The notes under the pieces are model-generated. The model made no database searches. It was not told where the DNA came from and saw only the letters and a program-made list of their open reading frames with translations. From positions 3,250 through 67,249 of the IMG/VR virus record IMGVR_UViG_3300022553_000001: a stretch of 64,000 nt of DNA. The stretch is one strand, 5' to 3'. Below are positions 1-64,000 of this stretch, one piece after another. Position 1 is the first letter of the stretch. Every line of letters starts with the position of its first letter. A program made the translations under genes and the position numbers. This stretch comes from a virus. Lineage: Duplodnaviria; Caudoviricetes.

Positions 1-744
1 TTTCTGAAAGCAACTCCCCAACGCACCCCGCAAGAGATTGCCGAGTTCTCTGAGCGGCAGAAACTAGAAGAAGAAATCTGGCATAAGAGGCGGCTAGACA
101 ATCTAGCTAAATGGAAATCCGAAGGGCATGAGAAAGAGGTTTGGCAGTGGCACAAGAATAATCATCGCGAATATTGGGTTGGCGAAGGGGTGCCGGAATG
201 GGCAGTGGACAAATACCAGTTTGGATATTGCGAAGCCAAGAGCATGAGACTAAAAACCGGGGAACTAGTCGCACTGCCAACTTATACCATGCCAATCTGG
301 GAACCGGCGAAATTGGAACTCGTTAATATTCAATACAGATTATGCGACCCGCCACCGGGCGAAGGGAAATATAGACAAGAATCGGTTATCCCAGCGGCGG
401 CGGCATTTATGAATGACGACTACGAAGACCAAGCTATTTTTGTTGAAGGATTCAAGAAAGCAGTTATTATTTACGATTTTATAGATTTCCATACACAGGT
501 AGTCGGTTTCCCCAGCAACCTTCCGAGTGCGGAATTGCTCAAAGCGCAGTGCAACAAATTCAAGAAAATCTATCTTATTTGGGATCCGAGGTCGGACAAC
601 CAAGTCCGGCGGATGGGGCGCCTGATGTCCGGCAGGGTATGGGCAATTACTCTACCCGTAAAACCTGACGATGCCGTAACAAAGTATAACATGACTCAGG
701 CAACATTCAGATCATATTTCGCAATAGCGGAGAGGTTGAAATGA
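1..744 (+). CDS. DNA primase-like protein, C-terminal part (5' end outside window)
   Basis: Frame 1 is open from base 1 to TGA 742-744; Toprim-like VEGFKKAV and LIWD segments; lies just upstream of a DnaB helicase. Confidence 0.55.
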   Translation, partial: FLKATPQRTPQEIAEFSERQKLEEEIWHKRRLDNLAKWKSEGHEKEVWQWHKNNHREYWVGEGVPEWAVDKYQFGYCEAKSMRLKTGELVALPTYTMPIWEPAKLELVNIQYRLCDPPPGEGKYRQESVIPAAAAFMNDDYEDQAIFVEGFKKAVIIYDFIDFHTQVVGFPSNLPSAELLKAQCNKFKKIYLIWDPRSDNQVRRMGRLMSGRVWAITLPVKPDDAVTKYNMTQATFRSYFAIAERLK

Positions 745-959
745 ATAAGAAGATAAATTTCTATTCTGCATTGCGTTTTGCGGTAGACCTTAATGAATAT
801 GCAACAAAAGCAAAGCGCGGTCTTGTTCAAGATACAACCGAATATCAATACTGGCAAGGCACGGCAGACGCAGCGCGTAAATTCGCGACTATTCTGCACG
901 GCTGGGACATGTATTCAGATTTATTCCCAGAAGTCAAGGTAGATAGTGAAACTCATTGA
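741..959 (+). CDS. hypothetical protein
   Basis: 72-aa ORF overlapping the primase stop (ATGA coupling). Confidence 0.6.
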   Translation: MNKKINFYSALRFAVDLNEYATKAKRGLVQDTTEYQYWQGTADAARKFATILHGWDMYSDLFPEVKVDSETH

Positions 960-1128
960 CCGCATCGACGGCGTATGTAACTATTATTACTTCAAGCCCT
1001 GGAAACAATTGACCGAGGCACAGAAACGCCGCTCGATTGAGCTTTACAAGCACTGGACACATTTCGCGAATACATCTTACTGGGAGGAGTGGAACAATGT
1101 CAAAGAAAGCCAGGCTGAGAAAGCGTAG
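946..1128 (+). CDS. hypothetical protein
   Basis: 60-aa ORF chained in the operon. Confidence 0.5.
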   Translation: MKLIDRIDGVCNYYYFKPWKQLTEAQKRRSIELYKHWTHFANTSYWEEWNNVKESQAEKA

Positions 1129-1348
1129 AGTCGCGCTGAGCGGTTACCGTAAAGCGCGCGGTGGCATGGGACATCGTGTTAGTTTCAGCGAGAAGCGAAC
1201 CCTGAACCCGCGCGGCCATCACCCACCGCGTGCGAGGTTCGGGGCGCGAGTGAATCCACCCGCCGGGAAAATCGGAATCGTAATCACGTTACCGAGCAAA
1301 GCGAAATACCGTATCAGCGAATACGGCAACTGGGTCAGAATTCATTGA
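1097..1348 (+). CDS. small basic (Arg/Lys-rich) protein
   Basis: GGAGGAG SD upstream of ATG 1097; MSKKARLRKRRV... Confidence 0.55.
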   Translation: MSKKARLRKRRVALSGYRKARGGMGHRVSFSEKRTLNPRGHHPPRARFGARVNPPAGKIGIVITLPSKAKYRISEYGNWVRIH

Positions 1349-1360
1349 GAGGAGAGCCGC

Positions 1361-1462
1361 ATGCCAATTCCTAAGCCCAAGCCAGTCCCACCCAAAATCC
1401 CAGATACCAAGCCCAAGGGCGGAGAGGGCGGAGAAGCTGTCCGGGCAAAAGACCGGCATTAA
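1361..1462 (+). CDS. 33-aa Pro/Lys-rich peptide
   Basis: GAGGAG SD then MPIPKPKPVPPKIPDTKPKGGEGGEAVRAKDRH; below the ORF-track size cutoff. Confidence 0.45.
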   Translation: MPIPKPKPVPPKIPDTKPKGGEGGEAVRAKDRH

Positions 1463-1505
1463 CCGATTTGGGGCATGGTACAATCCATGCCCTGAGAAAG
1501 CAATC

Positions 1506-1613
1506 ATGGAATTTATTATTAGCATAGGAATTCTAATCTATCTTATTGTTTCTCTTGTAACAATTTATTTAATAGGAAAACTTCCAGACATGGATAAACT
1601 AGATGCCGACTAG
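1506..1613 (+). CDS. small single-pass membrane protein
   Basis: MEFIISIGILIYLIVSLVTIYLIGK..., stop overlaps the helicase start. Confidence 0.45.
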   Translation: MEFIISIGILIYLIVSLVTIYLIGKLPDMDKLDAD

Positions 1614-2604
1614 CGAGGAAATTCGTGGACTATTCCATAAACCTGATCAATTAGCCCAACAGTACGTTGCGTTCATCGAAAGTATTAGGAAGGGCGGAAA
1701 CGTAGACTGGGGCGTAACATCAATAGATAGCCGGGTTGTGCCAATGCGACCAGGCGAAGTAGCAGGAATCATCGGACGCCCAGGACATGGAAAGTCGAGC
1801 GTCGCGGCCTATCTCGCCAAGCACAACGCGAATAAAATTATCGCTGAAGGCCAGCAAAAAGAAGAGTGCGTGTGCTTTGTCACTTACGAACAAAGCGTGG
1901 AAGAACTCGAGGCGTTCTTTCAGGCGGGCGAAGACTATTCCCTCGAAGACCTGGCTTGGGGCAAAATTGAGATGGACGAAATTATCAAGCGCGCGCTAGA
2001 GCGCCCCAAACTCCCTATCTGGACAATTGGCTCAAGTATAATCAAAAGGCATAAACATATTCGGATGACGATTGACAATGTCTATTCGGCACTCAGGCAA
2101 ATGGAAACAGAATTCAAAATTCACCCACGCCTGATCTGTATGGACTATATCCAAATCATCCCGGTTGAGCGCGCGCGACAGCGTGTGGAAGAAGTTACCG
2201 AAGCAGTAGTACAAAGCAAAGAGTTAGCACGGGAAATCGGCGCGGCGATGATTCTTACAAGTCAGGCCGCGCGGCGCGTAGATGATTACGACGAACAGTT
2301 ACCAAACGCGAACGACAGCCAATGGACTTCGGCTTTTGAGCAAGTTATTGACAAAGGTTTCAGCATTTGGCGTCCCGCGAAAACCCACAGGGATGTCAAA
2401 GAAATCGAATTGCAGGGCCAAAAATTCCCCGTCACTGAGCAACTGATCGTCATTGAAAATTGGAAGCAACGCCTCGCGCCATCTGCCGGTAGATTTATTC
2501 TGAACTTCCATCCCGGCCTGGTGCGACTAGCAGAAATGGAACGCGAGACGCCGAAACAATACGAAGGCGAACCGAATTGGGAAAGCGGAACATATGGTAG
2601 CTGA
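1603..2604 (+). CDS. dnaB: DnaB-like replicative helicase
   Basis: Walker A IIGRPGHGKSS, Walker B ICMDYIQ, SKELAREI..MILTSQ motif. Confidence 0.9.
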   Translation: MPTSEEIRGLFHKPDQLAQQYVAFIESIRKGGNVDWGVTSIDSRVVPMRPGEVAGIIGRPGHGKSSVAAYLAKHNANKIIAEGQQKEECVCFVTYEQSVEELEAFFQAGEDYSLEDLAWGKIEMDEIIKRALERPKLPIWTIGSSIIKRHKHIRMTIDNVYSALRQMETEFKIHPRLICMDYIQIIPVERARQRVEEVTEAVVQSKELAREIGAAMILTSQAARRVDDYDEQLPNANDSQWTSAFEQVIDKGFSIWRPAKTHRDVKEIELQGQKFPVTEQLIVIENWKQRLAPSAGRFILNFHPGLVRLAEMERETPKQYEGEPNWESGTYGS

Positions 2605-2893
2605 ATCCGATATCGCGAGTTTCTGGGATACCTCTGAAATCGAAATACAGGAACAAGTATTATTATTATCCGGCAAAACAAAATACCAACTGCCCGATTG
2701 CGCCGCGTTGTATACGTGGTGGCGTTATTGCAATAAACGGTCAAAGGCTCGTCTGCGACCGGTAATCGAACAAATCTTAGAAAGAGGAGAACAAAGTGTC
2801 CGACAATCTGCAAGTGAACTATCTACGGCTCGATGCGCTCGAAGTAATGAAATGGGAGCAAAACCCAAAACTTCATGTAGACAACTTGCTTGA
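2594..2893 (+). CDS. hypothetical protein
   Basis: Coupled to the helicase stop; 3' end overlaps the next gene. Confidence 0.4.
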   Translation: MVAESDIASFWDTSEIEIQEQVLLLSGKTKYQLPDCAALYTWWRYCNKRSKARLRPVIEQILERGEQSVRQSASELSTARCARSNEMGAKPKTSCRQLA

Positions 2894-3728
2894 TGAAAGT
2901 ATCGAGAAGTTTGGCTTTAACGACCCAATTGGCGTAGACTATGAACATAGCATCATAGTCGAGGGACACGGACGTATCGAGCGACTGCGCAACCGCAAGA
3001 GCGCCGGTAAGCCCGCACCCAAAAACATTGTGATCGATGGCGCTGACGGCGAGTGGATCGTGCCCACCGTGGAGCTGTCCTTTGCAGATAAAAACGCGGC
3101 ATACCTTTATGCCATCGCTCATAACCGCTCGAACACAAAAGATTTCCACTTGGAAGATTACAAAACGGACAAACTGGCCACGATGCGCGAGGCCGGGCAA
3201 CTGGACTTACTGGGCTTTGAGACCCTGGGACAGTCTGCGACGATGCCCAAATTCGAGTTACCCGAACTCAAACCCTTTGACGCCTCATCTCTGCCCGATG
3301 CGCCCGGCACGCAAATCGTTGCCCCACAGTCCTTTGTGGTAATGATTACTTTTCCAACTTACAACCAGATGCGCGAAGCGCTCTGCGCCTTAACGTACGG
3401 CGAGCGCAAAAGTTTGCCTCAGGGGGCTAGGCTCTGTTCTATTGAAGGCGGGGCAATCTTGGCGCGGTGGAACAAAGATTTGATGCAAATTTCAATCAGC
3501 GCGCCAATTGTCGAAGCCACACAGACTGGAATGCTCGGAGTGCCGGATACCAAAGTACCGGTCATCTTTTGGGACACGCCAACAGAGCCGGGCGAACCCA
3601 AATCGCGCGGCAAAGAAAAACCAACCGAGGTCGGCGGACTGTGTACTATGTGCGGCGGAAGCAAATTTACAATGGTCAAGAATGAAAAATTTACTTGCCC
3701 ACAGTGTAGCAGGAAAGGTGAATTATGA
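2796..3728 (+). CDS. ParB/Srx N-terminal-domain protein with C-terminal Zn ribbon
   Basis: NPKLH..ESIEKFGFNDPI..IVEGHGR and AYLYAIAHNR ParB-like motifs; CxxC..CxxC at the C-terminus. Confidence 0.8.
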   Translation: MSDNLQVNYLRLDALEVMKWEQNPKLHVDNLLDESIEKFGFNDPIGVDYEHSIIVEGHGRIERLRNRKSAGKPAPKNIVIDGADGEWIVPTVELSFADKNAAYLYAIAHNRSNTKDFHLEDYKTDKLATMREAGQLDLLGFETLGQSATMPKFELPELKPFDASSLPDAPGTQIVAPQSFVVMITFPTYNQMREALCALTYGERKSLPQGARLCSIEGGAILARWNKDLMQISISAPIVEATQTGMLGVPDTKVPVIFWDTPTEPGEPKSRGKEKPTEVGGLCTMCGGSKFTMVKNEKFTCPQCSRKGEL

Positions 3729-3892
3729 CGCTAGAAGAACTTCTCAAAGAACACGAAGTTTCGGTTCGCCACGACATAAAAGATTACACGTATCTTTTGT
3801 GGGATGGAGAAACATATCTGATAATAAAGGAAAATGGCGAGAGAAACTTTGGCGACAACCTTGACGCCGCACTCGATGAGTTTCTGAAATGA
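3725..3892 (+). CDS. small hypothetical protein
   Basis: 55-aa ORF coupled by ATGA overlaps on both sides. Confidence 0.5.
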   Translation: MTLEELLKEHEVSVRHDIKDYTYLLWDGETYLIIKENGERNFGDNLDAALDEFLK

Positions 3893-4686
3893 GCCGAGTA
3901 GTAGTCTTTGGGTGGTTCGGAGGTAAAGCCTCGCATCTCAACTTCATCTTGCCTAATTTGCCAAAGTGCCGACATTACGTTGAACCATTCGGCGGCAGCG
4001 CGGCTGTGCTACTGAACCGCGAACCTAGTCCCATTGAAACCTACAACGATCTGAATGGAGATCTGGTGAACTTTTTCCGCGTGCTGAGAGATCGAGGGCC
4101 GGAGTTACAAGAGAAACTGGAGCTGACCCTATATGCACGGGAAGAATTCCGCTTAGCACTGGAACCATGCGAAAATGAACTGGAGAGAGCAAGGAGATTC
4201 TATATTCGTGTGCGGCAGGCATTCAAGGCATCGATGTTAGGAAATTCTTGGAGCAGAGAATATAAAAATCCAATTGGAATTCCACGTTGGTTAAACGGGA
4301 TCGAATGTCTACCAGATTGCTATACAAGATTCAAACACGTGCAGATTGACCATCTCAATGCCCTCAATCTCATCCAAAAATATGATTCTCCTGACACCTT
4401 GTTCTACTGCGACCCACCCTATGTCTGGGATTTCAAGGACAACAAGTTCCAAGATGACTACGGAATAGCACATTCAGTCGGCGATGCAGCGGTACTTGCT
4501 CGTTCTTTACATTCAATCCAAGGTCTTGCGGCTATCAGTAATTACGCCGGAGTTTACGATGATCTGTATCACGATTGGCGGAGACTTGAGGATAAGCCGA
4601 AAGTAAGCTCGGCGGCACTGGTTAATCGAGCAATTCGGCAAGAGATTCTGTGGTGTAATTACGACAAAGAGAGAAAAAGGTTATGA
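3889..4686 (+). CDS. dam: Dam-like (D12 class) DNA adenine methyltransferase
   Basis: WFGGK, YVEPFGGSAAV, YNDLNGDLVNFF, FYCDPPY motifs. Confidence 0.92.
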   Translation: MSRVVVFGWFGGKASHLNFILPNLPKCRHYVEPFGGSAAVLLNREPSPIETYNDLNGDLVNFFRVLRDRGPELQEKLELTLYAREEFRLALEPCENELERARRFYIRVRQAFKASMLGNSWSREYKNPIGIPRWLNGIECLPDCYTRFKHVQIDHLNALNLIQKYDSPDTLFYCDPPYVWDFKDNKFQDDYGIAHSVGDAAVLARSLHSIQGLAAISNYAGVYDDLYHDWRRLEDKPKVSSAALVNRAIRQEILWCNYDKERKRL

Positions 4687-4753
4687 GAGTAAGATTGTTT
4701 TTGTACATTATCTTGGTTATCGCTATTTAATCGTGAAAAATTTGGGATACTAA

Positions 4754-5629
4754 ATGCACAATCCATATTCCTTAAAGCCGGAGATGGTTCGTGGATGCAC
4801 AATGCGGTGCGTGTTCTGTTCTTTGAGACACCAGACCTGGGCAGAAGAAAAATACGAATATATTTCCGAAGAACTCTGGAAACAATATATTGACGCCGTC
4901 GCAGAATGGTTGCCAAAATGCAGGATGGAAATAGCGAACCGCGGAGAGCAAACAATCCACTCTAAGTTTTTAGAATTGATTGCCTACGCTCGACAGAAAC
5001 TCCCTCGCGTTCAAATTCTTGTCTCAACCAACGGCGATCTAAGTCAGAAAATCAGAGAAGAAAATTACGTTTTTTGGGTAGATCAAGCCCAACAAGCCGG
5101 TGTAAATATCTTCATGTTTGATTGTTACACACAGCCACGACTCGACCAATTCACAAGATTATTTAGCGGCAGAACAGAACTTTTCTTTGACGGATTCAAT
5201 CCATACCCGTATCGCAGCGGCAAATTCAAGGCTCTCTGCATCAAAGATGCCGTACCGCGCCCGGTTAAGGAGAACAGGATACTTCAATATCATAACCAAG
5301 GCGGAAATGCAGTCGTATCTGGAAAAGCCGCAGAACTCTATAATATACCCGTCCTGGAAGAGCCGCTTCAAAGAATGTGCGCTCGCCCCTTCAGAGAAAT
5401 GCCGATGTGGTTAGACGGATCTATCCCTATTTGCTGTGATGACTGGGCAGATAAAGGCGTTGTCGGCAAATTCCCAGACAAGACTCTGAAAGAACTCTGG
5501 TTGCTCTACGACCCTTATCGAAAAAACCTGCTGGAGAAAAATCGCGGCGCGCAGAAACCATGTGACAAATGTTCAGAACGAGCCGGATTCCGTTGGGCAT
5601 TAGAAAAGAAGTGGTTCGATGAGAAATAA
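4754..5629 (+). CDS. radical SAM protein with SPASM domain
   Basis: CTMRCVFC (CX3CX2C); C-terminal CARPF..ICCDDW..PCDKC SPASM pattern. Confidence 0.88.
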   Translation: MHNPYSLKPEMVRGCTMRCVFCSLRHQTWAEEKYEYISEELWKQYIDAVAEWLPKCRMEIANRGEQTIHSKFLELIAYARQKLPRVQILVSTNGDLSQKIREENYVFWVDQAQQAGVNIFMFDCYTQPRLDQFTRLFSGRTELFFDGFNPYPYRSGKFKALCIKDAVPRPVKENRILQYHNQGGNAVVSGKAAELYNIPVLEEPLQRMCARPFREMPMWLDGSIPICCDDWADKGVVGKFPDKTLKELWLLYDPYRKNLLEKNRGAQKPCDKCSERAGFRWALEKKWFDEK

Positions 5630-6626
5630 ACAAGATACGTTTACGACAGAAGAACATTTCAAGTTCTTCTCTGAATTCTGCAAATTGGAAATGCTGAGCG
5701 GTGGTCCAGATCCACAGATTCCACTTGTCGGAGAGATGAGCAAAAACGAATCTATGCAGGAGCGCATCTGGCGCGCCGGTTGCTATATATCGGTTTACAA
5801 TGTTCCATTTGCGGCGGCCATTTGGCAAAATTGGTCTTGGGAGAGAATGGAAAAAGAGAAAGAGAATCTCTTGCCTTGGCTACAAGAAAACTGGAAAGGC
5901 ATCGTTACTCGACTTGAACGGCGATGCGTTCGACGACCAGAATGGATGAACGAATACTTTTTAAGTTATTTTGATTTCGCCAAGAACATTCTGCCAGAAT
6001 TACAAAAAGCCACAGAACAATTCTCTCCGGAACAACGGTACGTTGCATTCTGGGACATATCCAACGAAAAGATTAGCCGATTCGGTCGTTATGTCGCGCT
6101 CAAGCTCTTAGAGTCTTACAAACAATATTGTGGCATGAAACTCGAAGCTCCGGACATTCGGCCAAAAGACGGTTGGTCGCCAAGAATAACGCTGGCTAGG
6201 TTGTACTCCTCTGACTCCGCTGCCTTAAATTCAAAAGACAACGCGCAAATACCGTTAGTCAACAAACGAGTTGCCGAACTGCAGGAACGTCTCAAGGGGT
6301 CTGGGGTAAATATCGATCTATTCAAATTGCAAGTAGTTCTTTGCGAATATCGCGAGAGTTACGAAGGACTTAGACAATACCCCGGTCGTTCTCACGACAG
6401 CGAACTCGGCTATTACAACAAGGCAATCAATTATTGGAAACAGGTGCCGGGGTTGCTTGAAACACGGAAAGCGATATTCCCGAATCAGCATCTCGGAGAA
6501 ATTGGCGGATGGGAAGTCGCAAGAAATGAACTGGGAGAAGTATTATCGAAATACAAATACACTTGGAGTGATTTATTATTCGATTATAAGGCGACGGCAG
6601 ACTTCGCTTATCCGGTGAAACGATGA
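5619..6626 (+). CDS. aGPT-Pplase / amino acid:DNA transferase (AADT)-like base-modification enzyme
   Basis: GGPDP, ERIWRAGCY..VY, RFGRYVALKLLE helix-hairpin-like segment and QVVLCEY..YPGRSHD resemble glycosylase-fold thymine hypermodification transferases; adjacent P-loop kinase. Confidence 0.62.
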   Translation: MRNKQDTFTTEEHFKFFSEFCKLEMLSGGPDPQIPLVGEMSKNESMQERIWRAGCYISVYNVPFAAAIWQNWSWERMEKEKENLLPWLQENWKGIVTRLERRCVRRPEWMNEYFLSYFDFAKNILPELQKATEQFSPEQRYVAFWDISNEKISRFGRYVALKLLESYKQYCGMKLEAPDIRPKDGWSPRITLARLYSSDSAALNSKDNAQIPLVNKRVAELQERLKGSGVNIDLFKLQVVLCEYRESYEGLRQYPGRSHDSELGYYNKAINYWKQVPGLLETRKAIFPNQHLGEIGGWEVARNELGEVLSKYKYTWSDLLFDYKATADFAYPVKR

Positions 6627-7048
6627 AGATCTACGAGATTCTTCCCGGTAAACTGTACCAATGCGGAAAGACTAACGAACTGTCCCCAGAGCAAAAAGCA
6701 AAATTGATATCAGATTACGGAATCACAACAGTCGTCAACTTCTGGCGATTCGAAGATCCCGACTTAATTTCTTCTGTTGAATACGAGCATTGCTATATCC
6801 CGGATGGAAAACTTCATTGTCCAGAAGAGATGCGACTACTCGCCAAAAAGACGGCAGAAAAAATAAGGGGAGGCAAAGTAGTACTCTCTCAATGTTATGG
6901 GGGGCGCAATCGCTCTGGGTTATTTAGCACAATGGTGTTAAAGGAATTGCTCGGAATTAGCGGAAAAGAGGCGGTCGCGATTGTTCAGAAGCAAAGACCC
7001 AATTCGCTAGTCAACCCGATCTTCCGTCAGTTCTTGGAATCCGAATAA
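6623..7048 (+). CDS. dual-specificity/PTP-like phosphatase
   Basis: CX5R catalytic loop QCYGGRNRSG. Confidence 0.85.
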   Translation: MKIYEILPGKLYQCGKTNELSPEQKAKLISDYGITTVVNFWRFEDPDLISSVEYEHCYIPDGKLHCPEEMRLLAKKTAEKIRGGKVVLSQCYGGRNRSGLFSTMVLKELLGISGKEAVAIVQKQRPNSLVNPIFRQFLESE

Positions 7049-7051
7049 ATT

Positions 7052-7085
7052 TTTAAGGTTCGAAACAAGAAATCTGTAGTATAAT
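7052..7085 (+). promoter_or_regulatory. phage promoter TTTAAGGTT-N19-TATAAT
   Basis: Same motif and spacing at five intergenic sites. Confidence 0.8.
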
Positions 7086-7094
7086 GGAGGCAAG

Positions 7095-7370
7095 ATGTTT
7101 TGCAAAATATTCGAGAATAAACAATTTGACGGTTTTCCCGGCGCAAGTGACTTTGAGAATGGGAAGCCACTCGTTTATGAAGCCGACAACAGAATGTTTG
7201 TTGCCGACGATCACGGCGTTGGTCTATTTCTGGGCGATGAACAAGACGAAAAGGGCGGCTATTTCATCGAGTATCCCCGTCACTTCAAGCAAGCTCAAGC
7301 AGATTTATTTGTCAAGTCTTTGTCTTCTTTGACAAACAAAGAACTCAAAGAGATTGCGACAATCCTATGA
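7095..7370 (+). CDS. hypothetical protein
   Basis: GGAGG SD; first gene after the promoter. Confidence 0.65.
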   Translation: MFCKIFENKQFDGFPGASDFENGKPLVYEADNRMFVADDHGVGLFLGDEQDEKGGYFIEYPRHFKQAQADLFVKSLSSLTNKELKEIATIL

Positions 7371-7909
7371 AAATCATAGGTATCTTCGGCGAACCGGCAA
7401 CCGGCAAAAGCGCTCTGATGCAAAACATCATAGCCCGTTATTCGGGATGGAAATCGCTCAAGTGGAATCTGGTTAAGGGTCTTGTCCAAGAAGAACGCAA
7501 GATTCTTGTTCTCGGGGAATATTCGACCGGCGAGAAATTTGGCGGGACAGACCGGCTGGCTATGAACGCCCAGCCCCATGTCGAAAAATTCTTGGAGACC
7601 TGCGCAAAGATCGCAGATTACGACAATTACTTGATTCTGTTCGAGGGCGACCGGCTCTCGAACGCTAAGTTCTTTGAATTCTGTCAAAAGAACTTTGAGA
7701 GTCGGTTCTTTGCACTGGTTACCGAAGAAGCCATAAAAGAAGCGCGCCATGCCTCGCGAGATAACCAAAATAAAACTTGGCTACTTGGAAGAAAGACTAA
7801 AGTAGCCAATCTGATCAAGAGATTTAATCTGCAGACGTTTAACCACAATGTTCCAGAGGACACCGATCTGGTCGCAAACTTGATCCTGTTGCCGGATGCC
7901 GGGAGATAA
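7367..7909 (+). CDS. P-loop nucleotide kinase, 5-hmdU DNA kinase-like
   Basis: GEPATGKS Walker A, LGEY..FGGTDRL, LFEGDRL; typical of kinases partnered with aGPT-Pplases. Confidence 0.72.
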   Translation: MKIIGIFGEPATGKSALMQNIIARYSGWKSLKWNLVKGLVQEERKILVLGEYSTGEKFGGTDRLAMNAQPHVEKFLETCAKIADYDNYLILFEGDRLSNAKFFEFCQKNFESRFFALVTEEAIKEARHASRDNQNKTWLLGRKTKVANLIKRFNLQTFNHNVPEDTDLVANLILLPDAGR

Positions 7910-9260
7910 CATGGAACTTGAGAAAGGGTACTATTCTAGTCCAAGGTGGAGCGGAGAATTGTTAGATTGTGCATTACCCGTCACAATGGATACGTATTCA
8001 AATTGTGCGTTCAAGTGTCTTTATTGCTTTAGTGCTTACCAAAGATTGGTTGGGGCAGGCAAAGAAGACTATAAACACAATATTTTTCAAGCGATCAGTG
8101 TTGAGCGAACCAAGAAATTATTTCGTGGTGAATTGTTGAACAGTCAATTCAACAATTATATAAAAGCGAGAATGGTAGTACAGTGGGGCGGACTCAGCGA
8201 TGCCTTCGATTATGCTGAACGACAATTTGGCAAAACGCTCGAATTGCTTAGGTTTTTCCGCTCTATTGAATATCCTCTTTCCATTAGCACCAAGGGAACT
8301 TGGTTTTTGCAAGATTCGCGCTATCGCAAGGTACTGCAAAACGCAAAACACATCCACTGGAAAATTTCCATTATTACACTGGATGAGAAAAAGGCGCACG
8401 ACATTGAGATGGGCGTGACTTCTCCCTTGGACAGATTCAATGCCATTTCAGAACTCAAAAAACTCGGCGCACCTGCCGTGACATTCCGTTTCCGTCCATT
8501 CATTTTAGGAATAAGTGCGGATTACCCATTCTCTGAAAATAGCAAACAGCAAATTGATGCTCTGGTCAAAATTGCTAAGGACAGCGGAGCAGATTCTGTG
8601 ACCACCGAATTTATGTGCATCGAATCTCGTGCAAGAAATATCGCTGCAGAGCGCTTCGACAAAATTGGGAAAGTTTCTGGTCTTGGCGATCTGATAAAAT
8701 TCTATGCCGTGAATGGATACGCGTCTGGATTAATGCGCCTTAATTACAACCTCAAGCGACCATATATTGAAGCAATACAAGAAAGTGCACAGAAATACGG
8801 ACTGGAGTTTTTTGTCAGCGACTGTCATCACAAAGAGAAGAGCTGTCGCGCTGCTTGTTGTGGGTTACCAAACTTCGCGCCCTTTGACAACTACAACCGA
8901 GGGCAATTCGCCGAGGCAATCTTGATCGCCAAACAGAAGAGCAGAGTGCATTGGTCAGATATCTCCCAAAATACCGAATGGCTTAAATCTCTCTCGTTCT
9001 TTGCCGAAGGATTCAATACTCAATCTACACAAAAACGGGCCGACAACAAATATATGTCAATGTACGACCATATGCACCAAAAGTGGAATGACCCCAAAAG
9101 CAGAACGTCGCCCGCTATTTATTTCGGCGGCGTACTTGTGCCCAGTGCCCCCGATGAGAACGGAGATATAGTATATCTTTACAACGAGCCATTTGTTGCG
9201 CGCGGAGAGCAAGTTAAATCAGTAGCAGAGCTGGAGCAGAAACTCAAAGGAGAAACATGA
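7896..9260 (+). CDS. radical SAM protein, spore-photoproduct-lyase-like
   Basis: DTYSNCAFKCLYC (CX3CX2C), QWGGLSD, ISTKG, FRFRPFI. Confidence 0.82.
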   Translation: MPGDNMELEKGYYSSPRWSGELLDCALPVTMDTYSNCAFKCLYCFSAYQRLVGAGKEDYKHNIFQAISVERTKKLFRGELLNSQFNNYIKARMVVQWGGLSDAFDYAERQFGKTLELLRFFRSIEYPLSISTKGTWFLQDSRYRKVLQNAKHIHWKISIITLDEKKAHDIEMGVTSPLDRFNAISELKKLGAPAVTFRFRPFILGISADYPFSENSKQQIDALVKIAKDSGADSVTTEFMCIESRARNIAAERFDKIGKVSGLGDLIKFYAVNGYASGLMRLNYNLKRPYIEAIQESAQKYGLEFFVSDCHHKEKSCRAACCGLPNFAPFDNYNRGQFAEAILIAKQKSRVHWSDISQNTEWLKSLSFFAEGFNTQSTQKRADNKYMSMYDHMHQKWNDPKSRTSPAIYFGGVLVPSAPDENGDIVYLYNEPFVARGEQVKSVAELEQKLKGET

Positions 9261-9481
9261 TTAAACCCGTCACCATGTCTACCTGGCACTACGAGGAAGG
9301 GGAAGGAACCATGAAAGAGGTTAAGGGGTATCTGCCTGGAGAATTCGACGAACGCGGATTCTTGATTGGCGTTTTACCCAATCCGTTCGCGCAGCCAGCC
9401 CTAACACCCGAGGCAGCAATGGAAATGCTAAATCGCCAACAAAATGCCCCTGATGCACCGGTCTTCCATATTGTGCCGTAA
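9257..9481 (+). CDS. hypothetical protein
   Basis: Coupled ORF, last of the + strand block. Confidence 0.55.
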   Translation: MIKPVTMSTWHYEEGEGTMKEVKGYLPGEFDERGFLIGVLPNPFAQPALTPEAAMEMLNRQQNAPDAPVFHIVP

Positions 9482-9488
9482 AACAAGA

Positions 9489-9524
9489 AACCGCTCGACC
9501 ACAAAGCCGGGCGGTTCTCTTTTT
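9489..9524. terminator. probable bidirectional intrinsic terminator
   Basis: AACCGCTCG/CGGGCGGTT stem, T-run on one side, A-rich on the other, between convergent blocks. Confidence 0.7.
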
Positions 9525-9559
9525 AGCGCGTCAGGGGGCATCGACGCACCGAAAAGCGA

Positions 9560-9796
9560 TTACTTGCTTACCCGTGCCGATACCGAATTAGTTACTTCAC
9601 TGACCACCTTTGCACCGAATCCGAAGTACTGTTTGATCAACTCCCAGAGTTTGACCAACAATGGCAAAAGCCCTTGGAGTATCGCGTAGAGTACGAACAA
9701 TTGTCCCACGATCTTCGAGACAGCATCGGTGATCCCTAGCCAGTTCGAGTTGACATAGAACACCAACTGGCCGATAGCATCGAAAATAGGTTGCAT
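9560..9796 (-). CDS. holin-like membrane protein
   Basis: Small, hydrophobic helices, basic C-terminus; end of the late operon; GGAGG SD. Confidence 0.5.
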   Translation of the reverse strand: MQPIFDAIGQLVFYVNSNWLGITDAVSKIVGQLFVLYAILQGLLPLLVKLWELIKQYFGFGAKVVSEVTNSVSARVSK

Positions 9797-9850
9797 TTTA
9801 TTAACCTCCATTCTTTTCTGTCCAATTCAGGACTGGATACTTGCCCCCAT

Positions 9851-10195
9851 CTACCTTGCAAAATATATAATAACCAAACAATCGTTTGCCTCAACGCCGA
9901 ATACCTGAGACGTTGTTTTACACAGTGTTATCCGCGCGTCTTTTCCCTTCGCATGAATTCTCGCCGCGATCTTCCTAACTGCTATCATGTCATCAGCGTC
10001 CGATGTGGTGTCTGGGACAATCATCGTCGCATCAACATAATTTTCATAGACTCTGTATTCCGGCGAGATCATCAAGTCCCGTTGCGTGGAGGCAGATTCT
10101 ACTTGATGGATAACGAGCAGCGTGCCACCAAAAAGAATCACAAAAATTGCGAGGAATAGAGCTAAGCCAATTATTACCGTAGAATTCTTTGGCAT
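9851..10195 (-). CDS. N-terminally anchored membrane protein
   Basis: Hydrophobic VIIGLALFLAIFVILFGGTLLVI. Confidence 0.55.
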   Translation of the reverse strand: MPKNSTVIIGLALFLAIFVILFGGTLLVIHQVESASTQRDLMISPEYRVYENYVDATMIVPDTTSDADDMIAVRKIAARIHAKGKDARITLCKTTSQVFGVEANDCLVIIYFAR

Positions 10196-10473
10196 CAGTC
10201 CTCCTTTAGTTTGATTTTCTTGGGAGCATAAACGGTTTTCCAGGTTACAGCGCCAGACACGTTAATGGTTCGTCGCTTGCCTGCTGCTACCAGTAAACCA
10301 GTCTGTAACAATTTCTCAGAAACCCATTCTCTAGAATGTTTACAAAATTTGACTAATTCCCGGCTTGTCCATCCTTCAATATTCTCTGATTTCTCGAGTT
10401 CCTGAAGCAGTTCGCTCAGGGTGAAATCAAGATCGGCGGCTCTGCCGAAATTGGGTACAACTTGTTCTGCCAT
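10195..10473 (-). CDS. hypothetical protein, possible HTH
   Basis: WTSRELVKFCKHSREWVSEKL helix pattern. Confidence 0.5.
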   Translation of the reverse strand: MAEQVVPNFGRAADLDFTLSELLQELEKSENIEGWTSRELVKFCKHSREWVSEKLLQTGLLVAAGKRRTINVSGAVTWKTVYAPKKIKLKED

Positions 10474-11207
10474 CTGACACTATCTCCTTCTACCCACAAA
10501 ATCAAACCACCTATGCTTGGAAGTGAGCGCGGGCGGCGCTTGTACATGTATGCGTTTTTTAATTGCCAAGCGGGAGTGATAAAATATAATCTCCCCATGT
10601 CGTCTGGGAACACCCCCCAGCGGTGGACGTGGGAACGAACAATCACGTCGGGAATCGGCACGTTCCAATCGGCGTACGCTTCTTTCGCTTCGCGCCACTC
10701 GCGGGCAGGCGGAGTGGAATGGTAAACTGTTGTTGCATTGGTATGATGGGCGAAAGCAAAGCGTTTGCTATTAAGTAGCATTTCTATTTCCCATTGTGAG
10801 AATTGACCGATGCTGGAATTATTGACATTGAGTAATTTTGCCAGCATCTCGGCATCGCTGCCGGCGCTGCCGTCGTGCCACTCAGTTCCGCGTACCATAT
10901 AGCGCTCTTTCGCGCCACTGAACAGAGGAGATAGAACTTGCTCAGCGGCCTTAATCATATCTGTTCGACCCGGAACGACAATCTGTTCGTCACGGCTTGG
11001 GTGAATGCCTTGGATCGAGTCGCCGTTATGAACAACAACGTACTCTCCTATACTTTTGACTAACTCTTGGAAATCTAGCCAATTTGCCCATAACCAACGC
11101 TGAAATTTGTTCTGTGGGACTGTCGCGCTGTCATCCCGTACAAAATCGGGTGGCCACAATCCAACGGTACTGTTAATGTGCGTGTCGCTGATAACGACAA
11201 TTTTCAA
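10416..11207 (-). CDS. calcineurin-like metallophosphoesterase
   Basis: ISDTH, NGDSIQG, GTEWHD, RSHVH motifs. Confidence 0.85.
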   Translation of the reverse strand: MKIVVISDTHINSTVGLWPPDFVRDDSATVPQNKFQRWLWANWLDFQELVKSIGEYVVVHNGDSIQGIHPSRDEQIVVPGRTDMIKAAEQVLSPLFSGAKERYMVRGTEWHDGSAGSDAEMLAKLLNVNNSSIGQFSQWEIEMLLNSKRFAFAHHTNATTVYHSTPPAREWREAKEAYADWNVPIPDVIVRSHVHRWGVFPDDMGRLYFITPAWQLKNAYMYKRRPRSLPSIGGLILWVEGDSVRWQNKLYPISAEPPILISP

Positions 11208-11280
11208 CCTGTCTCCTTTTAATATGGAGTGGATTCAAATCTGATATACCACGGGCCTTGAGAATTATTGCTTTCCCTCC

Positions 11281-11568
11281 TTACCTGACCATATTCGCCG
11301 TAAACCACAGGGCCGCGCCAACTGTAAGCGCAGAAACAATTATTTGGCTGAATACTGGATACAGAATTTTCTTCCAATTGCTCGCGGTATCCTCAGAATC
11401 TTTATCGTGTCGCGCATGCCAAATCTTCAGGTCATGCACGTCGGTCGCGATACCGTTGTTCAATGCCCTATTGATTTCATCTAGCGATTGAATAATAAAG
11501 CCATATTGTACTTCGCGCGTCGCCTTGGCGATCTCTAACTCTTTTACGCGGTCTTCAATGGTTGGCAT
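11281..11568 (-). CDS. coiled-coil protein with C-terminal TM helix (lysis-accessory-like)
   Basis: IEDRVKELE coiled coil plus C-terminal hydrophobic helix. Confidence 0.5.
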   Translation of the reverse strand: MPTIEDRVKELEIAKATREVQYGFIIQSLDEINRALNNGIATDVHDLKIWHARHDKDSEDTASNWKKILYPVFSQIIVSALTVGAALWFTANMVR

Positions 11569-11616
11569 GGTCTCTCCTAGAATTATATTATTTGTCGGGG
11601 TTGACTTCTATCCCAG

Positions 11617-11996
11617 TTAATATGATATTGCGAAATAGATAATCGCCGCAATCGGAACCGCGATAAGGACAATATGCCATTTTATCTTGTTTTTCCTTTT
11701 TGCTTCCATTCTGATTCCTGCCATAGCGACCACGCTCCGGACAAGCCAATCCAAAAGAGGACGAGGACAATTAGAAATTCATTCATGTCATTCCTGCCTT
11801 ATCTCTATTCCGGTCAATGTTTGCATCGGGTCAAAATCAGCGCCGCGCGCTTTTTCGATTAGCCCAAAGAGTGCGGAGACTAGCATTATCTGGGCGACCA
11901 CTGGAAATAGAATAGGATCATGGGTAAAATGACAACCAGGGCCCATAGAATCCAGAACAATGATAGACTAAGTATTTCTCCACTAGCTTGTTTCAT
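11617..11996 (-). CDS. chain of four tiny overlapping ORFs, three hydrophobic
   Basis: MKQASGEILSLSLFWILWALVV.., MLVSALFGL.., MNEFLIVLVLFWIG.., MEAKRKNKIKWHIVLIAV.. read by hand. Confidence 0.35.
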
Positions 11997-12504
11997 TTTC
12001 CCTCCATCCAAACGCCGTCAGCAAATTTTCTAAGGGTAGTCCCGCATCTTTTGCTATCATATAGAGCAACGCATTTGCCAAGAGCTTCTTTGCAGCTATC
12101 GGCGCGTCCTTTGGATTCCAATCCAGCGCCAGTCGTCCATTCTTAAATGCAACCAAGACCATTGCTTCACCGGTACCGAGGTCAATTCGTCCATCGCCCT
12201 TTGTGAAATATTCACAGATGGATTGTGCGCCCTCGGCGGTGATGACTGATTGCATTAGCAATGTTGCCTCGGTCGCGTGCAACGTAATTCCGAGCCCATC
12301 TAAGTTCGCCGATGCCTGCCAAGATAACTTGGCGTGCAGCGGATCATTGGTAATGGTAATAGTCTGTAGTGCTTCGGTGTCCGAGATTTGCTGTGGCGCG
12401 AATCCCTTTTCTCGCCAAGCCGTGACTACTTCTTCTGTTGTTAGGGCATTAGGAATTTGCGCCATCGGATAGCGCGGCTGAATCTTTGCTAGTTTTTTGC
12501 TCAT
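11983..12504 (-). CDS. hypothetical protein (tail-fibre associated)
   Basis: 173-aa ORF coupled to the tail fibre gene. Confidence 0.6.
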   Translation of the reverse strand: MSKKLAKIQPRYPMAQIPNALTTEEVVTAWREKGFAPQQISDTEALQTITITNDPLHAKLSWQASANLDGLGITLHATEATLLMQSVITAEGAQSICEYFTKGDGRIDLGTGEAMVLVAFKNGRLALDWNPKDAPIAAKKLLANALLYMIAKDAGLPLENLLTAFGWRENETS

Positions 12505-13364
12505 GTGGATTTTTTCATCGCCAATAACTGGATATAAGGCGCAAAGTCACCAGTAGAGCCACTGCCCGTATTTTGTGTGCCATCTGAGCCGGTCGCGCCG
12601 GTGCCTGCTGCGCCGGTCGCACCAGTGCCATCTGCACCAGTTGCGCCAGTGCCAGCCGCAGTTGTTCGATGCATCCATGTTGTTCCGCTAGCACCCGGAT
12701 TCCACCCGGCAATACTTGCAAATTGAGTGATATTAAACGTGTCTCCTGCCGGAGTGGCTTGATAGAATCCGTTGGCATCGAATTTGAATGGGACATCGTG
12801 GGTATGGCTCGGCCCAGTGTGCGTATGGCTCGGCCCAGTGTGCGTATGGCTCGGCCCAGTGTGCGTATGGCTTGGGCCGGTGTGTAAGTGAGTCTTATTC
12901 TGTAGATTCGTCATTGCCGCGCCGACCGTGCCGCCCGTTGTCCCAGAGGTCGGCGTCGCAACGATATATCGTCCGCCGGCGGTTGCGCTGTAATCACTCC
13001 ATCCCGAAAGTAACACACCATCAGTATAAGCAATCATTACCGCGAAACAACCTAAGTTGTCACGAACTTCTTGGTTCAATTGTGCCGCTGTTACGATTTC
13101 ATTGGTGACCCACGTTCTCACGTTTGTTACTCGCGCTTTCGCGCGGATGAACCATTTCTGATTCATTCTGCAAGTTCTTGTTTACTTGCAGGTCGGACTA
13201 TGCTTTCATCCACTAGGGATGCACCGTCTCTAGTCTCTACACACGCCCAGTCTTGCGACTTGCTGGCTCGCTCTCTGCCTCACAGCCTTTAAGCGACTTT
13301 ACGGTGTTCTAGCATGTAGATCGCTCTACTGCCGCCCAAGAAACTTAGGCGAAGACCATGCCAT
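12501..13364 (-). CDS. tail fibre/minor tail protein, spliced (exon 1 13364-13347, exon 2 13118-12501)
   Basis: AGGAG SD and ATG 13364; splicing gives MAWSSP|RTWVTNEIVTAAQLNQEVRDNL, a typical tail-protein N-terminus; Thr/Gly repeats. Confidence 0.82.
12802..12885 (-). repeat. 21-bp coding tandem repeat x4 (HTHTGPS)
   Basis: GTATGGCTCGGCCCAGTGTGC x3 plus one degenerate copy. Confidence 0.9.
13119..13346 (-). ncRNA. group I self-splicing intron, 228 nt, no homing endonuclease
   Basis: P1 CGCCU*AAG/CUUGGGCG with U.G at the 5' splice site; P3 CACCGU/ACGGUG; P7 GACUA/UAGUC within GUAGAGACUA and AAGCAUAGUCC; P9 hairpins; terminal G; P10 UUCU/AGAA. Confidence 0.9.
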
Positions 13365-13399
13365 ATTTACTCCTTTCTATTTTACTTTCTGTTTATAAT

Positions 13400-14869
13400 C
13401 TAATATGCCAACCGTGTGCCAGTGCCTAACTGCGCTGTCCCAATGATCCAATAAGACAAAGTGTTTGCTTTTTCGAGTTTGTAAGTGACCACGTGATTTG
13501 TTCCCGCTAAATCAATAGTATGCTGCATTTGCCCAATCCAATAATCCCGTCCGGCAATTCCCGTTACTGTCTCACTCACAGTCACACGCCCACCAATTTC
13601 TTGGCTCAGAGCTTGGTACATCAGCGCGGCGCTGCGATTAGCATGATATGTAAATCCAACTACTGAATAAGGATCACCATATAATCCCAATAGATAGTCA
13701 GAGAAATCTTGCGCGGTTAGCGAGTTTTGTTGCCAGGGTAAATCAAGTTCAAAAGCATTCTTGAAATAAGCCGTGATACTAGACGCATTAGAAGAAATTG
13801 CCTTAGTTGGATTTGGAGTGTAGAGTGGAAAACCGCGCACTTGTAATTTAGTAACATACATCTGGCTTGCGCCATTCTTAATATGTATCTTCGCGGTTTC
13901 GTTGAAATCAGTAAATGTAATACTTGCCGATGAAGTGCCATCTTTTGCACTGTTATCTGAAGCAGCATTCAGATAATAATCTGTACTAGCTGCCGGAGCT
14001 ACCGAACTAAGCGCCGGGGCATAGGCAAAAGTAACCGGATTGGTATACTGTGCCCAGAAATCTGCGCTCGCATTCGCCTGCATCGATGGCTTGTCGGTCA
14101 TTGACCATACTGTAGTTGATGCACTGATACTGCGGGGATGGGCAATTACAGTGACGTGATTATAGAGCTGCTGATCGTTAAAGTCGTAACGAAAGTCGCT
14201 GAAAACATTTTGGAATGTGCCAGTTGCGGTGGATGAAGAAATTCGATGATTGCGATTCTGGAAGACTCCTAAGCCACTACCATTGATAAAAAACAGTCCC
14301 CACTCTGACTTTGCGACTTCGTTGATCGCATTGCGCGCATTCTTGGCGGCAATCCACCAATAAGGTAGTGTATCCAATGACGCCTCAAAGGATCGCGAGG
14401 CGGATGGAAATGGCACATCATCTAGTATCTTGCCAATTGCACAGGTGGTCGTAATGCTCTGATTCATCGCTACATTGATTGTAGCATCTCGGTCAATGTT
14501 ACGCAGGGCGTCTTCCGCCTCAATAATACACTGTGTCTTATCGCCTACTATCGGTTGCGGTTGGAGTCGCCGAATATAGCCGGTGAACAATTGAAATGCA
14601 CTACCCGATTGAGTAGCCCGAACTCGGATTGGGCGGGTAGGGACTAAGTTACCTGCGCCGATAGGAGTGCTTGTGTTCTCTGGCGAAAAACGGCGATCGG
14701 TATTGTCAAGTTGAAACGAGGCAAAACCAATTTCGGGCAACGTAAACTCGTTCGCGCGCCCGCGTGAGAATGTCATGGCGCGCGTAAAACTTGTAATATC
14801 GTCATACGTTCCATTAAACGACCCAGAGTTATTCCAAGAAACTTCGACAAAATAGGTTGCTAAACCCAT
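13400..14869 (-). CDS. minor tail protein (distal tail/baseplate hub)
   Basis: Directly after tape measure; FSRGRANE..FQLDNTDRRFSP..RPIRV; WIIGTAQLG C-terminus. Confidence 0.75.
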   Translation of the reverse strand: MGLATYFVEVSWNNSGSFNGTYDDITSFTRAMTFSRGRANEFTLPEIGFASFQLDNTDRRFSPENTSTPIGAGNLVPTRPIRVRATQSGSAFQLFTGYIRRLQPQPIVGDKTQCIIEAEDALRNIDRDATINVAMNQSITTTCAIGKILDDVPFPSASRSFEASLDTLPYWWIAAKNARNAINEVAKSEWGLFFINGSGLGVFQNRNHRISSSTATGTFQNVFSDFRYDFNDQQLYNHVTVIAHPRSISASTTVWSMTDKPSMQANASADFWAQYTNPVTFAYAPALSSVAPAASTDYYLNAASDNSAKDGTSSASITFTDFNETAKIHIKNGASQMYVTKLQVRGFPLYTPNPTKAISSNASSITAYFKNAFELDLPWQQNSLTAQDFSDYLLGLYGDPYSVVGFTYHANRSAALMYQALSQEIGGRVTVSETVTGIAGRDYWIGQMQHTIDLAGTNHVVTYKLEKANTLSYWIIGTAQLGTGTRLAY

Positions 14870-17250
14870 TATTCCCTACCCTCCTGTCTCTGGAGGTAGG
14901 GTCTAATGCGCTGTGCGATCCGTGCCATTTCATAGTCATTGGGCGGAACCAGAGATTGAAATACTATAGTTACGTCGGAATTTCCAGAGGACACTCCGCC
15001 CGCGCGATTCACGTCTACTTTTTCGCCAGTCGTTAGCCCAACTATAAATGTATCGTTGGGATAGCCTGGCGGAACAGTAAAACTACCACCGGCCTGATGC
15101 CCCGCTATCGCCGGGTAAGACGAAACAGGCGCGGGCGTAGGGATGGTTTTCTTTTGATCCCCACTGCTATCGTTTACGTCAACATGATGGGTAGTAATAG
15201 TAATATCGGTATTTTTGGGCAAGTCGTCAATGGCCTTTCGAATTGCGTAAATATCATCCCTGGCCTTGGTACTCATGTCGTCGAAGTTCTTGACAGAGTC
15301 GTTTTTGAACGATGCCACCTTATCGCCCATCGAGCCAAACTCAGTCATGTGTGACTTGGATAAATCAGAGGTTTGAGTACGAGCTGAGAGAACAAAGGCC
15401 TGGGCATCCTTGTCCATTGTCGTATATTTGCCATGAACAAAATCTCCTGTCCTGGCGAAAGATTCTTGTACTGCTAAGCTACCACCATCAAAATAAGTTT
15501 TCATCAGCCCTGTATTGAGCTTGGCACTCTCTGCCATGCTGCCCTGACCACCCTTGATTTGATCCATCGCGCCGGTCATTACTCTAGATATTTCCGGCCC
15601 TAGTGGAATGACACCGGATTTAATAGCATTGAACGCATCCTGCCCTGATAGATGAACACCACCAAAGAATTTATCCAATTCCCCTTTCTGGCTCATCAGT
15701 TCCAGCGCATAGACCTGCAACCGTTCTTCTGATTGCCTTTTGAAATCGGCTTTTTCTTTGGCATACTGATCAGCCGCAAGTTGGTTTTGGGTTTTATATT
15801 TATCTTTGACTTTTAGAATCTCGTCAGCATAACTATTATCCAATGTCCTCATTTTATCATTATAAATATCATCCCACCACTTTTCGGCGGCAATTTCTTC
15901 TTCTTTCGTCCTCTTGTTTGCGCCTTCCCGTACCCAGGCAATTTTGTCCTGCCATTCCTGTTCTAGTTTTGCTTTTGTATCACCGAACTTGGTGTCTTGA
16001 TCGGCCAAAGCAGCCCTTAGTTCCGCGTTACTTTTCAGGGCAGACGCGTTATATCTGGCTTGTGCTTCTTCCTGTTTAGTAAAATCAGTTGTTCCGCCGG
16101 TTGCAAATGTAATCTCGGCTTTGAGTCCGCTGGCAGCAATCTCCTGTGCCTTCTTTTTCAGTTCATCCAACTGCTTAGTGGCGATATCGGCGGCATTTCC
16201 TGTATCTATAACTGATTTGCCAAAGTCCTTTGCGGTTGAAGAACCATGAACAAACATATCACCAGCTGCTTGAATTACTTTTGACATAGCGGCAGTTTGC
16301 ACCGCTGCCGCTTCTGCAGCCGTGCCGCCCGCTCTGATTGTGTCAATATATGCTCGATTGCCTGCAATTTGTGCATCGTTCATTACTATAGCGCGTTGGG
16401 TTGCGTCTATACCTTCTTTAGTAATATTCAGAAATTCTGATAATCTCTGTGCTGCTTCACCAATTGCCGGCGCGAGCAGTTTGCCGAATGCCAGTGCAAG
16501 GTTTTCTGCTGCTACTTTAGCGCGTTTCATTGAATCTTCTGCTTTATCTGCACCACCGGACAGATTGCCTAATTCACCCTGGCTTTGTTTCAGAATCGCG
16601 TTAAAAAATGCCTGCTGTTGCTCCTGCTCAGTTAGCGCATCCACAGATTTGTGAATTGACTCCGCATAAAGTCTATATGCCTCTTTGGTATCTAGTACCA
16701 ATCCTACGCTTCTCAGCATACGCGGGGACTGATACTCAATCGCACGCGTGATGGTCTCATATGCCTGTCCTGTCTCGATCCCAAAGGCATTGGCGCGGTC
16801 TTTTGCTAACATCATCAAATTGCTCATCTGACCCAGGTCAAGCGATAAACCCGTAGCCAGTGTTTTTGCGCCAATAGAAACTAACTGCATCTCTGAAACC
16901 GTACCCTCGGACGCCGTTCGCATCGTATTGAGCATCGCTTCCGAGGACAATCCTGCCTGGGCAGCAAGAGTTTTGAACGCGCCTTCCTGCGCCAAAGACG
17001 CCGCGCCCATTTCTGCTAACCGTCGAACACCTTCAACACTTAATGAAATTCCAAGCGCACTGATAGCAGTACTCAAAATACCTGCCGCACTGCCCATTAT
17101 ATTAAAGCCCGCAGAAGTTCCTTCTGCTGCCTGCTTAGCTTCTCCGCCCTTTTGCGTCAACCCCTTAAGTCCTTCTTCAACGGACTTCAGATTGCGGGAC
17201 GCCTCATCTACGGCGGAGATAAGGATACGGATTTGCTCGTCAGAAGCCAC
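14869..17250 (-). CDS. tape measure protein
   Basis: 793 aa, Ala-rich helical; IRILISAVDEAS N-terminus; HQAGGSFTVP..G.TTGEKV C-terminus. Confidence 0.9.
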   Translation of the reverse strand: MASDEQIRILISAVDEASRNLKSVEEGLKGLTQKGGEAKQAAEGTSAGFNIMGSAAGILSTAISALGISLSVEGVRRLAEMGAASLAQEGAFKTLAAQAGLSSEAMLNTMRTASEGTVSEMQLVSIGAKTLATGLSLDLGQMSNLMMLAKDRANAFGIETGQAYETITRAIEYQSPRMLRSVGLVLDTKEAYRLYAESIHKSVDALTEQEQQQAFFNAILKQSQGELGNLSGGADKAEDSMKRAKVAAENLALAFGKLLAPAIGEAAQRLSEFLNITKEGIDATQRAIVMNDAQIAGNRAYIDTIRAGGTAAEAAAVQTAAMSKVIQAAGDMFVHGSSTAKDFGKSVIDTGNAADIATKQLDELKKKAQEIAASGLKAEITFATGGTTDFTKQEEAQARYNASALKSNAELRAALADQDTKFGDTKAKLEQEWQDKIAWVREGANKRTKEEEIAAEKWWDDIYNDKMRTLDNSYADEILKVKDKYKTQNQLAADQYAKEKADFKRQSEERLQVYALELMSQKGELDKFFGGVHLSGQDAFNAIKSGVIPLGPEISRVMTGAMDQIKGGQGSMAESAKLNTGLMKTYFDGGSLAVQESFARTGDFVHGKYTTMDKDAQAFVLSARTQTSDLSKSHMTEFGSMGDKVASFKNDSVKNFDDMSTKARDDIYAIRKAIDDLPKNTDITITTHHVDVNDSSGDQKKTIPTPAPVSSYPAIAGHQAGGSFTVPPGYPNDTFIVGLTTGEKVDVNRAGGVSSGNSDVTIVFQSLVPPNDYEMARIAQRIRPYLQRQEGRE

Positions 17251-17435
17251 GCGCGTAACTCCTTGAGATAAGCCAGTAATTTGAATTGTTCCGGCGTTCG
17301 GTCAAAAATGTCTTCACCACACTCCTTGAGTGTTTGTTGTAGCACTCGTGCAGCGTGAACACGCCGCAAAATTACTATATCCTCGTTCTCTAACTCTGAA
17401 GGCAGGCATCCAAATTCCTTACAGAAATAGGACAT
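17208..17435 (-). CDS. tail assembly chaperone, downstream (GT-like) part
   Basis: FCKEFGCLPSEL motif; frame is open back into the upstream chaperone gene. Confidence 0.65.
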   Translation of the reverse strand: MSYFCKEFGCLPSELENEDIVILRRVHAARVLQQTLKECGEDIFDRTPEQFKLLAYLKELRAWLLTSKSVSLSPP

Positions 17436-17467
17436 CTCCAGGTATTCATCGCCATCACCCTTGCCCT

Positions 17468-17971
17468 CTACTGCGTCGGCGATGGCGACAATGGAAGGGG
17501 GCTTAGTTGAAAGTCCTCACTCAAACTCTTACGTACTGCCTCCACGATCCAGGGCAGCAACGCGAGTTCCAGATTATCTAATGGACTAAGTCGCGCCGCA
17601 AGTTCTTGCCGCTGTGCCTCGGCAATCAGATTTTCATAGTACAAGACCGCAATGGATCGCGTACTGATCTTTTGTGCGGGCGGAGAATCCGAAGTATCCA
17701 AGTCTTTTAGTTCCTGTTCTCGTTTACGTCGTAGATCGACGACCTGGATTATAGCTAATTGGTTTTCTTGAATAGCAGCACATGGCTGCGGTGCAGTAGA
17801 CCCATCGACATTTTTCAGATTCCAGCCGACCAGTAGCTCTGAGAACATCTTCTGTGTGGTTTCGTAGTCTGCCCTTCGCCACTCGTTATACTGCTTGATA
17901 GTCACCTTATCCACGCGCTCGATCCATTCGCCCGCGTGTCCGGGTAGATCACAAAGAATCTTCTTTGGCAC
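17468..17971 (-). CDS. tail assembly chaperone (G-like)
   Basis: Position between tube and TMP; LLVGWNLKNVDG motif. Confidence 0.7.
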   Translation of the reverse strand: MPKKILCDLPGHAGEWIERVDKVTIKQYNEWRRADYETTQKMFSELLVGWNLKNVDGSTAPQPCAAIQENQLAIIQVVDLRRKREQELKDLDTSDSPPAQKISTRSIAVLYYENLIAEAQRQELAARLSPLDNLELALLPWIVEAVRKSLSEDFQLSPLPLSPSPTQ

Positions 17972-17988
17972 TTTGCCCCCTTTTGATT

Positions 17989-18417
17989 TTAATAGACACC
18001 TTTGGTTACACTACCACTAGCCAATGAAAATGTCGCACGTGCGGTAACCAATCCTGCGACCGGCGCTCTGACCTCGTTGCTATCCACTAGCATACACGCA
18101 GTGTATTTCACTGCGCCGGTTGCCGATCCCGCCGGGCCAAACGTAAGCAGCGTGATGTAGCCACTGACACCAGAGCCAGTGAGTACCGCCAAGTTTCCGC
18201 TGGCAGAATCGTCCCCGGCCCAGCCTTCGTACTGAAATTTGGCATCCCCTAACCCAGAGCCAGAGCGTTGTACGCTGTTGTCACCAAATCCGGTGACTTC
18301 GGGATTATTAACCGATTCAGTCAGCAGACAGTTATTTCCGTCGCCGCCAATGTTGACTGTAGTGCCAGCGGCGTTGACCAGGGTGAGACTGGAATTTTTT
18401 CCGTGAATATTTGCCAT
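17989..18417 (-). CDS. tail tube protein paralog 3
   Basis: IHGKN..DGNN..ESVNNPE..SG..DAKFQYEGWA; upstream of the chaperones. Confidence 0.75.
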   Translation of the reverse strand: MANIHGKNSSLTLVNAAGTTVNIGGDGNNCLLTESVNNPEVTGFGDNSVQRSGSGLGDAKFQYEGWAGDDSASGNLAVLTGSGVSGYITLLTFGPAGSATGAVKYTACMLVDSNEVRAPVAGLVTARATFSLASGSVTKGVY

Positions 18418-18426
18418 ATTATCTCC

Positions 18427-18879
18427 TTATCCTGAAATCGTATTCTGCCAGCAAGCACTCTTGACAATGCTTGCACTGGCAAGCGAAAGTGTTGCACGCA
18501 TCGTGACTAGCCCCGCGACCGGCGCGCGAATCTCCGCGCTATCAATCAACATACACGCGCAGTATTTGACCGGACAAGTGCTGCCAACAATAGAGCCGGA
18601 GGGTGCATAGGCAATTTGTGTGATCGTGCCTTTAAGCCCTGCAAACACTGCCATATTACCCGTAGTCGCAGTGTCGTTTGCCCATCCCTCGTACTGGAAT
18701 TTGGCATCATTCAATCCACTGCCGGCGCGTGCTACGTTGCTCATTCCGAAACTCGTGCGCTCTGGGTTATTAACCGATTCAGTCAGCAGACAGTTATTTC
18801 CGTCGCCGCTGAGATTCTGACTTGCGCCTGCCGCATCTACAAATGCGACAAAGGCATTTCGACCGTGAATGTTCGCCAT
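18427..18879 (-). CDS. tail tube protein paralog 2
   Basis: Same motifs; 43 bp identical to paralog 3 (18767-18809 vs 18305-18347). Confidence 0.75.
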   Translation of the reverse strand: MANIHGRNAFVAFVDAAGASQNLSGDGNNCLLTESVNNPERTSFGMSNVARAGSGLNDAKFQYEGWANDTATTGNMAVFAGLKGTITQIAYAPSGSIVGSTCPVKYCACMLIDSAEIRAPVAGLVTMRATLSLASASIVKSACWQNTISG

Positions 18880-18915
18880 AGATAATTCTCCTTTCTATAT
18901 AGATCGTTTATAAAT

Positions 18916-19416
18916 CTATTCTACCCCATTGCGGTATTCTTGTTTCCGCCGAAACGAATTATCATCAATGGATTTATCTAGTCGTGGAGAGACATTGAAC
19001 AAGTCAAGAAATCCTTGATTGCGATATTCGTAGCCACCCAAGTTTCCCCAAAACACCAACCACTCCGCTTGGGTGGGCTCACGCCCGTGGCTTGATTGCA
19101 TTAGCGATGCGAACTCGTTGCCCTTTTTGGCGTTCCATGCAATGTCTGCAAGGACGACATCATTCAACGGCTGTCCGATAAATTCCGCCGCCGGAACTAA
19201 CCAATCGCCTCCATTGTGAATGTATCCATCAATACACTCCTGTTTGCATGGAGGATTTCCGTACAACGCATAGTCAAATTGTGCTTTCAGTTCAGAGATA
19301 ATCCTTGCTCGCATCTGAGGAACCGTTTCGGCGCTCGCCACCCGAGGAGTTGTGAGCAAAATGGATGCCAACATAAGTGCCACTGAAACAACGATCGTTC
19401 CAATTTTCCACTTCAT
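18916..19416 (-). CDS. secreted/exported hypothetical protein
   Basis: Signal peptide MKWKIGTIVVSVALMLASILL..ASA|ET. Confidence 0.65.
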   Translation of the reverse strand: MKWKIGTIVVSVALMLASILLTTPRVASAETVPQMRARIISELKAQFDYALYGNPPCKQECIDGYIHNGGDWLVPAAEFIGQPLNDVVLADIAWNAKKGNEFASLMQSSHGREPTQAEWLVFWGNLGGYEYRNQGFLDLFNVSPRLDKSIDDNSFRRKQEYRNGVE

Positions 19417-20210
19417 TACATTTGCTCCTTGCCAGAATACTCTGGCGCTATAGTTACTGGAATATGTCGTTTTGCTTTTCGTTCCGATAGAACAACTTGT
19501 TCGCTCGGCTTATATACTAAGAACCGGGCATAATTGAAATCCCGCTCTTGGATAATTTCTGAGTGTCCCTTGACCCAATCCACTAATTCTTGTGGATCGT
19601 GATAATAGTATAAATGTTCTTTCCCGTCGATAGCGTTGCCAGCATTCGTCAGGAAGTTCACCGCGACGCATTTACCCAATCGCTCGATTGTCTGGAGCAA
19701 TACCTTTGGATCAGGGACACGCTCTATCACATCGAACGCAAATACTAAGTCCGCTTTATCGCGGTATTCATCGAATGGATAGAACTGTGCATTGATCTCG
19801 TGAAGTTTGAGCCGCCATTCTAGGAACTTGGTGCATTCGCTCGGATAATCGGTGAACGCGACCTTATATCCACTTTCCGCAAATTGGATTCCGTCCGTGC
19901 CTACACCACAACCGAATTCTAATAATGAAGCCGGCGGCGCAAAATTCTCGCGAATGATGCGGCGATAGGGAATTTTCCACTGGTCTTCACCAAACCAGAT
20001 CAAATGATAGAGTAACGTTTGGCTCTCGCGGTAGAATTGCTCAGCAGTTTTGCCACTTTGCAGAAACACGTCAAACTCTTTTTGCACCGTTTCATCGTGC
20101 CCACCCGCCCACTCGGGCTTGAACTCTTCCCCAGTTTCACGTAAATAAGAGTATAAATCTTCTATGCCTGTTGTCACTGTACCTCCACTATCCAACCGTC
20201 TCGCACTCAA
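19416..20210 (-). CDS. class I SAM-dependent methyltransferase
   Basis: LLEFGCGVG motif I, ADLVFAFDVIE. Confidence 0.85.
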   Translation of the reverse strand: MSARRLDSGGTVTTGIEDLYSYLRETGEEFKPEWAGGHDETVQKEFDVFLQSGKTAEQFYRESQTLLYHLIWFGEDQWKIPYRRIIRENFAPPASLLEFGCGVGTDGIQFAESGYKVAFTDYPSECTKFLEWRLKLHEINAQFYPFDEYRDKADLVFAFDVIERVPDPKVLLQTIERLGKCVAVNFLTNAGNAIDGKEHLYYYHDPQELVDWVKGHSEIIQERDFNYARFLVYKPSEQVVLSERKAKRHIPVTIAPEYSGKEQM

Positions 20211-20649
20211 TCACGAAGTCCAAGGGTATCCATACCGTTGTGCTATTTTGACTTGACAAGAACGTCTCCCCGTTCCACCCGCCTCCGCGCGCGAGCCACA
20301 CTTTCATCGCGCTACCGCCCAGAGTATCATCCGCCATAATCGCAGCGCGCAGATCGGGTTCGGCCTGGAATGTTTTGTTCATCGTCTCAACTGAATTCCC
20401 TGTATCACGGATACAACACTTGATGGAAATCGAGTAGTTGACATATTGCGCGTTACCGAACGCAAACTCTTTCGGCGCGAACGCGGGCGCGAAGAGAATG
20501 TAAATACAACCACTCGTCGTTGTATCGAGGCGCCCCCAGTCATCTTTCGTCAGATTGCCTTTCGGCGAACTGGAATCAAAGATACTGGCGCTCTTGGAAA
20601 CGAGCGTTGCTATTAAAGCATCAACGAGAATCGAGCCACTGGTTAGCAT
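20188..20649 (-). CDS. tail terminator/completion-like protein
   Basis: Position after gp10-like gene; LRAAIMADDTLGG motif. Confidence 0.6.
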   Translation of the reverse strand: MLTSGSILVDALIATLVSKSASIFDSSSPKGNLTKDDWGRLDTTTSGCIYILFAPAFAPKEFAFGNAQYVNYSISIKCCIRDTGNSVETMNKTFQAEPDLRAAIMADDTLGGSAMKVWLARGGGWNGETFLSSQNSTTVWIPLDFVIECETVG

Positions 20650-20650
20650 A

Positions 20651-21190
20651 TCATTCCATTGTCTTTGCGACTAAATCCGCGCCGATACGTTTCGCTGTGC
20701 CTTCGACATTACTCTTGAAGCCGCCGTCCTCGATAGTCAAACGAATGAAATCCAATCCAATGCCGTAGGGGGATTGCCATGCGCCGTGTAATCCCTTTTT
20801 AAGGTAACCTTGATTTGTGCCGTAGTAGGCAATTGACCTCTGCACCGCATAACCCAGTTTCTCATCGCCTAATTTCCAGCGCGCCCATTCCTTGAGCGGC
20901 TCGATCGGCGCCCAATGCGGTCGTGTGCCGTAGAAAACATACTTTGCTTCCGGCGCAGTCGGTCCAACTGCAAGGGTCATCTTGGCTACATCGATTTCAC
21001 TGGATACCGAAGCCATCAGATTGCGCTTATATGCAACTGGCTCGAGTTTGCGTTGCATAATGCGCGTAATCTTCACTCCCAATGATCTGAAATTAGATTC
21101 TACAATCTGTGGTGTCCACTTAGGAAACTTGGCGAATTTGCCGGCAAGTTCGGTTGCACCCTGGGTACTGGTCTGGAAGACTACAGGCAC
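20651..21190 (-). CDS. HK97 gp10-like neck/tail completion protein
   Basis: EAKYVFYGTRPHW..LKEWARWK motif. Confidence 0.7.
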   Translation of the reverse strand: MPVVFQTSTQGATELAGKFAKFPKWTPQIVESNFRSLGVKITRIMQRKLEPVAYKRNLMASVSSEIDVAKMTLAVGPTAPEAKYVFYGTRPHWAPIEPLKEWARWKLGDEKLGYAVQRSIAYYGTNQGYLKKGLHGAWQSPYGIGLDFIRLTIEDGGFKSNVEGTAKRIGADLVAKTME

Positions 21191-22395
21191 AATTCACCAA
21201 TCCACTCTGCCACGTTCTCGGTCGCCTTGTTGCTGTAGCGCATCTGATGTAAGAAATCCTCACGCCGCTCTTCCCAGTCTACGCGCCCTGCGAGTACATT
21301 CTCTACCTCTGCTTTTAATGACTCCGGCTCGCACTCCGGGATCGCATCGTGCTGGATAGAGTAACCGGGCATCTGCACAACAACAGAGGGGACATCCATG
21401 CAAGCCGCATCTACCACTGTGTTGCTGGGACCGAGCGCAATCACGCAATCAGCGCACGCGAGCAGCGGCTCAAGATATAATCGCGTCACCAAACATCGGC
21501 AGCCAAACTCCTCTGCCATCTTCATATAGTTCTGCTCGATACCCTGCGCTTCGCCGGGATGAAGTTTTATTACAAGTTGCTCGAATCCCGCTGTCATCAC
21601 ATATCGTAACACAGTCTCAAAGCGCGTGGGATCATCGTGAGCATTGGTAATTTGTCCCCAACTGGACATATACGCTACTACTAGCTTGCTGCTATCGAGT
21701 TTTAGCGCGCGCAGCGCCCAGTCGCGATCTTTGCGGTATTCTGTCCAGCGGTCGAAGAGCGGCGAACCGGTCAAGCGTACCTCGCCCTTGTAACCATTGC
21801 GCCGGTAGAATTGTTCCATATGCGGTGTTGCGGCGAGATAATCACAGATACTTGTCTCGTGGATATCCGGTGAAATCTCGGGCAACGCATAGGGATTTGC
21901 GTGTGAGACGTGCATTGTCGGAACACCGCGCGTCTTTGCCCACTGCGCCAAGCCACCAAAAACCTCGGTCACATCCTCGTGGGTCACCACCATCTTGATT
22001 TTCCGCGCCTCGCGTAGTGTATCTAGCACAGAGAACCGTACTATCTGATTCGCGAAACTTTGATGCACATAACCGGGTAGCCACTGACTTAGATTTTCAC
22101 CTAGTCCATTACACGAGAAGCTATACCACTCTGGCATTTCCTCGATCCGCTCTGCGATAGAGTCTACTGAATCTGCGAATACTTTTGCTGTGAGCGTGGT
22201 CGCCTCATTATATGCCATCATCTGTGCTTGCTGCGAAATGCCGCGCAGAATCGGTATTACGCGCTCGCCGTAGATTTGCGCCTGCGCCTCGGCGGTCTGG
22301 GGGTCAAATACGGCAATGTCCATTTTGCGTTTTAGGAGCAGCGGTGTCAGGGCTTTAGTTGTTACGCCGCCTGAAAGAAGAATCAGTGGATTCAT
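21181..22395 (-). CDS. GT-B glycosyltransferase, CMP-sugar (sialyl/Kdo/capsule) transferase-like
   Basis: HEDV acidic motif, VSHA, TGSPLFD, IKLHPGE (HP motif), SNTVVDAA; probable start ATG 22395 after the stop at 22398. Confidence 0.7.
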   Translation of the reverse strand: MNPLILLSGGVTTKALTPLLLKRKMDIAVFDPQTAEAQAQIYGERVIPILRGISQQAQMMAYNEATTLTAKVFADSVDSIAERIEEMPEWYSFSCNGLGENLSQWLPGYVHQSFANQIVRFSVLDTLREARKIKMVVTHEDVTEVFGGLAQWAKTRGVPTMHVSHANPYALPEISPDIHETSICDYLAATPHMEQFYRRNGYKGEVRLTGSPLFDRWTEYRKDRDWALRALKLDSSKLVVAYMSSWGQITNAHDDPTRFETVLRYVMTAGFEQLVIKLHPGEAQGIEQNYMKMAEEFGCRCLVTRLYLEPLLACADCVIALGPSNTVVDAACMDVPSVVVQMPGYSIQHDAIPECEPESLKAEVENVLAGRVDWEERREDFLHQMRYSNKATENVAEWIGELCL

Positions 22396-22397
22396 TT

Positions 22398-22589
22398 TCA
22401 CTTCTGTGTACGAGATAATTGTGGCATTGGAGAGTCCTGAAAATAAATGGGTATCCGTTGTGTTGTAATTTGTGTTCTTGTCCATTGCCAACAAGCAGTA
22501 CCTTCACAATTACAATGCCTTACCCATTGTTTTCCAGCAGTAAAATATTCTATTGTGTACCAAACTAAATGTGGAATCTCTGCATTCAT
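22398..22589 (-). CDS. small hypothetical protein
   Basis: MNAEIPHLVWYTIEY..; coupled to its neighbours. Confidence 0.45.
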   Translation of the reverse strand: MNAEIPHLVWYTIEYFTAGKQWVRHCNCEGTACWQWTRTQITTQRIPIYFQDSPMPQLSRTQK

Positions 22590-22792
22590 TTTGTTTCCAC
22601 TTTCTGCGCTTTTGTGAGCAAGAGCGCTTCGGTTTTGTTCGCGCAACGATGACAATCTTCTTCAGCCACACACCATTGTTCGCCAAATTTCTCTGCCCAT
22701 CCTGCTTCTAAAGATGCACGAGCTTCCTTAATCGTTCTGATTCTCTTTGTACTTCCGTTTCTATTGCATAAAGATTGTAGAGTTCTGTTCAT
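22586..22792 (-). CDS. small hypothetical protein
   Basis: 68-aa ORF in the chain. Confidence 0.45.
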   Translation of the reverse strand: MNRTLQSLCNRNGSTKRIRTIKEARASLEAGWAEKFGEQWCVAEEDCHRCANKTEALLLTKAQKVETK

Positions 22793-23320
22793 TCATTTAC
22801 CACCAAACCACATCTTATTGAAATCAGTATCCTTGTGCTCGGTATTCTTCCAGGATTCTTCGCTAACATCTTGTCCAACAACCCGAATGTTTCTTGGCGA
22901 AATATCTTTTGCTGATACCACACTAGATTCTGGCATTGAACTATCTCTAAATACCGTTGATCCTTTTGGTAAATAAATTTCCAATATCGAATGCGGTTCA
23001 CCTTCTGAAGTATCTTGAAGCTGTTACTTGATAACCTTGACTTGCTTTAGATTCCCAAGGAATATGCCTTCTACATCATTTGGATATTCGTTTGCACCGC
23101 CTTTCCCAGATTCTCTTGCTAATAAACCTTGCTTTCTAATTGACCCAACATTTGATGTAGGAGTAACATGATAGAGCACTGTTCCCTTGGATAAAGTATA
23201 CGATGGTTGACTACCGCCCCCTCCCCCGCTCCCGCCAACTTCTCCGGGACGTCCGGCATGCTCAAAGTTACCAGAACCCTGACCCCCAAATGATTCTCTA
23301 AGTTTTATTTTCCAAAACAT
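22793..23320 (-). pseudogene. ADP-ribosyltransferase-fold protein with GSGN-HAGRPG linker, split by one in-frame TAA (23024-23026)
   Basis: LYHVT..SIRKQGL..GIFL before the stop; ILEIYLP..D..ISPRNIRV after it, same frame. Confidence 0.6.
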
Positions 23321-24656
23321 TAGCTTTGCTCAAAAGATAACTGTTTAGGCGTTGTGTTATATCGTACTTCATCGGCGCTTTCAAATTCACTCCTCGAAAA
23401 TCTGCTCCAGCAGTCCATCTGTTTGCTGCCACTGTTGCGGCAATCTGAATTTCGTCCAGTACATCGTTTGCCAGTCGCGCCGGCGGTGGCGTCTGTAGAA
23501 GAGTCGCCTGGGCTTTGAGCTGTCGTTCTCTTCGAGTTTTTTCATCGGTTGTCCAATGTACGTAGAACGCCTGTGGTAACTGCGGCATGGCAGCCAATCC
23601 AATTCGTTCATAGGTCTCTACCAATTTGTCCAGATTATTTTCTAACGTCAATCCCCAACCAAACTTGCGCTTTCTCTTTGCATCGCGCTTCAAGAACTCG
23701 ATGTTATCAATCGCCTTAATCAGCGCATCGTGCCATTGTTCCGGCGTGTTCTCGACCACCGCGCCGTGTTCCGCCAGCTCCGCATAGACGTTGCTCTTAC
23801 TCGCAATCCACGGTACACCACAGATCAGATATTCCATTGCCTTAATCCACGAGCGGTGATTGTCGTAACTCTTATATCCCTCGCGCATATCTAGCGGCGC
23901 AATTCCAATGTCGAACGTCTTAACGATGTGCGGCCATTGTTGCGGTGATACGCCGGTTTGTAGTACTAGTTGCTCTTTCGGGATATTGAGCAAATTTGCT
24001 AATCTTGGATCATTGCCACAAATCTTAATCCTGACTTGTGTTCGTTCCTTACAGACCTGTTCCAGTGCTTCTTTGATCCCACTAAATATCCATGAGTCGT
24101 AATGAGAAACCGAGCCGCCCCATCCAATAGTCACTACTCCCGGTTGCAATTTCTGTGGCTGTACGTTCAGATACCAATTACCCTGGGCGTAATTCGGCAC
24201 CCAGTATCCCGGCACTACGTCTTTCCAGTCATCGAGTATAACTTTACTGGGGCTAGTTAGCCCGTCACAATGCCTAAGTCCCTCAGTCAAAAGCGCAACC
24301 GGAGATTCAGACAGCTTTTGCGCGTTCTTGATCCAGAACTCGTGAGCAGGATTACTGTGCGGGAGACTGGGATAATCATCGTCTAAATCCGCCACAACCG
24401 CACGTCGTAAGCCGCGCCAATAATCAATTGCATCTATTATGGATCTATCGATCAGATTCCGCTGTACTACAATCACTTGTGCCGAGCCCACCAGGTCTTG
24501 CACCGCCGGGTTAGAATAGTCAGCGAAACTCTGGATATAAACCAGTTTTGCGGTGTGCTTGCCACTACGATTCAGCACATCTGCGGGGGAAAGGGCGCGC
24601 CACTGACTGCAATTCCACTCCGATTCTCCGTCCGCAAATATTGTACAGATATTCAA
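23298..24656 (-). CDS. glycosyltransferase (GT4-like, GT-B)
   Basis: DLDDDY, IGWGGSVSH, FDIGIAPL..RSWIKAMEY..GVPWIAS. Confidence 0.85.
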   Translation of the reverse strand: MNICTIFADGESEWNCSQWRALSPADVLNRSGKHTAKLVYIQSFADYSNPAVQDLVGSAQVIVVQRNLIDRSIIDAIDYWRGLRRAVVADLDDDYPSLPHSNPAHEFWIKNAQKLSESPVALLTEGLRHCDGLTSPSKVILDDWKDVVPGYWVPNYAQGNWYLNVQPQKLQPGVVTIGWGGSVSHYDSWIFSGIKEALEQVCKERTQVRIKICGNDPRLANLLNIPKEQLVLQTGVSPQQWPHIVKTFDIGIAPLDMREGYKSYDNHRSWIKAMEYLICGVPWIASKSNVYAELAEHGAVVENTPEQWHDALIKAIDNIEFLKRDAKRKRKFGWGLTLENNLDKLVETYERIGLAAMPQLPQAFYVHWTTDEKTRRERQLKAQATLLQTPPPARLANDVLDEIQIAATVAANRWTAGADFRGVNLKAPMKYDITQRLNSYLLSKANVLENKT

Positions 24657-24675
24657 CGTTGCCCCCTATCCTTTC

Positions 24676-25209
24676 TTACTGCCTCACCTCGATGTCATTA
24701 CTCTGATCTTTCTCCTTGTGCGTTGGTGCACGCGGATTCTTGAATTGATCCTTGCTAAACCGCATTGGCTCGCGATCTCCGTCGCTCTGTACAGCAGTCT
24801 TATCGGCCACACTGATCCCGCCCACATAGCCCAGATGTCCATAAGTCAATCCGGCGCGACTCAGATCGCTTGCCAATAATAACTTAATTCCATCGTCAAA
24901 GTCTTTTTGGAAAACTTGACCCCGCGTGCGTTCGCCCGGTGCAAGACGGACATTGGTGCGCGCTTTCTCTGCGCGCGCGACCGCATAGTATGTATTCAGA
25001 TCACCGAGTTGACCATAGATATTACAAGCACTATTGGCGGGCGGAGTGTAACCCTTGGTTGCCAGGACAGTGTCAATTTGATTCGCGCCCTGAGCAATCC
25101 AATTATTCACCTGGCTCTGGGTAGGAGTGGTGCTTGCAGAAAAGTCGCTTGCATTTTGTGTCAGGTTCGAGCAATATGCTGCAACACTAGATGAAGTTGT
25201 ATATGCCAT
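24676..25209 (-). CDS. head-tail adaptor protein
   Basis: MAYTTSSSVAAY..QIDTVLATKGYTPP; position after the capsid block. Confidence 0.7.
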   Translation of the reverse strand: MAYTTSSSVAAYCSNLTQNASDFSASTTPTQSQVNNWIAQGANQIDTVLATKGYTPPANSACNIYGQLGDLNTYYAVARAEKARTNVRLAPGERTRGQVFQKDFDDGIKLLLASDLSRAGLTYGHLGYVGGISVADKTAVQSDGDREPMRFSKDQFKNPRAPTHKEKDQSNDIEVRQ

Positions 25210-25210
25210 T

Positions 25211-25418
25211 TTATTTTATCATCAATACGGATGGTTTCGCGACACTGCGTACATAACCCAAATCACACTGTTGCTGAACATCCTTCGCGTGCTGGGCAAT
25301 GAGTTCGTTCGCCACCCGCGCGCGCATCTGTGCTTGTGTCTCGGCATAGCCGGGCGCAAACGCAATCAGCGTAGCGACCACGCGGCAGAAACGCAAGGAA
25401 CAAAATGTGCTTTTTCAT
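25211..25418 (-). pseudogene. frameshifted, truncated paralog of the exported protein at 18916-19416
   Basis: GGGAGG SD plus MKKHILFLAFL, continuing in another frame as VVATLIAFAPGYAETQAQMRARVANELIAQ (vs AETVPQMRARIISELKAQ). Confidence 0.55.
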
Positions 25419-25537
25419 TGTGCCTCCCTATTTTCTTAGAATCTCTTTCATCCACTCATCGCCGCGCTTTGCCGCCTGGCACAACGCGAATGTGAACAAG
25501 TAGCAAACAGCAACGAGAACGATCAGTCCAGTCCAAA

Positions 25538-25774
25538 TCATTTTGCCACCTCTTTCATCCTTCCGCCTTCATCCTTCATCCTTATTTTTATCACCACCTC
25601 CACCCGCCCCGCGCTCAGCCAGCGCAGCAGCCACAGCCGCAGGCGCGAGGCGCGGATGATCTGCACATCGCCGTAAACGGTGCAGCCACGGCGAGCGAGC
25701 AGCGCGGAGACGGCGGAAACGCAGGAGGTGACGGTCTGTTCGGGAGTTGGTTGTAATGCTGGTTTGTGTTTCAA
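25538..25774 (-). CDS. hypothetical protein
   Basis: 78-aa ORF coupled to the fibre gene. Confidence 0.45.
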   Translation of the reverse strand: MKHKPALQPTPEQTVTSCVSAVSALLARRGCTVYGDVQIIRASRLRLWLLRWLSAGRVEVVIKIRMKDEGGRMKEVAK

Positions 25775-26697
25775 TTCCTTACCTCCAGTTTCGCCATTCG
25801 GTTATCCAATTCCTTAATTGCTTCGACAAGGATTGGCGTCATCATACCGAAATCAATCCCCTTGGCGTCTTTAATTTCGTCATCCAGCGGCCACGTGTGA
25901 ATCACTTCAGGAAACACCTTCTCCACCTCCTGCGCGATAAAACCCAGGTAGGGTTTGTTGAGTTTGTAACCATTCAATCGGTCGTTGATTCGCTTGTTCC
26001 ATTCAAAGTTCACACCGACAATCCGCCGCAAGCCCGCCATTGCATTTTGAATGGGTTTTACCTTCCGCTTGAATCGTTTATCAGATGTCGTGGGAAACGA
26101 AGTAGCATGACAAGCCCCATTCACCTGTAGCGGACTGTCCGGTCCCGTCGTCCCAATGCCGACGTTGCCGGAACTATCTATAGTTACTTTATCCCCACCG
26201 CCTAACGCTGCCTGGTAAGACCATTTGAACTTGTCGCTATCCGAGTTATCCACTCCCATTACCCAGCTGACATTTGATACAAATTGAATAACCGGGTCAC
26301 CGCCGATCGCACCGCCGGTTTGTATCGTCAACACAGCGCGTGATAGACCATCGGTGTTGTCGGTGTTGTACACGCGCGCGGTCAAGTCACTTCCTACAGA
26401 TGCGGCGGATACGCTCAGCGCCGCCAGCGTCAGCAGCCCCGCGCTGTTCGTCGCGAGGATCGCCGCCGCCGCGCCGGGGTTGGAACTGGCTCCGTGTGCA
26501 GTGGCAGTTAGTCCGAGATGCGTGTCCACTTGCGCGTGCGTGTTCGTGCCGATATTGGTTACTTTGGTATGATCAATTGCGGTTAAGTTCTTGAGTTGAA
26601 TCTTATTTGTTGTGCCCCCAGATACAATAGGCAATACATCCGAACTAGCCGAGGTTGTAACTTCACTTAACTGCGAAATTTTCAGATCTGCCATCAA
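25771..26697 (-). CDS. fibre protein with C-terminal intramolecular chaperone (peptidase S74)
   Basis: MADLKISQL N-terminus; GNVGIGTTGP repeat; TSDKRFK..GFIAQEVEKVFPE..EAIKEL. Confidence 0.88.
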   Translation of the reverse strand: MMADLKISQLSEVTTSASSDVLPIVSGGTTNKIQLKNLTAIDHTKVTNIGTNTHAQVDTHLGLTATAHGASSNPGAAAAILATNSAGLLTLAALSVSAASVGSDLTARVYNTDNTDGLSRAVLTIQTGGAIGGDPVIQFVSNVSWVMGVDNSDSDKFKWSYQAALGGGDKVTIDSSGNVGIGTTGPDSPLQVNGACHATSFPTTSDKRFKRKVKPIQNAMAGLRRIVGVNFEWNKRINDRLNGYKLNKPYLGFIAQEVEKVFPEVIHTWPLDDEIKDAKGIDFGMMTPILVEAIKELDNRMAKLEVRN

Positions 26698-27176
26698 TAT
26701 TCTCCAGTCAGAAAAGCCCCGCTCTCAGTCAATATACAATCACCGGTTTCCTGCAACAGGTGATAGCGATAGGTCGTACTCATAGAGCCAGAAGAAAGTT
26801 CAAAGGAAGCCCGTGCCGCAACAATTGAATTTACTACTATTCTAGTCTCCGCGCTAGCCATCCGCATCGAGGCACAGTAATTGATGCCACTAATCCCCTG
26901 GGGCGCAAACCGCACAAGTCCTTGTCGTTTGCGCATTTGGTTAAAAATATCAAGGTTCAATCCGGTTGCGTTATTTGCCCATCCTTCATAAGATATTTTT
27001 GCGTCACTGATTCCACTTGCTGAACGAGCAATGTATTCATCTGCGAATATAGAAACTTCTGGATTAATAACGCTCTCGGATAGTATAATATTGTTGCCAT
27101 CTGCGCTTAAATCCGCGCTTGCTCCAGTAGCATCCTCAAAATAAAACAGCGCATTCTTGCCATGGATTTGCCCCAC
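26694..27176 (-). CDS. tail-tube-like paralog 1 with C-terminal fibre-adaptor-like extension
   Basis: IHGKNA..ADGNN..ESVINPE..SG..DAKISYEGWA plus LLQETGDCILTESG tail. Confidence 0.7.
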   Translation of the reverse strand: MGQIHGKNALFYFEDATGASADLSADGNNIILSESVINPEVSIFADEYIARSASGISDAKISYEGWANNATGLNLDIFNQMRKRQGLVRFAPQGISGINYCASMRMASAETRIVVNSIVAARASFELSSGSMSTTYRYHLLQETGDCILTESGAFLTGEY

Positions 27177-27186
27177 AGGATATTTC

Positions 27187-27477
27187 CTACTTATCCCACG
27201 CCGTCATCGCACTTGCGCCCGCGCCGCTTGCTGCTACGCCTAGTTGACACGACGCGAGGATCGGCGCAAAGAATGACAGCCCTTCGCTTTTGCCGTCGCT
27301 TGCGGACAAACGCCAAAGTACCGTGCCTGTATCAATAGACGAGCCACTAAACCAAATTGCATACGCGGTTGCCGCGCAGGTTGTGAGTCCAATAGCGGTA
27401 AGATATGCAGGCGATGCGCAAAGAATTGCACTGCCCACAGTAACAACGCACGAGGGAGAAGTTAGGTATCGTTTCAT
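27187..27477 (-). CDS. hypothetical virion-module protein
   Basis: 96-aa Ala/Ser-rich ORF in the operon. Confidence 0.55.
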   Translation of the reverse strand: MKRYLTSPSCVVTVGSAILCASPAYLTAIGLTTCAATAYAIWFSGSSIDTGTVLWRLSASDGKSEGLSFFAPILASCQLGVAASGAGASAMTAWDK

Positions 27478-27480
27478 AGA

Positions 27481-28104
27481 TTATTCCTTATGGTGATTTA
27501 GTCGCGCTTCAATGCACGCGGTAGCTTTATCGTTAGATGCAATGCCAAGATATTCTGTGATCTGCTCAATCGCTGCCTGCGGATTTTGCAACATGGTTTC
27601 ATATTGCAGTTTCAACGGTTCTAGTCCGCGCATCTGGAGATGCAAACATAAGGTAAGGTACCGGACAAACAACTGTGCATGTTCGGCAGAGCGCAGATTG
27701 GATGGCGGGTAACTCAACAACGACTGGACAACGGACTCTTCGCGTCGCCGAATCCAGATGACCTTCGGCGTATATAGAAAAGGTATAAACTTGAACAGCG
27801 TCAGGCATAACCTTGGGTCTTTCCACCCCCAGTCCCCGTTCTTTTCCTGCCGCTCCCGAATCTTTTCGGATAAATCATATTTTATTTTATTGATCTGCGG
27901 AAGGGAGGGCGGATTCCAGATTGTACCGCCCGCCCCGCCGATTATTCGTTCACTTGCCTTGCACATCTCGTAGTCTTCCCAATAACCGCGCTCGTTGTGC
28001 TCATCCACATTCTTCTCGGCATTCATCTCGACGCCTAGCGTTTGCACAATCTCGGCCACCATGCTCGTGCCCGAACGCGGTAACCCGACGACTACGATCT
28101 GCAT
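27481..28104 (-). CDS. sulfotransferase family protein
   Basis: PAPS-binding VVGLPRSGTS, WGWKDPRL, RRREESVVQSL, LQYETML. Confidence 0.88.
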   Translation of the reverse strand: MQIVVVGLPRSGTSMVAEIVQTLGVEMNAEKNVDEHNERGYWEDYEMCKASERIIGGAGGTIWNPPSLPQINKIKYDLSEKIRERQEKNGDWGWKDPRLCLTLFKFIPFLYTPKVIWIRRREESVVQSLLSYPPSNLRSAEHAQLFVRYLTLCLHLQMRGLEPLKLQYETMLQNPQAAIEQITEYLGIASNDKATACIEARLNHHKE

Positions 28105-28776
28105 TTACATACTCGATGCGCCAAGGCGATCGGCCAGATAACTCAATCGTGCGCCCGCGAAATCTACCAAGTTCCCGGCCGCGCCACAAGCACTGGTCAT
28201 CAACCGGAAGTGCAAAAGCAATAACTGCCCTGCCACGTCAAAACTTGGTAGAAGCGTAGTTAGCGATGGACTGAGTCGACTCCAAGCAGTAGAGGCACTC
28301 AGCGTTGAGGTGGCCATGATCGCTGAGGCGGTTTTCGCCGAGCACGGCCCAGTGATGTAATTCCAGTTCATGCGAATACCCAGACCGCTCGCTTTAGTCA
28401 TGTCGGTATTAGTTATGAGGTCAAAAGTTAGCTTCATTGACCCACCGGGAATTGCTATGTCAGGCGGTGCCCACAGCGCAGTATCAAGGTGCATGTCGCA
28501 CGTCGCGCTTGACGGCGACCAAGTAGGCACATTGAAAAAACCACCGCTTGCGCCCTCGGAGATACCGATATAAAGAGAACCAGTGGTCGCATGACCACAT
28601 GCGCCTACATTGCCCCACCATACACGCGCGGGGAGTGGAATTTCATTCCACACGCGTGCACAGCCGGTCATTGTCTGATAACCACCGGTACTGATATCTG
28701 TATAATTGCTTGCGTCGCTACCCGCACGCACGCCTCCGCGCGCGAGAGTTTTGCGATTTACTCTAAAACCTGCCAT
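28105..28776 (-). CDS. hypothetical structural protein (capsid-associated)
   Basis: AAGGAG SD; Ser/Thr/Ala-rich; follows the capsid gene. Confidence 0.6.
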   Translation of the reverse strand: MAGFRVNRKTLARGGVRAGSDASNYTDISTGGYQTMTGCARVWNEIPLPARVWWGNVGACGHATTGSLYIGISEGASGGFFNVPTWSPSSATCDMHLDTALWAPPDIAIPGGSMKLTFDLITNTDMTKASGLGIRMNWNYITGPCSAKTASAIMATSTLSASTAWSRLSPSLTTLLPSFDVAGQLLLLHFRLMTSACGAAGNLVDFAGARLSYLADRLGASSM

Positions 28777-28786
28777 GATAACTCCT

Positions 28787-29005
28787 TGCCAGGTGCTCCC
28801 TGGCTTACTTTATAAGTATTGTGGTGTTCAGATCGCTCAACTGTGCAATGGCTCGGAGAACAGGCCTTTCGGTCTCCACCCAGCAAGAGGATTCTTGCCC
28901 CTGCCGTTCCTATTGGCATTTTCCAATAGTACTTTACGTCTTAGTGACGGGTCGCCCTCAACGCACTACAATACTTACTCAGTACGAAAAGATAATTGCT
29001 ATCTT
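28787..29005 (-). ncRNA. structured non-coding element downstream of the major capsid gene
   Basis: 10-bp closing stem 28813-28822/28968-28977 enclosing several hairpins; GCCAGG/CCTGGC hairpin next to the downstream SD. Confidence 0.55.
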
Positions 29006-29007
29006 AC

Positions 29008-29988
29008 TTACACAACACTTGTAACCAAGTACCCCGAATCAGCGCTCGTGACCTTCGAGTCCCAATTCTGCAAGCATTCGATTACATCCTGATGTTCTTC
29101 CATTTCACGATACCGATTGACCTGACGCGCTTTCCACTGGAAAATGTAACCTGCTGCCGGGATCATAAGTCCCGGGGTCGTAGGCACATAACCAAAGAAT
29201 GCGTAGTTGCCCCAGATGTCGCCGAAGCTGTCCGTCGCGCCTTCGAGCGCATTGTTGATGACCGCCGTGCCGATGATGATCTTGTCAATGTCGAACAGCG
29301 ATGCGATCAACGCCGGAGTCAAAATACCCAGTTGTGTGTATTTGATACGATCCATCAGATCAGGATGACGACGAAGCGAAGCTAGTACTGTCGCACCCAT
29401 CACACACACATTCGGATACCGCCCGATAAGGCCACGGATTGTCTCACGAATACCACTCGATCCTGTCACATCTTTGATAGGATCACTGGTATCAGCCGAC
29501 CATGCACCGCCGTTGTTGATTGCGTTCGCAGTACTCGTGGTTGTCCAGTTACCTGAAGTTTGCACTAAGTCCGCTACGTCCTTCTCCAAACGAATCAGGA
29601 GCTTTTCAGTCGCGAACTCGGTTGCCTCGCGGTCTGGATTCAGCGGATTGTCCGCGTTGTCCACGATCTCGTCAGGAACCGTTTTCGCCGCAGCGTATTC
29701 CACTGCCGCGTACGGCCCGGGAGCAGACAGCGAGTAATCCACTCGCGCGGCACGCGTACCCGGCGCGCGTACCTTTGCCTCGTCGCGGAACCAAGCGCCC
29801 TTCTCGAATTTGAAGTACAGGTCGCTTTGTTTCACAACAGGAACGATGGGGAAAATCTGATCCGCGATGTAGTTGACGTTGCGGTAGGCAATGCTGATAT
29901 TTGTCATCGGCGCATCAATATGCACCATATGACGGGTCGGTGTCGCAAACCGCTCAATCTTTGGATCGCGGTAAACGTATTGTCTCAT
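29008..29988 (-). CDS. major capsid protein (lambda gpE-like)
   Basis: HIDAPMTNISIAYRN..IADQIFPIVPV; LRRHPDLMDRIKYT. Confidence 0.9.
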   Translation of the reverse strand: MRQYVYRDPKIERFATPTRHMVHIDAPMTNISIAYRNVNYIADQIFPIVPVVKQSDLYFKFEKGAWFRDEAKVRAPGTRAARVDYSLSAPGPYAAVEYAAAKTVPDEIVDNADNPLNPDREATEFATEKLLIRLEKDVADLVQTSGNWTTTSTANAINNGGAWSADTSDPIKDVTGSSGIRETIRGLIGRYPNVCVMGATVLASLRRHPDLMDRIKYTQLGILTPALIASLFDIDKIIIGTAVINNALEGATDSFGDIWGNYAFFGYVPTTPGLMIPAAGYIFQWKARQVNRYREMEEHQDVIECLQNWDSKVTSADSGYLVTSVV

Positions 29989-30014
29989 GTTAGTTCACCT
30001 CCTTTATAAGATAA

Positions 30015-30461
30015 TTACGATGCCACCAAGCCAAACGCGCAGGGCAGCAAGAGAACATTGATATAAGCATAGCTAGTGGCTGGACCATTCTCCAATGCAC
30101 GTGCAAACGCAGGCGATGCTGTGCCGGGCACAAGCTTTCTGCCTGCCCCACAAGCGCCTGCCGTTAAGAAGTTGCCTGCATAGATTGGACTGGCCTCCGT
30201 GCCTGCCATAGCCTGGTCATTCGACGCACTGACCAATAACTTAGTGCACCCAAGCAAGCGAACCTGCGCCTCTTCGTATTGACACGGGCTGTTTTGTAGC
30301 ACACCAACGGGATAAGGGTTCGATGCTCCCGTTGACAGAAACACTTCCTGATTGCTCGCCGAGTTCAACATCACGAACCGATACTGACGTGTACTTGCGG
30401 ACAGATCCTCTCCTGCAATGAAAGGCGCATCCGCGATTCCGAGATTGAAATAAGCTCCCAT
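30015..30461 (-). CDS. capsid decoration/cement protein
   Basis: AGEDLS..QYRFV..GVLQNSP..AQVRLLG motif; between protease and capsid. Confidence 0.75.
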   Translation of the reverse strand: MGAYFNLGIADAPFIAGEDLSASTRQYRFVMLNSASNQEVFLSTGASNPYPVGVLQNSPCQYEEAQVRLLGCTKLLVSASNDQAMAGTEASPIYAGNFLTAGACGAGRKLVPGTASPAFARALENGPATSYAYINVLLLPCAFGLVAS

Positions 30462-30488
30462 GTTAAATCACCTCCTTATAGAATTCTG

Positions 30489-31931
30489 TTATTTGTGATC
30501 GATGTGCGTGTTGCAATCACTGTACTGTCGCGCAAGGTCTTGCCGTTCGTTACCGACTTTGATGTATGCTTTAGCATACCCTTCGGCGTACGGCTCGGCG
30601 CGGAACAAGTCAATCCGCACTTTCTCTACTTCCGCCAAGAACGGGTCTTGTCCTTCACCATCGAATCGCTCAGAGCCGGTTGGCTCGAACAGTCTACTGT
30701 TTTTTGAGACCTCATTCAATTGCTTGAACAAGCCCTCGAAATAACCATAGTTCTCTTTTTTATCCGAGGTATCCGCGTCGTACATCCAGAGCATGTGCAT
30801 ACCCAGTTCGTCTTGCTTTGCCGGTAGCGCACTGAACTGCTCTGCCGCTTCTACGAACTCGACCGTCCGACGAAGCTGACGCTCGGCCGCGAACTGGTGA
30901 ACCAGCGCTTCGTGCTTGGCTTCCGAATCTGCGAGTTTAGCGGTCATCAGGTCAATAGTCGCCTTCATCTCAGTAAAGGATTCGGCTTTGGCACGCGCCG
31001 CGGCTTGCTCGGTGCCTTCGTCTGCGCCTTGATCTTTCTTATCCTCGGCATCCTGAAGTTTCTTCAGGGCATCCGCTTCCGACGCGCCAGCGTCCATCAT
31101 TTCTTTCATCTGTTTCTTCTGCGCGTCTGACATTTTACTCTTATCCATATTCCCTCCTTGTGTGGTTTCCACGTGCACTTGATGCCGCGTGGGTGAATCA
31201 AAATTTTCATCCTCAATGGTCTTTGTGCCAAATGCCTTATTTTGTTTTGCGCTGAATACCTGAACATCCTGTCCGAAGAACGGGGTCGTCGTGACCGCGA
31301 TTCCAACCAAAACATTATCAAACCACGCGCCGGTCTTCGGATCTTGGTATTTTGCGCCTTCGTTCAGGCTCCAGATAATCTCGGGGCTTATCGCGCGGTA
31401 GCGATCTTCGTTCAACAAATCCTCGCCTATTTTACTGAATTCCACACGCTCGGCATAAATGCCATCAGGTCGCAACGCGATCTCTTTTACACGCCCGATA
31501 ACCCCGGGTTGGGTCTTGTCATTACCGTGTTCCACATTAATCGATAATCCGTAGCGTGGCAATCCTTGCTTCCAGTTGCTGTAAATCTCTCGCGCACGCT
31601 CGGGCGTAATATCCAAAATACGCTCGCCGCGATAAAATTTACCAATGGGCATAATTTTGAAGGGATGCTTGAAGTCCTGCGCCATGAACCCTTCAACCGC
31701 GATGCGCTCGCTTGCGCTCATTTTCTCCGGTATACCGGTCTCTTGCACTTTGAAATATTCATATACGCCATCGGGAATCTTGAACTTCTCGCGAATTTCC
31801 TCGGCGCTATGTCCCTCGACTATGCTTGCATAACATACGGCGTACGCGTTATCCACGTCGCCCTTGGCTTCGACCTTAGCAATACAACTATCCATTTTCC
31901 CTTTTAGTTCGGGTGGACATTTTCCAGGCAT
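30489..31931 (-). CDS. Mu-like prohead protease/scaffold
   Basis: IMPIGKF, INVEHG..GRV..GIY, YRAISPE, GIAVTTTPFF; acidic helical C-terminus. Confidence 0.85.
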   Translation of the reverse strand: MPGKCPPELKGKMDSCIAKVEAKGDVDNAYAVCYASIVEGHSAEEIREKFKIPDGVYEYFKVQETGIPEKMSASERIAVEGFMAQDFKHPFKIMPIGKFYRGERILDITPERAREIYSNWKQGLPRYGLSINVEHGNDKTQPGVIGRVKEIALRPDGIYAERVEFSKIGEDLLNEDRYRAISPEIIWSLNEGAKYQDPKTGAWFDNVLVGIAVTTTPFFGQDVQVFSAKQNKAFGTKTIEDENFDSPTRHQVHVETTQGGNMDKSKMSDAQKKQMKEMMDAGASEADALKKLQDAEDKKDQGADEGTEQAAARAKAESFTEMKATIDLMTAKLADSEAKHEALVHQFAAERQLRRTVEFVEAAEQFSALPAKQDELGMHMLWMYDADTSDKKENYGYFEGLFKQLNEVSKNSRLFEPTGSERFDGEGQDPFLAEVEKVRIDLFRAEPYAEGYAKAYIKVGNERQDLARQYSDCNTHIDHK

Positions 31932-32060
31932 AAGCTATTCCCTCCTATTATTTCTTTGGAAATACCGCCGCAATCAGTGGTACAAGCGCGGCGCAATAGA
32001 TCAGCAGAAACAATTGCCAGAAACGCGGTCTACCAAGTAGCTCGCGAAATTGGTCAAAGG

Positions 32061-32552
32061 TCATTTCGCCATCTCCCTCAGTTTCTCGTCCATTATGACA
32101 TATCCCAATCCCGCGCCTGCACGTTGGAACATATCAATAATCTCCTCGACCACCTTCTCGCCCTCGACCTGCTCCATTAAGAACCACTGAAGAAACAACG
32201 CCGCTTGCGAATCTTCCAGTAAACAAAGCGCGTGTTTCTCTTTGAGTGAAGTTGTAACCTTTTGTTCCAAGTCCAACGCGGTTTTGAAATATGCCTGTGG
32301 CGCATCACTCTTGCCCAATGTTACCGCGTTCAACGTATCATAACCCGGCGCATCGCCTCGGTCAGCAATATAGAGCGCAATCTTGTCCGCGTGGCCTTGT
32401 TCCTCGTCCGAGGACTTACGCATCCATGCCGCCATGCCGGGGAAGTTCAGTGCCTCAAAGGACATTGCCATCGCGCGGTAAGTTACATGAGCGGTACGCT
32501 CTATTGTCAATTGTGCGTTGAGCGCGGCCAAAACGCTAACTGGTAACTGCAT
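32061..32552 (-). CDS. ftnA: bacterial non-heme ferritin
   Basis: LNAQLTIE..Y, DEEQGHADK, LEQKVT, FLQWFLMEQVEGE ferroxidase residues; AAGGAG SD before ATG 32552. Confidence 0.85.
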   Translation of the reverse strand: MQLPVSVLAALNAQLTIERTAHVTYRAMAMSFEALNFPGMAAWMRKSSDEEQGHADKIALYIADRGDAPGYDTLNAVTLGKSDAPQAYFKTALDLEQKVTTSLKEKHALCLLEDSQAALFLQWFLMEQVEGEKVVEEIIDMFQRAGAGLGYVIMDEKLREMAK

Positions 32553-32671
32553 CCGTCGCTCCTTGCAAAACCAGAAACTCGCGCGAGCCATCGGCATAAA
32601 TGATTATTTCAAGAACTGGATTTTTATCTTCTGGCTCAAAGTCCACGTTAACCTTGATTCGGCGAACAATC

Positions 32672-35566
32672 TCATTTGAGTTTAGCATATAATTCTTCCC
32701 ATACCCTCGGGGCTTTATAGTTCCTTGACCCTGACCTTAGTCGAGATATTTCCGCAAGCGTTTCCTCAACTGCAATTGCACGTTGCTGTGGGCTTCTAGC
32801 CCATTTCCAAAAATTTGAACTGTAAGGAGTAATTCCGCCCGCTTTCGCTAATTCATTAATGGCATTGTCAGATAAATGTCTAACTAATCCAGAACGATCT
32901 AGCTTTAGATGCGTAACCTCGTGCGCTATAATTCCACGTAATGATTTTTGGTCTTTCATCGCCTCTGGAAACACAGTTATTCTCACATCAACCGGGTCAT
33001 ATCTAGCATATAACCGTTTCTCGGGGATCGTAGTAGATGATACATTGTTATAAACTATATCATAATTACTTAATTCATATTCTTTTGCAATTTGCGATAC
33101 CAATTTCTCGCGACCAACTTTATCAATTGGCATTTTGTCACTTCCACCGCCCGGTCCACTACCACCAACTTCTCCGGGACGTCCGGCGTGTCCTGCATTG
33201 CCTGACCCAAGACCACCGAACTGCTCTCCGGCAGAAAACCGCTCGAACACACCGCTGCCCGGTGCAGTCTCGATCTTCAGCGTGCACCGACAATTGGCGT
33301 AACACGTGTCACTGCCGTCTCCAGGTATTCCTGCCCGCGCAACCATATCGTCCCAATTTTCGTAGATTCCCGCTTTATCGGGGCAAGTATTACAGTGCTT
33401 GGCATTGTCATCTAGCACACGCTCAACCTTCAGGTTATCGCCGTTTGGGTCTTCGGCAATCGCGTCACCGATACCATTGAAGATCGCATTCCAAAATCCG
33501 CCGGCATAACTGGCCACGCGCCCGGTGAACACGCCCAACGTTGCCGTGAGTGCGGCCACTCCGCCCAGCATAAACGCGGGATCGTGCATGTCCAATCGCG
33601 CACGCGCGTCAATCGCAGGGATCAGGCTGTTCTCCAGCCACGTCTCGTTGGTTGTCACCAACTGTTGTAATGTCGCCAAGCCATTAGGACTCAACGCTCC
33701 GCTCGCGCCTATCTGCATCGCGCCGAGCAGGCCCGCGCGCCCGGCATCTATTAGCATCACAAGCAGTGCCGCAAGCGCAGCAGTCAGAATTGCATTTCTC
33801 ACGGTCTCATCTTGTTCGTTTGCTAGTTTCTTGCTCGTGCTGTCCTGCCAGTCCGCATAGATCGCTTCAAGTTGTCCCTGGTATTCGTTGGTCGCGGTCT
33901 CATATTTCGCGCCACCGTAGGCGCGGCGAGTCTGTACTTGGAACTCCTCACTCGCTTTTTCTGTTGTCCCTTTCGGCATTCCGCGTGCCGGAGCCTGTGC
34001 GCCAGGATTCGGCGACTCACCCGGCTTTGGTGCTTCGACTGCTGTGCCTTTTGGTTGATCCTGTTTGTTGCCGTTCCCGTTGCCGCTCGGTACTTCGGTC
34101 TTCGCTTGCTGAGCTTGTTGCAGTGCGGCGAGTTGCGCTTGCTTACCGGCTTCTGCTTTCCGTTGCATATCTTGAATAGTCGGCGCGCCCTCAGGTATAT
34201 CAGGCAAGTGAGCAGCCTCGCGCAAATATTTCTGAAGATTGTCATCGGGTACAAGCAAATTTGCACCGACCAACTTATTCACATACTCCGACAGCGCTAC
34301 AAGATCAGGCACATTGATCTCGGAATGCTTGAGTTGCGGCATCTCGTCGTACTTAAATGTGTTGAGCTTAAGAAGACGCGGAACCGCGTGGCGCATGATA
34401 ACTTGGCAAATTATCTCCGCCCAAGCGGTATTCGACAAGATAAACATGTCCGTCGAATCCTTGCTCAACGCATATGACCCTACATTCTCCATGCCCAACA
34501 TAATAAATTCGGCTAGACAACTCATCGCCATCCGCTTCTCGTAACGCGAGATAACTTTGTCGAAGTCCAATGTCCGCGCGCCGCCCGTCGCGCTGACGAT
34601 CTCGAACAACATGCCTTTGCCATCGCCTGTCATCTTTGGATACGGGATAACTACGCCCTCTTGTTCATCTGCACGAACATCGCGGACAACTTGCTTGGCA
34701 AATTCTGTATCTGACTGCGCACCCTGTTTCGCTGTATCGTAGCCCATGTACATAACCGGGATACCGCACCCCTGCCGCTCCATTGCTATTCCTTCGATCT
34801 CGCTGAAGTTCTTGGCATAGTACCAGGGAATATACATCGAGCGAAGCAACGAACGGCCTTCCGGGTTGTTTTTGGCCACACTCGTTCTGAACAATAATAC
34901 CTTTTCAATTGGTAAAGTACGCAGAATATAATCAGGCGGCGCGATTTGGTTTATTCCCTGCACCCCGCCCGTCTCGTCCCAGATCCACTCCCTACCGGGA
35001 GCCAGAGTTTCCTGCGCCAGAGGCAACCATTTTCTCCATCCTATACGCCCGTCATCGTACTTTGACTCGGGCGATTTGTCCAAGCCCTTCCTAACTTTGT
35101 AAACTAACTCGTGGATACTGAAACCGAATTGCAGCATTGTCAGAATCTGGCTCAGCGTGTCCTGCCAACTTGTACTCATGTCCTCAAGGCAGCCGTCCAA
35201 GAAGTCGCTTAGCTCGTGATCTTTATCGTCCGGTGGCTCAAAGTAGAACTTGACACGTCGCAGGCTCATCTCAATCGCGAACAGGATTGCGCTGATGACA
35301 GGACTGTTTTCCCGCATCTCCTTATAGGTTTGCGGCGCGCCTTTGAGACGAAGCTCTTTGATAAATTCTTCGTAGACCGTACCGCCAAAACGCGTAAGGC
35401 CACTGCTACCTAGTTCCTCAAACAGTTGCGCATTGGTCAGCGGCGGAGGTGGTTGTATCGCGCCAGCCGTCCTGTATGCAGGCATCGTCGCACGGTCGAG
35501 CGATTGACCGAACAACTCTGCTCTATTCGCTTTTGGTTTATTCTTGCTGCCGCGCGGACGACTCAA
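32672..35566 (-). CDS. portal (DUF935/Mu gp29-like) fused to a MuF-like domain and a HEXXH metallopeptidase
   Basis: NNPEGRSLLR..ERQGCGIP portal core; CNTC..NCRC MuF-type Cys motif; GSGNAGHAGRPGEVGGS linker; IAHEVTH..EETLAE. Confidence 0.85.
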   Translation of the reverse strand: MSRPRGSKNKPKANRAELFGQSLDRATMPAYRTAGAIQPPPPLTNAQLFEELGSSGLTRFGGTVYEEFIKELRLKGAPQTYKEMRENSPVISAILFAIEMSLRRVKFYFEPPDDKDHELSDFLDGCLEDMSTSWQDTLSQILTMLQFGFSIHELVYKVRKGLDKSPESKYDDGRIGWRKWLPLAQETLAPGREWIWDETGGVQGINQIAPPDYILRTLPIEKVLLFRTSVAKNNPEGRSLLRSMYIPWYYAKNFSEIEGIAMERQGCGIPVMYMGYDTAKQGAQSDTEFAKQVVRDVRADEQEGVVIPYPKMTGDGKGMLFEIVSATGGARTLDFDKVISRYEKRMAMSCLAEFIMLGMENVGSYALSKDSTDMFILSNTAWAEIICQVIMRHAVPRLLKLNTFKYDEMPQLKHSEINVPDLVALSEYVNKLVGANLLVPDDNLQKYLREAAHLPDIPEGAPTIQDMQRKAEAGKQAQLAALQQAQQAKTEVPSGNGNGNKQDQPKGTAVEAPKPGESPNPGAQAPARGMPKGTTEKASEEFQVQTRRAYGGAKYETATNEYQGQLEAIYADWQDSTSKKLANEQDETVRNAILTAALAALLVMLIDAGRAGLLGAMQIGASGALSPNGLATLQQLVTTNETWLENSLIPAIDARARLDMHDPAFMLGGVAALTATLGVFTGRVASYAGGFWNAIFNGIGDAIAEDPNGDNLKVERVLDDNAKHCNTCPDKAGIYENWDDMVARAGIPGDGSDTCYANCRCTLKIETAPGSGVFERFSAGEQFGGLGSGNAGHAGRPGEVGGSGPGGGSDKMPIDKVGREKLVSQIAKEYELSNYDIVYNNVSSTTIPEKRLYARYDPVDVRITVFPEAMKDQKSLRGIIAHEVTHLKLDRSGLVRHLSDNAINELAKAGGITPYSSNFWKWARSPQQRAIAVEETLAEISRLRSGSRNYKAPRVWEELYAKLK

Positions 35567-35582
35567 TTATTCTCCCAATAAC

Positions 35583-35617
35583 AAAAATACCTGGCGGAAA
35601 TCTAAATCCGCCAGGTA
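35583..35617 (-). terminator. intrinsic terminator in the leader of the portal gene
   Basis: 11-bp stem TACCTGGCGGA/TCCGCCAGGTA followed by U5 on the - strand. Confidence 0.75.
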
Positions 35618-35678
35618 GCATCACGCCCTGGATTCACTTCGCCACGAGATATGCAAAGTTGCCTTGCCCTGCGACCAT

Positions 35679-35707
35679 ATTATACTACGAATCACCCAAA
35701 AAGTAAA
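35679..35707 (-). promoter_or_regulatory. sigma70-type promoter TTTACT-N17-TATAAT
   Basis: Same hexamers and spacing at 53856 and 60784. Confidence 0.7.
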
Positions 35708-35754
35708 GTCTCTTTTACTTTGTTACAACGCCTCAATTGCACTGTGGAATTTGG

Positions 35755-36057
35755 CTATTTCTTCTTAACCTTGACTGCTGACTCCTCGAACGAGACGCCC
35801 AGTGCTCCGCCCAGCCCGTCCACCAATCGACCCAATGCCAGCGCCACATTCCGCAACTCCAGTCCAAACTCTTGTATTTCTGCATCCCGCTTCAGATTCG
35901 CCGCATATTCATCATGTGTTGCTGCCGCGAGCGCATCGATCTTCTGATACAAGTCCATGATCCACCTCCCCAAAATTAGGAACAGTACAATCACTATCCC
36001 GAGAACGAACAGATCGAACAAAAGCAATAGAACAACATCATCCATTGCGCGCGCCAA
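35755..36057 (-). CDS. membrane protein
   Basis: Long hydrophobic helix then coiled coil. Confidence 0.55.
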   Translation of the reverse strand: MARAMDDVVLLLLFDLFVLGIVIVLFLILGRWIMDLYQKIDALAAATHDEYAANLKRDAEIQEFGLELRNVALALGRLVDGLGGALGVSFEESAVKVKKK

Positions 36058-36268
36058 AGTGATACGAATCCGGCAATTGGGTCAACAGCCACTGCCGAGT
36101 TGCCTCGTTGTAACTATTATAGCAATCCAAACACAAAAGAGCTTTATCCGGATTGGAAACCACGGCAGAAATAATCATGATCTTAAGCAAATTCATCAAC
36201 GGAGAGGCCACCGCGACCACGCGGCTTGAGCGCTTTCCACAAACATTACATTGGATTCCACTTGGCAT
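36038..36268 (-). CDS. small Zn-binding protein (paralog B)
   Basis: CNVC..LLCLDC..EATRQWL. Confidence 0.6.
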   Translation of the reverse strand: MPSGIQCNVCGKRSSRVVAVASPLMNLLKIMIISAVVSNPDKALLCLDCYNSYNEATRQWLLTQLPDSYHFGARNG

Positions 36269-36491
36269 TTTGTTGCCTCTCTTTATCTAGAGCAATCTCC
36301 AAATCGGGCCGCATCATCCTCAACCAAGCGCGCACCGCCTCTTCATAACTCGCGCAACAAGTATAACACAGCAATACTTCCCCCGAATATATATGTGTGT
36401 AAAATCCAATTGCATTCTCGAGTGGATTCCTGACAGTTATCCAATTGTCTACATACGTCCTGCAAACGTCACATTTGGCTGCAACAGGCAT
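36246..36491 (-). CDS. small Zn-binding protein (paralog A)
   Basis: CDVC..LLCYTC..EAVRAWL. Confidence 0.6.
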   Translation of the reverse strand: MPVAAKCDVCRTYVDNWITVRNPLENAIGFYTHIYSGEVLLCYTCCASYEEAVRAWLRMMRPDLEIALDKERQQNAKWNPM

Positions 36492-36503
36492 CTTGTACCT
36501 CTC

Positions 36504-36950
36504 TCAGTCTCCCTTGTGGGGTGGATAAATTTTCCCCAGCAAAGAATAGATTATTCTCAAATAGTGTTCGATGCTCTCGTTTTGCGCTAAGTTGAACTGT
36601 TCCTCCCATGCTTTGCGTTCGCGCTTAAGTAATTTGGTCTCTAACAAATTATCGAATACGCGGTTCTCTGGAGCATGTAAAAGATGAGACAGCTCGTGGG
36701 CTAAGGCGTACTCAAGTTTATCAATAGACTCCGAGCCGTTCAAATTCATCCGCGCGGTTTTCTCCGAGTAACGCCAATCAATTGCCTCGCCATCTTGTTT
36801 TAATCGCTGATAAAGTCGCGTCTGAACAACCCATTCCGAAATTTCGAGGACGGCTTGCCACTCAGAAAGCGACTTGTTTACAGCTCTACGTTTGTTCATC
36901 GATAGTTCCGCGCGATGCTTTTCCACAACAGCCCCGGCACCTGACTCCAC
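36504..36950 (-). CDS. HEXXH metallopeptidase-like protein
   Basis: YALAHELSHLLH. Confidence 0.65.
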   Translation of the reverse strand: MESGAGAVVEKHRAELSMNKRRAVNKSLSEWQAVLEISEWVVQTRLYQRLKQDGEAIDWRYSEKTARMNLNGSESIDKLEYALAHELSHLLHAPENRVFDNLLETKLLKRERKAWEEQFNLAQNESIEHYLRIIYSLLGKIYPPHKGD

Positions 36951-37046
36951 TCTACATTGGGAAACAAGTCTGCGCCAAAGAGCAAAAATAAACTAGTTAT
37001 AATAACGAACAGCACTGCGACCATGATCTTTTCTGCTTTGCTCATA

Positions 37047-38138
37047 TTATCCCTCCCTCCAAATTCTTCCCGCGCCGCATTCACAATTCAATGTCGCCAA
37101 CCCGGTGATCTCATCGCCATCTTTTGTATACAGAGTATGCAATCCGTTCTTCTTCTTGACATAACCCAAGTAGCAAGAACCTTTTCGGCAAAAGAGTGGC
37201 TTTGCGCCTTGGGGTATCTTCGGCGTGTCCTCATTGAGCCAAGACCAATCCCCGCGCCACTCTACAGTATTCACGCTCTGTTGGCTTTTCCAACGCGCCC
37301 GCTGTTCCAAAGAATACATACTCGGCCCAGTCTTTTCCATGATACCCGCGTTGATTTGTGCAATTTCTGGATTGGCATCTAGAAATCGAACTACCTGTTG
37401 CAGAGGAGGATTGATTCCTAATTCGGAAATAACTTTATTCACTAATTCCAAATCTTGGGGCGTATCCAATTCTAAGCGATAGGGTCGGTAAAATGCTTCA
37501 GTGAACTTGCGAGGGGGTACGGGATAAATGACTTGATAACCTAGCCGATAGGCATCGATATCAGAAGTCACATGTTCGCGCGCCTGGAGTATTCTCTCTT
37601 TCCACGCGCGGTCATTCGGCGGAGCCGCGGCTTCCTTGAAATCGAATTTTAACTTACCATTCATTCGCTCTAAACAATCCAATGATACCGGAAATTCCCC
37701 CGCCCCATACACTGGCACACGTTCGCCTAAGCCCCACAGCCGCGCCGTCTCAGCGGCGGGGTAATATCTGAACAGGTCGAACGCTAAATCAACTAGTTCC
37801 CAACCGATAAAGGGACAATCGGTAGTTGCGCGCAGAATTCTTGTAGTATTAGGTAATTCTTTATCTGAATTATTCAAACACTTGACCGCGCCCAAAACCC
37901 GCCCTAGCACATCTGTCTTGTCGCCACGAAAAACCTGCACTGCCTGGGGCATCAGGGTGTCTGCGATCAGATCGTCTGATTTCTCGGTGCTCGTAGCGAT
38001 TATAATCTCGTCGACTTTTTTGCAATTCTGAAATCGCTCGATCAGCCGCACCAAGTTCGGTTTGCCACCCAGATCGATCGATGCCTTGCCGGGCAATCGC
38101 TCACTATCTAATCTCGCTGTGATTACAATAATGTTCAT
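37047..38138 (-). CDS. SpsF/PseF-like cytidylyltransferase with C-terminal extension
   Basis: ITARLDSERLPGK, IATS..DD, FRGDKTDVLGR, RATTDCPF, RLELDTPQD. Confidence 0.88.
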   Translation of the reverse strand: MNIIVITARLDSERLPGKASIDLGGKPNLVRLIERFQNCKKVDEIIIATSTEKSDDLIADTLMPQAVQVFRGDKTDVLGRVLGAVKCLNNSDKELPNTTRILRATTDCPFIGWELVDLAFDLFRYYPAAETARLWGLGERVPVYGAGEFPVSLDCLERMNGKLKFDFKEAAAPPNDRAWKERILQAREHVTSDIDAYRLGYQVIYPVPPRKFTEAFYRPYRLELDTPQDLELVNKVISELGINPPLQQVVRFLDANPEIAQINAGIMEKTGPSMYSLEQRARWKSQQSVNTVEWRGDWSWLNEDTPKIPQGAKPLFCRKGSCYLGYVKKKNGLHTLYTKDGDEITGLATLNCECGAGRIWREG

Positions 38139-38440
38139 TTGTTATCAGCCCGTCGCATACTATAAATTAAAACTAAATACGCAATCATGTCGCTAGTTAT
38201 TTCCAGTAAAATATCTAGCTTCATTGTGTCTCCATCTCTCATTAAACGAACTATGTGCTTAGCAAGCAGTGACAATCCGTATTTAACTCGGTTAGTCCCT
38301 AAAAGCATCGCTCCAATATTAAAATTCAGAAATACTTGCTCCCGGCTCGCATAAGCCATGTTCTTAGAATCCAATTTATCATTCACTTCAGCAAAAAGCA
38401 CTTCTTTGCTAATCTGTAAATCTTTGAATGTTTCTCTCAT
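38135..38440 (-). CDS. DUF1599/Nmad1 (MazG-like) protein
   Basis: KNMAYA..FLNF..LAKH..SDMIAYLVL pattern. Confidence 0.55.
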   Translation of the reverse strand: MRETFKDLQISKEVLFAEVNDKLDSKNMAYASREQVFLNFNIGAMLLGTNRVKYGLSLLAKHIVRLMRDGDTMKLDILLEITSDMIAYLVLIYSMRRADNK

Positions 38441-39411
38441 TTCCCTGCCATCCTTTCCGCTTGCCGAATTGCCTCGACCACCAACGGATGCTCGCCGACC
38501 AATTCTCTCAAATCTTGCAACCGCTCGCCCGGGGCAACTTTGCGCGCCGAGTCGCGCGTTACTCGCGCGCAGGTATCCCGAACCGCCGGGTGTGCCAAAC
38601 CGAAATGCTCAACATTGTAAACGCGATCCCATATCTCGTTGCTTCGCCTAGGATAACTACGCTCAAGTCCCCAGACAATTTCCCGCATGAGATGGGTAAT
38701 TGCGCTCTGTGACAACTTATCATCTACCACCTCATCAATATGGGTGAACCCACGTGCTATGCCCACATAGCCCAGTACTGCATGAAAAGCGCAATGACAA
38801 TACCACTTCAGCGCCCAACTAAAATCCATATCGCTTGAGCAAAAAATACCCTTGATATGTTCCAGCCCTTTCTCCAATGTATCTGGAACGACCAAGTACC
38901 CCGTACTGTCCCCGTTCGCCAGCGCCGGGTCGAGCGCCTGTACTTCGAGGTCAACCTCAGGTATTATACACTCCGCAATGCCCTGATTGAAAATAAGATT
39001 ATTAATCGTCTCGTTAGCAAGTCCCTGTGTCAAATTCTTTAAGTGTAAATCCGCGTGGGGCATATTCTCTACGACCAATACATCTATACGCTTGGCATCT
39101 TTCGGCCTGCCCACAAGAACGCTAGCCAATCGATTGGCAACCTCTTCCATATTTTCCACACGTACACAACAAACAACTATGTCCGTTACCGCCAGGGATT
39201 CGTCCTCTGCGCTCAACATACACGCCGCCACCGGCCCGACCCACTGCAACCCGTTGCCGGTATTCAGCGGATAGTAGCCATTCGTTGAAAGACGCCGCAC
39301 TACTTCTACCCGCTTTTCGACAAACACCACGCGGTACCCGGCATTACAGAAAATTCGACCGATTAAGCCACGGCCAATCTGTCCGGCTCCATAAATCAGG
39401 ATTCGCATCAT
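38437..39411 (-). CDS. mannitol-1-phosphate 5-dehydrogenase-like oxidoreductase
   Basis: YGAGQIGRGLIG, VENM, HAVLGYVG, RVTRDSARKVAPGERL. Confidence 0.8.
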   Translation of the reverse strand: MMRILIYGAGQIGRGLIGRIFCNAGYRVVFVEKRVEVVRRLSTNGYYPLNTGNGLQWVGPVAACMLSAEDESLAVTDIVVCCVRVENMEEVANRLASVLVGRPKDAKRIDVLVVENMPHADLHLKNLTQGLANETINNLIFNQGIAECIIPEVDLEVQALDPALANGDSTGYLVVPDTLEKGLEHIKGIFCSSDMDFSWALKWYCHCAFHAVLGYVGIARGFTHIDEVVDDKLSQSAITHLMREIVWGLERSYPRRSNEIWDRVYNVEHFGLAHPAVRDTCARVTRDSARKVAPGERLQDLRELVGEHPLVVEAIRQAERMAGK

Positions 39412-39695
39412 ACGTCCTTCAAATCCTGTCTAAAGGATTGCGCTAAATAACCATCAACCCATTCCTTAATTGCTCCCATTGGAGTTTCACCATAGCCTAT
39501 TGCTGTATCTGGTTCGATCGATTCTGGCGCATCTGCCAAAACCGCCATAAAGACTTTTTGCTGCCTTTCTCGATCATTATAATATCTGATTTCAAAACTA
39601 ATAATTTGTCCTCTCCGTTTATTTTCGCTTATATCTATCCCCTGCTCTGTCTCAATTTTGATTTTGCCTAGCGCGTCTTCCGCCTTACTACTCAT
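39408..39695 (-). CDS. hypothetical protein
   Basis: 95-aa coupled ORF. Confidence 0.55.
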   Translation of the reverse strand: MSSKAEDALGKIKIETEQGIDISENKRRGQIISFEIRYYNDRERQQKVFMAVLADAPESIEPDTAIGYGETPMGAIKEWVDGYLAQSFRQDLKDV

Positions 39696-39931
39696 TTTAT
39701 TTCCTCCATTTCAATTGTATTCTGATTTAAGTCTTCTATTTTCTCCAATGCCCGATAATAAATGCTACTAACAGTACCGTAAGAAATTTTAAGCATTTCA
39801 GCAATTCTCCTAAATGTTATGCCTTGTTGACGTAAATCAAAAATCTGTTTCTCGCGCGGCGCTAACTGAGTTATGGGCGAATGATTTAAGTGCCAGCCTT
39901 CTCTGCTTTTTCTGCCCCTGGAGCATCCCAT
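39692..39931 (-). CDS. sigma region-4/LuxR-type HTH protein
   Basis: LAPREKQIFDLRQQGITFRRIAEMLKISYGTV. Confidence 0.75.
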   Translation of the reverse strand: MGCSRGRKSREGWHLNHSPITQLAPREKQIFDLRQQGITFRRIAEMLKISYGTVSSIYYRALEKIEDLNQNTIEMEEIK

Positions 39932-39934
39932 TCT

Positions 39935-41149
39935 CTACCTCGTCTCAATCTTGATTTTACTCAGCGCGTCTTTCGCCTTGCCTACCGCTTCCTGGCGTGA
40001 ATTGCCACTTGTCACTACGAACAAAGGGCGGTCCACACAGGTCGTGTACTCTGGAATAATATCGCCGACGTGAACACGCGAAAATACCAATACATCGTCT
40101 GGTACGTCTTTTGTAATATTCGTGATCTTGCCCGGCCTGGGAAATGCCGCCAAGGCGACTGCGTGGCGATATTGGCGCGGCATGAAATCATCCCAGTCGA
40201 TCTCTTCGCCCAGCGCGAGTTTCATCGCGCCGCGAATGTAGTTAACGCCGTGTGCCAATGGAGAAGAAAATTGACAATCCCCGCCCCCCGAAAGCCGCGC
40301 CGTAGTCTCTAAAATTCGTGCGCCTTTGTTGGTCAGCATTACATCTGCCTTAAAAATACCATTCGACATTCCCAAGACTTTGCCGGCTGCCAACACTAAT
40401 TGCTCAACCTTTTGTTGTTTCTCCGGGGAATGCAGAGCTGGGTTATAATGTCCTAACTCAATAGCATACTTTCCAGAGCCAAGAAAAGGACGGTCGACCC
40501 AGTTGAGCCAATTTCCCTTTCCATTATACCACACGGTCTCGACGCTCTGCTCTGTAATTTCTTCACTGGAATCAGGTTGTAGAAGCTCCTCTACCAACAC
40601 CAAGCCGTCACTCGAGACAGAGCGCGTGTGTTCAAATTGTTCTTTAGTTACATCGGCGAATTGATACGCTTTGAATACTCCGCGCGAACCACTACTGTCG
40701 GTGGCTTTAAGAATACACGGAAAGGTCATGTACTCATCTACAAATCTCTCCCACCGGTCATAAACCGCAAAGTGAACACTAGATAAACCTGCATTCAATA
40801 ATCTGACCCGCATCAAAGACTTATTTGCAATGCGTTTTGCTGTATTATAGTCAATCCCCGGCAACCCGAGTTCCTCGGCAACTCCGGCAACAGTCATCTC
40901 TACCGACGCTCCTTCTGTAAAAATCCCAGCGAGATTCTTCAGGGAATGTGCTAACTTAATATGACCCTCAATATCTTTTGTATCAATGAGACAAAATTCA
41001 TCGGCAAGCTTAGCACAGGCACACTCTGGATTTTTGTCGGTCACAATAACATAAAGTCCTAGTTCGTGTGCAATTTTTACAGCGGTCTGTTGGAGCAATC
41101 CTCCCGCTACCAGAATGAGACTCTTCCCAGAATATTTAGACATTACCAT
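39935..41149 (-). CDS. ATP-grasp ligase
   Basis: AGGLLQ, NKSLMR, ILKATDSSGSRGV, ADV..ILETTARLSGG. Confidence 0.88.
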   Translation of the reverse strand: MVMSKYSGKSLILVAGGLLQQTAVKIAHELGLYVIVTDKNPECACAKLADEFCLIDTKDIEGHIKLAHSLKNLAGIFTEGASVEMTVAGVAEELGLPGIDYNTAKRIANKSLMRVRLLNAGLSSVHFAVYDRWERFVDEYMTFPCILKATDSSGSRGVFKAYQFADVTKEQFEHTRSVSSDGLVLVEELLQPDSSEEITEQSVETVWYNGKGNWLNWVDRPFLGSGKYAIELGHYNPALHSPEKQQKVEQLVLAAGKVLGMSNGIFKADVMLTNKGARILETTARLSGGGDCQFSSPLAHGVNYIRGAMKLALGEEIDWDDFMPRQYRHAVALAAFPRPGKITNITKDVPDDVLVFSRVHVGDIIPEYTTCVDRPLFVVTSGNSRQEAVGKAKDALSKIKIETR

Positions 41150-41933
41150 CTCTCCTTAGTGCACTGTCTATCAATCCCAATGTTTCCTCTTCTTGTTTTT
41201 TAATAAGACACTCTGGCAATCTCAAGATTCCCAGGCCCAATCCCCTAAGCTTTATATCCTTGCGTATATCCTTTTCTTTTGCGCCGGGTAAATTGTGCCA
41301 ATAGTCACCGTCTGTCTCAATACAGAGTTTCTGATCAGGACAAAAGAAATCAACGATACCAATTCCGTTAAATACTTTTTCTGGAACCACCCGCACTCCC
41401 CACGAAAGAAGAACCTCCAAAACTCTTTTCTCAATCTCTGTCTGTTTAACAAATCCACTTTTTCTAAGTTTTATCGCTTGTTCCCTTGAAGATTCCCTCT
41501 GCCGATCTGTTTTAGGCAAAGAATTCATAGTTCTAATATTGCGCCTAGATGCCTGCTTCTGAGATTCGGTATGTGGTAATTTTCCAACTATTCTGCCGTT
41601 CTTCCTCGATTTCTCTTTCATCTCTGGGCGATTCATTACAACAGTAAAATTCTTTCTCGATGCCTCGCGCATTTCGGGGGTCTTATTACGCGCAACCGTA
41701 ACTCGCCGCATTTCCTCCGTTTTATTCCGCCTCACCACCATCTGCCTGCTTCTCGTCCTGCCTTCAGAAGACTGATTCAGGGCGATCAAGTGTTTTCTAG
41801 ACCATTCTCTATGATCTACATTTCTAGCACTTGATTGGCGCATTTTATTTTTCGTCTCTTCACTCGCCTTCTTTCCTAATTTAGCCTGCCTCATCCGCTC
41901 TTTTGATTCTTCTGTCTGTTTACCGTGTTCCAT
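41136..41933 (-). CDS. NUMOD3-repeat DUF559/Vsr-like endonuclease (free-standing homing endonuclease)
   Basis: SEETKNKMRQS repeats; VDFFCPDQKLCIETDGDYWH. Confidence 0.8.
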   Translation of the reverse strand: MEHGKQTEESKERMRQAKLGKKASEETKNKMRQSSARNVDHREWSRKHLIALNQSSEGRTRSRQMVVRRNKTEEMRRVTVARNKTPEMREASRKNFTVVMNRPEMKEKSRKNGRIVGKLPHTESQKQASRRNIRTMNSLPKTDRQRESSREQAIKLRKSGFVKQTEIEKRVLEVLLSWGVRVVPEKVFNGIGIVDFFCPDQKLCIETDGDYWHNLPGAKEKDIRKDIKLRGLGLGILRLPECLIKKQEEETLGLIDSALRRDGNV

Positions 41934-42820
41934 ATTTTCACCGCCATCACTACCAAATCTCTTCCCATCCCTGTGCTCGCCATCGCTTGCTGGATATGCA
42001 CCAAATCCTGTATCCCCTCTGCGCTCTGGTGCATCGCCATTTCGAACTTCTTGCGTCGGGCGTGGACTTGTCGCCCTAGTTTCTGATTGCCTATATAATC
42101 ATCGCCCTGGAGTAAAAACATTTCCATAGGATAAGTAGAATAGAATTGCTGGATCTGAAAACCGTGCTTGCCCAACAATAAACCCAAAGATCGCAAATTG
42201 AAATAGTTTATATGTGACTTATCAATCCACCAAGCGTCTTTCTTTTTCAGTTCGCGCTGGGCAATCTGTTGAATATTAGTGAAATCATTAGGAACTGCGA
42301 GCAATAACCGACCCCCGGGCTTAAGAGTCTTTCTGAATTTCTCCAGTACCGCGCTCGGATCGAGCAAATGCTCCAAGACCCACGCGGCGCGAATGACCTC
42401 TGCTGAGTTCTCAACCATTTCTGCAGTTTCAATGAATCCTTGTTGATAAGGTAATTGATATTGTTTAAGAACTTGGCAGGCAAACGGACTAGGCTCCAAT
42501 CCCTCTGCGTCCCAGCCTAACTTCTGAGCATATTCTAGACATTGCCCAAACCCCGCGCCGATATCGAGAAAATGATTCGCGCTCTTCTGTGCCACTCCCA
42601 GCATTGCTAATTCCATTCGTAGGGATGCCTCGATCCAATCGGCATCTTCCTCTGATTCCTGGAGCCAGGACTTTTTGTCCTGTTCGTAAAAGGGATGCTG
42701 ATAATATTCGGTCAATTGTTTTTCAGTCGGCAATGGAAATAGGTGGGCAAACTTACATTGCTCACAATCCATAACTTCCAGTTTGTCATTTCTACCAATG
42801 ATTGCGCCGGTGTGAGTCAT
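41891..42820 (-). CDS. class I SAM methyltransferase with N-terminal Cys pair
   Basis: CEQC, FLDIGAGFG, VLEHLLDP, LAVPND, HINYF. Confidence 0.88.
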   Translation of the reverse strand: MTHTGAIIGRNDKLEVMDCEQCKFAHLFPLPTEKQLTEYYQHPFYEQDKKSWLQESEEDADWIEASLRMELAMLGVAQKSANHFLDIGAGFGQCLEYAQKLGWDAEGLEPSPFACQVLKQYQLPYQQGFIETAEMVENSAEVIRAAWVLEHLLDPSAVLEKFRKTLKPGGRLLLAVPNDFTNIQQIAQRELKKKDAWWIDKSHINYFNLRSLGLLLGKHGFQIQQFYSTYPMEMFLLQGDDYIGNQKLGRQVHARRKKFEMAMHQSAEGIQDLVHIQQAMASTGMGRDLVVMAVKIWNTVNRQKNQKSG

Positions 42821-43166
42821 TCTGTTGTATCCATAAAAAATTGAATACAGAATGCACTCACTAATAAATATATGAAAGCCACAAAATAACCTTTTTCACC
42901 CCCTACCAATATTGCAATTATATACACGCTAAGCACCCAAAAAACAAACAGAATCAAAGAGACAAAAATAGTCATTTCCCCTCCGTCACTTCTTTCCAAC
43001 CTAGTGCGTCCAATATACTTTCAGAAAAATCACGATAAGTAATCCTATCGTGCTTTGGAATCTTAAATTCGCTTTTAGGCATTTCTTCATCTGATTCAAG
43101 TCCGTGTAAATCAATAAACTCACATAATATGCTATCAATTACTTTTATCGCTTGTTGTTTTGTCAT
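42817..43166 (-). CDS. two small ORFs (one hypothetical, one membrane)
   Basis: 42972-43166 hypothetical; 42817-42975 hydrophobic. Confidence 0.45.
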
Positions 43167-43167
43167 T

Positions 43168-44145
43168 TCATTTCCTCCCGGTCACTTCTTTCCAGAACTC
43201 GCCGATCCGCTGCCAAGTCCCAGTATCAGATGCTTTCTGCACACATTCCATAAATTCTAAATTCAATATGCCCTGCAGAAGATCCGGTTGTCCTTGGTAT
43301 TTTTGTTCAATGCACTTGACCAAATGCTCCATCTCCGCGCGATACATTGCGTCCGCGTCGCTATAGTCCATATTCCAAACCGTTGAATTGTTATCAACAA
43401 TATTATCCAATCCAGTAGTCACAGCACAAATCTCATTGCGCCACGGCGATTGCCAAAAATCATTATGTATGCTGACCTGCGCGCCGTTCTTCATCCGCAA
43501 AAGCAATGTAGCATCATCATCAACCTCAATCCCCAACTCGCCGCTATTGGAAATCAGCCCCGTGACCGCCTCGATCTCACCAAAGAGCCATTGCGCTTGG
43601 TCTAGTGAATGCGAGAGCGACGATAAAACAATTCCGCCATTTTCTTTGCTTGCGTAAATCAACGAATGATAATCGCGCCCTGGTGTCCAGTCTTTTAAAT
43701 GCTGCCCAGAGTTAATTGAGCCATATAAAAGGTTCTGCTTATTCACAAACTGCGCACGCCAAGCAATTAGACTCGGGCAAAACCGATACGATTGACCCAT
43801 AATACCCTGGAGACTATTTACCTGCATCTTATAAACCAGTTGCGCAATCTTCTTCTTATCTAGAGAATTGCTTAGCGGCTTTTCGATAAATAAATTACAA
43901 CCTCTGCCGGCGACTCGTAACGCAATATCTAGATGACTTAATGGCGGCGTGCAAATCAGTGCGACATCAAACTCATAATTCATTGCATAGTCTACGTTGC
44001 CAAATCCTACTACGTGCAACCCGTTAACCAACAATGCAACCTTACTAGAATCAACATCGCAGATTGCGACCTCGACTCCCAATTCCCTGAGCAGCCGAGC
44101 GCGACGAGAACCCATCGATCCTGCGCCGATAACTAATGCTCTCAT
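43168..44145 (-). CDS. Gfo/Idh/MocA family oxidoreductase
   Basis: IGAGSMG, ICTPP..H, FIEKPL, SHSLD..WLFG. Confidence 0.9.
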   Translation of the reverse strand: MRALVIGAGSMGSRRARLLRELGVEVAICDVDSSKVALLVNGLHVVGFGNVDYAMNYEFDVALICTPPLSHLDIALRVAGRGCNLFIEKPLSNSLDKKKIAQLVYKMQVNSLQGIMGQSYRFCPSLIAWRAQFVNKQNLLYGSINSGQHLKDWTPGRDYHSLIYASKENGGIVLSSLSHSLDQAQWLFGEIEAVTGLISNSGELGIEVDDDATLLLRMKNGAQVSIHNDFWQSPWRNEICAVTTGLDNIVDNNSTVWNMDYSDADAMYRAEMEHLVKCIEQKYQGQPDLLQGILNLEFMECVQKASDTGTWQRIGEFWKEVTGRK

Positions 44146-45302
44146 TGATTCGCTATTTCCTTACACGTATCATAACATGCCTCTACCGTCTTATAAATAA
44201 CCTCTTCCGTATGTGCCATTGTCACGTAAAACGGATGAGCCATTATATAGAATCCGCGCGCGAACATCCCATCGCGCCACTTATTCAGCCATTCTTTTTC
44301 CGCATTAACCAAGATCGGTCTGGTTGCGTTTCCTACCATCCGTGCCGACAAGTCAAAGTTCTCAAATACGCTGTTCATCTGCACTTTGAGCAATTCGCCG
44401 CGTGCATAGAGCGTAGGGTAGAGAATTGTTTTGTTCTCTGAAATCCACTTTAAGGTTGCCGCCGCGACACTAGTCGCCAGTCCACTGCCATTAAATGTAC
44501 TAGAATAGTGAACTCCGGCCGTCAACAGATTCATTACATCGCTTCTACCCAATAAGGCACTTATGTTAAAACCGTTGCCCAGGGTTTTTCCGCAACAGAC
44601 CAAGTCTGCCTCGACGCCATATCGCTCTTGCGCCCCGCCCGGCGCGACACGGAAATTTGTTACGACATCGTCGAGAATGAATAGTGCGCCGACTTTCGTT
44701 GCCCAAATACGACATTGCATAAGAAATTGACATGCCTCTATATCCTCTGGAGGTACCTCAATAATAATAGCCGCAATATGCGAAGGTAGCTTAATAATCG
44801 CATCAAAATCGCCCCAGTTAAACTGCCGAGTCAGCCACCACATTTCGCTAGGTATCCCACGACGCTCATCAATACCTAAATCATTCGCGTTGGGATTATG
44901 GGGAAAGGAAGTTCCAGTACCGTGGTAGCCTGAAAACGCAATCACGTTGCGTTTTGTAAAAGCCCGCGCCAGCCGCGTTGCCGCCTCGTTCGGAGAACTG
45001 CCATCACTCATAAAGCGGCAACTTTCCATGTTCGGATAGAATTCTTGCAACCGTTCGGCGGCGAGCAATTCACTTTCCGCCGGCAATGAAGTAGCACAAT
45101 TCATCGCGGCGTCGTACAGAGCATCCTTCCACCATTGCGGAGAATAACCATCAAGCGCGCCGTGAAGTCCCATTGCCCAATCCACGACCGGCGTACGACC
45201 CTGAATTGCCATATAGCAACCATAGGACAATGCGCTTCGCTGCTTCGTGCGGGTGATCCAATCGCCTTTGCTGGTGATTGAGGCGCCGCCAACAATATTC
45301 AT
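44142..45302 (-). CDS. class III PLP aminotransferase (GSA-aminomutase-like)
   Basis: SDGSSPNEAATRLAR, GYHG, ILDDVVTNFR, GKTLGNG, SSTFNG. Confidence 0.85.
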   Translation of the reverse strand: MNIVGGASITSKGDWITRTKQRSALSYGCYMAIQGRTPVVDWAMGLHGALDGYSPQWWKDALYDAAMNCATSLPAESELLAAERLQEFYPNMESCRFMSDGSSPNEAATRLARAFTKRNVIAFSGYHGTGTSFPHNPNANDLGIDERRGIPSEMWWLTRQFNWGDFDAIIKLPSHIAAIIIEVPPEDIEACQFLMQCRIWATKVGALFILDDVVTNFRVAPGGAQERYGVEADLVCCGKTLGNGFNISALLGRSDVMNLLTAGVHYSSTFNGSGLATSVAAATLKWISENKTILYPTLYARGELLKVQMNSVFENFDLSARMVGNATRPILVNAEKEWLNKWRDGMFARGFYIMAHPFYVTMAHTEEVIYKTVEACYDTCKEIANQ

Positions 45303-45444
45303 CTTAATTCGCTCCGATCCTCACGAATTATCATTAGCCACACAAATAGATCGAGAATAAATCCCGCCAATACCCAAATCCAATCGCCATGAGCAATGGC
45401 ATAGAATACCATTGCCACAGGTACAAAAGAAACCAAGAGACAAA

Positions 45445-46182
45445 TCACCCGCATAGTTTTGCTATCCTTTCAAACTCGTGCGGTAACAATGACCACGCTG
45501 CTTCTATATTATCAGTGGATAACGCAAAATGTTTCTCGATCACGGATACTCCGAGTTTAGTCGCAAGCCAACAATCTAAATTTGATTTGGTGTGTGAACT
45601 CCATCCCCACTTTAGTTTCTGCGAATTGAAAAAATGCGCCCAGCGTGGCAATGCTAAGAGCGCGCGAACCAATGGCGTGGGATATTGGGAAATAGTTGCC
45701 AAGTGCATGGTATGACGGTCGTAGTTGATATATTTCTGCTTGGAGATCGAGCGGTAGATTCTTATATCCGCCCCGCCGTGAGTCAAGGTACTTAGAATCA
45801 AACCGATATTGCCTTGTTCCCGTGCTGCTAACTTGATAAAATCCCCATCCCGTGCAACCATATCCACTGCCTTATCATCAAAGACGCTCGCGCCGACGAA
45901 TAAGTCCATCGAATGGGCGACTTCGACAAAATCAAACCACTTGCGGCGAGGAAATTCGAGAGGGCGTTTTTTATCTACCTCTTTATTATCACTAACATCG
46001 TGCCATCCGGCTTCTGTACTGGTTTCCCAATAGATCTGTGCGGTCTTCCTAAAATGTTCCGCTTTCCATAATTGCACTTTGACCGCATCTGCGCCAGCAA
46101 GTTTCGCTGCCGCACACCACACAGTAAAATCCCAATCAGGAGCTGGGTTGCTGCCGAATTCAGCAATGATAAATGGATTCAT
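45445..46182 (-). CDS. neuB: NeuB/PseI-family nonulosonate synthase lacking the C-terminal AFP/SAF domain
   Basis: FIIAEFGSN, GADAVKVQ, SVFD, ISQYPTP, SSHT, IEKHF. Confidence 0.82.
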   Translation of the reverse strand: MNPFIIAEFGSNPAPDWDFTVWCAAAKLAGADAVKVQLWKAEHFRKTAQIYWETSTEAGWHDVSDNKEVDKKRPLEFPRRKWFDFVEVAHSMDLFVGASVFDDKAVDMVARDGDFIKLAAREQGNIGLILSTLTHGGADIRIYRSISKQKYINYDRHTMHLATISQYPTPLVRALLALPRWAHFFNSQKLKWGWSSHTKSNLDCWLATKLGVSVIEKHFALSTDNIEAAWSLLPHEFERIAKLCG

Positions 46183-46354
46183 CGTTTCTCCAGCCAAGTT
46201 GCCCAAGAACCAATGGATTTAGATGAATGGGCGAAACACATACCTATTTCTCTATAACCACGCAATTTGCAAAGTTGAATTGTTCTATTCTGAATTTGCT
46301 CAAAGAATAAACTACAAAGTGTCATCCTTCTATGACAACAATTCTGGCAATATT

Positions 46355-47320
46355 TTATTGGATTTGCTTTAGCCATTCTCGAATCTCCTCGACAGATAGC
46401 GGGGTCAAATTGCTCGCGTAGAAATCGTCTGGATACATTTTGTCTCCCCAGATTTCTGCCGATACCCATTCCTTAGCTACTGGCAAAACAACAAAGCAAT
46501 TATCTTGTTGCAAGGTTCGATAAGCCTCGTGCTGCGAAATTAGGGTTTCGTGCATCTTTTCACCAGGCCGCATGCCTACTAATTCCACCGGCCAAATGTC
46601 GTTCCTAAGATCAAGCCATGCTTTGGCCAAATCCCCTATTGACATTGAGCGAATTTTCGGTACAAATATCTCACCGCCGACCATATTGCACAGAGCATTT
46701 TCCACGAGCAGACACGCCTCGTCAATCGTCATGAAAAAGCGCGTCATTGCCAAGTTGGTAATTTGAATCCTCCCGACCTCAGCCAACTGTTTTTCCCAAA
46801 GCGGTATTACCGATCCCCGCGACCCCCAAACATTGCCATATCGAACACAGGAAAAACGCGTTTGACTAGAGTATACATTGGCTTGGCAAAAAAGACTCTC
46901 CATTACCGCCTTACTTTTCCCATAAAGGTTAACTGGAGCACATGCCTTATCCGAAGACAAAGCGACAACCTTTTTCACGCCACAATAAATCGCCGCGTCA
47001 ATTACATTCATCGCTCCAAAAATATTGGTTAGAATCGCTTCTTTTGGATTATATTCCGCTGTATCAATTTGTTTCAGCGCCGCCGCATGAATGACAATAT
47101 CTATTCCGTCAAATGCTCGTTCAAGTCTATTCTCATCACGCACATCACCAATGAACCAACGCAATCGAAAATCATCATTCAACGCGACGCGCATCTGTTG
47201 CTGCTTTAATTCATCGCGTGAAAAAATGCAAACACGTTCATAGTCCGAAGATTTCAATAACCTCCGAATGAACGCATTTCCAAACGTGCCGGTTGCTCCC
47301 GTGATTAAAATTGAAGACAC
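46355..47320 (-). CDS. pseB: UDP-GlcNAc 4,6-dehydratase (PseB/FlaA1-like)
   Basis: TGATGTFG, FSRDELKQ, HAAALKQ, SSDKA..NLYGKSK, RYGNVWGSRGSVIP, MTRF. Confidence 0.92.
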   Translation of the reverse strand: MSSILITGATGTFGNAFIRRLLKSSDYERVCIFSRDELKQQQMRVALNDDFRLRWFIGDVRDENRLERAFDGIDIVIHAAALKQIDTAEYNPKEAILTNIFGAMNVIDAAIYCGVKKVVALSSDKACAPVNLYGKSKAVMESLFCQANVYSSQTRFSCVRYGNVWGSRGSVIPLWEKQLAEVGRIQITNLAMTRFFMTIDEACLLVENALCNMVGGEIFVPKIRSMSIGDLAKAWLDLRNDIWPVELVGMRPGEKMHETLISQHEAYRTLQQDNCFVVLPVAKEWVSAEIWGDKMYPDDFYASNLTPLSVEEIREWLKQIQ

Positions 47321-47533
47321 TTAATTTTCCTTTTGCGCTTCGCGCCACGTTGTAAAAGCATCGTCGAGTTCATCGTAATAATCGGAGGTTTCGCCCCACA
47401 ATTCCCAAAGCGCCTTGAATACAGGACTCTCTAGAAACTTATCCCACTGGGCTTCGGCAAACTTATCGTATGCTTTGCTTTTGAGAAATTGGTCGAACAC
47501 CGGAGTTTCATAAGGATTAACTTCTTCTGGCAT
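47321..47533 (-). CDS. small acidic hypothetical protein
   Basis: AAGGAG SD; first ORF after the promoter leader. Confidence 0.6.
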   Translation of the reverse strand: MPEEVNPYETPVFDQFLKSKAYDKFAEAQWDKFLESPVFKALWELWGETSDYYDELDDAFTTWREAQKEN

Positions 47534-47735
47534 TTTGCTCCTTTACTCAATACAAAAATCCAACATACGCCGTAATTAGCACTGCAAATTGTTGGATCGA
47601 ACCAGTCACCACGCCGCTATTCAATGGTAAACTCCCTTGTAACATTTTGTTTTGAGAGGTAGGCGTCCTGTGTAGCTATCGGCACAGGACGCCTTTCCGA
47701 GGAGGAGAAGAGCGCGTCCACTGCCCTTCGACCCT

Positions 47736-47769
47736 ATTATACGCCTAAATCAACTCTGTGAACCTTAAA
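47736..47769 (-). promoter_or_regulatory. phage promoter TTTAAGGTT-N19-TATAAT upstream of the sugar cluster
   Basis: Exact motif and spacing. Confidence 0.8.
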
Positions 47770-47771
47770 AA

Positions 47772-48056
47772 TTATTGTGTTTCAGTTGTTGGCGCGCTCA
47801 CAGCATTCTGCATCTTCCACGCTGTCCAAACCGCAAGCAATCCGTCGTTGCGATGCGCTTCGAGCAATGCCTTGAACAACGCGCGCTCTTCTTTGCGATG
47901 CAAAGAGTGGGTGCTTTCCAGACACCGCCAAGCAAACGACTGAAATTGCTTACGATACCGCTTGCGTGTCTCTTGATTATCTTGGCTGGTCTGTATTCGC
48001 AACAGCGTGTCCCACTTCCCTGCCTTAATCTGTTTCTCGAACGTTTCGTCCTTCAT
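47772..48056 (-). CDS. hypothetical protein
   Basis: 94-aa ORF. Confidence 0.5.
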   Translation of the reverse strand: MKDETFEKQIKAGKWDTLLRIQTSQDNQETRKRYRKQFQSFAWRCLESTHSLHRKEERALFKALLEAHRNDGLLAVWTAWKMQNAVSAPTTETQ

Positions 48057-48106
48057 TTTGCCCCCTAAGTTTCAATCCAATATTCCCTGTGAAGGGAACA
48101 ATTTAA

Positions 48107-48619
48107 TCATATCAGCGATAAAATATGGCTTGTAATAAACCTCCAATCGCCCCGCGCGCCCTCGTATCCACTATTCCACGACTGCGCGATGGCAAAGCCG
48201 CGCTCTACTCCATTCAACCACCGAAATTGATCGTCCACTAATCCCCACGCCTTGACTTTCTGGCAATAGACCACTTTGTCATTAGTGTAAACAATTGGCA
48301 AGTTGGGAAAATATCGCATGACCCACTCCCGGGTCTGCTGCTCAGTGTACGGCGGTCGCGCAGTCAACGCTACTACGATAAATTTGTCCAATAGCCGGCG
48401 CACTGACTTCTGACTGCCCTCGACCACTTTCATCGTCCGCAGTGCACCAGACTTTATAAAAGATTCCATGGTCTCACCCGCCAGTCCCATCTCGGTGAAC
48501 GAGCCGCGAATATCTTCGCGCGTTATGTTCAGCCCAGCATGGTTGTGGAGATGTTGTAAATAGTCATCGGTGAACTCACAAAGCACGTCGTCGATGTCAA
48601 TGCAGAGAAGTTTCTTCAT
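48107..48619 (-). CDS. HAD-family 5'(3')-deoxyribonucleotidase
   Basis: IDIDDVLCEF, LTARP, LVDD, WN motifs. Confidence 0.85.
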   Translation of the reverse strand: MKKLLCIDIDDVLCEFTDDYLQHLHNHAGLNITREDIRGSFTEMGLAGETMESFIKSGALRTMKVVEGSQKSVRRLLDKFIVVALTARPPYTEQQTREWVMRYFPNLPIVYTNDKVVYCQKVKAWGLVDDQFRWLNGVERGFAIAQSWNSGYEGARGDWRFITSHILSLI

Positions 48620-49506
48620 AGGATCCTCTCCGCTTTTGTTTCCCTAAGTAATCTCGCCCTTTCCTTTCGTTCCTTGCCCCAGGGCCTACCTTTTAATTTA
48701 GAAGGTTTGCCCTTACCGCCAATAGAAATATTTAAGCAATGCTCTTTTGATAATTTCTTGCCTTTATGCGCGTTAGAATTATTCTTTCTACCTTCCGGAC
48801 TAACAATCCAATGACTGCCAAGCGCATTCTGCTTACCTGTCATAGCCACACTGTGTTTTCTTTTCTCTTCATCTGATTGATGACGACCCAAGGCATATTT
48901 ATTTCCTATAAGTCTCCTTACTTGTTCTTCAGGCATTTTCCTGCCGGTTAAAAGAACATTCATATTCTTTTTCCACTCATCTGTATGATGACTTCCAAGC
49001 GAGTTTTGCTTACCTGTCATCTGAATACTGCGTCTTTTCTTTTGCTCATCTGTATACGAAAAATGAGCATGTTTTATTCCAGTTAATTTCCTTATGGTCT
49101 CTTCGGTATGATGCCAACCTCCATACACTCCCTTCATGCCTGTATTCCAACCAGGATGACCTTTGTGTTTCTCTGACATCCCGCGCTTTGTTTCTTCGGT
49201 ATGACGCCTTCCAAGCATAGGGACTGTTGAGTCTTTAGCAATGTTATACAAATTAGGAGTATTGTCAAGATACCATTGTTCAATTTTTAATAAATTGCCT
49301 TGCTCACATTCCTCAACAAGATGGAATGAAAAAGATTGCTTGCTATGCTTGCCCCAGGCACGTTGTAAAATTTCGTTAGAATGTTTTCCTAATCTTAATG
49401 TATTTAGGTGTTTCCTTAATCTTCTCTCTGCATTTACCGAAGAACCAATATACTGATTTCCATTAGCGCGATTATAAATCTGATAAATCCCTATTGTCAT
49501 ATTCAC
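48616..49506 (-). CDS. GIY-YIG homing endonuclease with NUMOD3 repeats
   Basis: GIYQI..YIGSS..RLRKH; HTEETK repeats. Confidence 0.9.
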   Translation of the reverse strand: MNMTIGIYQIYNRANGNQYIGSSVNAERRLRKHLNTLRLGKHSNEILQRAWGKHSKQSFSFHLVEECEQGNLLKIEQWYLDNTPNLYNIAKDSTVPMLGRRHTEETKRGMSEKHKGHPGWNTGMKGVYGGWHHTEETIRKLTGIKHAHFSYTDEQKKRRSIQMTGKQNSLGSHHTDEWKKNMNVLLTGRKMPEEQVRRLIGNKYALGRHQSDEEKRKHSVAMTGKQNALGSHWIVSPEGRKNNSNAHKGKKLSKEHCLNISIGGKGKPSKLKGRPWGKERKERARLLRETKAERIL

Positions 49507-49832
49507 TCAATCAACATTAAATATTGTTTGTCTGGACAATCAGAATAATCATAATCATACTCTGAATAAAGAATTGCAATTCTCTTCTGTCTCTCTTCAA
49601 CTGTGTCCGCCTGATCTGATTGATTACATTCCTGGCATGAAGCCATAAGATATTTTTTACTTAAAAATAGTGATTTGTATTTTCTGCCCAAGACGTGATT
49701 TACACAGGTCGCCGATTCTCCGCAAACCATACACACATATTTGTCTCTCTGTAAAACTTCTGCTCGGGCGGTTTTCCACTTGACGAGAAGCTCCTTGCGT
49801 CGCCTTTGTTGGGGTGTCAGCTTTTGTGCCAC
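49503..49832 (-). CDS. HNH-type endonuclease (terminase-associated/NinG-like)
   Basis: RD..CMVC..NH..SCQECN. Confidence 0.7.
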   Translation of the reverse strand: MAQKLTPQQRRRKELLVKWKTARAEVLQRDKYVCMVCGESATCVNHVLGRKYKSLFLSKKYLMASCQECNQSDQADTVEERQKRIAILYSEYDYDYSDCPDKQYLMLIE

Positions 49833-51334
49833 CGACTTCCTGTCCGTGTGCTCAGGTCGTTTGCCCAGCGGCTCTGATGTCCTAGAATCTTGACCGCTTC
49901 ATTCTGTCCTTGCCTGAACGTTGAGCCACAGTACAAAATCGCGAGCGTGTCCGCACAATCAGGACTATGCCCAGTAGTCTCTTTGATCTTTTTCTTCGGC
50001 CACACCGCGATCTTACCATCGCTCGTATAATCATATCCCATCGCGGTCAATTCACCACAGAGCCGGTCATAGATATCTTTCGGTATCCGCGTTAAGTCGA
50101 TATGTCCTTCTTTAAATCGCTTTGATAATGTATAGTAACTTTCGTCCCGAACATCGCGGTAGTGTTCCTTGTCAATAGGCGATTCAGAAAAGTTTATCGG
50201 AGTCACTGGGAATCCCTGCTCGCGCAACCGGTCTACTACTCCACCGCCCATCCCAATTACGTCAACTTTTGCTGGATAAGTTTTGGCTTTGATGCGCCCT
50301 GCGCTAGTCATCAAATCATTACCATTCCAAATTTCTGCTTCAAGTACCACGTCGCCTTGCCCAACGAATGAGCAGCTCGAGTCGTCCCCGAACCGGGCAA
50401 TATCGCACCCCTGCACAATTGGCATTGTCTCGTCGATAGAAAGTTCTCGCTCTCTCGCTGCCTCAACCCAGTTTAATGAAAATAACGCATTCTCGGATTG
50501 CTCGGGAAACTCTCCTAAGACTTTCGCCTGATAGACCGGACTATCTAAGCCCCACTGCTTCAGTCGATCCTTTGCCCAATCTTCCTTGACCCGTCCCGCC
50601 GCAATGGTTTCCTCTAGAGTAATGTGCCGTGTCCACCAACCCTCATACCCCGGCGCGTGGCGATGTATCTCATAAAATCTTCCAGATCGATTACCGGGAG
50701 TGGAAATCGCAAACGCATAGCAATCGCCGGAGGCAAAAGCCCCTTCCGCTGCGTCCCAGGTATCTTCGTTGATTGCCTTTGCCTCATCAAATATGTAAAT
50801 CAATTTCTCGGCGTGAGCGCCTTCGATTAAATCTGCGTTATCCGACGCAACAGCAAACGCTTCTTGTGTCGGCCCGATCTTAATCGAAAGATCGAGCAAT
50901 TCTTTTCCTTTGATGATCGGCAATCGTCCAACCTTGTCCCATCTGATTCGCCGCGTCCACTTTCCAATCTCCGGCCACAAGAACTTTGAAAGTTGTCTCC
51001 ATGCGCTTGCAGTTGTAATAACCTTGATGTCTTCGCTTGTAAGAACCGCCCATAGAGTAATCCAACTTGCCAGCGCAGTCTTCCCTGCACCATGCGGACT
51101 TCTTACTGCGACGCGTCGCTGGCTTACAAATTCGCCCAATATTTCTTCTTGATAAGGTGCTAATCCTTTTCCGCGTGGAAATGAAATACAATCTTTGACA
51201 AACGCCAGTGGATCATTTGCGTATTTGAAAACTCTCTGCGGCTGGCTATAAGGCAGTTTCTGGCTGCCCCACAAGACTCCCAGACGCAGCCTGTCTTCCG
51301 ACATTGACGATGTGCTCAAAGGCATTGATTGCAT
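49817..51334 (-). CDS. terminase large subunit (start uncertain)
   Basis: RVAVRSPHGAGKT, IFDEAKAI, ISTP, GCDIARFGDD, SPDCAD. Confidence 0.92.
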   Translation of the reverse strand: MQSMPLSTSSMSEDRLRLGVLWGSQKLPYSQPQRVFKYANDPLAFVKDCISFPRGKGLAPYQEEILGEFVSQRRVAVRSPHGAGKTALASWITLWAVLTSEDIKVITTASAWRQLSKFLWPEIGKWTRRIRWDKVGRLPIIKGKELLDLSIKIGPTQEAFAVASDNADLIEGAHAEKLIYIFDEAKAINEDTWDAAEGAFASGDCYAFAISTPGNRSGRFYEIHRHAPGYEGWWTRHITLEETIAAGRVKEDWAKDRLKQWGLDSPVYQAKVLGEFPEQSENALFSLNWVEAARERELSIDETMPIVQGCDIARFGDDSSCSFVGQGDVVLEAEIWNGNDLMTSAGRIKAKTYPAKVDVIGMGGGVVDRLREQGFPVTPINFSESPIDKEHYRDVRDESYYTLSKRFKEGHIDLTRIPKDIYDRLCGELTAMGYDYTSDGKIAVWPKKKIKETTGHSPDCADTLAILYCGSTFRQGQNEAVKILGHQSRWANDLSTRTGSRWHKS

Positions 51335-51758
51335 CTTGTTCGGTCAGTCCTTTTTCCTTTGCAAATTCTTCCCAGGATTTCTCTGTCCAGTTTTCAAACT
51401 TCTTTGGCGCCTCGATCCCAAGTAATAGATCGAGTCGGTGACTCCACTTTACCATCAACTCACCAAAATGGAAATTGTTTGTCCGCTTGTACTGCACCTC
51501 GGCATCCAGTCGTTTCTGTGTGGTATAGGCAATCTCCTGCTCACGCCACACCGCAATGGTCTCACCGGCTTTTTCACGCCAGTCATTTTTCATTTGCCGC
51601 AGGTCATCGAAGACTTGGGTCTGTGAGCGTTTCTGAATCTCTGCAATCTGCGCCTGAGTTTTGCCCGCCGCGTAGAGGTCAGCGGTCTCGATCATCCGGC
51701 GCGACTTGATGAATTGCTGGAAGGCATTGTGCCGATTGCTAACTGGTCTGTGTTTCAT
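51246..51758 (-). CDS. terminase small subunit
   Basis: HTH LYAAGKTQAQIAE; RLDLLLGIEAPKK; upstream of TerL. Confidence 0.75.
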   Translation of the reverse strand: MKHRPVSNRHNAFQQFIKSRRMIETADLYAAGKTQAQIAEIQKRSQTQVFDDLRQMKNDWREKAGETIAVWREQEIAYTTQKRLDAEVQYKRTNNFHFGELMVKWSHRLDLLLGIEAPKKFENWTEKSWEEFAKEKGLTEQDAINAFEHIVNVGRQAASGSLVGQPETAL

Positions 51759-52641
51759 CTGTAAATGCTCCCTTGAGCAATTCCTCTTTATACCATTCCG
51801 GTAATCCAGATACCACTCCGCGCTGAATAGTTTTCCAGAAGTGAGCAAATAATTCTTCTTTGATTTCGTCCTTGCATTCTTTCAAAATGTCGGCAGGCAC
51901 CTCGCGGATTAACAAACCAATATCGCGCGGCGACCCTTCTAGTTTCCCTTGCTCCTGTAAATGCTGGATCGCCTTGCGCCATCGCGCCACATTCCTGAAA
52001 CGCATCACTAATGACTGAGCAACATCGGAGCCGGTCGGATTGCGCGCTTTCCAGTCTTTCGCGTTTTCTTCCTTGAAGTCCTCACGCACATACTTGCCCA
52101 TCGCCACTTTCTTCTCTTGGGTAAATTGGCTGTAATTCTTAACGACTACGCCCTCAACCTTCGTTCCGCCCAAGACGCTCTCTGTTTCCAGTAAAGACTT
52201 GAAGAACTCTAGGTCGTTGATCGCACCGCTGAAAAACTGCGGCACAACCTCAAGCCCGATACGTTGTGCCTCTGCTACAACCTCAGTATAGGGCAAGTAT
52301 TCTTCCAGCCCCGGCGTAATGTCGAAAATAATCAGGTTGCAATTCGGAACACGCGAGTAGACTAGCGTGTTTTGCTTCGGCTTTTCTAGATATTCTGCGC
52401 GATAAACCCATCCCAGATGCAAATCCATTGCGCGAATCATCGCAATGGCTTGAGTAAACATCTTCTCTGGCGCATCTAAAATCAATTGCTTACCCTTTGA
52501 CCGCGCCTGCAATTCTCCGTCAATCAGGCCAAAAGAAAACTGCGAGCCATCAATTTTCTCTTGTACTACTACTGTACCCGCAAATAGATTGGTAATTGCC
52601 TTGTGTCCAATCTGGTATACGGTCGGATAACTATGTATCAA
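51739..52641 (-). CDS. RNA ligase (Rnl2-like nucleotidyltransferase)
   Basis: QEKIDGSQFS motif I, FDI, EGVVVK, KYV..FKE. Confidence 0.8.
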   Translation of the reverse strand: MIHSYPTVYQIGHKAITNLFAGTVVVQEKIDGSQFSFGLIDGELQARSKGKQLILDAPEKMFTQAIAMIRAMDLHLGWVYRAEYLEKPKQNTLVYSRVPNCNLIIFDITPGLEEYLPYTEVVAEAQRIGLEVVPQFFSGAINDLEFFKSLLETESVLGGTKVEGVVVKNYSQFTQEKKVAMGKYVREDFKEENAKDWKARNPTGSDVAQSLVMRFRNVARWRKAIQHLQEQGKLEGSPRDIGLLIREVPADILKECKDEIKEELFAHFWKTIQRGVVSGLPEWYKEELLKGAFTDETQTS

Positions 52642-53029
52642 TTTCCTTCTCCACTTTCCGCAACTCGACTGTCACTAAATTCCCCTCGCTGTCAATACGC
52701 GGAAAATCAGAATCCATTTCTGTGAGACCATATTCCCCGGCATCCTGTATCACCTCAGAGTTTTCCCCGGTAATCGCAACATGGGCATTGTGCGCTAAGA
52801 CCCAACGCGCCTTGCCACGATTTTTGATCAATAGCAAAGTCCCTTGCGTCTCAACCTTGCGGAGACAGCCGGGGCAGAACAAAGCCCCACGTGACGCGAA
52901 CTCAGGTACTTCGCCTGTCGGCGCGCCCGTCGGCGGGGCGGGGCGGGCTATATACTCTCGTATTTTGCGGTTTTGCACCGTACTTAAGAGAGCAGGGCGG
53001 CGAGATTTACGTAATTTGCGGTTCTGCAA
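52631..53029 (-). CDS. hypothetical protein
   Basis: 132-aa ORF in the chain. Confidence 0.5.
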   Translation of the reverse strand: MQNRKLRKSRRPALLSTVQNRKIREYIARPAPPTGAPTGEVPEFASRGALFCPGCLRKVETQGTLLLIKNRGKARWVLAHNAHVAITGENSEVIQDAGEYGLTEMDSDFPRIDSEGNLVTVELRKVEKEIDT

Positions 53030-53759
53030 TTTGCAAATACTCCAAGATTTGTGACGCTGAATGAATCACGCGCCGCGCCGTACCCGCGCCTTTCAGAGAC
53101 CGGGAGTGCTCGTCCAGTATCCGCAGACACAAATCATATTCCGTTCGCGTCATGTCGCAACCATCCATGAATACATATGCCTCGGTCTGCTCCGCTTTGC
53201 TCCCCAGCCAATCCTCACGTCGGATTGTCTGCCGCGCTTCTTGCTTGCGGACAAACTCGATAAAGTGCGCCAAGTCCAATTTCGCATCGCCGACCGCGAT
53301 CACATGCTCCGGCGGAAGAACGTTTGTGTTGACAAAGTGATGTTGGACAGCGGGAACCGGCGCGTCATCTTCGACCACGTCACCCACCGCGCCTGATTTG
53401 TTCAAGTCAACGTTCAGCAGTTTCTCCAATTCTGCTTCCATGACCGCCATCTGATGTTTCCATTGAACCTGCTTTGCCTGTGATTCCATCTTGTCCGCAA
53501 TGGCTTTGTGCTGATGGGCAGAGAGCACCACAAACTTTTCCCATGCCACCATCAAAAAGGGCAGCGAGCCAACAACCGCGCACAGTTTGACAATATTGCG
53601 CCATTCCCACTCCAACGCCACCCAGGTAATCAAAACGGAAATCACCACAACAGCGAGCGCAAACTCTATCGCGTTAACAAAACTGAAGCCACGAATTTTA
53701 TCTACGGCATCCTGTTCCCGAACCACAGGTACCGATGAAACAATTTCATTGAATTTCAA
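53007..53759 (-). CDS. membrane protein with two TM helices
   Basis: Hydrophobic segments near the N-terminus; first gene of the leftward unit. Confidence 0.6.
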   Translation of the reverse strand: MKFNEIVSSVPVVREQDAVDKIRGFSFVNAIEFALAVVVISVLITWVALEWEWRNIVKLCAVVGSLPFLMVAWEKFVVLSAHQHKAIADKMESQAKQVQWKHQMAVMEAELEKLLNVDLNKSGAVGDVVEDDAPVPAVQHHFVNTNVLPPEHVIAVGDAKLDLAHFIEFVRKQEARQTIRREDWLGSKAEQTEAYVFMDGCDMTRTEYDLCLRILDEHSRSLKGAGTARRVIHSASQILEYLQIAEPQIT

Positions 53760-53767
53760 CTACCCCT

Positions 53768-53801
53768 ATTATACTACTTTTTTCGTTTTGCAAACCTTAA
53801 A
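53768..53801 (-). promoter_or_regulatory. phage promoter TTTAAGGTT-N19-TATAAT (leftward)
   Basis: Exact motif; divergent from the promoter at 53856. Confidence 0.8.
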
Positions 53802-53855
53802 TTTTATTACAAATAAAAATAAGTTAATTCGGGAAAACTCGGAGAAAAAATAAAC

Positions 53856-53884
53856 TTTACTTTTTTCGCGTTTCGGCGTATAAT
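53856..53884 (+). promoter_or_regulatory. promoter TTTACT-N17-TATAAT (rightward)
   Basis: Hexamers with 17-bp spacer. Confidence 0.7.
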
Positions 53885-54028
53885 AAGGGCGTGGCAATAA
53901 AAGACAAAATCAAATTCCTTTTCTCTTGGGGTCTGCTTGGACTCTGCGCTTTTATTGCCACACGATAAAATCGCTAAAGCAGACCGGCAGACTCCAAGAG
54001 AGGGGGAATTTTTTATTAAGGGGAAACT

Positions 54029-55105
54029 ATGCAACGAATTTACAAACCTAATTACACAATAATTCCGAATATTATCTTAGACAAAATGATGTCAGAGATG
54101 AGCGAGTCTGAATTTCGGGTCGTCATCGCAATATGCCGCAAAACATTTGGCTGGCATAAAGACAAAGATCGAATCAGCATCAGTCAAATTGAAAAATTAA
54201 CAGGACTCAGTCACAATGCAGTTATTGAGGGAACCAAACAGGCGCTTGAGAGGGGCATAGTTGAACGCCATCCCATTAGTCAGTCCTTTGAATATGAAAT
54301 TTCTGTCTTTGAGGAAGTAGAAACTAGTAATCTAGGATTACCGGTAATCCTAGATTACGAGTTAGAGCCAAAACCAGTAATCCTAGATTACCAACAAAAG
54401 AAAGGTCTTAAAGATATAGATGCTAGCGCATCTACCACTCTCCCTCCGCAAGGCTCAAAACCAGAACCACTTAAGAGCATAGATTCTCAAGTGCCTACTA
54501 ACGGCAATGGAAATCACAAGATCCTCACTTCTCAGCAAGCAATGGTTGGCGCGCTCGCAATGGTCTGTGAGCTGGACATCCGATTGGAAAAAGGCAAATT
54601 GGTAACTAATGCGGCACGCTTAATCAAGGCGGGATATACTCATGAACAAATAAACAATTTCTACGGCAAGGGCGGAGAATATTATAAGCGTGACTGGCGT
54701 GGCAAGCAAGGACAATTGCCAAATATCGCAACAATCAACGATACCATTGCCCAGGCAGTCAAAGGAAATTGGGGCATACCTTCTTGGACAAAAGAATCTC
54801 AATCGAAATTTCCAGAAGAGCAACGCGCGATGATGAGAGAAGTATTAGTCAAAGCATCTCATTGTGTAGCAGAAACACCCGAGGCAAAAGACATATTGGA
54901 GAATAAGGCATGTGGGCTTCTTGAAATTGGTTATATCCCAAAAGACGTAAGCGAAGTATATAACATTCCAAATGGAATTTACTGTCGTCGTTGTCGTAAT
55001 CACAATTCAGGAGACCTGCCACCACGATTGACTCTTGAAAAAGTCGTTAGCCGAATTGGTGAATTCAAACCACCTAATAGCAACTCAGAAAAAGTAACTT
55101 TATAA
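54029..55105 (+). CDS. replication initiator (lambda O-like N-terminal HTH)
   Basis: NYTIIPN..RKTFGWHK..DRISISQIEKLTGLS. Confidence 0.85.
   Translation: MQRIYKPNYTIIPNIILDKMMSEMSESEFRVVIAICRKTFGWHKDKDRISISQIEKLTGLSHNAVIEGTKQALERGIVERHPISQSFEYEISVFEEVETSNLGLPVILDYELEPKPVILDYQQKKGLKDIDASASTTLPPQGSKPEPLKSIDSQVPTNGNGNHKILTSQQAMVGALAMVCELDIRLEKGKLVTNAARLIKAGYTHEQINNFYGKGGEYYKRDWRGKQGQLPNIATINDTIAQAVKGNWGIPSWTKESQSKFPEEQRAMMREVLVKASHCVAETPEAKDILENKACGLLEIGYIPKDVSEVYNIPNGIYCRRCRNHNSGDLPPRLTLEKVVSRIGEFKPPNSNSEKVTL
54327..54391. repeat. three 15-bp iterons within the initiator gene (probable origin)
   Basis: GTAATCCTAGATTAC at 54344 and 54377, inverted copy at 54327. Confidence 0.75.
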
Positions 55106-55309
55106 ATGGATACTACTCTCCAAGTCAAGCAATACATCACCAAGGTTCGCTTGCCCAATGAACAGTGTTTCCAAGTTTACACAACCGGCGACCCGCGCTA
55201 CCTTTTATTCGCGCAACTCGACCCGGATGATTGTGCGACCGGGTTACAAATTCCGGTGTTCAGGAAAAACCTGCGCCGAGGATGGCACAAGTTCAGCGTG
55301 GCGAGTTAA
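55106..55309 (+). CDS. hypothetical protein
   Basis: 67-aa ORF directly after the initiator. Confidence 0.5.
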   Translation: MDTTLQVKQYITKVRLPNEQCFQVYTTGDPRYLLFAQLDPDDCATGLQIPVFRKNLRRGWHKFSVAS

Positions 55310-55404
55310 AATGCCTAAGTCCCGCGCCCGACTGAGCGATGCCAAAACACTCTTTTCCCACCGAGCGCCGAACCTTAAAAAATTGATTCACAGCCCAAAA
55401 TACG

Positions 55405-55561
55405 CAAAATTACCTTGTTTTTGTACTGTCCGCTAACATGTCGTACACCTGACATAAGGATGCGCCAGCCGATCCAAGCACGATTTGCATGGTTCTACCG
55501 TCAGTCAGCCGTCAAGGAACTGTTCAAGATGTTAGCGGACACTACAAAATTACCTTGTTTT
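55405..55561. repeat. 17-bp direct repeat flanking a 17-bp imperfect inverted repeat
   Basis: CAAAATTACCTTGTTTT at 55405 and 55545; 55423-55439 pairs with 55529-55545 (16 of 17). Confidence 0.75.
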
Positions 55562-55593
55562 CCAGTGTATTTCGCGAATCGCCGATTCAAAAT

Positions 55594-55627
55594 TTTAAGG
55601 TTATTTTAAGCAAAAAGGGCGTATAAT
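55594..55627 (+). promoter_or_regulatory. phage promoter TTTAAGGTT-N19-TATAAT
   Basis: Exact motif. Confidence 0.8.
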
Positions 55628-55649
55628 AAGGATGTAAGGGAGAGACGAA

Positions 55650-55802
55650 ATGAGAGCATCAAGAAGATCCCCAGAAAAGATGAAAGAAATGAAAATTACG
55701 CGTAAAATCCGTCAATGTAATATTTGCGGGTATACGATTTCTATTGGCCAAAAATATGGTAAGACTACGCGTGGTACCACCTGGTGCGAAAACTGTAAAT
55801 AG
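55650..55802 (+). CDS. small Zn-finger protein
   Basis: CNIC..CENC, 50 aa. Confidence 0.5.
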   Translation: MRASRRSPEKMKEMKITRKIRQCNICGYTISIGQKYGKTTRGTTWCENCK

Positions 55803-55848
55803 CCGGTCCGGGAGCCGAACCGAGGACAAAATTCTGAGGAGGATGAAA

Positions 55849-56037
55849 ATGCAAATCGTACATTATGTCAGCGACGAAGGTAAATTATTCAAAGGCAAAG
55901 ACGAGTACGTGGTTCTGTTCGAGGATGGCGACAATCCTGACGATGAACTGATTGAGGGATTCCGAATCAACAGCACCGAGCAAGCCGATTGCCTTACTCA
56001 CGTTTTGCCGATGAATCGCAAACTAATCACCGCCTGA
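55849..56037 (+). CDS. hypothetical protein
   Basis: GAGGAGG SD; its TGA stop is part of the hammerhead core. Confidence 0.65.
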   Translation: MQIVHYVSDEGKLFKGKDEYVVLFEDGDNPDDELIEGFRINSTEQADCLTHVLPMNRKLITA

Positions 56038-56079
56038 CGAGTCCCAAAGGACGAAACGACCCCAACCGGGTCGTCGCGG
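56030..56079 (+). ncRNA. type I hammerhead ribozyme
   Basis: CCGC-CUGACGA-GUCC(CAAA)GGAC-GAA-ACGACCC(CAACC)GGGUCGU-C^GCGG; full core, GUC cleavage after 56075. Confidence 0.92.
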
Positions 56080-56099
56080 AAAATCAACCGTAAAGGAGA

Positions 56100-56306
56100 A
56101 TGGAAATGCAAACAAAGGATTACGTATGTCTGGAATGTGGAAAACGATTAACTCTGAGCCAGGCCGACCGCGCAGTGAATGGAGACAGGGGTTGTCCTAA
56201 ATGCTACGGTATAGACATTGACTTGTATCTAGATGCAGTTGAGGCCAGGCAAAATGAAGCGCATAATGCAAGTCTATATGCCGCCGCAAGTGGATACGAA
56301 AATTAA
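56100..56306 (+). CDS. small Zn-ribbon protein
   Basis: CLEC..CPKC; AAGGAG SD. Confidence 0.65.
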   Translation: MEMQTKDYVCLECGKRLTLSQADRAVNGDRGCPKCYGIDIDLYLDAVEARQNEAHNASLYAAASGYEN

Positions 56307-56386
56307 TGACCATTGCCCAAAAAGCCGGACACCCGCTAACATGACCTGCGGGGAACATTGGGCAAGAATCTCTGAGGAGGAGTAAA

Positions 56387-56617
56387 ATGGATTACAAAGC
56401 TTGGCATACAAGTTACGGTCAGATGGCAGACCCAGAAATTGAAAAATCAGCATTTGTTGGTGGAATCAATTTCTCAGTTGAATTTCTGAGAGAAAGAGCA
56501 AAACAAATCAGAAAAGCAAATCAATTTCAAGGCAAGACAAAACGCGGCGCAGCAGAAATTGCTCAGTATTTAGAAATTGCTGCAGACAAACTTGCGGGCC
56601 AGATCAGCGAAATATAG
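56387..56617 (+). CDS. hypothetical protein
   Basis: GAGGAGG SD. Confidence 0.6.
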   Translation: MDYKAWHTSYGQMADPEIEKSAFVGGINFSVEFLRERAKQIRKANQFQGKTKRGAAEIAQYLEIAADKLAGQISEI

Positions 56618-56619
56618 AA

Positions 56620-56919
56620 ATGAAAATCCACATCAAGAAGATTGTCTACATCGCGCTAAGTGCCAATGGTAACGAGGATGCTGCGCCCCACGTTCTGAAT
56701 TCCCGCGAGGAACGTTGGATGAAGTCCATTATCAAAGAGGACTTAGGCACAGCGGGAATTTCCCGGCTCTACCGGGGCGCAATGCTCGAAGTTGGGGACG
56801 ATGTAGTCTGGCTCGAAGACTTCGGCTACGACGTTCAGCGCGACCCGGTGCTTGATGCCCGCGAGCAAGCGATACGGGCACGCCGAGTACGGCGGACAGA
56901 GTGGAAGGAATTAGTGTAA
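56620..56919 (+). CDS. hypothetical protein
   Basis: 99-aa ORF in the operon. Confidence 0.6.
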   Translation: MKIHIKKIVYIALSANGNEDAAPHVLNSREERWMKSIIKEDLGTAGISRLYRGAMLEVGDDVVWLEDFGYDVQRDPVLDAREQAIRARRVRRTEWKELV

Positions 56920-56987
56920 CGCAACCAATGGGCGTTGAATCATTGGACACAAACGACTCGCCATGTCGTAAAACTGGCGGAGGCAAA

Positions 56988-57686
56988 ATGGAACGCGGAA
57001 TGTACGGCGAAATCAAAATGAGTACAATCAATGAGAGCGAGCGTAATCAGATTCGCCAACTTGTTGAGGATGCAAATTCCGGCGCGGCGATTGATGAACA
57101 CGGCGCGTGGAATTTCGGAATCCAATCGAGCAATCGAAGTGGCACCCGGGGATTGGCGCTGAACTGGGATTGCTATGGATTCGGAAACGACATCCACTCC
57201 GGCGTTTTCCTCACGGTAATCCAGGTGCGACAGACTTCCTGGAACAAGTACGGCAACTCCTCACGCAAGTCGTATTTTTTGCTCGGCATGAATGAGGATA
57301 GAACGACATTCGCACATTGCGTCGAGTCGCGCGCGATCCACAATGCAATTGCAAGGGGTCACGACGTAGTGGTCGCAATCCAGACTTGGATGTTTGGTTG
57401 CGATTACAATAAGGTTATTCGGCAAGGCGACCTCGCGCTGGTGCCGGTGCGGTCACCGAAAGGCGACAAGACCAACGAACGCGCGGCGAGCATCGGATCA
57501 TCGCGCGGCTATTCACATCTGCTCCAATGCGACGAAGTGCGGCGCAATGGAAATCTCTATGCACTGAATCCGGTATTGACGCACAACCCCGGCACACATC
57601 GCAAAATTAGTGCACGGGGTTGGTACAAAGTCGTCAACTCGAATCGAGCACGGTTCTGGGATTTCTCCAGAACGCATGTAGATTAA
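56988..57686 (+). CDS. conserved-looking phage protein (RQGD..H..H motif)
   Basis: GGAGG SD at 56979; RQGDLALVP..SH..LTH..H. Confidence 0.65.
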   Translation: MERGMYGEIKMSTINESERNQIRQLVEDANSGAAIDEHGAWNFGIQSSNRSGTRGLALNWDCYGFGNDIHSGVFLTVIQVRQTSWNKYGNSSRKSYFLLGMNEDRTTFAHCVESRAIHNAIARGHDVVVAIQTWMFGCDYNKVIRQGDLALVPVRSPKGDKTNERAASIGSSRGYSHLLQCDEVRRNGNLYALNPVLTHNPGTHRKISARGWYKVVNSNRARFWDFSRTHVD

Positions 57687-57747
57687 CACAGAGTACCGCG
57701 CGATTTCGGTCGCGCGGTAATGTGGCAGACTGGTTACAAGCCCGGTC
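57687..57747 (+). ncRNA. twister ribozyme, P5-type permutation
   Basis: CACA-GAG-UA / 8-bp P1 hairpin / U^AA-UGUG-GC / GACUGGUUACAAGCCCGGUC; matches the twister core GUUACAAGCCC and GAGUA..UAA. Confidence 0.85.
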
Positions 57748-57771
57748 GGAACGGAGAAAGCCGAGATCACT

Positions 57772-57960
57772 ATGTTCAAGCGTATCAAAGTATTCAAGGC
57801 CCGCGTCATCACAGATGCCTATTCCGAGCCAACAATCCGCGCCGAGAAATTACGCCACGATGCCCGGCGACTGCGTATTCAGTATCCGAGCCGAATATTG
57901 ATTGTACAAGAATGGCGCGACGATCAATGGATCGATCAATATGAATTGGAGCGAGCATGA
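57772..57960 (+). CDS. hypothetical protein
   Basis: 62-aa ORF after the twister. Confidence 0.55.
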   Translation: MFKRIKVFKARVITDAYSEPTIRAEKLRHDARRLRIQYPSRILIVQEWRDDQWIDQYELERA

Positions 57961-58280
57961 ACAAACTAATCCAAAAACGCGACTTCAACGATGATGATCT
58001 TCATTATACCCAGATTGCACAAACAACCGATTACCCATATATGGTACGAGAATGGAAAAACGACAAGATGATCGCCATTGCCCATAACCTCTATGATCTA
58101 GAAGCAAAGGAAGCATTGAAGAGCAATATTGATAACCGCGACTTCCGACATCAGACCCGGGAACATCTCGCCGAGGACGCCGACCGGTGCCCAGAGTGCG
58201 CCAAGGAAATCGTCCAAGAGGAAGAGGATGAAGATATTCCCGGCGCGTTCGGAACACATCAGATTCACGACATTGGATAA
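57957..58280 (+). CDS. hypothetical protein
   Basis: Coupled ORF. Confidence 0.55.
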   Translation: MNKLIQKRDFNDDDLHYTQIAQTTDYPYMVREWKNDKMIAIAHNLYDLEAKEALKSNIDNRDFRHQTREHLAEDADRCPECAKEIVQEEEDEDIPGAFGTHQIHDIG

Positions 58281-58290
58281 TGCGATAATT

Positions 58291-58324
58291 TTTAAGGTTA
58301 CATTTATCCAATCCGTAGTATAAT
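58291..58324 (+). promoter_or_regulatory. phage promoter TTTAAGGTT-N19-TATAAT
   Basis: Exact motif. Confidence 0.8.
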
Positions 58325-58336
58325 AAGGTTGTTCTG

Positions 58337-58633
58337 ATGAATCTCGAAACTCTTTACCCGCAACTCAAATCCAAGTTTTACGTCTACAACGGTTACACTA
58401 CTCATCCGCTCAGCGTGATGTACGGCTGTGATTGGCTGGACTACTTGCATAAATATATCGCGGCGCGGAAGATCTTGGCTCGCAAGCGCCCTGACCTAGA
58501 GCAAAGAAAATTGACAACGGAGGTTAATGTCCTCAAGTCCTTGACACAGAAACATCGAGAATCAATGAAACATTTTCACGCGCTGCGAAGAGCAGCGAAA
58601 AAAGAAGAGCGCAAAACGCGCAAGGAGAAATGA
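58337..58633 (+). CDS. hypothetical basic protein
   Basis: First ORF after the promoter. Confidence 0.55.
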   Translation: MNLETLYPQLKSKFYVYNGYTTHPLSVMYGCDWLDYLHKYIAARKILARKRPDLEQRKLTTEVNVLKSLTQKHRESMKHFHALRRAAKKEERKTRKEK

Positions 58634-58890
58634 AAATGAACCAGGAACCGAAGGCAGAGATTCTGAAAATCTGCCCGAACTACAAACCAGTCAAGGTCCC
58701 TCTGGTTAACGAAGATGGAAATGCCTTCGCAATTATGGGACGTGTAACCAAAGCCCTGCGGTGCGCGGGTCATACTGACTTGGTGAAATTGTACCAAAAG
58801 TATGCAACAAAAGGTGACTACGACAATTTACTCGCGGTCACAATGGAATTTTGCGACGAACAATCGCAAGAAGAATCCGAGGAGGATTAA
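58630..58890 (+). CDS. hypothetical protein
   Basis: LVNEDGNAFAIMGRV..GDYDNLL conserved-looking motif. Confidence 0.65.
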   Translation: MKMNQEPKAEILKICPNYKPVKVPLVNEDGNAFAIMGRVTKALRCAGHTDLVKLYQKYATKGDYDNLLAVTMEFCDEQSQEESEED

Positions 58891-58891
58891 G

Positions 58892-59956
58892 ATGGAACTC
58901 TTTTCGGCTCACAAACAATGGAGAGATCGAGCACCAGACGAACGGTTCTCAACACTGAAAGAGCTACACGAGACCGTACTGGCACGACGGCAAGCCAGCG
59001 TAGAAAGTCACGTCGTGCCGTCGAGCATGGTATTTACGACTCACGAAAACGACGTAGTTTTGCAAGGCGCACAATCCCTCGCGGTTCCAAGCCATTGGGC
59101 ATTCACGCAGATGTGCGATTTGCTTGAAGCCCCTGCGCCGTGGATAAGGAAACTGCCTGCAACATTAGCGGCGGACAACTTGAACTTCGCGGCCAAGTCC
59201 GCGCCCCGCGAACGAATGGCAATGATGTGGGCGAACGGGTCAACCCCGGGCATTGTCCGCTGCTTTACGACTCTTGCCTACTCCCGACTCTGGGACAGCG
59301 ACATTGTCCAGATGCTCCGCGAGATGACCCAGGACGAAACGAATGGCTGGCACCGGCCCCCGGCGATAACGGACAATGAATATCCATCCGGTATCTACGG
59401 CTCTGACCGAAACGTATTCGTGTTTCTCGTCAACGAACAAAACAAACTTGACGACGGCGAAGAAGGGGGTTTGGCGCGTGGCTTCTTCTGCTGGAATAGT
59501 GAAGTTCGTCAGCAGAGTTTCGGTTTCAGCGCATTCCTCTACAAGTCCGTGTGCGGGAATCACATTGTGTGGGGAGCTGAGAAACTGTTTGACATCCGAA
59601 TGTGGCATATCGGACAAGGGATGTCCTTCCGAGCGCAACAGGAACTGGGTCGAGTACTAGGAGCTTACGCCAATGCTTCCACGCAAAAAGACCAAGTGGT
59701 CATCGACGCCGCGCGGCAGAAGATCGTAGCCAACACGCGCGACGAGACCCTGGGCTTTCTCTCCGCGAAGAATATCGGCTGGAACCGCGCTGAGGCGGAG
59801 AAGATCGTTGTCGCTGTAGAAAAGCAAGGCAAAGACCCAACGAATCTCTGGAACTTGGTCAATGGCGCAACGCGCATGAGCCAAGAGCGCGGCTACACCG
59901 ACGAGCGTACCTCCCAAGATCGGCGCGCCGGACGTATGCTGAACATAGTGTTCTAA
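58892..59956 (+). CDS. DUF932-family protein
   Basis: YSRLWDSD, SDRNVFVFL, RGFFCWNSEV, CGNHIVWG, W.LVNGAT; GGAGG SD before ATG 58892. Confidence 0.75.
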   Translation: MELFSAHKQWRDRAPDERFSTLKELHETVLARRQASVESHVVPSSMVFTTHENDVVLQGAQSLAVPSHWAFTQMCDLLEAPAPWIRKLPATLAADNLNFAAKSAPRERMAMMWANGSTPGIVRCFTTLAYSRLWDSDIVQMLREMTQDETNGWHRPPAITDNEYPSGIYGSDRNVFVFLVNEQNKLDDGEEGGLARGFFCWNSEVRQQSFGFSAFLYKSVCGNHIVWGAEKLFDIRMWHIGQGMSFRAQQELGRVLGAYANASTQKDQVVIDAARQKIVANTRDETLGFLSAKNIGWNRAEAEKIVVAVEKQGKDPTNLWNLVNGATRMSQERGYTDERTSQDRRAGRMLNIVF

Positions 59957-60052
59957 AATAATTCTCCGCTCCGCCCGACGCTACGGCGCGGTAGAATATC
60001 GGGAAAGCAAAACTGCCGGGGCGGAGAATAAAAACAAAGAAACGAGGAAACA

Positions 60053-60325
60053 ATGTGGAAAAGTGCATACAACACAAAACCGACTGATCTAAAGCCCGGC
60101 GACCAACTTGGCTCAGTTATTGTTGCAGTAATCGGGCACGCAGGAGATTGGGCGGCATACGAAACCGAGATTCCCGGAGAAAATACTACCTGTGATTTTC
60201 TTTCCGGCGCGCCTATTGAAAATTTCGCAGATTACACAGCCGAACAGGGCGAGAAAATTAGTCAGAAGGCCGCCGAATCTCTTTTCCCCGTTTGCGTAAA
60301 CGCTGGATTGAAATGGAGAAGTTAA
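60053..60325 (+). CDS. hypothetical protein
   Basis: GAGG SD. Confidence 0.6.
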   Translation: MWKSAYNTKPTDLKPGDQLGSVIVAVIGHAGDWAAYETEIPGENTTCDFLSGAPIENFADYTAEQGEKISQKAAESLFPVCVNAGLKWRS

Positions 60326-60326
60326 A

Positions 60327-60779
60327 ATGAACAACACAACGTTTGACGAAGCATCACGAATTCAAGAACAACTCATTACCGCGAGCGGCGATTTGGTCAA
60401 GCCACAGATGGACGCCGAGCAAGCCAGTTATGCGGTGCGGCAAACCGAGCAAGAACTCGAAAATGCCAAGTCGCTACTTTACGCCGAGCAACTGGCTCTG
60501 GGCAAAGAGGGCGTGTTGACCGGGAGCAATGAAAAAGCGCGCGAGGCGCAATTTGCCAAGTTCCTCACCACACAGCCCGCGGTTGTTGCCGCCGAAGCCA
60601 AGTTGCAAAAACAAAAATCAACGGAGGTCAACGCAAAGATTACATTGCAAACTGCGAAAATCAAGTTCGACGCTCTAAAAAGTGTAGCAGAGATTGGAGT
60701 TGCAAAATTGCTGTACGAGAAAGAGTTACTCGTTTCCCAAACCATCCAAATAAAAATGGAGACATTGCGGAACAAATAG
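60327..60779 (+). CDS. coiled-coil hypothetical protein
   Basis: Helical, E/K/Q/A-rich. Confidence 0.6.
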   Translation: MNNTTFDEASRIQEQLITASGDLVKPQMDAEQASYAVRQTEQELENAKSLLYAEQLALGKEGVLTGSNEKAREAQFAKFLTTQPAVVAAEAKLQKQKSTEVNAKITLQTAKIKFDALKSVAEIGVAKLLYEKELLVSQTIQIKMETLRNK

Positions 60780-60783
60780 TTAT

Positions 60784-60812
60784 TTTACTTTTGTCTCAAA
60801 ACGCGGTATAAT
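60784..60812 (+). promoter_or_regulatory. promoter TTTACT-N17-TATAAT
   Basis: Hexamers with 17-bp spacer. Confidence 0.7.
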
Positions 60813-60938
60813 ATAGTTGCCAACTGAAAGAGCGTAGTATTATTCACGCCAAAATACCGCAGTGTGACCTAGCCGCATTGAGCGCTCTTTCAGTTGGCAA
60901 ACTTAAAGGCGTAGATGCGGCTAGTTATTTGGAGGCAA

Positions 60939-61733
60939 ATGTATATTTACGGATTAAGGAAACCCGGGGAAAACAAGGAGACGGATATTCGGTACGTAGG
61001 CAAAGCCGAAAATCTGGAAAGGAGATTGAGAACACATCTGCGTGACAAAAGCAATAATTATAAAGTTCATTGGATTCAAGGTTTACGTAGATCAGGCATC
61101 ATTCCGGAAATATTTGTGCTCGAAGGATGTGGAGATAATTGGGAAGACCGCGAAATTTGGTGGATCGCATATTGCAAAAGCATTGGTTGCAAATTAACCA
61201 ATGGAACAAATGGAGGCGATGGCATTTCGGGATTTAGATTTTCAGAAGAATCCAGGAAGAAGATGCGGGAATCTCACAAAGGGCAAGTTCCATGGAATAA
61301 AGGGAAAAAATATCTAGATAAATACTCAAAAATTAGGACAAGTCACAAAGGACAAATCGCCTGGAATAAAGGCAAGAAAATGCCCAGAGAGTTTTGCGAA
61401 AAATTTGTCCCCTGGAACAAAGGCAAATGCTATTCTGAAAAAGAAAAGAAAATATCATACGCGTCGCGAAGGGGAATCCCACCATGGAACAAAGGAAAAA
61501 TCGCTTCAGAGGAAAGCAAAATTAAAATGTCACTTGCTCAAATAGGAAACAAACACATGCTAGGAAAACATCATACCAGGGAATCAAAACTCAAAATGTC
61601 CATTAGTCACAGAGGAAAACCAACTTGGAACAAAGGTATTTCCGCAACGGAAGAAACCAAAAGAAAAATGTCAATTAGTCAGAGAGGAAAACTACCATGG
61701 AACAAAGGAAAAAGAAAGGAGGCAAAAGCATAA
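60939..61733 (+). CDS. GIY-YIG homing endonuclease with NUMOD3 (PWNKG) repeats
   Basis: YIYGL..YVGKA..RLRTH; repeated WNKG; GGAGG SD before ATG 60939. Confidence 0.88.
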   Translation: MYIYGLRKPGENKETDIRYVGKAENLERRLRTHLRDKSNNYKVHWIQGLRRSGIIPEIFVLEGCGDNWEDREIWWIAYCKSIGCKLTNGTNGGDGISGFRFSEESRKKMRESHKGQVPWNKGKKYLDKYSKIRTSHKGQIAWNKGKKMPREFCEKFVPWNKGKCYSEKEKKISYASRRGIPPWNKGKIASEESKIKMSLAQIGNKHMLGKHHTRESKLKMSISHRGKPTWNKGISATEETKRKMSISQRGKLPWNKGKRKEAKA

Positions 61734-61796
61734 TATCAAAATAAATTCTTAATCGTGACACAAAAAATCCAAAATACGAAGTTATAAGGAGACAGA

Positions 61797-62558
61797 ATGT
61801 CAAGCCAACCAAATCCCAATGCAATCGCGCTTCCCGCCGAATTGCAAACCGAGATCGAGAACATTAACAAAGCCGACAAGAACAATGCATATCGACCCCT
61901 GAAACTCTTCGCGGTAATAAATAAAGACCGGCTCTGGATCACACAACAGGGGTCAGATGAGCCTCTGAAAAAATATGAAGAGATGGACGTGCACATCATC
62001 GCCGCGAAGATCACGCGCGCGGCGTACACGAACCGTGAGCAGAAAGCCCCGTCGTGTGTTTCAACTGATGGCGGTCACACTGGGACTCTGCACCCCGAGT
62101 TTGGGCAATTGCTTGAAATCACCGGCAAGGATTGCGATATTTGCCCACTGAACCAATGGGGAACCGGTAAGGACGAGAATGGAAATCCGACAAGGGGAAA
62201 ATTCTGCAAGGAACGCAGAAATCTATTGGCGATGTCGCCTGACTTTACTGACCCATTGATTGTCTCTCTCTCTCCCATGAGCATCGGAAAGTGGGATGCC
62301 TACGCCAGCGGACTGACTCAACTCAAGCCGCCCAGCGCCTATATCACACAGATGACACGCATCGGGGTCGAGGTAGTTACGGACGCCGGGCGCGAATTCG
62401 GAACCGCAACGTTTGCAGCAATAGGAGCGCTGTCCACTGATGCCGTGCGCCAAGCCATCGAGCTTAGGAAACAGTACCAGAACGTTATCGGAGGCATCGT
62501 GGTCGCGGAGCCGGTGGCGACTACCGCGCCGACAAGCGAAGAAGAATTACCGTTCTAG
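61797..62558 (+). CDS. putative ssDNA-binding/annealing protein
   Basis: PSCVSTDG..CDICPLNQWG..CKERR Cys motif; acidic EEELPF tail typical of SSBs. Confidence 0.6.
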   Translation: MSSQPNPNAIALPAELQTEIENINKADKNNAYRPLKLFAVINKDRLWITQQGSDEPLKKYEEMDVHIIAAKITRAAYTNREQKAPSCVSTDGGHTGTLHPEFGQLLEITGKDCDICPLNQWGTGKDENGNPTRGKFCKERRNLLAMSPDFTDPLIVSLSPMSIGKWDAYASGLTQLKPPSAYITQMTRIGVEVVTDAGREFGTATFAAIGALSTDAVRQAIELRKQYQNVIGGIVVAEPVATTAPTSEEELPF

Positions 62559-62641
62559 CAAATTGCAGCTGACCCGCCTACCGACGCGCAATTCGATGAC
62601 TTTGATGATACAACGGCGGGCAGCTGAACCGCGTGTTATGC
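62553..62641 (+). repeat. degenerate attC-like site a
   Basis: TGCAGCTGAC..GGCAGCTGAA..GTTATGC; left core degenerate (TTCTAGC). Confidence 0.6.
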
Positions 62642-62657
62642 CGCATCGGAGGAAGAA

Positions 62658-62861
62658 ATGGAATTTCCGCAGATTGATACAAGTACATGGTTTTACGAGA
62701 ATTGCAAGCGACAGCGCAAAAATGCCGCCAAGATTTGCCAAGTATGTCCATTTCGTGCCGGGATTGAAATCCAAGAAAAGGAGCGGCATAACCAGCGTTT
62801 GCAACCGAAGCGGCAAAGCCGCGTTTCTAAGAGTGGCGCGATACTCCCGCCGCTCGGTTGA
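62658..62861 (+). CDS. cassette 1 ORF, small Cys-containing protein reading through attC b
   Basis: GGAGG SD; C..CQVCPF. Confidence 0.55.
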   Translation: MEFPQIDTSTWFYENCKRQRKNAAKICQVCPFRAGIEIQEKERHNQRLQPKRQSRVSKSGAILPPLG

Positions 62862-62878
62862 AACGCAATCCGTTATGC
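62786..62878 (+). repeat. attC site b
   Basis: GCATAAC..TTGCAACCGA..TCGGTTGAA..GTTATGC. Confidence 0.85.
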
Positions 62879-62977
62879 AGATGGCGGGCGGGTAAACGAG
62901 GGGCGCACGCATCTCATCAAAGCGCCTGACTCACACGCAAGCGGGCAGAATGAGACGAACGCTTTTAACCGCCATCT

Positions 62978-63041
62978 GCATAACCCTCATTGCAGCCGAC
63001 TGGCGAACTACATGCCAGCGGCTGAACTCGATTCGTTAGAT
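62978..63041 (+). repeat. attC site c
   Basis: GCATAAC..TGCAGCCGA..GCGGCTGAA..GTTAGAT. Confidence 0.85.
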
Positions 63042-63067
63042 TTGCTTATCTTGAAAGGAGTGTTTTG

Positions 63068-63424
63068 ATGTCATATAATATTGATACCTGGAAAACCAAA
63101 AGTATTGACAGCCTTGAAATCCCGCTTGCGGTCATTCACAAAATGCCGGATGTAGAAGTTAAATTGTTGAATGATAACAAAGTCTGTATTACTGGCCTTT
63201 CAGAAGGCTTTGAAATCAATGGGGATTTGAACGGCAAGAATATTGCTGTCAATGATATTACTACCTGGGGGGAAGGTTCTGGTCATACATGGGATGACCT
63301 TCTTAAAGCGTTGAAGCACAGTAAAGGAAATCTCGTTGCTACTCAAGTTTGGGAGGGTGGTGACAGTATCACACGTCTAATCGTCAAAGATGGTACGATT
63401 ACGGAAGAGAAGGTTGAATTATGA
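63068..63424 (+). CDS. cassette 3 ORF, hypothetical protein
   Basis: AAGGAG SD; 118 aa filling the cassette. Confidence 0.75.
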   Translation: MSYNIDTWKTKSIDSLEIPLAVIHKMPDVEVKLLNDNKVCITGLSEGFEINGDLNGKNIAVNDITTWGEGSGHTWDDLLKALKHSKGNLVATQVWEGGDSITRLIVKDGTITEEKVEL

Positions 63425-63434
63425 TGATCGTGCA

Positions 63435-63527
63435 ATCTAACCAGCGCTTGCAACCAACTTGCTCGCGGGCGCGCAAATCCAATCATACTCGTAAGAACGC
63501 AAGCGGCTGAAACGCAATCCGTTAGCC
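63435..63527 (+). repeat. attC site d
   Basis: ATCTAAC..TTGCAACCAA..GCGGCTGAA..GTTAGCC. Confidence 0.85.
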
Positions 63528-63553
63528 CGCTTAATGAATAGGAGAGAATAGAG

Positions 63554-63706
63554 ATGAAAACACATCAACGCTTTGGCTTAGCTACCTTGATCGTATGGAG
63601 TACGCTGACCCAAATTGCACCGCCACATGACGAGGTGAATTTGGTATGCTGGGGCCTGAGTCTTATTTTTGCCATAATCTGCTTTGTGTGGGATGGGGCG
63701 GGCTAA
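63554..63706 (+). CDS. cassette 4 ORF, 50-aa membrane protein
   Basis: GGAG SD; stop TAA lies in the attC e core GGCTAAC. Confidence 0.65.
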   Translation: MKTHQRFGLATLIVWSTLTQIAPPHDEVNLVCWGLSLIFAIICFVWDGAG

Positions 63707-63792
63707 CCCTTCATTGCAGTTGACCGCCGCCGGTACGCCAATTTTGGATGGCCCATCTGAACACGGCGGCAACTGAACTCGATGCGTTAGAT
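63701..63792 (+). repeat. attC site e
   Basis: GGCTAAC..TGCAGTTGA..GCAACTGAA..GTTAGAT. Confidence 0.85.
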
Positions 63793-63806
63793 TGCTAGGA
63801 GGCCTG

Positions 63807-64000
63807 ATGTGTTACTGGTGTAAATTTGGTAAATCGCCTTCGTTCATCCGTGGCATCTTTGTCCATGCTGAGGGAGAGTGGGCCGGTGTTCGTTGGGCTA
63901 GTCTATGTACTAATGAAAGAGAGCGCCGACGCCAACTCCGGTTAGCCTATAAGCGTGGAGACATCCATAAGTATCCCGGGATGTACAGACGCAACCTAAC
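63807..64000 (+). CDS. cassette 5 ORF (runs to the window edge)
   Basis: GGAGG SD; MCYWCKFG..; ends at ACCTAAC, the start of the next attC. Confidence 0.55.
   Translation, partial: MCYWCKFGKSPSFIRGIFVHAEGEWAGVRWASLCTNERERRRQLRLAYKRGDIHKYPGMYRRNL

Follow-up and report, generated by a model that had tools for sequence, protein, structure and literature searches.

A phage operon for probable thymidine hypermodification in which a radical SAM enzyme may carry out the first step

Six genes on the plus strand of the 64-kb stretch of phage DNA analysed here (the window) have overlapping starts and stops and form a single operon at positions 4754–9260. The operon is best read, with a probability of roughly 0.6, as directing post-replicative thymidine hypermodification in which a radical SAM (rSAM) enzyme takes the first step instead of a dUMP hydroxymethylase or an oxygen-dependent TET/JBP oxidase. 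Across relatives the AADT-phosphatase-kinase module has three mutually exclusive partners, one of which is an rSAM family resembling spore photoproduct lyase (SPL), and homologues of this SPL-like rSAM are fused to TAGT, a TET-associated glycosyltransferase; these two observations make it most likely that the SPL-like rSAM acts on DNA without oxygen to produce 5-hmU or something equivalent. If so, the first-step chemistry would be oxygen-independent and SAM-consuming; against this stands the source of the phage, lake water, which is not clearly an anoxic setting. No paper describing rSAM-started thymine hypermodification was found in the literature. The chemical steps, above all those of the SPL-like rSAM, AADT, phosphatase and SPASM enzyme, we infer from what is shown below: the identity and fold of the proteins, the layout of the operon and the distribution of its genes among relatives.

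All genes named in the first-pass annotation were found on the plus strand, at the positions given there (Table 1). The source record is 67,249 bp long and ∼64% complete (CheckV). The Dam gene adjoins the module but is not a conserved part of it; only 4 of the fetched loci contain a homologue of it. The 91-residue open reading frame has no Pfam, PHROG or NCBIfam match, no homologue in the fetched loci and no informative Atlas match.

Table 1. Genes of the operon and its upstream neighbours, with the evidence for each assignment.
Feature	Coordinates	Strand	Evidence
ParB-like protein	2796..3728	+	phrog_620 match 1.7e-13; N-terminal ParB/Srx domain, GHGR motif
Dam-type N6-adenine DNA methyltransferase	3889..4686	+	Pfam MethyltransfD12 E 1.1e-17; phrog_56 E 8e-52
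BtrN-like radical SAM/SPASM enzyme	4754..5629	+	CX3CX2C motif; Pfam Radical_SAM + SPASM
Amino-acid:DNA transferase, AADT (aGPT-Pplase2 / ADDT)	5619..6626	+	Pfam ADDT PF18724; PUGT-like predicted fold
CX5R dual-specificity-type phosphatase	6623..7048	+	CYGGRNR motif
91-aa ORF, no assigned family	7095..7370	+	within operon
5-hmdU DNA kinase-type P-loop kinase	7367..7909	+	Walker A; phrog_800
SPL-like radical SAM enzyme, 454 aa	7896..9260	+	CX3CX2C motif; SPL structural match

The AADT had been expected to have a glycosylase-like fold, and both the family and the fold hold up. The protein scores 34.5 bits against Pfam ADDT (cut-off 26.2), and its predicted model (pLDDT 94.6) superimposes on PaMx11 gp46/PUGT, the 5-PmdU glycinyltransferase (PDB 8Z2M, 8Z2N; PMC11472151), with Z 17.1 over 244 residues and an rmsd of 3.2 (8Z2N); HhH DNA glycosylases are the next structural matches (Z 8.8). 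Cys242, invariant among 30 homologues, occupies the position of the catalytic cysteine of PUGT and aligns with Cys247 of M6 gp51. Unlike PUGT, to which it is 13% identical, the window AADT is extended at both termini by conserved segments, is obligately partnered by a phosphatase that is often fused to it, and probably does not use glycine as its nucleophile.

The CX5R phosphatase gives weak DSPc and Y_phosphatase3 matches, and its top PDB match is a small PTP (E 1e-6). It is an obligate partner of this AADT clade: in 61 of 64 IMG/VR loci a phosphatase either follows the AADT or is joined to it in one protein. PF00782+PF18724 fusion proteins number at least 10, and one locus (L034) encodes a phosphatase-kinase fusion. 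Ino1 (myo-inositol-1-phosphate synthase) is frequent in the relatives (15 of 27 AADT-clade records), which, together with the near-constant phosphatase, suggests that the modified base is probably undescribed. The kinase (Walker A GEPATGKS) follows the AADT in 58 of the 64 clade loci. Its earlier assignment stands on the PHROG side, with a match at 1.4e-14 to phrog_800, the family that includes the validated M6 gp54 5-HMUDK (2e-39), and falls short on the other, since the Ploopntkinase3 score of 23.1 bits is below the cut-off of 27.

The last gene of the operon overlaps the kinase gene and encodes the SPL-like rSAM (motif CAFKCLYC). SPL is adapted to holding a radical on the thymine methyl in DNA. 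It is the top structural match of the window protein (PDB 4FHC and related; Z 16.5–16.9 over 258 residues, against 14.3 for the next rSAM class), and the two have the CX3CX2C motif and, putatively, thymine methyl radical chemistry in DNA in common. The identity is 10–11%, however, and unlike SPL the window enzyme sits in a modification context rather than a repair context and carries an additional conserved C-terminal domain of 145 residues with the motif SD-HH-K...CCG, in which D309, H311, C321 and C322 are invariant. No SplB equivalog was matched in NCBIfam, only the Rv2578c and PA0069 families at 54 bits. The enzyme has 1725 homologues; among the best 120, ∼63 carry a TAGT fusion, and some homologues are fused to an FkbM methyltransferase.

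ParB homologues stand beside the rSAM gene in 64 of 80 rSAM loci, and SAM synthetase is present in 16 of the 80. These ParBs are homologous to the TET-associated ones (hhalign probability 98.4%, E 8.5e-15). ParB is a published activator of phage thymine dioxygenases and is found with kinases, AADTs and terminases in the ParB-dependent 5mYOX TET/JBP clusters (O'Toole et al. 2026, PMC13229309), a paper in which radical SAM is not mentioned. We propose that the ParB-like protein may activate or load the SPL-like rSAM. The window resembles the 5mYOX clusters in its ParB-like partner, P-loop kinase and AADT and in a probable post-replicative route; in many relatives the cluster also adjoins the terminase, and some relatives pair the same AADT-phosphatase-kinase module with ParB and TET/JBP. 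It differs in lacking an Fe/2OG dioxygenase, with an SPL-like rSAM in its place.

Three alternative partners accompany the AADT-phosphatase-kinase module across relatives: a dUMP hydroxymethylase, ParB with TET/JBP (cluster c33, Tet_JBP in Pfam), or ParB with the SPL-like rSAM family. The corresponding gene orders are Ino1-[FkbM or rSAM-SPASM]-AADT-DSP-kinase-HMUDK_hel-TS-YfbR..PolA; ParB-TET/JBP-AADT-DSP-kinase; and ParB..AADT-DSP-kinase-rSAM, the last being found in the window and in L001, L034 and L069. The thymidylate-synthase-fold (TS) genes of the relatives are read as dUMP hydroxymethylases because the same gene adjoins the same module in M6. Among 27 long AADT-clade records, TS is present in 17 and TET in 7 more. 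When these and the window's own record were scanned (28 in all), the rSAM was found only in G000 and G011, both without TS and TET. TS and TET are likewise absent from 31 further rSAM-bearing records, 17 of which are at least 90% complete, giving 0 of 33 overall. Eight near-complete genomes have the rSAM and AADT and neither TS nor TET, so that exactly one of the three partners is present in 16 of 16 near-complete AADT-bearing genomes; no record has two. On the AADT tree, where the nearest relatives of the window protein are of TS type (L005) and rSAM type (L001), no fewer than 4 changes are required to explain the rSAM state; phylogenetically independent contrasts number only 4, in related genomes, and the test as set up is near-circular.

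The absence of an hmU source, previously reported for the window, extends to the full 67,249-bp record: PF00303 and PF12851 have zero matches, HMMs made from the relatives' TS and TET genes return nothing at E ≤ 10, and no thymidylate-synthase-fold, TET/JBP, Ino1 or PolA gene was found in this ∼64% complete sequence. Ino1, TAGT and HMUDK_hel were not found in the window, and the cluster contains no PLP enzyme, confirming that a PLP decarboxylase is missing there. Because the record is incomplete, its missing third could contain a TS or TET gene, and the operon would then be an ordinary hmU-based cluster, which we regard as unlikely. Consistent with such a cluster, L005, the closest AADT relative with context, uses TS; the TS gene is distant from the AADT in G002 and G003 (∼35 kb in some relatives); and an NT5C deoxynucleotidase at 48107–48619 is similar to the nucleotidases found alongside pre-replicative routes. 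The 67-kb record carries a RepO-like initiator and a DnaB-like helicase, however, and no phage DNA polymerase for hmdUTP use, and none of the 33 records with the SPL-like rSAM family, 17 of them near-complete, has TS or TET. A known hydroxymethylase-based route is the 5-NedU pathway of Pseudomonas phage M6, with gp51 AADT, gp52 PLP decarboxylase, gp54 5-HMUDK, gp58 dUMP hydroxymethylase and gp53 (PMC8989533). No other SPL-like rSAM of this pathway than gp53 has been characterised, and gp53 is an isomerase, not an oxidiser. M6 and the window both combine an AADT, a 5-HMUDK-type kinase of the same PHROG family and an SPL-like rSAM in one cluster. M6 differs in having a thymidylate-synthase-type hydroxymethylase, an HD nucleotidase and a PLP decarboxylase, the last of which does not follow the rSAM in the window, and in lacking the phosphatase, ParB and SPASM enzyme. 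The two SPL-like enzymes are distant homologues whose similarity covers the rSAM core (hhalign probability 93%), but BLASTP gives no significant match to gp53, and the window enzyme has a different conserved domain in its C-terminal half. In 20 of the 80 rSAM loci, moreover, ParB and the rSAM occur with no AADT or kinase nearby, where an isomerase would have no substrate, and the TAGT fusions common among the homologues also argue against an ordinary hmU-based cluster.

Two further readings concern the target of the SPL-like rSAM. It might repair UV photoproducts in densely packed capsid DNA and be a chance neighbour of the modification module: SPL is its top structural match, sources name its homologues 'DNA repair photolyase', and the phage comes from lake water. 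This is very unlikely given the tight operon linkage and overlap with the kinase gene, the fusions to a DNA glycosyltransferase or FkbM methyltransferase, the conserved ParB partner, the extra C-terminal domain and the missing SplB equivalog match; it would also leave eight complete AADT-bearing genomes without a substrate source. Least probable of all is that the rSAM acts on another methylated base, Dam N6-methyladenine or 5-methylcytosine, with the kinase and AADT elaborating the product. Dam is adjacent in the window, the L001 cluster includes both Dam and an N6/N4 methyltransferase, and phage TET enzymes are reported to use 5mC as well (PMC8256090). The scarcity of Dam homologues in the fetched loci speaks against this reading, as does the lack of a C5-cytosine methyltransferase in the cluster; the pairing of the same module with TS-fold genes would fix the substrate as 5-hmU, and the AADT fold and conserved cysteine match the 5-PmdU transferase.

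The first-pass annotation had suggested that an rSAM activates the thymine methyl in place of a hydroxymethylase or TET/JBP. Its argument from SPL-likeness was not decisive by itself, because the SPL-like M6 gp53 is already known as an isomerase (PMC8989533); the genome comparison, through the exclusive partners, the eight genomes, the TAGT fusions and ParB, now lends the suggestion support. In the pathway with rSAM initiation, phage DNA would be copied with ordinary thymine, and the ParB-like protein would help the SPL-like rSAM act on duplex DNA. A 5'-deoxyadenosyl radical would attack a flipped-out thymine, abstracting a hydrogen from its C5-methyl group, and the resulting allylic radical would be oxidised and captured by water to give 5-hmdU. 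Methyl-to-hydroxymethyl oxidation by an rSAM enzyme is known for BciD, whereas we know of no direct precedent for net hydroxylation by an SPL-like enzyme. The P-loop kinase would then form 5-phosphomethyl-dU, and the conserved AADT cysteine would attack C6, with displacement of the phosphate and attachment of a nucleophile. For this clade a phosphorylated alcohol or polyol is the probable nucleophile; relatives encode Ino1 directly upstream. The CX5R phosphatase may strip the remaining phosphate or clear unused 5-phosphomethyl-dU, and the BtrN-like rSAM-SPASM enzyme may finally oxidise a hydroxyl of the appended group.

The rSAM-SPASM enzyme (motif CTMRCVFC) scores 30.9 bits against Pfam Radical_SAM (cut-off 29.5) and E 5e-4 against SPASM. 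BtrN is a cyclitol dehydrogenase, and for the window enzyme we propose a role as tailoring dehydrogenase of the appended group. BtrN (2-deoxy-scyllo-inosamine dehydrogenase; PDB 4M7S, 4M7T) is its sole PDB sequence match, and both are small rSAM enzymes that carry an auxiliary-cluster domain at the C terminus; the match is weak (E 1e-4) and confined to the C-terminal half, and the substrate here, unlike that of BtrN, would be a DNA-attached group. The rSAM-SPASM enzyme and the phosphatase are dedicated partners of this AADT clade, the 39 rSAM-SPASM homologues being on contigs with AADT-phosphatase. In relatives the rSAM-SPASM gene lies between the AADT gene and Ino1, the inositol-phosphate synthase, and in others an FkbM methyltransferase takes the same slot.

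Six plus-strand ORFs, overlapping or abutting one another, occupy positions 4754-9260, and Pfam and PHROG matches together with predicted folds confirm the gene cluster that the first-pass annotation had described there. They encode a radical SAM (rSAM)-SPASM protein (P0001), an amino-acid:DNA transferase (AADT; P0002), a CX5R phosphatase (DSP; P0003), a 91-aa product, a P-loop kinase (P0005) and an SPL-like rSAM protein (P0006). No relatives of the 91-aa ORF were detected, and it does not resemble the DUF4031 gene that L001, the closest syntenic relative (21 kb of a 97-kb ENA contig covered), has in the corresponding place. A promoter and terminator scan gave counts not above those of shuffled sequence, and operon boundaries were not drawn from it. 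The cluster had no blastn match in 50,697 GenBank phages.

Features of the modification operon and of the rest of the window
Feature	Position	Strand	Evidence or location
ParB-like gene	2796-3728		Upstream of operon; phrog_620 match, N-terminal ParB domain
Dam	3889-4686		Upstream of operon
P0001	4754-5629	+	CX3CX2C motif, Cys-rich C-terminus; Radical_SAM and near-threshold SPASM
P0002	5619-6626	+	Pfam ADDT above cut-off; PUGT-like fold
P0003	6623-7048	+	Motif CYGGRNR; weak DSPc and Y_phosphatase3 matches
P0005	7367-7909	+	Walker A motif GEPATGKS; phrog_800
P0006	7896-9260	+	CX3CX2C motif; SPL-like model
452-aa protein	23298-24656	-	In virion-gene block; weak glycosyltransferase match phrog_7162, 3e-8
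Major head gene	29008-29988		
Portal	32672-35566	-	phrog_113
Nonulosonic-acid-type sugar cluster	37047-47320		10 kb
Homing-endonuclease-like gene	41136-41933	-	
NT5C-type 5'(3')-deoxyribonucleotidase	48107-48619	-	
Homing-endonuclease-like gene	48616-49506	-	
Large terminase	49817-51334	-	phrog_2, 5e-39
RNA ligase family gene	51739-52641	-	PF09414, 8e-13; near terminase
Homing-endonuclease-like gene	60915-61733	+	

To our knowledge, 5-hydroxymethylpyrimidines arise in DNA only through a thymidylate-synthase homologue acting at the nucleotide level or through an O2-dependent Fe/2OG dioxygenase. Across the whole 67,249-bp IMG/VR virus record, of which the window covers bases 3250-67249, neither PF00303 (thymidylate-synthase fold, TS) nor PF12851 (TET/JBP) found a match, and the same was true of PF01658 (Ino1), PF18723 (HMUDK_hel), PF20691 (TET-associated glycosyltransferase, TAGT) and PF00476 (PolA). 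HMMs built from the TS, TET, Ino1, HMUDK_hel and TAGT genes of relatives gave no match among ORFs of at least 40 aa, even at E 10. The same Pfam TET search retrieved seven TET genes in relatives and thus works on virus records. The earlier observation that no hmU source is visible is borne out by both sets of models across a record that is ~64% complete by CheckV, a figure to be read with the fact that TS lies far from AADT in some relatives. Ino1 and TAGT, missing here, are both present in L001. The record also encodes an NT5C-type nucleotidase, a faint match to which adjoins AADT in L003; by drawing down a dNMP pool the enzyme could point to some pre-replicative nucleotide manipulation.

In the described pathway, hmU is converted to 5-PmdU by a 5-hmdU DNA kinase (5-HMUDK), AADT forms an amino-acid adduct and the adduct is then tailored; metagenomic clusters with TET/JBP replacing the hydroxymethylase have also been noted (Lee et al., PMC8989533). 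Pfam-labelled gene-order maps revealed three recurrent architectures around one AADT-phosphatase-kinase core. The first is Ino1-[FkbM methyltransferase or rSAM-SPASM]-AADT-DSP-kinase-HMUDK_hel-TS-YfbR nucleotidase..PolA, and the second is ParB-TET/JBP-AADT-DSP-kinase. The third, ParB ... AADT-DSP-kinase-SPL-like rSAM, is found in the window and in the related loci L001, L034 and L069. HMUDK_hel occurs in 31 of the 64 loci of the AADT-phosphatase clade around P0002, mostly of the TS type. Among 27 long clade records scanned in full, 17 have TS and 7 of the remaining 10 have TET/JBP; all eight clade records of 90% completeness or more carry TS or TET/JBP. A profile of the P0006 family matched 2 of the 28 records scanned, namely the window's own and G011, the 99-kb record with terminal repeats that holds L034; both are among the four of the 28 without TS and TET. 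The 31 long records that carry the rSAM, 17 of which are 90% complete or better, yielded neither a TS-fold nor a TET/JBP gene, and the Pfam model identifies AADT in 16 of the 31, eight of these near-complete.

All 16 near-complete AADT-bearing genomes examined carry exactly one of TS, TET/JBP and rSAM and none carries two, a count taken over related genomes with only about four independent transitions. On the AADT tree the rSAM state requires at least four changes, and the window's nearest neighbours are L005 (TS-type) and L001 (rSAM-type); compared with L005, [HMUDK_hel, TS, YfbR] is replaced in the window by [ParB, rSAM]. In an independent-pairs test on the tree, 4 of 4 contrasts ran the expected way (p 0.125); with unlabelled rows left out, the test can detect co-occurrence only and is not counted as support. 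The comparative genomics supports the earlier proposal that an rSAM enzyme stands in for hydroxymethylase or TET, by what would be activation of the thymine methyl.

The model of P0006 (pLDDT 88) is closest to SPL, with Z 16.5-16.9 against at most 14.3 for other rSAM classes, and shares with SPL the CX3CX2C motif (cluster cysteines C37, C41 and C44) and the SPL-type partial TIM barrel. SPL chemistry proceeds via a thymine allylic (methyl) radical in flipped-out DNA. The curated SplB model (NCBIfam) did not match P0006, which gave only 54-bit matches to the Rv2578c and PA0069 families (cut-offs 360-430); in Pfam, Radical_SAM fell under its cut-off and DUF1848 was weak. A C-terminal domain of 145 residues with invariant D309, H311, C321 and C322 is found neither in SPL nor in gp53, the SPL-like rSAM of Pseudomonas phage M6. 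PDB-sequence profile searches with the AADT and rSAM alignments returned nothing, matches coming from fold comparison alone, and tblastn of the rSAM against 50,697 GenBank phages was likewise negative. The family is large, with 1725 homologues in metagenomes and 161 loci in IMG/VR. Its recurrent operon in 80 IMG/VR rSAM loci, [SAM synthetase]-ParB-like-AADT (short form)-kinase-[GNAT]-rSAM, often lies directly upstream of terminase genes, and in variants TAGT takes the place of AADT and kinase. MetK, the SAM synthetase, heads the ParB-AADT-kinase-rSAM operon in 16 of the 80 loci (for example L106, L110, L120 and L132), which fits a high SAM demand by the radical SAM step. Single rSAM-TAGT polypeptides (P0141 and about 60 others) are about 700-730 aa long.

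The likeness to SPL might indicate repair of the photoproduct 5-thyminyl-5,6-dihydrothymine, but the genomic context of ParB, kinase, AADT and TAGT fusions argues for modification. A modifying role could be that of M6 gp53, an isomerase that was described as the first known case of an rSAM installing a modification in DNA (PMC8989533); the literature search found neither a later rSAM example nor a paper linking an SPL-like rSAM to thymine oxidation. P0006 has only the rSAM core in common with gp53 (hhalign 93%, E 2.8e-7, residues 26-244), BLASTP between the two was not significant, and P0006 gave no match to phrog_9252, the family of gp53. About 63 of the best 120 of the 1725 homologues are fused to TAGT and a few to the FkbM methyltransferase, and in 20 of the 80 loci ParB and rSAM occur without AADT or kinase nearby. 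The AADT-free loci and the TAGT fusions do not fit an enzyme that requires the AADT product, as a gp53-type isomerase would, and fit one that makes a hydroxymethyl acceptor. Together with the core-only likeness and the extra C-terminal domain, they make a gp53-type isomerase the less likely assignment.

The ParB-like gene provides a further link to thymine oxidation. One subclass of phage thymine dioxygenases requires a ParB-like activator on duplex DNA, and its genes are found alongside those for P-loop kinases, AADTs and terminases (O'Toole et al., PMC13229309); radical SAM is not mentioned in that paper. The rSAM-associated ParBs, the window's included, align with the TET-associated ParBs of the same AADT clade at an hhalign probability of 98.4%. 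The window thus has the ParB-like partner of the ParB-dependent 5mYOX module, whereas the TET/JBP Fe/2OG dioxygenase of that module is absent from the record.

P0002 matches PF18724 over residues 71-247 (34.5 bits, cut-off 26.2). Its AlphaFold model (pLDDT 94.6) superimposes on PaMx11 gp46 (PUGT; PDB 8Z2M, 8Z2N), a two-helix-bundle fold, with Z 17.0-17.1 over 244-245 residues and rmsd 3.2-3.3, and the next matches are HhH glycosylases at Z 8.8; the glycosylase-like fold on which the first-pass reading had depended is thus present. We know of no other amino-acid:DNA transferase with a solved structure. All of 30 homologues compared share Cys242 of P0002, which an hhalign comparison of low overall probability pairs with Cys247 of M6 gp51, the AADT of that phage; in PUGT the catalytic Cys247 attacks C6 (PMC11472151). 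P0002 is predicted by sequence and model to be an AADT (ADDT) of aGPT-Pplase clade 2 that would transfer a nucleophile onto 5-PmdU in DNA. Its homologues number 137 in metagenomes, with no close relatives found among cultured phages; a GenBank phage search yielded only actinophage aGPT-Pplase2 genes with 21-29% identity. The IMG/VR search found no related locus with the single AADT protein and recovered loci with the alignment as query.

P0005 matches phrog_800 at 1.4e-14, and M6 gp54, a validated 5-hmdU DNA kinase (PMC8989533), matches the same profile region at 2e-39; the GenBank label of gp54, 'terminase small subunit', is a mislabel. Direct BLASTP between the two was not significant, and P0005 scores 23.1 bits against Pfam Ploopntkinase3, under the cut-off of 27. 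By profile similarity, P0005 is of the same family as gp54. A kinase follows AADT in 58 of the 64 clade loci, and in 61 of 64 AADT either carries a fused phosphatase homologue or has one immediately after it; at least 10 P0002 homologues are AADT-phosphatase fusions. In L034 (11071-12135), a 354-aa phosphatase-kinase fusion lies downstream of Ino1-FkbM-AADT.

P0001 scores 30.9 bits against Radical_SAM (cut-off 29.5) and 20.6 bits against SPASM, slightly under the cut-off of 21.5, and its only PDB sequence match is BtrN (E 1e-4). Judged by these matches, it has the rSAM core and the C-terminal Cys-rich auxiliary-cluster domain that define BtrN-like dehydrogenases. In relatives, a BtrN-like enzyme occupies the same slot as the O-methyltransferase, either it or an FkbM methyltransferase often standing between Ino1 and AADT. 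About half of the clade (33 of 64 loci; 15 of 27 whole records) has Ino1 immediately ahead of the AADT-phosphatase-kinase core, which suggests an inositol-derived thymine adduct in these relatives; no paper linking inositol-phosphate synthase to DNA hypermodification was found. Such loci include L005 (1-14960), L007, L012 and L042.

The window probably encodes a variant thymidine hypermodification in which a new enzyme takes the first step and the AADT-phosphatase tailoring set is one not described before. The rSAM would take hydrogen directly from the thymine methyl, and the radical would be oxidised and hydrated to 5-hmdU. The kinase would phosphorylate 5-hmdU, and AADT would substitute the phosphate, with Cys242 as the candidate catalytic residue. 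The phosphatase, whose fusion to AADT in some lineages and to the kinase in L034 leads us to read it as a co-substrate processor, may act after the AADT step on the phosphorylated co-substrate, or alternatively clear unreacted 5-PmdU; a polyol would be modified by the BtrN-like enzyme. We give about even odds (0.5) to the full reading, in which the SPL-like rSAM family with its ParB-like helper is an O2-independent DNA thymine C5-methyl hydroxylase, a third 5-hmU route independent of TS-type and TET/JBP enzymes, and the AADT-phosphatase(-Ino1)-BtrN-like module builds an undescribed polyol- or cyclitol-type thymine adduct. As the sample came from lake water, 'oxygen-independent' describes the chemistry rather than a demonstrated ecological need.

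If correct, oxidation of thymine in duplex DNA by a radical SAM enzyme would be new enzymology, and would explain thymine hypermodification in many phages without polymerases and hydroxymethylases, among them temperate ones and ones that infect anaerobes. The enzyme might also serve as a tool for placing 5-hmU at chosen sites without oxygen. The obligate AADT-phosphatase pairing and the frequent Ino1 link point to a further class of DNA base, one not yet met by restriction systems and sequencing chemistries.

Elsewhere in the window, the nonulosonic-acid cluster (37-47 kb) was considered as a feeder of the pathway and rejected; it lies 30 kb away on the other strand, has no homologues in related loci and is accompanied by no linking transferase. 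It splits the large terminase from the portal and major head genes, and the 452-aa protein may be the transferase for this cluster. Unlike in most rSAM-bearing relatives, the modification operon is not beside the terminase. The three homing-endonuclease-like genes, one of them inside the sugar cluster, are of the DUF559/Vsr-like plus NUMOD3, GIY-YIG plus NUMOD3, and GIY-YIG plus five NUMOD3 repeats types.

Follow-up and report, generated by a model that had tools for sequence, protein, structure and literature searches.

Why does a tailed phage carry a set of sugar-pathway genes within its virion gene region, which sugar would be made and to what would it be attached? These questions are raised by a 64,000-nt window, the whole stretch of DNA analysed here, from an uncultured tailed phage (IMGVR_UViG_3300022553_000001, positions 3,250-67,249). 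The analysis suggests that this phage, which, as about a dozen relatives do, encodes the synthesis of a modified pseudaminic-acid-type (sialic-acid-like) sugar as well as two sugar transferases, probably coats its own particle with sugar. The glycosylation system would be phage-encoded, conserved in the lineage and composed of two parts, a movable biosynthetic cassette and a fixed transferase pair; we give this description an even chance of being right. A literature search found no paper on an analogous phage system.

The biosynthetic cassette

As had been predicted, the nonulosonate-pathway genes lie between two structural genes, those of the large terminase TerL (49817-51334) and the portal (32672-35566). 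The following features were identified there:

46355..47320, minus strand: PseB-like UDP-GlcNAc 4,6-dehydratase, inverting type, first cassette gene (Pfam Polysacc_synt_2, 314 bits)
45445..46182, minus strand: NeuB/PseI-like ulosonate synthase, 245 aa (Pfam NeuB, 75.6 bits)
44142..45302, minus strand: class-III (GSA-aminomutase-like) aminotransferase (Pfam Aminotran_3)
43168..44145, minus strand: Gfo/Idh/MocA oxidoreductase (Pfam GFO_IDH_MocA, N- and C-terminal domains)
41891..42820, minus strand: class-I SAM methyltransferase (Methyltransf_23, 76 bits)
41136..41933, minus strand: homing-endonuclease-like HNH/NUMOD3/DUF559 gene (Pfam DUF559, MTES_1575, Vsr, NUMOD3)
39935..41149, minus strand: ATP-grasp ligase, L-amino-acid-ligase-like (Pfam LAL_C2, ATP-grasp_4)
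38437..39411, minus strand: mannitol-dehydrogenase-fold oxidoreductase (Pfam Mannitol_dh, N- and C-terminal domains, weak)
37047..38138, minus strand: CTP_transf_3 cytidylyltransferase, last cassette gene (72 bits, residues 3-120)
35588..35617, minus strand: intrinsic-terminator-like hairpin (11-bp stem with 7 G-C pairs, then a T-tract)

Every enzyme named in the original prediction is present, all on the minus strand and at the positions given here and below; the enzyme matches all score below the curated equivalog cut-offs of NCBIfam. The PseB-like protein, 35-48% identical across the relatives, reaches 371.9 bits with TIGR03589 PseB (cut-off 407.75), against 233 for FnlA and 63 for LegB. 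The synthase, a member of a rare family (34 clusters, 217-260 aa), consists of the TIM barrel alone, without the SAF/antifreeze-like domain, and scores far under cut-off with both PseI (66 bits) and NeuB (57 bits). Since it retains the metal and PEP motifs (K-x-Q, S-S-H and E-K-H), and since the best solved match of the family profile is the pseudaminic acid synthase 8h2c (E 1.6e-24), it reads as a genuine ulosonate synthase. The cassette has a single aminotransferase, whose gene comes right after this short NeuB gene or is separated from it by a short gap wherever the locus is long enough to show this; it matches the GSA-aminomutase-like model (145 bits, below cut-off), and the solved structures nearest to it are 4zm3/4zm4 (“Aminotransferase”) and GSAM.

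The Gfo/Idh/MocA protein, which has homologues in related cassettes, is closest in NCBIfam to an archaeal UDP-GlcNAc 3-dehydrogenase (64 bits, far below cut-off). The methyltransferase is present in the cassettes of six out of six related phages (27-35% identity). The ATP-grasp ligase, kept in all cassettes (24-57% identity) and related to the solved structures 4dim and L-amino-acid ligase 3vot, is a candidate N-acylating enzyme replacing PseH. The mannitol-dehydrogenase-like gene (M1PDH, 73 bits; cut-off above 269), located upstream of the cytidylyltransferase gene, is found among the relatives only in the closest one, the groundwater contig L045 (34% identity; portal 62% identical), and its product is proposed to be an accessory tailoring enzyme. 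In several other cassettes there is an SDR gene, located in G001 and G005 directly upstream of the cytidylyltransferase gene. The cytidylyltransferase itself has a Cys-rich, zinc-ribbon-like C-terminal extension, and a seven-phage alignment revealed R-x-x-S-x-R-L-P-x-K and D-C-P motifs together with conserved Cys residues; KdsB-type models fit it best, the PseF model gives 20 bits (all below cut-off), and among solved structures 6oew (“Cytidylyltransferase”, E 1.9e-14) comes first and KdsB next. Profile searches of the window phage found no equivalents of PseG, PseC or PseH.

The hairpin is a strong terminator separating the cassette region from the portal gene. At the other end, the phage promoter originally proposed at 47736 was not borne out: its TATAAT is perfect, but only 6 nt separate it from the TTGATT upstream, and a consensus scan gives no call. 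The motif occurs once in the window, and promoter-like sites show no excess in the region (20 observed against 21.2 in shuffles).

Three elements had escaped the original prediction: the terminator, a GIY-YIG endonuclease gene just upstream of the cluster (48616-49506), and the homing endonuclease gene. The latter is inserted in the cassette and encodes no pathway enzyme; it was not found at this position in the relatives, and the GIY-YIG endonuclease in the G001 cassette is located elsewhere.

Transferases among the head and tail genes

The head-tail module, which includes the major capsid protein (29008-29988) and tape measure (14869-17250) genes, contains the two glycosyltransferases, the sulfotransferase and the second methyltransferase that had been predicted there:

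27481..28104, minus strand: sulfotransferase-like gene (Sulfotransfer_3, 35 bits; N-terminal PAPS-loop region of Sulfotransfer_1)
24676..25209, minus strand: conserved adaptor-like gene, 177 aa, with a Ser/Thr-rich N-terminus, always ahead of the GT4-like gene
23298..24656, minus strand: GT4-like GT-B glycosyltransferase (Pfam Glyco_trans_1_4, 33 bits; Glycos_transf_1, 27 bits, marginal)
21181..22395, minus strand: HP-motif GT-B protein (GT-B fold, K-x-H-P motif)
19416..20210, minus strand: second class-I methyltransferase, in the tail-proximal block (Methyltransf_23, 46 bits)

The product of 24676..25209, without a match in Pfam, PHROG or NCBIfam, may be a head-tail adaptor; it is 36-44% identical in 15 loci, where its gene precedes the GT4-like gene directly or with a short gap. 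The GT4-like gene is in turn directly upstream of the HP-motif gene. Its AF2 model (pLDDT 69) has PimA, MshA and BshA as top Foldseek matches, and also Gtf3/GtfC. The GT4-like protein shows 39-44% identity to its counterparts in the 15 related loci, against 45-52% for the capsid protein; its median of 41% is similar to that of the capsid protein (46%) and higher than those of the tail tube (34%) and TerL (28%). The two transferases are conserved about as well as the capsid protein.

The HP-motif protein belongs to a small, largely viral family (249 representatives); as its homologues begin near residue 34 of the ORF as listed, the true start is placed there, giving about 404 residues. Its GT-B fold is confidently modelled (AF2 pLDDT 93.5), and the conserved motifs are HED, G-x-P-x-x-D, Y-x-x-(S/T)-W-x-Q, K-x-H-P and P-S-N. 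The original prediction of a CMP-sugar transferase stood as regards fold and HP motif; the tools used, however, do not separate such an enzyme from a TagF-type phosphotransferase or a NeuC/WecB-type 2-epimerase-like enzyme. The TagF-type assignment is favoured by the profile, whose best solved match is the TagF-like Cps3D (E 2e-6) ahead of a 2-epimerase (2e-4), and by Pfam Glyphos_transf in 32 of 48 family members (Epimerase_2 in 14 of 48; Pfam gives no match for the window protein). Fold searches point instead to the NeuC/WecB epimerases: NeuC and further 2-epimerases come out on top (Z 22.1), TagF reaches Z 18.5, and the nearest structures are thus not those of a transferase. The sole NCBIfam match, a weak one, is BFO_1060 (28.7 bits; cut-off 200); in Tannerella forsythia, knock-outs in this family (Tanf_01245, TFUB4_00887) no longer add the Pse/Leg derivative to the S-layer O-glycan (PMC5420450). 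Because of this match and the TagF-like relatives, the protein resembles enzymes using donors with a CMP leaving group. It lies between TagF-like transferases and UDP-GlcNAc 2-epimerases; a CMP-sugar transferase role is likely, and the protein is a candidate CMP-nonulosonate transferase, the only one in the lineage, as a Maf-type transferase is absent there.

Sulfation and late-region methylation had also been proposed. The genes are present, but the sulfotransferase has a homologue in no related locus, and the methyltransferase has a single homologue in the related phages, which is part of the G003 sugar cassette (28% identity); both genes are window-specific and therefore accessory at best.

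Conservation in related phages

The cassette is conserved, with its gene order kept, in seven related uncultured siphophages: the order PseB, NeuB, aminotransferase, (Gfo/Idh/MocA), methyltransferase, ATP-grasp ligase and cytidylyltransferase recurs in six other IMG/VR contigs (GC 50-62%) and in L045; over all seven, the capsid protein is 45-52% identical and GC is 48-62%. PseB, short NeuB and the aminotransferase are grouped in nearly every locus with room; no PseB was seen in G004. The related contigs are fragments (5-72% complete), in which gene absences carry little weight. Four relatives (G001-G004) encode a PseG-like hydrolase as the cassette-internal GT-B protein, with TIGR03590 PseG as the best model in G001 and G002 (E 9e-18 and 7e-23) and a match to solved PseG, 3hbm; this hydrolase marks the pathway as one of pseudaminic-acid type. 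Synthesis of an unusually tailored CMP-nonulosonate by the window phage is well supported by the core cassette kept in relatives, these four hydrolases, and the motifs and PseI likeness of the synthase.

The transferase pair accompanies the cassette in 7/7 cassette-bearing phages, always between the adaptor-like and tail-tube genes, and of 13 further loci, the 12 that offer enough space have the order capsid, adaptor-like gene, GT4, GT-B, major tail protein and tape measure. While the cassette occupies four different places, the pair keeps its position in the head-tail module in all relatives. Gene content, folds, motifs, co-occurrence and conserved synteny are established, and synteny in independent contigs counters a mis-assembled host locus, named beforehand as a refutation. 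One contig, G003, overlaps L023 with 100% identity over 2,075 bp.

Predicted pathway and target

The substrate of each enzyme, the order in which they act, the activity of the proposed transferases and the acceptor are all inferences from these data. The cassette (47.3-37.0 kb) would convert host UDP-GlcNAc, PEP and CTP into a CMP-activated, non-standard pseudaminic-acid-type nonulosonate. After 4,6-dehydration by the PseB-like enzyme, the class-III aminotransferase would aminate the sugar in place of PseC, and the ATP-grasp ligase would N-acylate it, using an amino acid or another carboxylate, followed by methylation. Given the lack of PseG, PseC and PseH in the window phage, UDP release is an unfilled step in the pathway as written; in four relatives it would fall to the PseG-like enzyme, and in the window phage, which has no PseG, presumably to a host or unrecognised protein. 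The SAF-less PseI-like synthase would then condense the sugar with PEP, the Gfo/Idh/MocA and mannitol-dehydrogenase-fold enzymes would provide redox tailoring, and the zinc-ribbon CTP_transf_3 enzyme CMP activation. Most likely, the pair fixed between the adaptor-like and tail-tube genes would assemble, in the cytoplasm, a short glycan on a virion protein, the GT4-like enzyme adding a hexose or HexNAc and the TagF-like HP-motif enzyme capping it with the nonulosonate. The sulfotransferase and second methyltransferase would add optional tailoring.

The sugar might alternatively be destined for the host surface or for DNA. A DNA target draws on the GT4-type folds, which include the phage T4 DNA alpha-glucosyltransferase, and on a report of a phage GT-B enzyme that adds Kdo to DNA (bioRxiv 10.1101/2023.12.21.572611). 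The virion is preferred to both as the best-supported target, and about half of our confidence rests with it. Attachment to virion proteins is plausible, being strengthened by the synteny and conservation of the transferases, and the proposed acceptor is a virion protein. A precedent is offered by mycobacteriophages, which, according to the summary of Freeman 2023 in PMC12363180, use transferases of their own to glycosylate the capsid and the tail tube.

Virion glycosylation is also supported independently by an unrelated lineage. In the SU10-like podophages L084 and L058, a NeuB/PseB/class-III aminotransferase cassette directly follows the adaptor gene. L084 also encodes, directly upstream of the CTP_transf_3 gene, a Glyphos_transf protein that is remotely homologous to the HP-motif family (hhalign probability 93%).

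Genome layout and sugar-cassette genes

The IMG/VR virus record has a full length of 67,249 bp, 64 kb of which make up the window, and every gene between 14.8 and 52.6 kb lies on the minus strand. The virion genes were assigned with PHROGs and Pfam. The window also contains three homing-endonuclease-like genes (NUMOD3 with a DUF559/Vsr-like domain or with GIY-YIG), one of them within the sugar cassette (47320-37047, minus strand) and one between the terminase and the cassette.

Virion genes and homing-endonuclease-like genes of the window
49817-51334, minus strand, large terminase
32672-35566, minus strand, Mu-type portal fused to a long C-terminal region
29008-29988, minus strand, major capsid protein
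26694-27176, 18427-18879 and 17989-18417, minus strand, three major-tail-protein paralogues (phrog_10528)
25771-26697, minus strand, fibre with S74 chaperone domain
14869-17250, minus strand, tape measure
41136-41933, 48616-49506 and 60915-61733, homing-endonuclease-like genes

The nearest cultured phages are siphophages of Arthrobacter and Roseobacter, with 36-42% identity in the capsid and portal proteins. Megablast of the 29-52 kb region gave no nucleotide-level match to cultured phages, and a single-protein scan of viral contigs with the portal found no relative. Arthrobacter phage Kovu, the nearest cultured phage by portal and capsid, lacks glycosyltransferase and sugar genes throughout the 26 kb of annotation that covers packaging, head and neck. 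Several minor features of the layout were also observed. One of the major-tail-protein paralogues is remote from the other two and lies directly upstream of the S74 fibre gene, among head-completion genes. A 178-aa protein (32061-32597; phrog_16594, of unknown function) is encoded between the portal and a scaffold-like gene, and has homologues in three unrelated metagenome loci (L113, L114 and L120), in each case at the end of the locus. An RNA-ligase-family gene (51739-52641) is situated just upstream of the terminase region, and an NT5C-type 5'-nucleotidase gene (48107-48619) between terminase and cassette, the latter with a homologue at the matching position of the groundwater contig L045.

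All the enzymes listed for the cassette in the original prediction are present in the window. In 5' to 3' order, a PseB-like gene and a 245-aa NeuB-family gene come first. After a 51-codon hydrophobic ORF follow the class-III aminotransferase and Gfo/Idh/MocA oxidoreductase genes, and after two small ORFs the genes for a methyltransferase and for a NUMOD3/DUF559 homing endonuclease that had been overlooked earlier. Next is the gene for an ATP-grasp ligase (L-amino-acid-ligase type), separated by a 95-aa ORF from that for the mannitol-dehydrogenase-fold oxidoreductase; a 101-aa ORF precedes the last gene, which encodes a 363-aa CTP_transf_3 protein. Two tiny hydrophobic ORFs of about 51 codons each (45299-45454 and approximately 42820-42980), apparently with one or two transmembrane helices, are placed between the cassette enzymes. 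The genes for a GT4-like transferase (23298-24656), an HP-motif GT-B transferase (21181-22395, hereafter the 21181 protein), a sulfotransferase and a second methyltransferase were confirmed in the late region. The promoter that had been assigned to the cassette at 47736 is not upheld: it consists of a perfect TATAAT, but with TTGATT 6 nt away, the consensus scan gives no call, and promoter-like sites in the region occur at chance level. At the other end, a strong terminator-like hairpin (35617-35588; 11-bp stem and T-tract) immediately before the portal start parts the cassette block from the portal. A promoter-like site (10/12) was noted at 35707-35679, just upstream of this hairpin.

The bacterial CMP-pseudaminic acid (Pse) pathway of Campylobacter and Helicobacter (PseB, C, H, G, I and F) is resembled by the phage system in (i) a PseB-like first enzyme; (ii) a NeuB-family synthase closest to PseI; (iii) activation by a CTP_transf_3 protein; (iv) a PseG-like hydrolase in the cassettes of four related phages, although all matches to the bacterial equivalogs fall under the curated cut-offs. 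The PseB-like protein finds TIGR03589 as its best match over the full length (371.9 bits, cut-off 407.75), with 233 bits for FnlA and 63 for LegB. PseC, a DegT/DnrJ/EryC1-type aminotransferase in bacteria, was not found in the cassette, where the sole aminotransferase belongs to class III (Aminotran_3, GSA-aminomutase-like). The bacterial GNAT N-acetyltransferase PseH is likewise without a counterpart, since no acetyltransferase occurs among the cassette ORFs scanned; instead, the phage cassette has a conserved ATP-grasp ligase where PseH would be, together with the methyltransferase. It further adds the Gfo/Idh/MocA and mannitol-dehydrogenase-fold enzymes. PseG itself is missing from the window phage, as the 67-kb record has no match to the profile built from the PseG-like proteins of its relatives. 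In these relatives (IMG/VR contigs G001-G004) the PseG-like GT-B gene lies between the oxidoreductase and methyltransferase genes, and the family profile matches the solved PseG 3hbm. TIGR03590 is the best model for the copies of G001 and G002 (E 9e-18 and 7e-23, below cut-off), which have homologues in G003 and G004. The PseB and PseG-like genes of the relatives thus mark the pathway, as far as sequence can tell, as one of the pseudaminic-acid type.

The synthase (45445-46182; hereafter short NeuB) differs from its bacterial counterpart by the absence of the SAF domain and scores 66 bits with the PseI model TIGR03586 (cut-off 340). It retains the barrel and the metal motifs; among solved structures, the pseudaminic acid synthase 8h2c comes first (E 1.6e-24), followed by SpsE and NeuB. 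Among 5.8 billion proteins, the rare short-NeuB family, which consists of the TIM barrel alone, is represented by 34 clusters of 217-260 residues, and it keeps K35, Q37, S195-S196-H197 and E216-K217-H218. Its profile gave three weak matches (25-27% identity) in 185,579 species genomes, and for this reason the family appears essentially viral; cultured phages gave no tblastn match to short NeuB. In the cytidylyltransferase, the CTP_transf_3 domain scores 72 bits and the PseF model TIGR03584 20 bits (cut-off 206), while KdsB-type models outscore PseF and are likewise below cut-off. The protein possesses the R-x-x-S-x-R-L-P-x-K and D-C-P motifs, as in the KdsB/NeuA/PseF fold family, and, in contrast to the bacterial pathway, a C-terminal extension with conserved cysteines and the look of a zinc ribbon.

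Conservation of the cassette and the transferase pair

A search with the short-NeuB profile led to G001-G004, and tblastn with all window proteins identified these contigs as related phages, with capsid proteins 45-46% and portals 36-47% identical and a GC content of 50-62%, compared to 48% for the window. They have a common cassette order: PseB (not in G004), NeuB, class-III aminotransferase, Gfo/Idh/MocA, methyltransferase, ATP-grasp ligase and cytidylyltransferase. The cassette is also present in two larger contigs, G005 (104.8 kb) and G006 (62.7 kb). Its closest version is found on L045, with a mannitol-dehydrogenase-like gene and without a PseG-like gene, directly upstream of a portal 62% identical to that of the window. 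Given that L045 likewise has no PseG, the PseG-less variant is not a one-off decay product. Wherever a metagenome contig is long enough, short NeuB is flanked, with few exceptions, by PseB and the class-III aminotransferase. The cassettes differ in their accessory genes, which include an SDR, a KduI/IolB-like protein, homing endonucleases and, in G005, a second NeuB. Their location varies too: the window, and apparently L045, have the cassette in the terminase-portal interval, G001 and G004 have it upstream of the terminase, in G005 it lies downstream of the tail genes, and in G006 it diverges from the structural operon. The second NeuB-family gene of G005 (L041:13663-14523), more canonical at 175 bits in Pfam, stands beside short NeuB, which hints at two ulosonate products or at a recent replacement. 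Many of the closest cassette relatives (L043, L045, L050, L052-L054, L056, L057 and L060), including the closest one to the window, come from Hainich groundwater assemblies, whose names carry the label "01um", probably a 0.1-um filter fraction.

The transferase pair, formed by the GT4-like transferase and the 21181 protein, has its own distribution. Homologues of the 21181 protein occur in G001, G002 and G004, away from the cassette, and its family profile revealed 13 further viral loci, all of the same phage lineage (capsid 45-52% identical, GC 50-63%). In 12 of the 13, the genes follow the order capsid ... 24676-like gene (a 177-aa adaptor-like gene 5' of GT4), GT4, HP-GT-B, major tail protein, tape measure; the contig of the remaining locus begins inside the GT-B gene. 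As G003 overlaps locus L023 over 2,075 bp at 100% identity, the G003 phage has the pair as well, and the pair is present in 7/7 phages known to carry the cassette. The median identity is 41% for GT4, 46% for the capsid protein, 34% for the tail tube and 28% for the terminase; measured in this way, GT4 is about as conserved as the capsid protein and more so than the tail tube or terminase. A fold search assigns GT4 the fold of retaining GT4 enzymes, T4 alpha-glucosyltransferase being among the matches, and tblastn against cultured phages gave two weak matches only. No homologue of the sulfotransferase was found in any relative, and the methyltransferase at 19416 has one among the relatives, inside the G003 cassette.

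Two metagenome contigs with more canonical NeuB genes, L084 (SMTZ1_10000254) and L058 (Ga0172366_10000221), are phages of a different kind, with P22/SU10-type portals and SU10 adaptors. In both, a cassette of NeuB, PseB and class-III aminotransferase starts right after the adaptor gene; the last genes of that of L084 encode a Glyphos_transf protein, a CTP_transf_3 protein and a tail fibre. An hhalign comparison of this Glyphos_transf protein with the profile of the 21181 family gave a probability of 93% (E 2.6e-7), the alignment covering the C-terminal domain with the H-P position. The combination of a class-III aminotransferase nonulosonate pathway with a TagF-like GT-B in the virion module has therefore originated in, or spread to, two unrelated phage groups. 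Among the accessory genes, a FemAB-like gene was also seen in the L084 cassette, and GNAT and radical-SAM genes in that of L058.

Identity of the 21181 protein

Homologues of the 21181 protein begin at residue 34 of the listed ORF, which leaves a protein of about 404 residues with a predicted GT-B fold (pLDDT 93.5). The family numbers 249 representatives among 1.8 billion and shares the motifs H-E-D, G-x-P-x-x-D, Y-x-x-(S/T)-W-x-Q, K-x-H-P and P-S-N. The HP motif is K-L-H-P at residues 277-280, with H279 and P280 in at least 90% of 48 family members. The nearest acidic motif to D/E-D/E-G is H-E-D-V, which has no Gly, and no GT38, GT52 or GT80 structure appears among the fold matches listed. 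The sole NCBIfam match, to NF046086 BFO_1060, is weak (28.7 bits over about 60 residues, cut-off 200) and does not place the protein in that family. Cultured phages gave no tblastn match. The window protein has no Pfam match; of the 48 family members, 32 match Glyphos_transf (PF04464; best E 5e-11) and 14 Epimerase_2 (PF02350). Against solved structures, the family profile finds the TagF-like Cps3D (E 2e-6), a 2-epimerase (2e-4), TagF (0.016) and TarL (0.035). The structural model gives another order, with UDP-GlcNAc 2-epimerases on top in Foldseek (E 9e-11) and, in VIA-align, Z scores of 22.1 for NeuC, 20-22 for other 2-epimerases, about 19 for generic GT-B proteins, 18.5 for TagF and 18.4 for TarL. 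The sequence thus leans towards TagF-like enzymes and the structure towards UDP-GlcNAc 2-epimerases. The segment V-V-H-E-D-V-T aligns with V-L-V-H-G-D-T-T of the epimerases (H-E-D with H-G-D). The catalytic motifs H-x-E-A-G and P-E-E of UDP-GlcNAc 2-epimerases were neither aligned in the searches nor seen in the family consensus. The neighbours in the ESM-Atlas are a mix of Glyphos_transf, Epimerase_2 and Capsule_synth proteins, and the nearest cluster is 100% viral. A lead from LIC12162, a Pfam family among these neighbours, was dropped, as the Leptospira nonulosonate paper does not contain that locus tag.

We read the 21181 protein as a candidate CMP-nonulosonate transferase for the following reasons: (i) the relatives have a separate PseG-like enzyme; (ii) the gene stays with GT4 in the structural block and not with the movable cassette; (iii) the lineage has no Maf-type transferase (MptE-like, PF01973), none being found in the genome of the window phage or in G001, G004, G005 and G006, while control genomes match; (iv) the remote homologue in L084 is encoded directly upstream of the cytidylyltransferase gene. 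Alternatively, the protein could be a NeuC/LegG-like hydrolysing 2-epimerase or a PseG substitute filling the UDP-release step, in which case the nonulosonate transferase would be unrecognised or GT4 would be the sole transferase. The first rank of 2-epimerases, NeuC included, in both structural searches, the Epimerase_2 matches, the aligned N-domain motif and the lack of a PseG-like gene in the window all speak for such a role. However, a PseG substitute would be redundant in G001, G002 and G004, which have a PseG-like gene in the cassette and a 21181 homologue outside it, and the inverting PseB route has no need for a 2-epimerase. The profiles also favour TagF-like proteins (32 vs 14 members; E 2e-6 vs 2e-4), and the gene never travels with the cassette, which, like the arrangement in L084, speaks against a biosynthetic enzyme. 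The epimerase or hydrolase role is therefore kept as an alternative but is disfavoured and considered improbable.

The candidate transferase is similar to the Tannerella forsythia proteins Tanf_01245 and TFUB4_00887 of the BFO_1060 family, described as TagB-like with an HP motif, whose knock-outs lose the Pse or Leg derivative capping a protein O-glycan (PMC5420450). These GT-B/TagB-like enzymes add the CMP-activated derivative as the terminal sugar; in contrast to them, the 21181 protein belongs to its own, largely viral family, and the match is weak. The best relatives by sequence profile, the CDP-alditol phosphotransferases TagF, TarL and Cps3D with their CDP-activated donors, share G-x-P-x-x-D, Y-x-x-T-W and H-P, and would also have the CMP leaving group in common with the phage protein. 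The differences are that the phage has no recognised genes for CDP-glycerol or CDP-ribitol synthesis, that the co-conserved pathway leads to a CMP-ulosonate, and that the N-domain of the 21181 protein is more 2-epimerase-like. A CDP-mannitol or teichoic-type reading of the mannitol-dehydrogenase-like, cytidylyltransferase and TagF-like genes was rejected as the main one, because the dehydrogenase is not conserved, some relatives having an SDR, and because NeuB and PseB are co-conserved with the cytidylyltransferase.

Proposed pathway and its target

From the established gene content, folds, motifs, co-occurrence and synteny we infer all the chemistry of the following route. Host UDP-GlcNAc would be converted by PseB to a 4-keto-6-deoxy intermediate and aminated by the class-III aminotransferase. 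The new amine would be acylated by the ATP-grasp ligase with an amino acid or other carboxylate, and then methylated by the methyltransferase. UDP would be removed by the PseG-like enzyme in the relatives, and by an unknown or host enzyme in the window phage, before condensation with PEP by the SAF-less synthase. The oxidoreductases may epimerise or otherwise tailor the sugar, for which EpaA/EpaB offer a comparison (PMC12053666), and the cytidylyltransferase would activate it as a CMP-sugar. Finally, GT4 would put a first sugar on a protein and the HP-GT-B would add the nonulosonate as a cap. The acceptor may be the capsid protein, the Ser/Thr-rich 223-aa product of the gene that comes next (28105-28776), the 177-aa adaptor-like protein (24676-25209), the S74 fibre or one of the tail-tube paralogues.

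It is possible, and is proposed here tentatively, that an uncultured, widespread siphophage lineage and, independently, SU10-like podophages coat their virions with a self-made acidic nine-carbon sugar. This would be a Pse derivative with a methylated aminoacyl group, sulfated in the window phage, and attached by a new, largely viral family of TagF-like CMP-nonulosonate protein transferases. If true, this would be a new transferase class for a pseudaminic-type sugar.

Nonulosonic acids correspond in bacteria to the sialic acids and influence charge, immune recognition and receptor binding. To our knowledge, the only phage enzymes known to glycosylate virions are those of a few actinobacteriophages, where the sugars are apparently simple, and phage-borne nonulosonate genes are known only as two-gene add-ons altering host capsules. 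In the literature, we found no description of a complete phage-encoded nonulosonate pathway or of a nonulosonate on phage particles, no publication, among those retrieved, tying pseudaminic acid to a virus-encoded pathway, and no phage particle that "sialylates" itself with its own pathway. Virus-encoded sugar-nucleotide pathways and transferases decorate the Mimivirus fibrils and the PBCV-1 capsid; in contrast to the present phages, giant viruses and chloroviruses infect eukaryotes and use other sugars, such as bacillosamine, viosamine and rhamnosamine. The virion sugars of mycobacteriophages Che8, Corndog and Myrna are reportedly ordinary hexoses from the host. Phage-encoded transferases glycosylate the capsid and tail-tube proteins of these mycobacteriophages (Freeman et al. 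2023, as summarised in PMC12363180). Decoration of virion proteins by phage transferases, demonstrated there and proposed for the window system, is the likeness between the two. The summary credits these phages only with glycosyltransferases and mentions no sugar-biosynthesis cassette (PMC12363180), whereas the window phage encodes an eight-enzyme nonulosonate pathway and transferases from other families. The EpaA/EpaB system of an Acinetobacter baumannii prophage is similar in being a phage-borne CTP_transf_3 protein with a dehydrogenase/reductase altering a Pse-type sugar, but it comprises two genes of temperate phages that act on the host's own capsule Pse, and is neither a full pathway nor virion-linked (PMC12053666).

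The distinctive set of the present system is the class-III aminotransferase, the ATP-grasp ligase, the SAF-less synthase and the TagF-like transferase. A full pathway of about 8-9 genes and two transferases of the head-tail module, kept across hosts of very different GC, imply that a coat of acidic glycan is strongly and generally beneficial. The benefit may lie in particle stability, less non-productive adsorption, evasion of grazers or host lectin-type defences, or adhesion to mucus-like matrices. Of value to glycobiology are a PseI-type synthase without SAF domain, a route to diamino sugars by way of a class-III aminotransferase and what may be a new family of CMP-nonulosonate transferases, each of them open to direct testing by heterologous expression.

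The same pathway and transferases could act during infection on a host glycoconjugate, such as a unit of O-antigen or capsule linked to Und-PP, the glycan of an S-layer or of flagellin, or teichoic acid, thereby masking the receptor or keeping progeny off debris. There are known cases of prophage genes that modify the nonulosonates of the host: in A. baumannii, EpaA (CTP_transf_3 and reductase) and EpaB (SDR) turn capsule Pse into 8-epi-Pse (PMC12053666), and phage-encoded O-acetyltransferases modify capsule nonulosonates (PMC6586298). The dehydrogenase gene beside the cytidylyltransferase gene in the window resembles EpaA/EpaB, envelope polymers are the usual substrates of TagF-like and GT4 enzymes, and the absence of PseG suggests a host that already runs a Pse or Leg pathway. 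Nevertheless, both of these conversion examples are prophages, no typical Pfam family of flippases, polymerases or oligosaccharyltransferases was found among the ORFs scanned, and the pair is fixed in the head-tail module with capsid-like conservation across phages of 48-63% GC, whose host acceptors would be expected to differ. Remodelling of the host surface is accordingly regarded as rather unlikely. Markedly less probable is the transfer of the sugar or sugars to the phage genome, onto a base that is hydroxymethylated or activated in another way. Glycosylation of 5hmC by phage GT-B enzymes does occur, in one case apparently with the ulosonic acid Kdo, and a cytidylyltransferase belongs to one such cluster (bioRxiv 10.1101/2023.12.21.572611); the match of GT4 to T4 alpha-glucosyltransferase points the same way. 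On the other hand, the pair is located among late-strand head-tail genes and not with replication or modification genes. Moreover, in the incomplete contigs G001, G004, G005 and G006, all of which keep the sugar system, two thymine-hypermodification-like genes of the window have no homologue, a thymidylate-synthase-like gene occurs in G005 only and a C5-methyltransferase in G004 only. This co-occurrence argument against a DNA target is weak but consistent.

With virion glycosylation as the tentatively preferred reading, the origin of the cluster itself was also considered. A mis-assembly, in which a host polysaccharide locus was joined into the phage contig, had been named in the original prediction as a finding that would overturn it. 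The GC content of 43-48% in the 36-50 kb region, slightly under the 50-53% of the head genes, would be compatible with such an event. In at least seven further contigs, assembled independently and from different samples, the cassette nevertheless adjoins portal or terminase genes, and on the grounds of this synteny mis-assembly is rejected, its probability being negligible. In addition, strand and GC skew run on into the flanks, the best match of short NeuB in the 185,579 species genomes is no closer than 27% identity, and phage homing endonucleases are found within and beside the cluster. The G001 cassette has a GIY-YIG/NUMOD3 gene (L010:11248-12315) at a site other than that of the endonuclease in the window cassette, which suggests that the sugar module has been invaded repeatedly by endonucleases.

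Follow-up and report, generated by a model that had tools for sequence, protein, structure and literature searches.

Can a phage that encodes no recombinase carry a true integron cassette array, or are the attC-like palindromes in its early operon something else? Gene capture behind multiresistance is mainly the work of integrons, which store anti-phage defences too; functional attC sites in virulent phages were reportedly not shown before 2023, and then in small clusters, each with a few sites. The locus considered here belongs to an uncultured tailed phage with a complete, circular genome of ~67.1 kb, which includes a large terminase, a portal and an O-like replication protein. The large terminase has at most 41% identity to that of any cultured phage. 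Between two genes of the replication/early operon lies an array of 2,791 bp, comprising ten attC sites and nine cassettes, eight with an ORF and one ORF-less. The same operon holds at least one self-cleaving ribozyme, and related phages have long hairpins at the same intergenic place.

The stretch of DNA analysed (64,000 nt, hereafter the window) ends mid-array. An initial annotation had set the extent of the array at 62553–64000; the sites in that interval are real, but the array continues for a further 1.34 kb over the circular junction of the contig (sites f to k, L001:138-1487). That window and contig both end within the array, and that repeated attC sites are classic assembly breakpoints, would fit an artefact, in which bacterial integron DNA had been mis-assembled onto a phage contig or the host flank of a prophage had been included. 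However, the two ends of the phage contig share an overlap of 144 b with one mismatch, and an independent ENA contig carries the whole array internally (L046:10757-13547), between phage genes, agreeing with the circular join at 20,761/20,762 bases without a gap. In three related phages synteny bridges the same two flanks, making the empty site visible; in relatives L034 and L036 the upstream gene leads to the downstream genes within 0.3–0.5 kb, without attC. There is also no integrase and no att-like border, and cassette GC is that of the phage. Mis-joined host DNA had been named at the outset as the finding that would undo the cassette reading, and with phage genes on both sides of the array in two assemblies, as well as the synteny of relatives, we consider it hardly credible. 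The array is an insertion in phage DNA, neither host DNA nor a mis-join, because the contig is circular, the array is internal in an independent assembly and relatives lack attC at that place.

The six sites listed in the initial annotation (a to f) were all found where it had placed them, with their cores correctly quoted. Scores given here are from a covariance model, R1, built solely from the array's own sites. Site a (62553..62641, + strand; 60 bits), the left boundary of the array, has an intact L''/L' stem and R' (GTTATGC) and no R''; its fold is an L stem with a T bulge. Site b (62786..62878, +; 93 nt, 48.8 bits) is the best formed, with a full R box, T-N6-C bulges and a bottom-strand DNA fold of −26.8 kcal/mol (z = −4.5). 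Site c (62978..63041, +; 64 nt, 59.6 bits) folds with z = −2.5 and a T bulge, and site d (63435..63527, +; 93 nt, 68.6 bits) is of the same sequence type as b, with mismatches that weaken its stem and a correspondingly weak fold (z = −0.5). Site e (63701..63792, +; 92 nt, 77.2 bits) has R box and bulges, with z = −2.7. The first 7 nt of site f, its R'' ACCTAAC, close the window (63994..64000, +), the site itself being seen at L001:138-202; its R' (GTTCTAC) is degenerate, and it was absent from the R1 training set, scoring 23.4 bits (E 0.007). Beyond the junction follow site g (L001:351-486), site h (L001:630-716), site i (L001:932-996) and, again without R'', site k (L001:1427-1487).

Outer cores of the form RYYYAAC...GTTRRRY, in inverted orientation, were present in b, c, d, e, g, h and i, and in f for R'' alone. 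The L-box helix was 92% paired, with compensatory changes in 7/10 pairs, compared with 19–42% pairing in slid controls, while in the R box the outer three positions were unpaired within a site. T-N6-C was present in all ten site sequences: the single-base bulges, T and C, lie six nucleotides apart on the 3' ('') arm of the bottom strand, and were directly seen in the folds of a, b, c, e, i and k. The cassette reading had been staked on such extrahelical bases in the bottom-strand fold, and they are there. Bottom-strand DNA folds of b, c, e, f, i and k gave z-scores from −2.4 to −4.5, and sites a, d, g and h folded no better than shuffled sequence. An Rfam scan of the window and L001 gave no attC match. 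Sites with T-N6-C are recombined by IntI1, IntI2*, IntI3 and SonIntIA (PMC3053210).

Neighbouring sites are related through their cores. Complementarity between the R' of the previous site and a site's own R'' was perfect in b, c, d, e, h and i (6/8 junctions) and had a single mismatch in f and g, a total of 2 mismatches against 16 when R'' was compared with the R' of its own site, where b alone was perfect. When the order of R' was permuted 100,000 times, such a result was seldom equalled (p = 0.002), bearing out the offset-core signature that had first drawn attention to the locus. The offset cores mean that the array was put together from single cassettes, each joined at G|TT, as by an IntI integrase.

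Could these be look-alikes, that is, intergenic terminators, RNA-processing hairpins, a repeat family, or sites of some other recombinase system (e.g. Xer-like)? The hairpins of related phages at this place lend the idea some colour, as does the ribozyme, since its presence means that structured RNA punctuation is in use in the operon. Terminators, however, leave unexplained the offset cores, the conserved TAAC/GTTA and the N6-spaced bulges on one arm. Nor is it explained why R1 should recognise the attC sites of another phage, the Tetrasphaera phage TJE1: run with filters off over 49 kb of that phage, R1 gave as its best three matches 244–293, 1016–1075 and 1462–1519, at the ends of orf1, orf2 and orf3, the place of a published three-site attC cluster (Qi et al. 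2023). The phage studied here encodes no tyrosine recombinase of any type, and the same site type builds ordinary cassette arrays on other contigs. We therefore regard look-alikes as very improbable; the sites are real attC sites.

Those other arrays carry the same attC type (TTGCAG..GAC ... CTGAACTCGATTCGTTAGGC, also written TTGCAG..GAC / CTGAACTCGATTCGTTA) on the GC-rich metagenome contigs L066, L071, L077, L112 (part of the 66.7 kb contig Ga0207932_1000007) and L127; the nearest attC relatives lie in DNA of GC 0.61–0.66. Searches of IMG/VR and of GTDB genomes for exact 17-mers from both main attC types gave chance matches only, as judged by R1 and by eye, and the GTDB search returned no named host genome with the array's attC type.

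The borders are of a different nature from the internal junctions. The upstream phage gene (61797..62558, +; 253 aa), whose stop codon the first attC site abuts, has homologues in related phage contigs with 39–59% identity and the same ending. Its product had been labelled 'SSB-like', a label that finds no backing in the profile searches, with no Pfam match and PHROGs of unknown function only; an IMG/VR search returned no loci related to this protein. The TTCTAGC taken earlier for the left core, or R'' box, of site a is in fact the conserved end of the gene (...LPF stop, CCGTTCTAR), a motif found also in three related phages without attC; the stop region CCGTTCTAG thus supplies a pseudo-'left core'. 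R'' is missing on the left of both end sites, a and k, so neither border is a G|TT junction of the canonical IntI kind. Ahead of its first cassette a complete integron has an attI and a Pc promoter, and an attI is not definable without a cognate IntI. IntI can insert cassettes outside att sites, at attG or GTT secondary sites (bioRxiv 10.1101/2022.09.11.507474), and the locus resembles such cases in that entry would need no attI and the end of the target gene contains a GTT. It differs in that TTCTAG, the native sequence, still stands on the left, and in that the R'' expected of an inserted cassette is missing from site a; on these junction sequences we rejected a canonical insertion at a GTT secondary site as the origin of the left border.

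All eight cassette ORFs lie on the + strand, in the direction of the operon, each with a Shine-Dalgarno sequence and with its end at the following attC or inside it. The ORF of cassette 1 (62658..62861, +; 67 aa, with a CxxC motif) has its own Shine-Dalgarno and runs into site b. Cassette 2 (62879..62977, no strand) is the ORF-less one, 99 bp of GC 0.59; together with its ends, the cores on either side form a perfect inverted repeat of 16 bp. Cassette 3 (ORF 63068..63424, +) encodes 118 aa; cassette 4 (63554..63706, +) encodes a hydrophobic protein of 50 aa, with its stop inside the R'' of site e; and the ORF of cassette 5 (63807..64000, +; 67 aa, CxxC) runs off the window edge to L001:154, and the two contig ends carry it with a single A/G difference (Met/Ile). 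Cassettes 6–9 lie beyond the window, among sites f to k. A 24-codon ORF after site i was considered as the stump of a methyltransferase gene, an identification that was unsupported.

The cassette 3 protein has 107 homologues, in a family widespread in uncultured phages outside cassette form; 23 loci with such homologues were all without attC. Its AlphaFold model has a pLDDT of 95.6. The protein has no Pfam or PHROG match, and its fold no Foldseek match against the PDB at E <= 0.001, the best VIA-align hit (Z 5.7) being unconvincing. Neither the cassette 3 nor the cassette 9 protein had a tblastn match in 50,697 GenBank phages. When clustered at 90% identity, 7/8 cassette proteins were singletons, the eighth clustering only with its own fragment; the C-terminal part of the cassette 9 protein recurs unchanged as P0122, a 78-aa protein on a 31 kb JGI contig. 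Cassette bodies are of 99–430 bp, with GC of 0.40–0.51 (cassette 2 excepted) compared with 0.478 for the phage. This phage-like composition, set against the 0.61–0.66 around the attC relatives, argues against recent wholesale import from GC-rich bacteria, and the cassette genes are probably accessory genes of phages.

What class of element is this? A complete integron has beside its array an intI, the gene of a tyrosine recombinase with the IntI-specific insertion, and here TIGR02249, PF00589 and PF13495 were negative across the circular genome, in agreement with the earlier remark that no intI lies upstream; a profile search of the phage genome with these and with PF00239 and PF01797 found no match at E <= 0.1. 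The phage encodes no tyrosine, serine or HUH recombinase. Clusters of at least two close attC sites with no integron integrase nearby are termed CALINs, and this locus, with its ten sites in 2,791 bp, is one. Phage CALINs, with a stated minimum of two sites each, have already been published (Qi et al. 2023), and the concept is therefore unchanged by this large and clean new example. The cluster of TJE1 is alike in that attC-bounded cassettes are co-oriented with neighbouring phage genes, with neither intI nor phage integrase, and offset cores are visible there too (GTTATAC/GTATAAC, GTTATGC/GCATAAC). It differs in having three attC sites, against ten sites and nine cassettes here, and the second bulged base here is C, not G; compared with it and with the other published phage CALINs, the cassettes here are very small and without methyltransferase, and the phage is uncultured. 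Sedentary chromosomal integrons and bacterial CALINs (Cury et al. 2016, PMC4889954) likewise have attC sites that fall into families of similar ones, cassettes with a single ORF and no promoter, now and then a cassette without an ORF, and sites in decay. Unlike those, the present array is in a 67 kb phage genome rather than a chromosome, without intI, three attC sequence types are mixed in it, and cassette GC follows that of the phage.

Whether the array is alive or a relic is the closest of these questions. A single event of illegitimate or homologous recombination may have brought it in as a block, from a bacterial array or that of another phage, and it may have been static and slowly decaying since, with no integrase acting any more and the hairpins merely separating small genes. 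Signs of decay are plain: six sites (a and k at the ends, and d, f, g and h) are partly decayed, be it through loss of R'', the degenerate R' of f or folds no better than shuffles, and an 87-bp leftover with a half-site, GTTGTTAGAT, lies between site i and cassette 9. Nor is there any direct sign of ongoing exchange, since the array is the same, base for base, in both assemblies that exist of this phage, and closer relatives with a different array did not turn up; the prevalence of singletons among the cassette proteins points the same way. Against this, the R boxes of b, c, e and i are whole, their bulges are retained and their folds are strong, six of the offset junctions have kept perfect complementarity, and fossil borders are compatible with exchange at inner sites. 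On this balance we think a mere relic rather unlikely, if by no means negligible. The reading that we favour, and hold to be likely, is of a genuine integron-type cassette array without integrase, inserted in the operon of a recombinase-free phage. Of its sites, the well-formed ones (b, c, e and i) may still serve as substrates. Cassettes would be expressed through read-through of the operon. As the phage is without recombinase, any cassette exchange would need a host IntI; gain, loss or reshuffling would use the enzyme supplied by the infected host, which would act on folded bottom strands exposed by phage replication. In that way the phage might collect or shuffle cassettes or act as their vehicle, as the initial annotation proposed.

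The array is long and well preserved, lies in a closed, recombinase-free phage genome and carries cargo that looks phage-made. For these reasons, and with an empty site in relatives, it is a good substrate for asking if phage genomes are edited by the integrases of the infected host, if cassettes are carried from host to host by phages, and how cassettes arise. Cassette GC matched to the phage, tiny ORFs with their own ribosome-binding sites, and relatives of cassette 3 in ordinary phage gene rows are hints, from which we tentatively raise a wider possibility, itself doubtful at present, of a pool of phage-adapted cassettes. Such a pool would consist of early or accessory phage genes to which attC sites have been added, traded from phage to phage and between phages and host integrons by host IntI during infection, this phage being one node. 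If that were true, integron recombination would be a regular engine of accessory-gene mosaicism in phages.

Downstream of an ORF on the + strand (window 61797-62558) lies a run of imperfect palindromes of 64-93 nt, each separating one small + strand ORF: sites a (62553-62641), b (62786-62878), c (62978-63041), d (63435-63527), e (63701-63792) and f (from 63994). The array, ten attC sites in all (a-i and k), continues across the circular junction into the start of the same contig (L001), where sites of the same kind are read at L001:138-202, 351-486, 630-716, 932-996 and 1427-1487, after which + strand phage genes resume. Re-reading of the window confirmed all core sequences quoted in the initial annotation. 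The array is co-oriented with its operon, which extends from an O-like replication gene across the array as far as DnaB and Dam genes. The same + strand operon contains a Twister-P5 ribozyme (Rfam RF02684, window 57687-57745, + strand; 52.4 bits against a gathering score of 37.6, E 5e-8) directly 3′ of ORF 56901-57686. A GIY-YIG/NUMOD3 homing-endonuclease gene (window 60915-61733, + strand; 272 aa, repeated PWNKGK motifs) splits a gene pair found side by side in the related phage contig L034, which has a similar endonuclease elsewhere, at 7445-8110. Lying one gene upstream of the array, this gene has the look of a mobile endonuclease.

The possibility, raised in the initial annotation, that the array is host DNA joined to the phage by mis-assembly is effectively excluded by three independent lines, and so is a host flank. 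The window is the final 64 kb of a 67,249-b IMG/VR contig whose first 144 b repeat its last 144 b (window 63858-64000 against L001:1-144) with a single mismatch, an A/G difference giving Met or Ile in cassette 5. A second assembly (ENA ERZ27245774, contig k141_116833, 67,225 b) is permuted differently, with the array in mid-contig, and a 20,762-b stretch of it (L046) reproduces the circular join, gap-free, at all but one base. Finally, homologues of the flanking protein, 39–59% identical, occur in three phage contigs from other samples; in two of these (L034 and L036) the gene order of window 58.9-62.5 kb continues directly into that of contig bases 1.7-4.0 kb across an interval of 0.3-0.5 kb, bridging both array flanks, and the third (L038) has in common with the phage the block upstream and a single gene downstream. 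The array (L046:10757-13547) is therefore a 2,791-bp insertion resident in a closed phage genome, circular or circularly permuted, of about 67.1 kb, which encodes a large terminase, a portal and an O-like replication initiator. The contig's CheckV completeness of 64% and its ‘linear’ label are thus misleading, the former probably being too low an estimate. Covariance search with filters off detected attC in none of the three relatives. All three have a long inverted repeat of 90-130 nt after the upstream-gene homologue, at the position of the array here (L034:4850-4940; L036:935-1045; L038:3300-3400); these may be terminators or structured elements, and a possible entry point for the array.

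The palindromes have attC architecture. In an alignment of nine sites the L helix, the inner stem, was 92% paired, with 7 of 10 pairs changed on both sides, and sliding the partner by 1–3 columns lowered pairing to 19–42%; the outer three R-box positions were unpaired within a site. In single-stranded DNA folding, bottom strands were stabler than shuffles for sites b, c, e, f, i and k (z −2.4 to −4.5) and no stabler for a, d, g and h. Extrahelical bases, on which the initial annotation had made the attC reading depend, were present in 10/10 sequences: the bottom strand's 3′ arm carries a bulged T and a bulged C, each a single base, at a distance of six nucleotides. The paradigm site, attC-aadA7, has T and G at the equivalent position and arm. 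Excision of T-N6-C sites by IntI1, IntI2*179E, IntI3 and SonIntIA equals or exceeds that of T-N6-G sites (Larouche and Roy 2011, PMC3053210). With each top-strand ORF upstream of its own site, the array has the classical orientation. The proposed offset of the cores was also borne out: the left outer core, R″, was the exact complement of the preceding R′ in b, c, d, e, h and i and one base off in f and g, a value reached in 0.2% of 100,000 shuffles of R′ order, while own-site complementarity was perfect in b only. Such offset cores are the mark of circular cassettes joined at G|TT, and the array was joined in this way, cassette by cassette.

Rfam gave no match to attC. A covariance model trained on nine of the array's own sites (R1) recovered site f, outside the training set (E 0.007), and gave no further match elsewhere in the 67 kb genome. 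Its best three matches in the 49 kb genome of the Tetrasphaera phage TJE1, which has a published three-site cluster, lay on the + strand at 244-293, 1016-1075 and 1462-1519 (filters off), at the ends of orf1, orf2 and orf3; the comparison with the published cluster (PMC9892861) is at the level of orfs.

The sites fall into three sequence types (b and d; a, c, e, g, h and k; f and i), of which f and i resemble the aadA/Xanthomonadales kind in AAGCCGACGCCGC. Preservation is uneven. Border sites a and k have non-canonical junctions: the apparent left core of a (TTCTAGC) is instead where the upstream gene ends, a stretch conserved in every relative (...LPF, stop; CCGTTCTAR), and k is without any R″. 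Site f has an R′ end of GTTCTAC. Cassette 9 is separated from site i by 87 bp (L001:997-1083) that contain a right half-site (GTTGTTAGAT) and an ORF of 24 codons, probably what is left of a deleted cassette. A suspected resemblance of this ORF to a methyltransferase N-terminus found no support from Pfam or BLAST. Given the non-canonical borders, the degenerate f and the leftover half-site, the block either first arrived, or was later eroded at its ends, by a route other than clean IntI recombination; the inner junctions are clean.

A search of JGI metagenomes with a right-arm 17-mer returned 104 matching stretches, mostly chance matches, among which R1 identified eight true arrays (L066, L071, L077, L086, L089, L095, L112 and L127). 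Alignment of their sites with those of the phage extends over TTGCAG..GAC and CTGAACTCGATTCGTTAGGC and takes in the unusual G bulge of the top strand. Most of these contigs are GC-rich (0.52–0.66, 6/8 at least 0.61), and no protein was common to them and the phage. In L112, which lies terminally on a 66.7 kb contig, each cassette has one ORF, DUF5615 and DUF6932 genes included; L071 carries small membrane or secreted-type proteins. No intI linked to the metagenome arrays, nor any named genome with this attC type, was found. In view of the eight arrays, the phage's attC type is one of a family that environmental cassette arrays employ; by implication, integrases capable of acting on it exist.

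The cargo looks phage-derived. Eight ORFs of 50–137 aa, each preceded by a Shine-Dalgarno sequence, include several with CxxC pairs and one that is hydrophobic. Their proteins had no significant Pfam or PHROG match, the few listed matches falling well under Pfam's cut-offs; 7/8 were singletons at 90% identity, and the sole cluster partner of the cassette 9 protein was a 78-aa protein that matches its C-terminal part exactly. Cassette-body GC was 0.40–0.51, against 0.478 for the phage, except in cassette 2 (0.59); site GC was 0.53–0.63, with border site k at 0.48. Cassette 2 (99 bp, window 62879-62977), the one cassette lacking an ORF, forms with its flanking cores a 16-bp perfect inverted repeat (GTTATGCAGATGGCGG / CCGCCATCTGCATAAC) and may be a small RNA gene or hairpin-only cassette. 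The gene of cassette 3 (window 63068-63424, 118 aa, 107 relatives) belongs to a family conserved in uncultured phages, with 100-plus members and some genomes of 184 kb or more. At the 23 loci examined, 16 of them on IMG/VR viral contigs of 7.5–184 kb, relatives sat in tightly packed ordinary phage gene rows by capsid, HNH, NAMPT and RlaP genes, and none had attC nearby. The AlphaFold model of this protein was confident (pLDDT 95.6) and mostly beta; the predicted fold had no convincing match among solved structures, and no Pfam family was assigned.

A screen of 10,705 phage genomes yielded 17 attC clusters without an integrase (CALINs), including those of virulent phages whose attC sites were recombined by IntI1 (Qi et al. 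2023, PMC9892861), and no later publication altering this picture was found in the literature. The array here is the same kind of element, differing in its size (ten sites), its T-N6-C bulge type and a clear empty site in relatives; it resides in a closed phage genome without a recombinase and carries phage-derived-looking cargo.

Six-frame profile search of the whole genome detected no integron integrase, extending the initial report that no intI lay upstream, nor any other tyrosine recombinase core, SAM-like N-domain, serine recombinase or Y1/HUH transposase (all at E ≤ 0.1). Any recombination must therefore occur in trans. The phage looks virulent. Taken as a whole, the evidence leads us to hold, with good if incomplete confidence, that this cassette array is genuine, was built by IntI and resides in the phage. 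Its main rival is a static relic that no longer exchanges cassettes; should the array be genuine, the chances that its sites are still exchangeable are roughly even. Expression of IntI is SOS-controlled in many integrons. Sites b, c, e and i may keep residual competence; phage replication would supply the single-stranded bottom strands, and recombination would rely on host IntI. The cassettes are presumably expressed by read-through of the phage operon.
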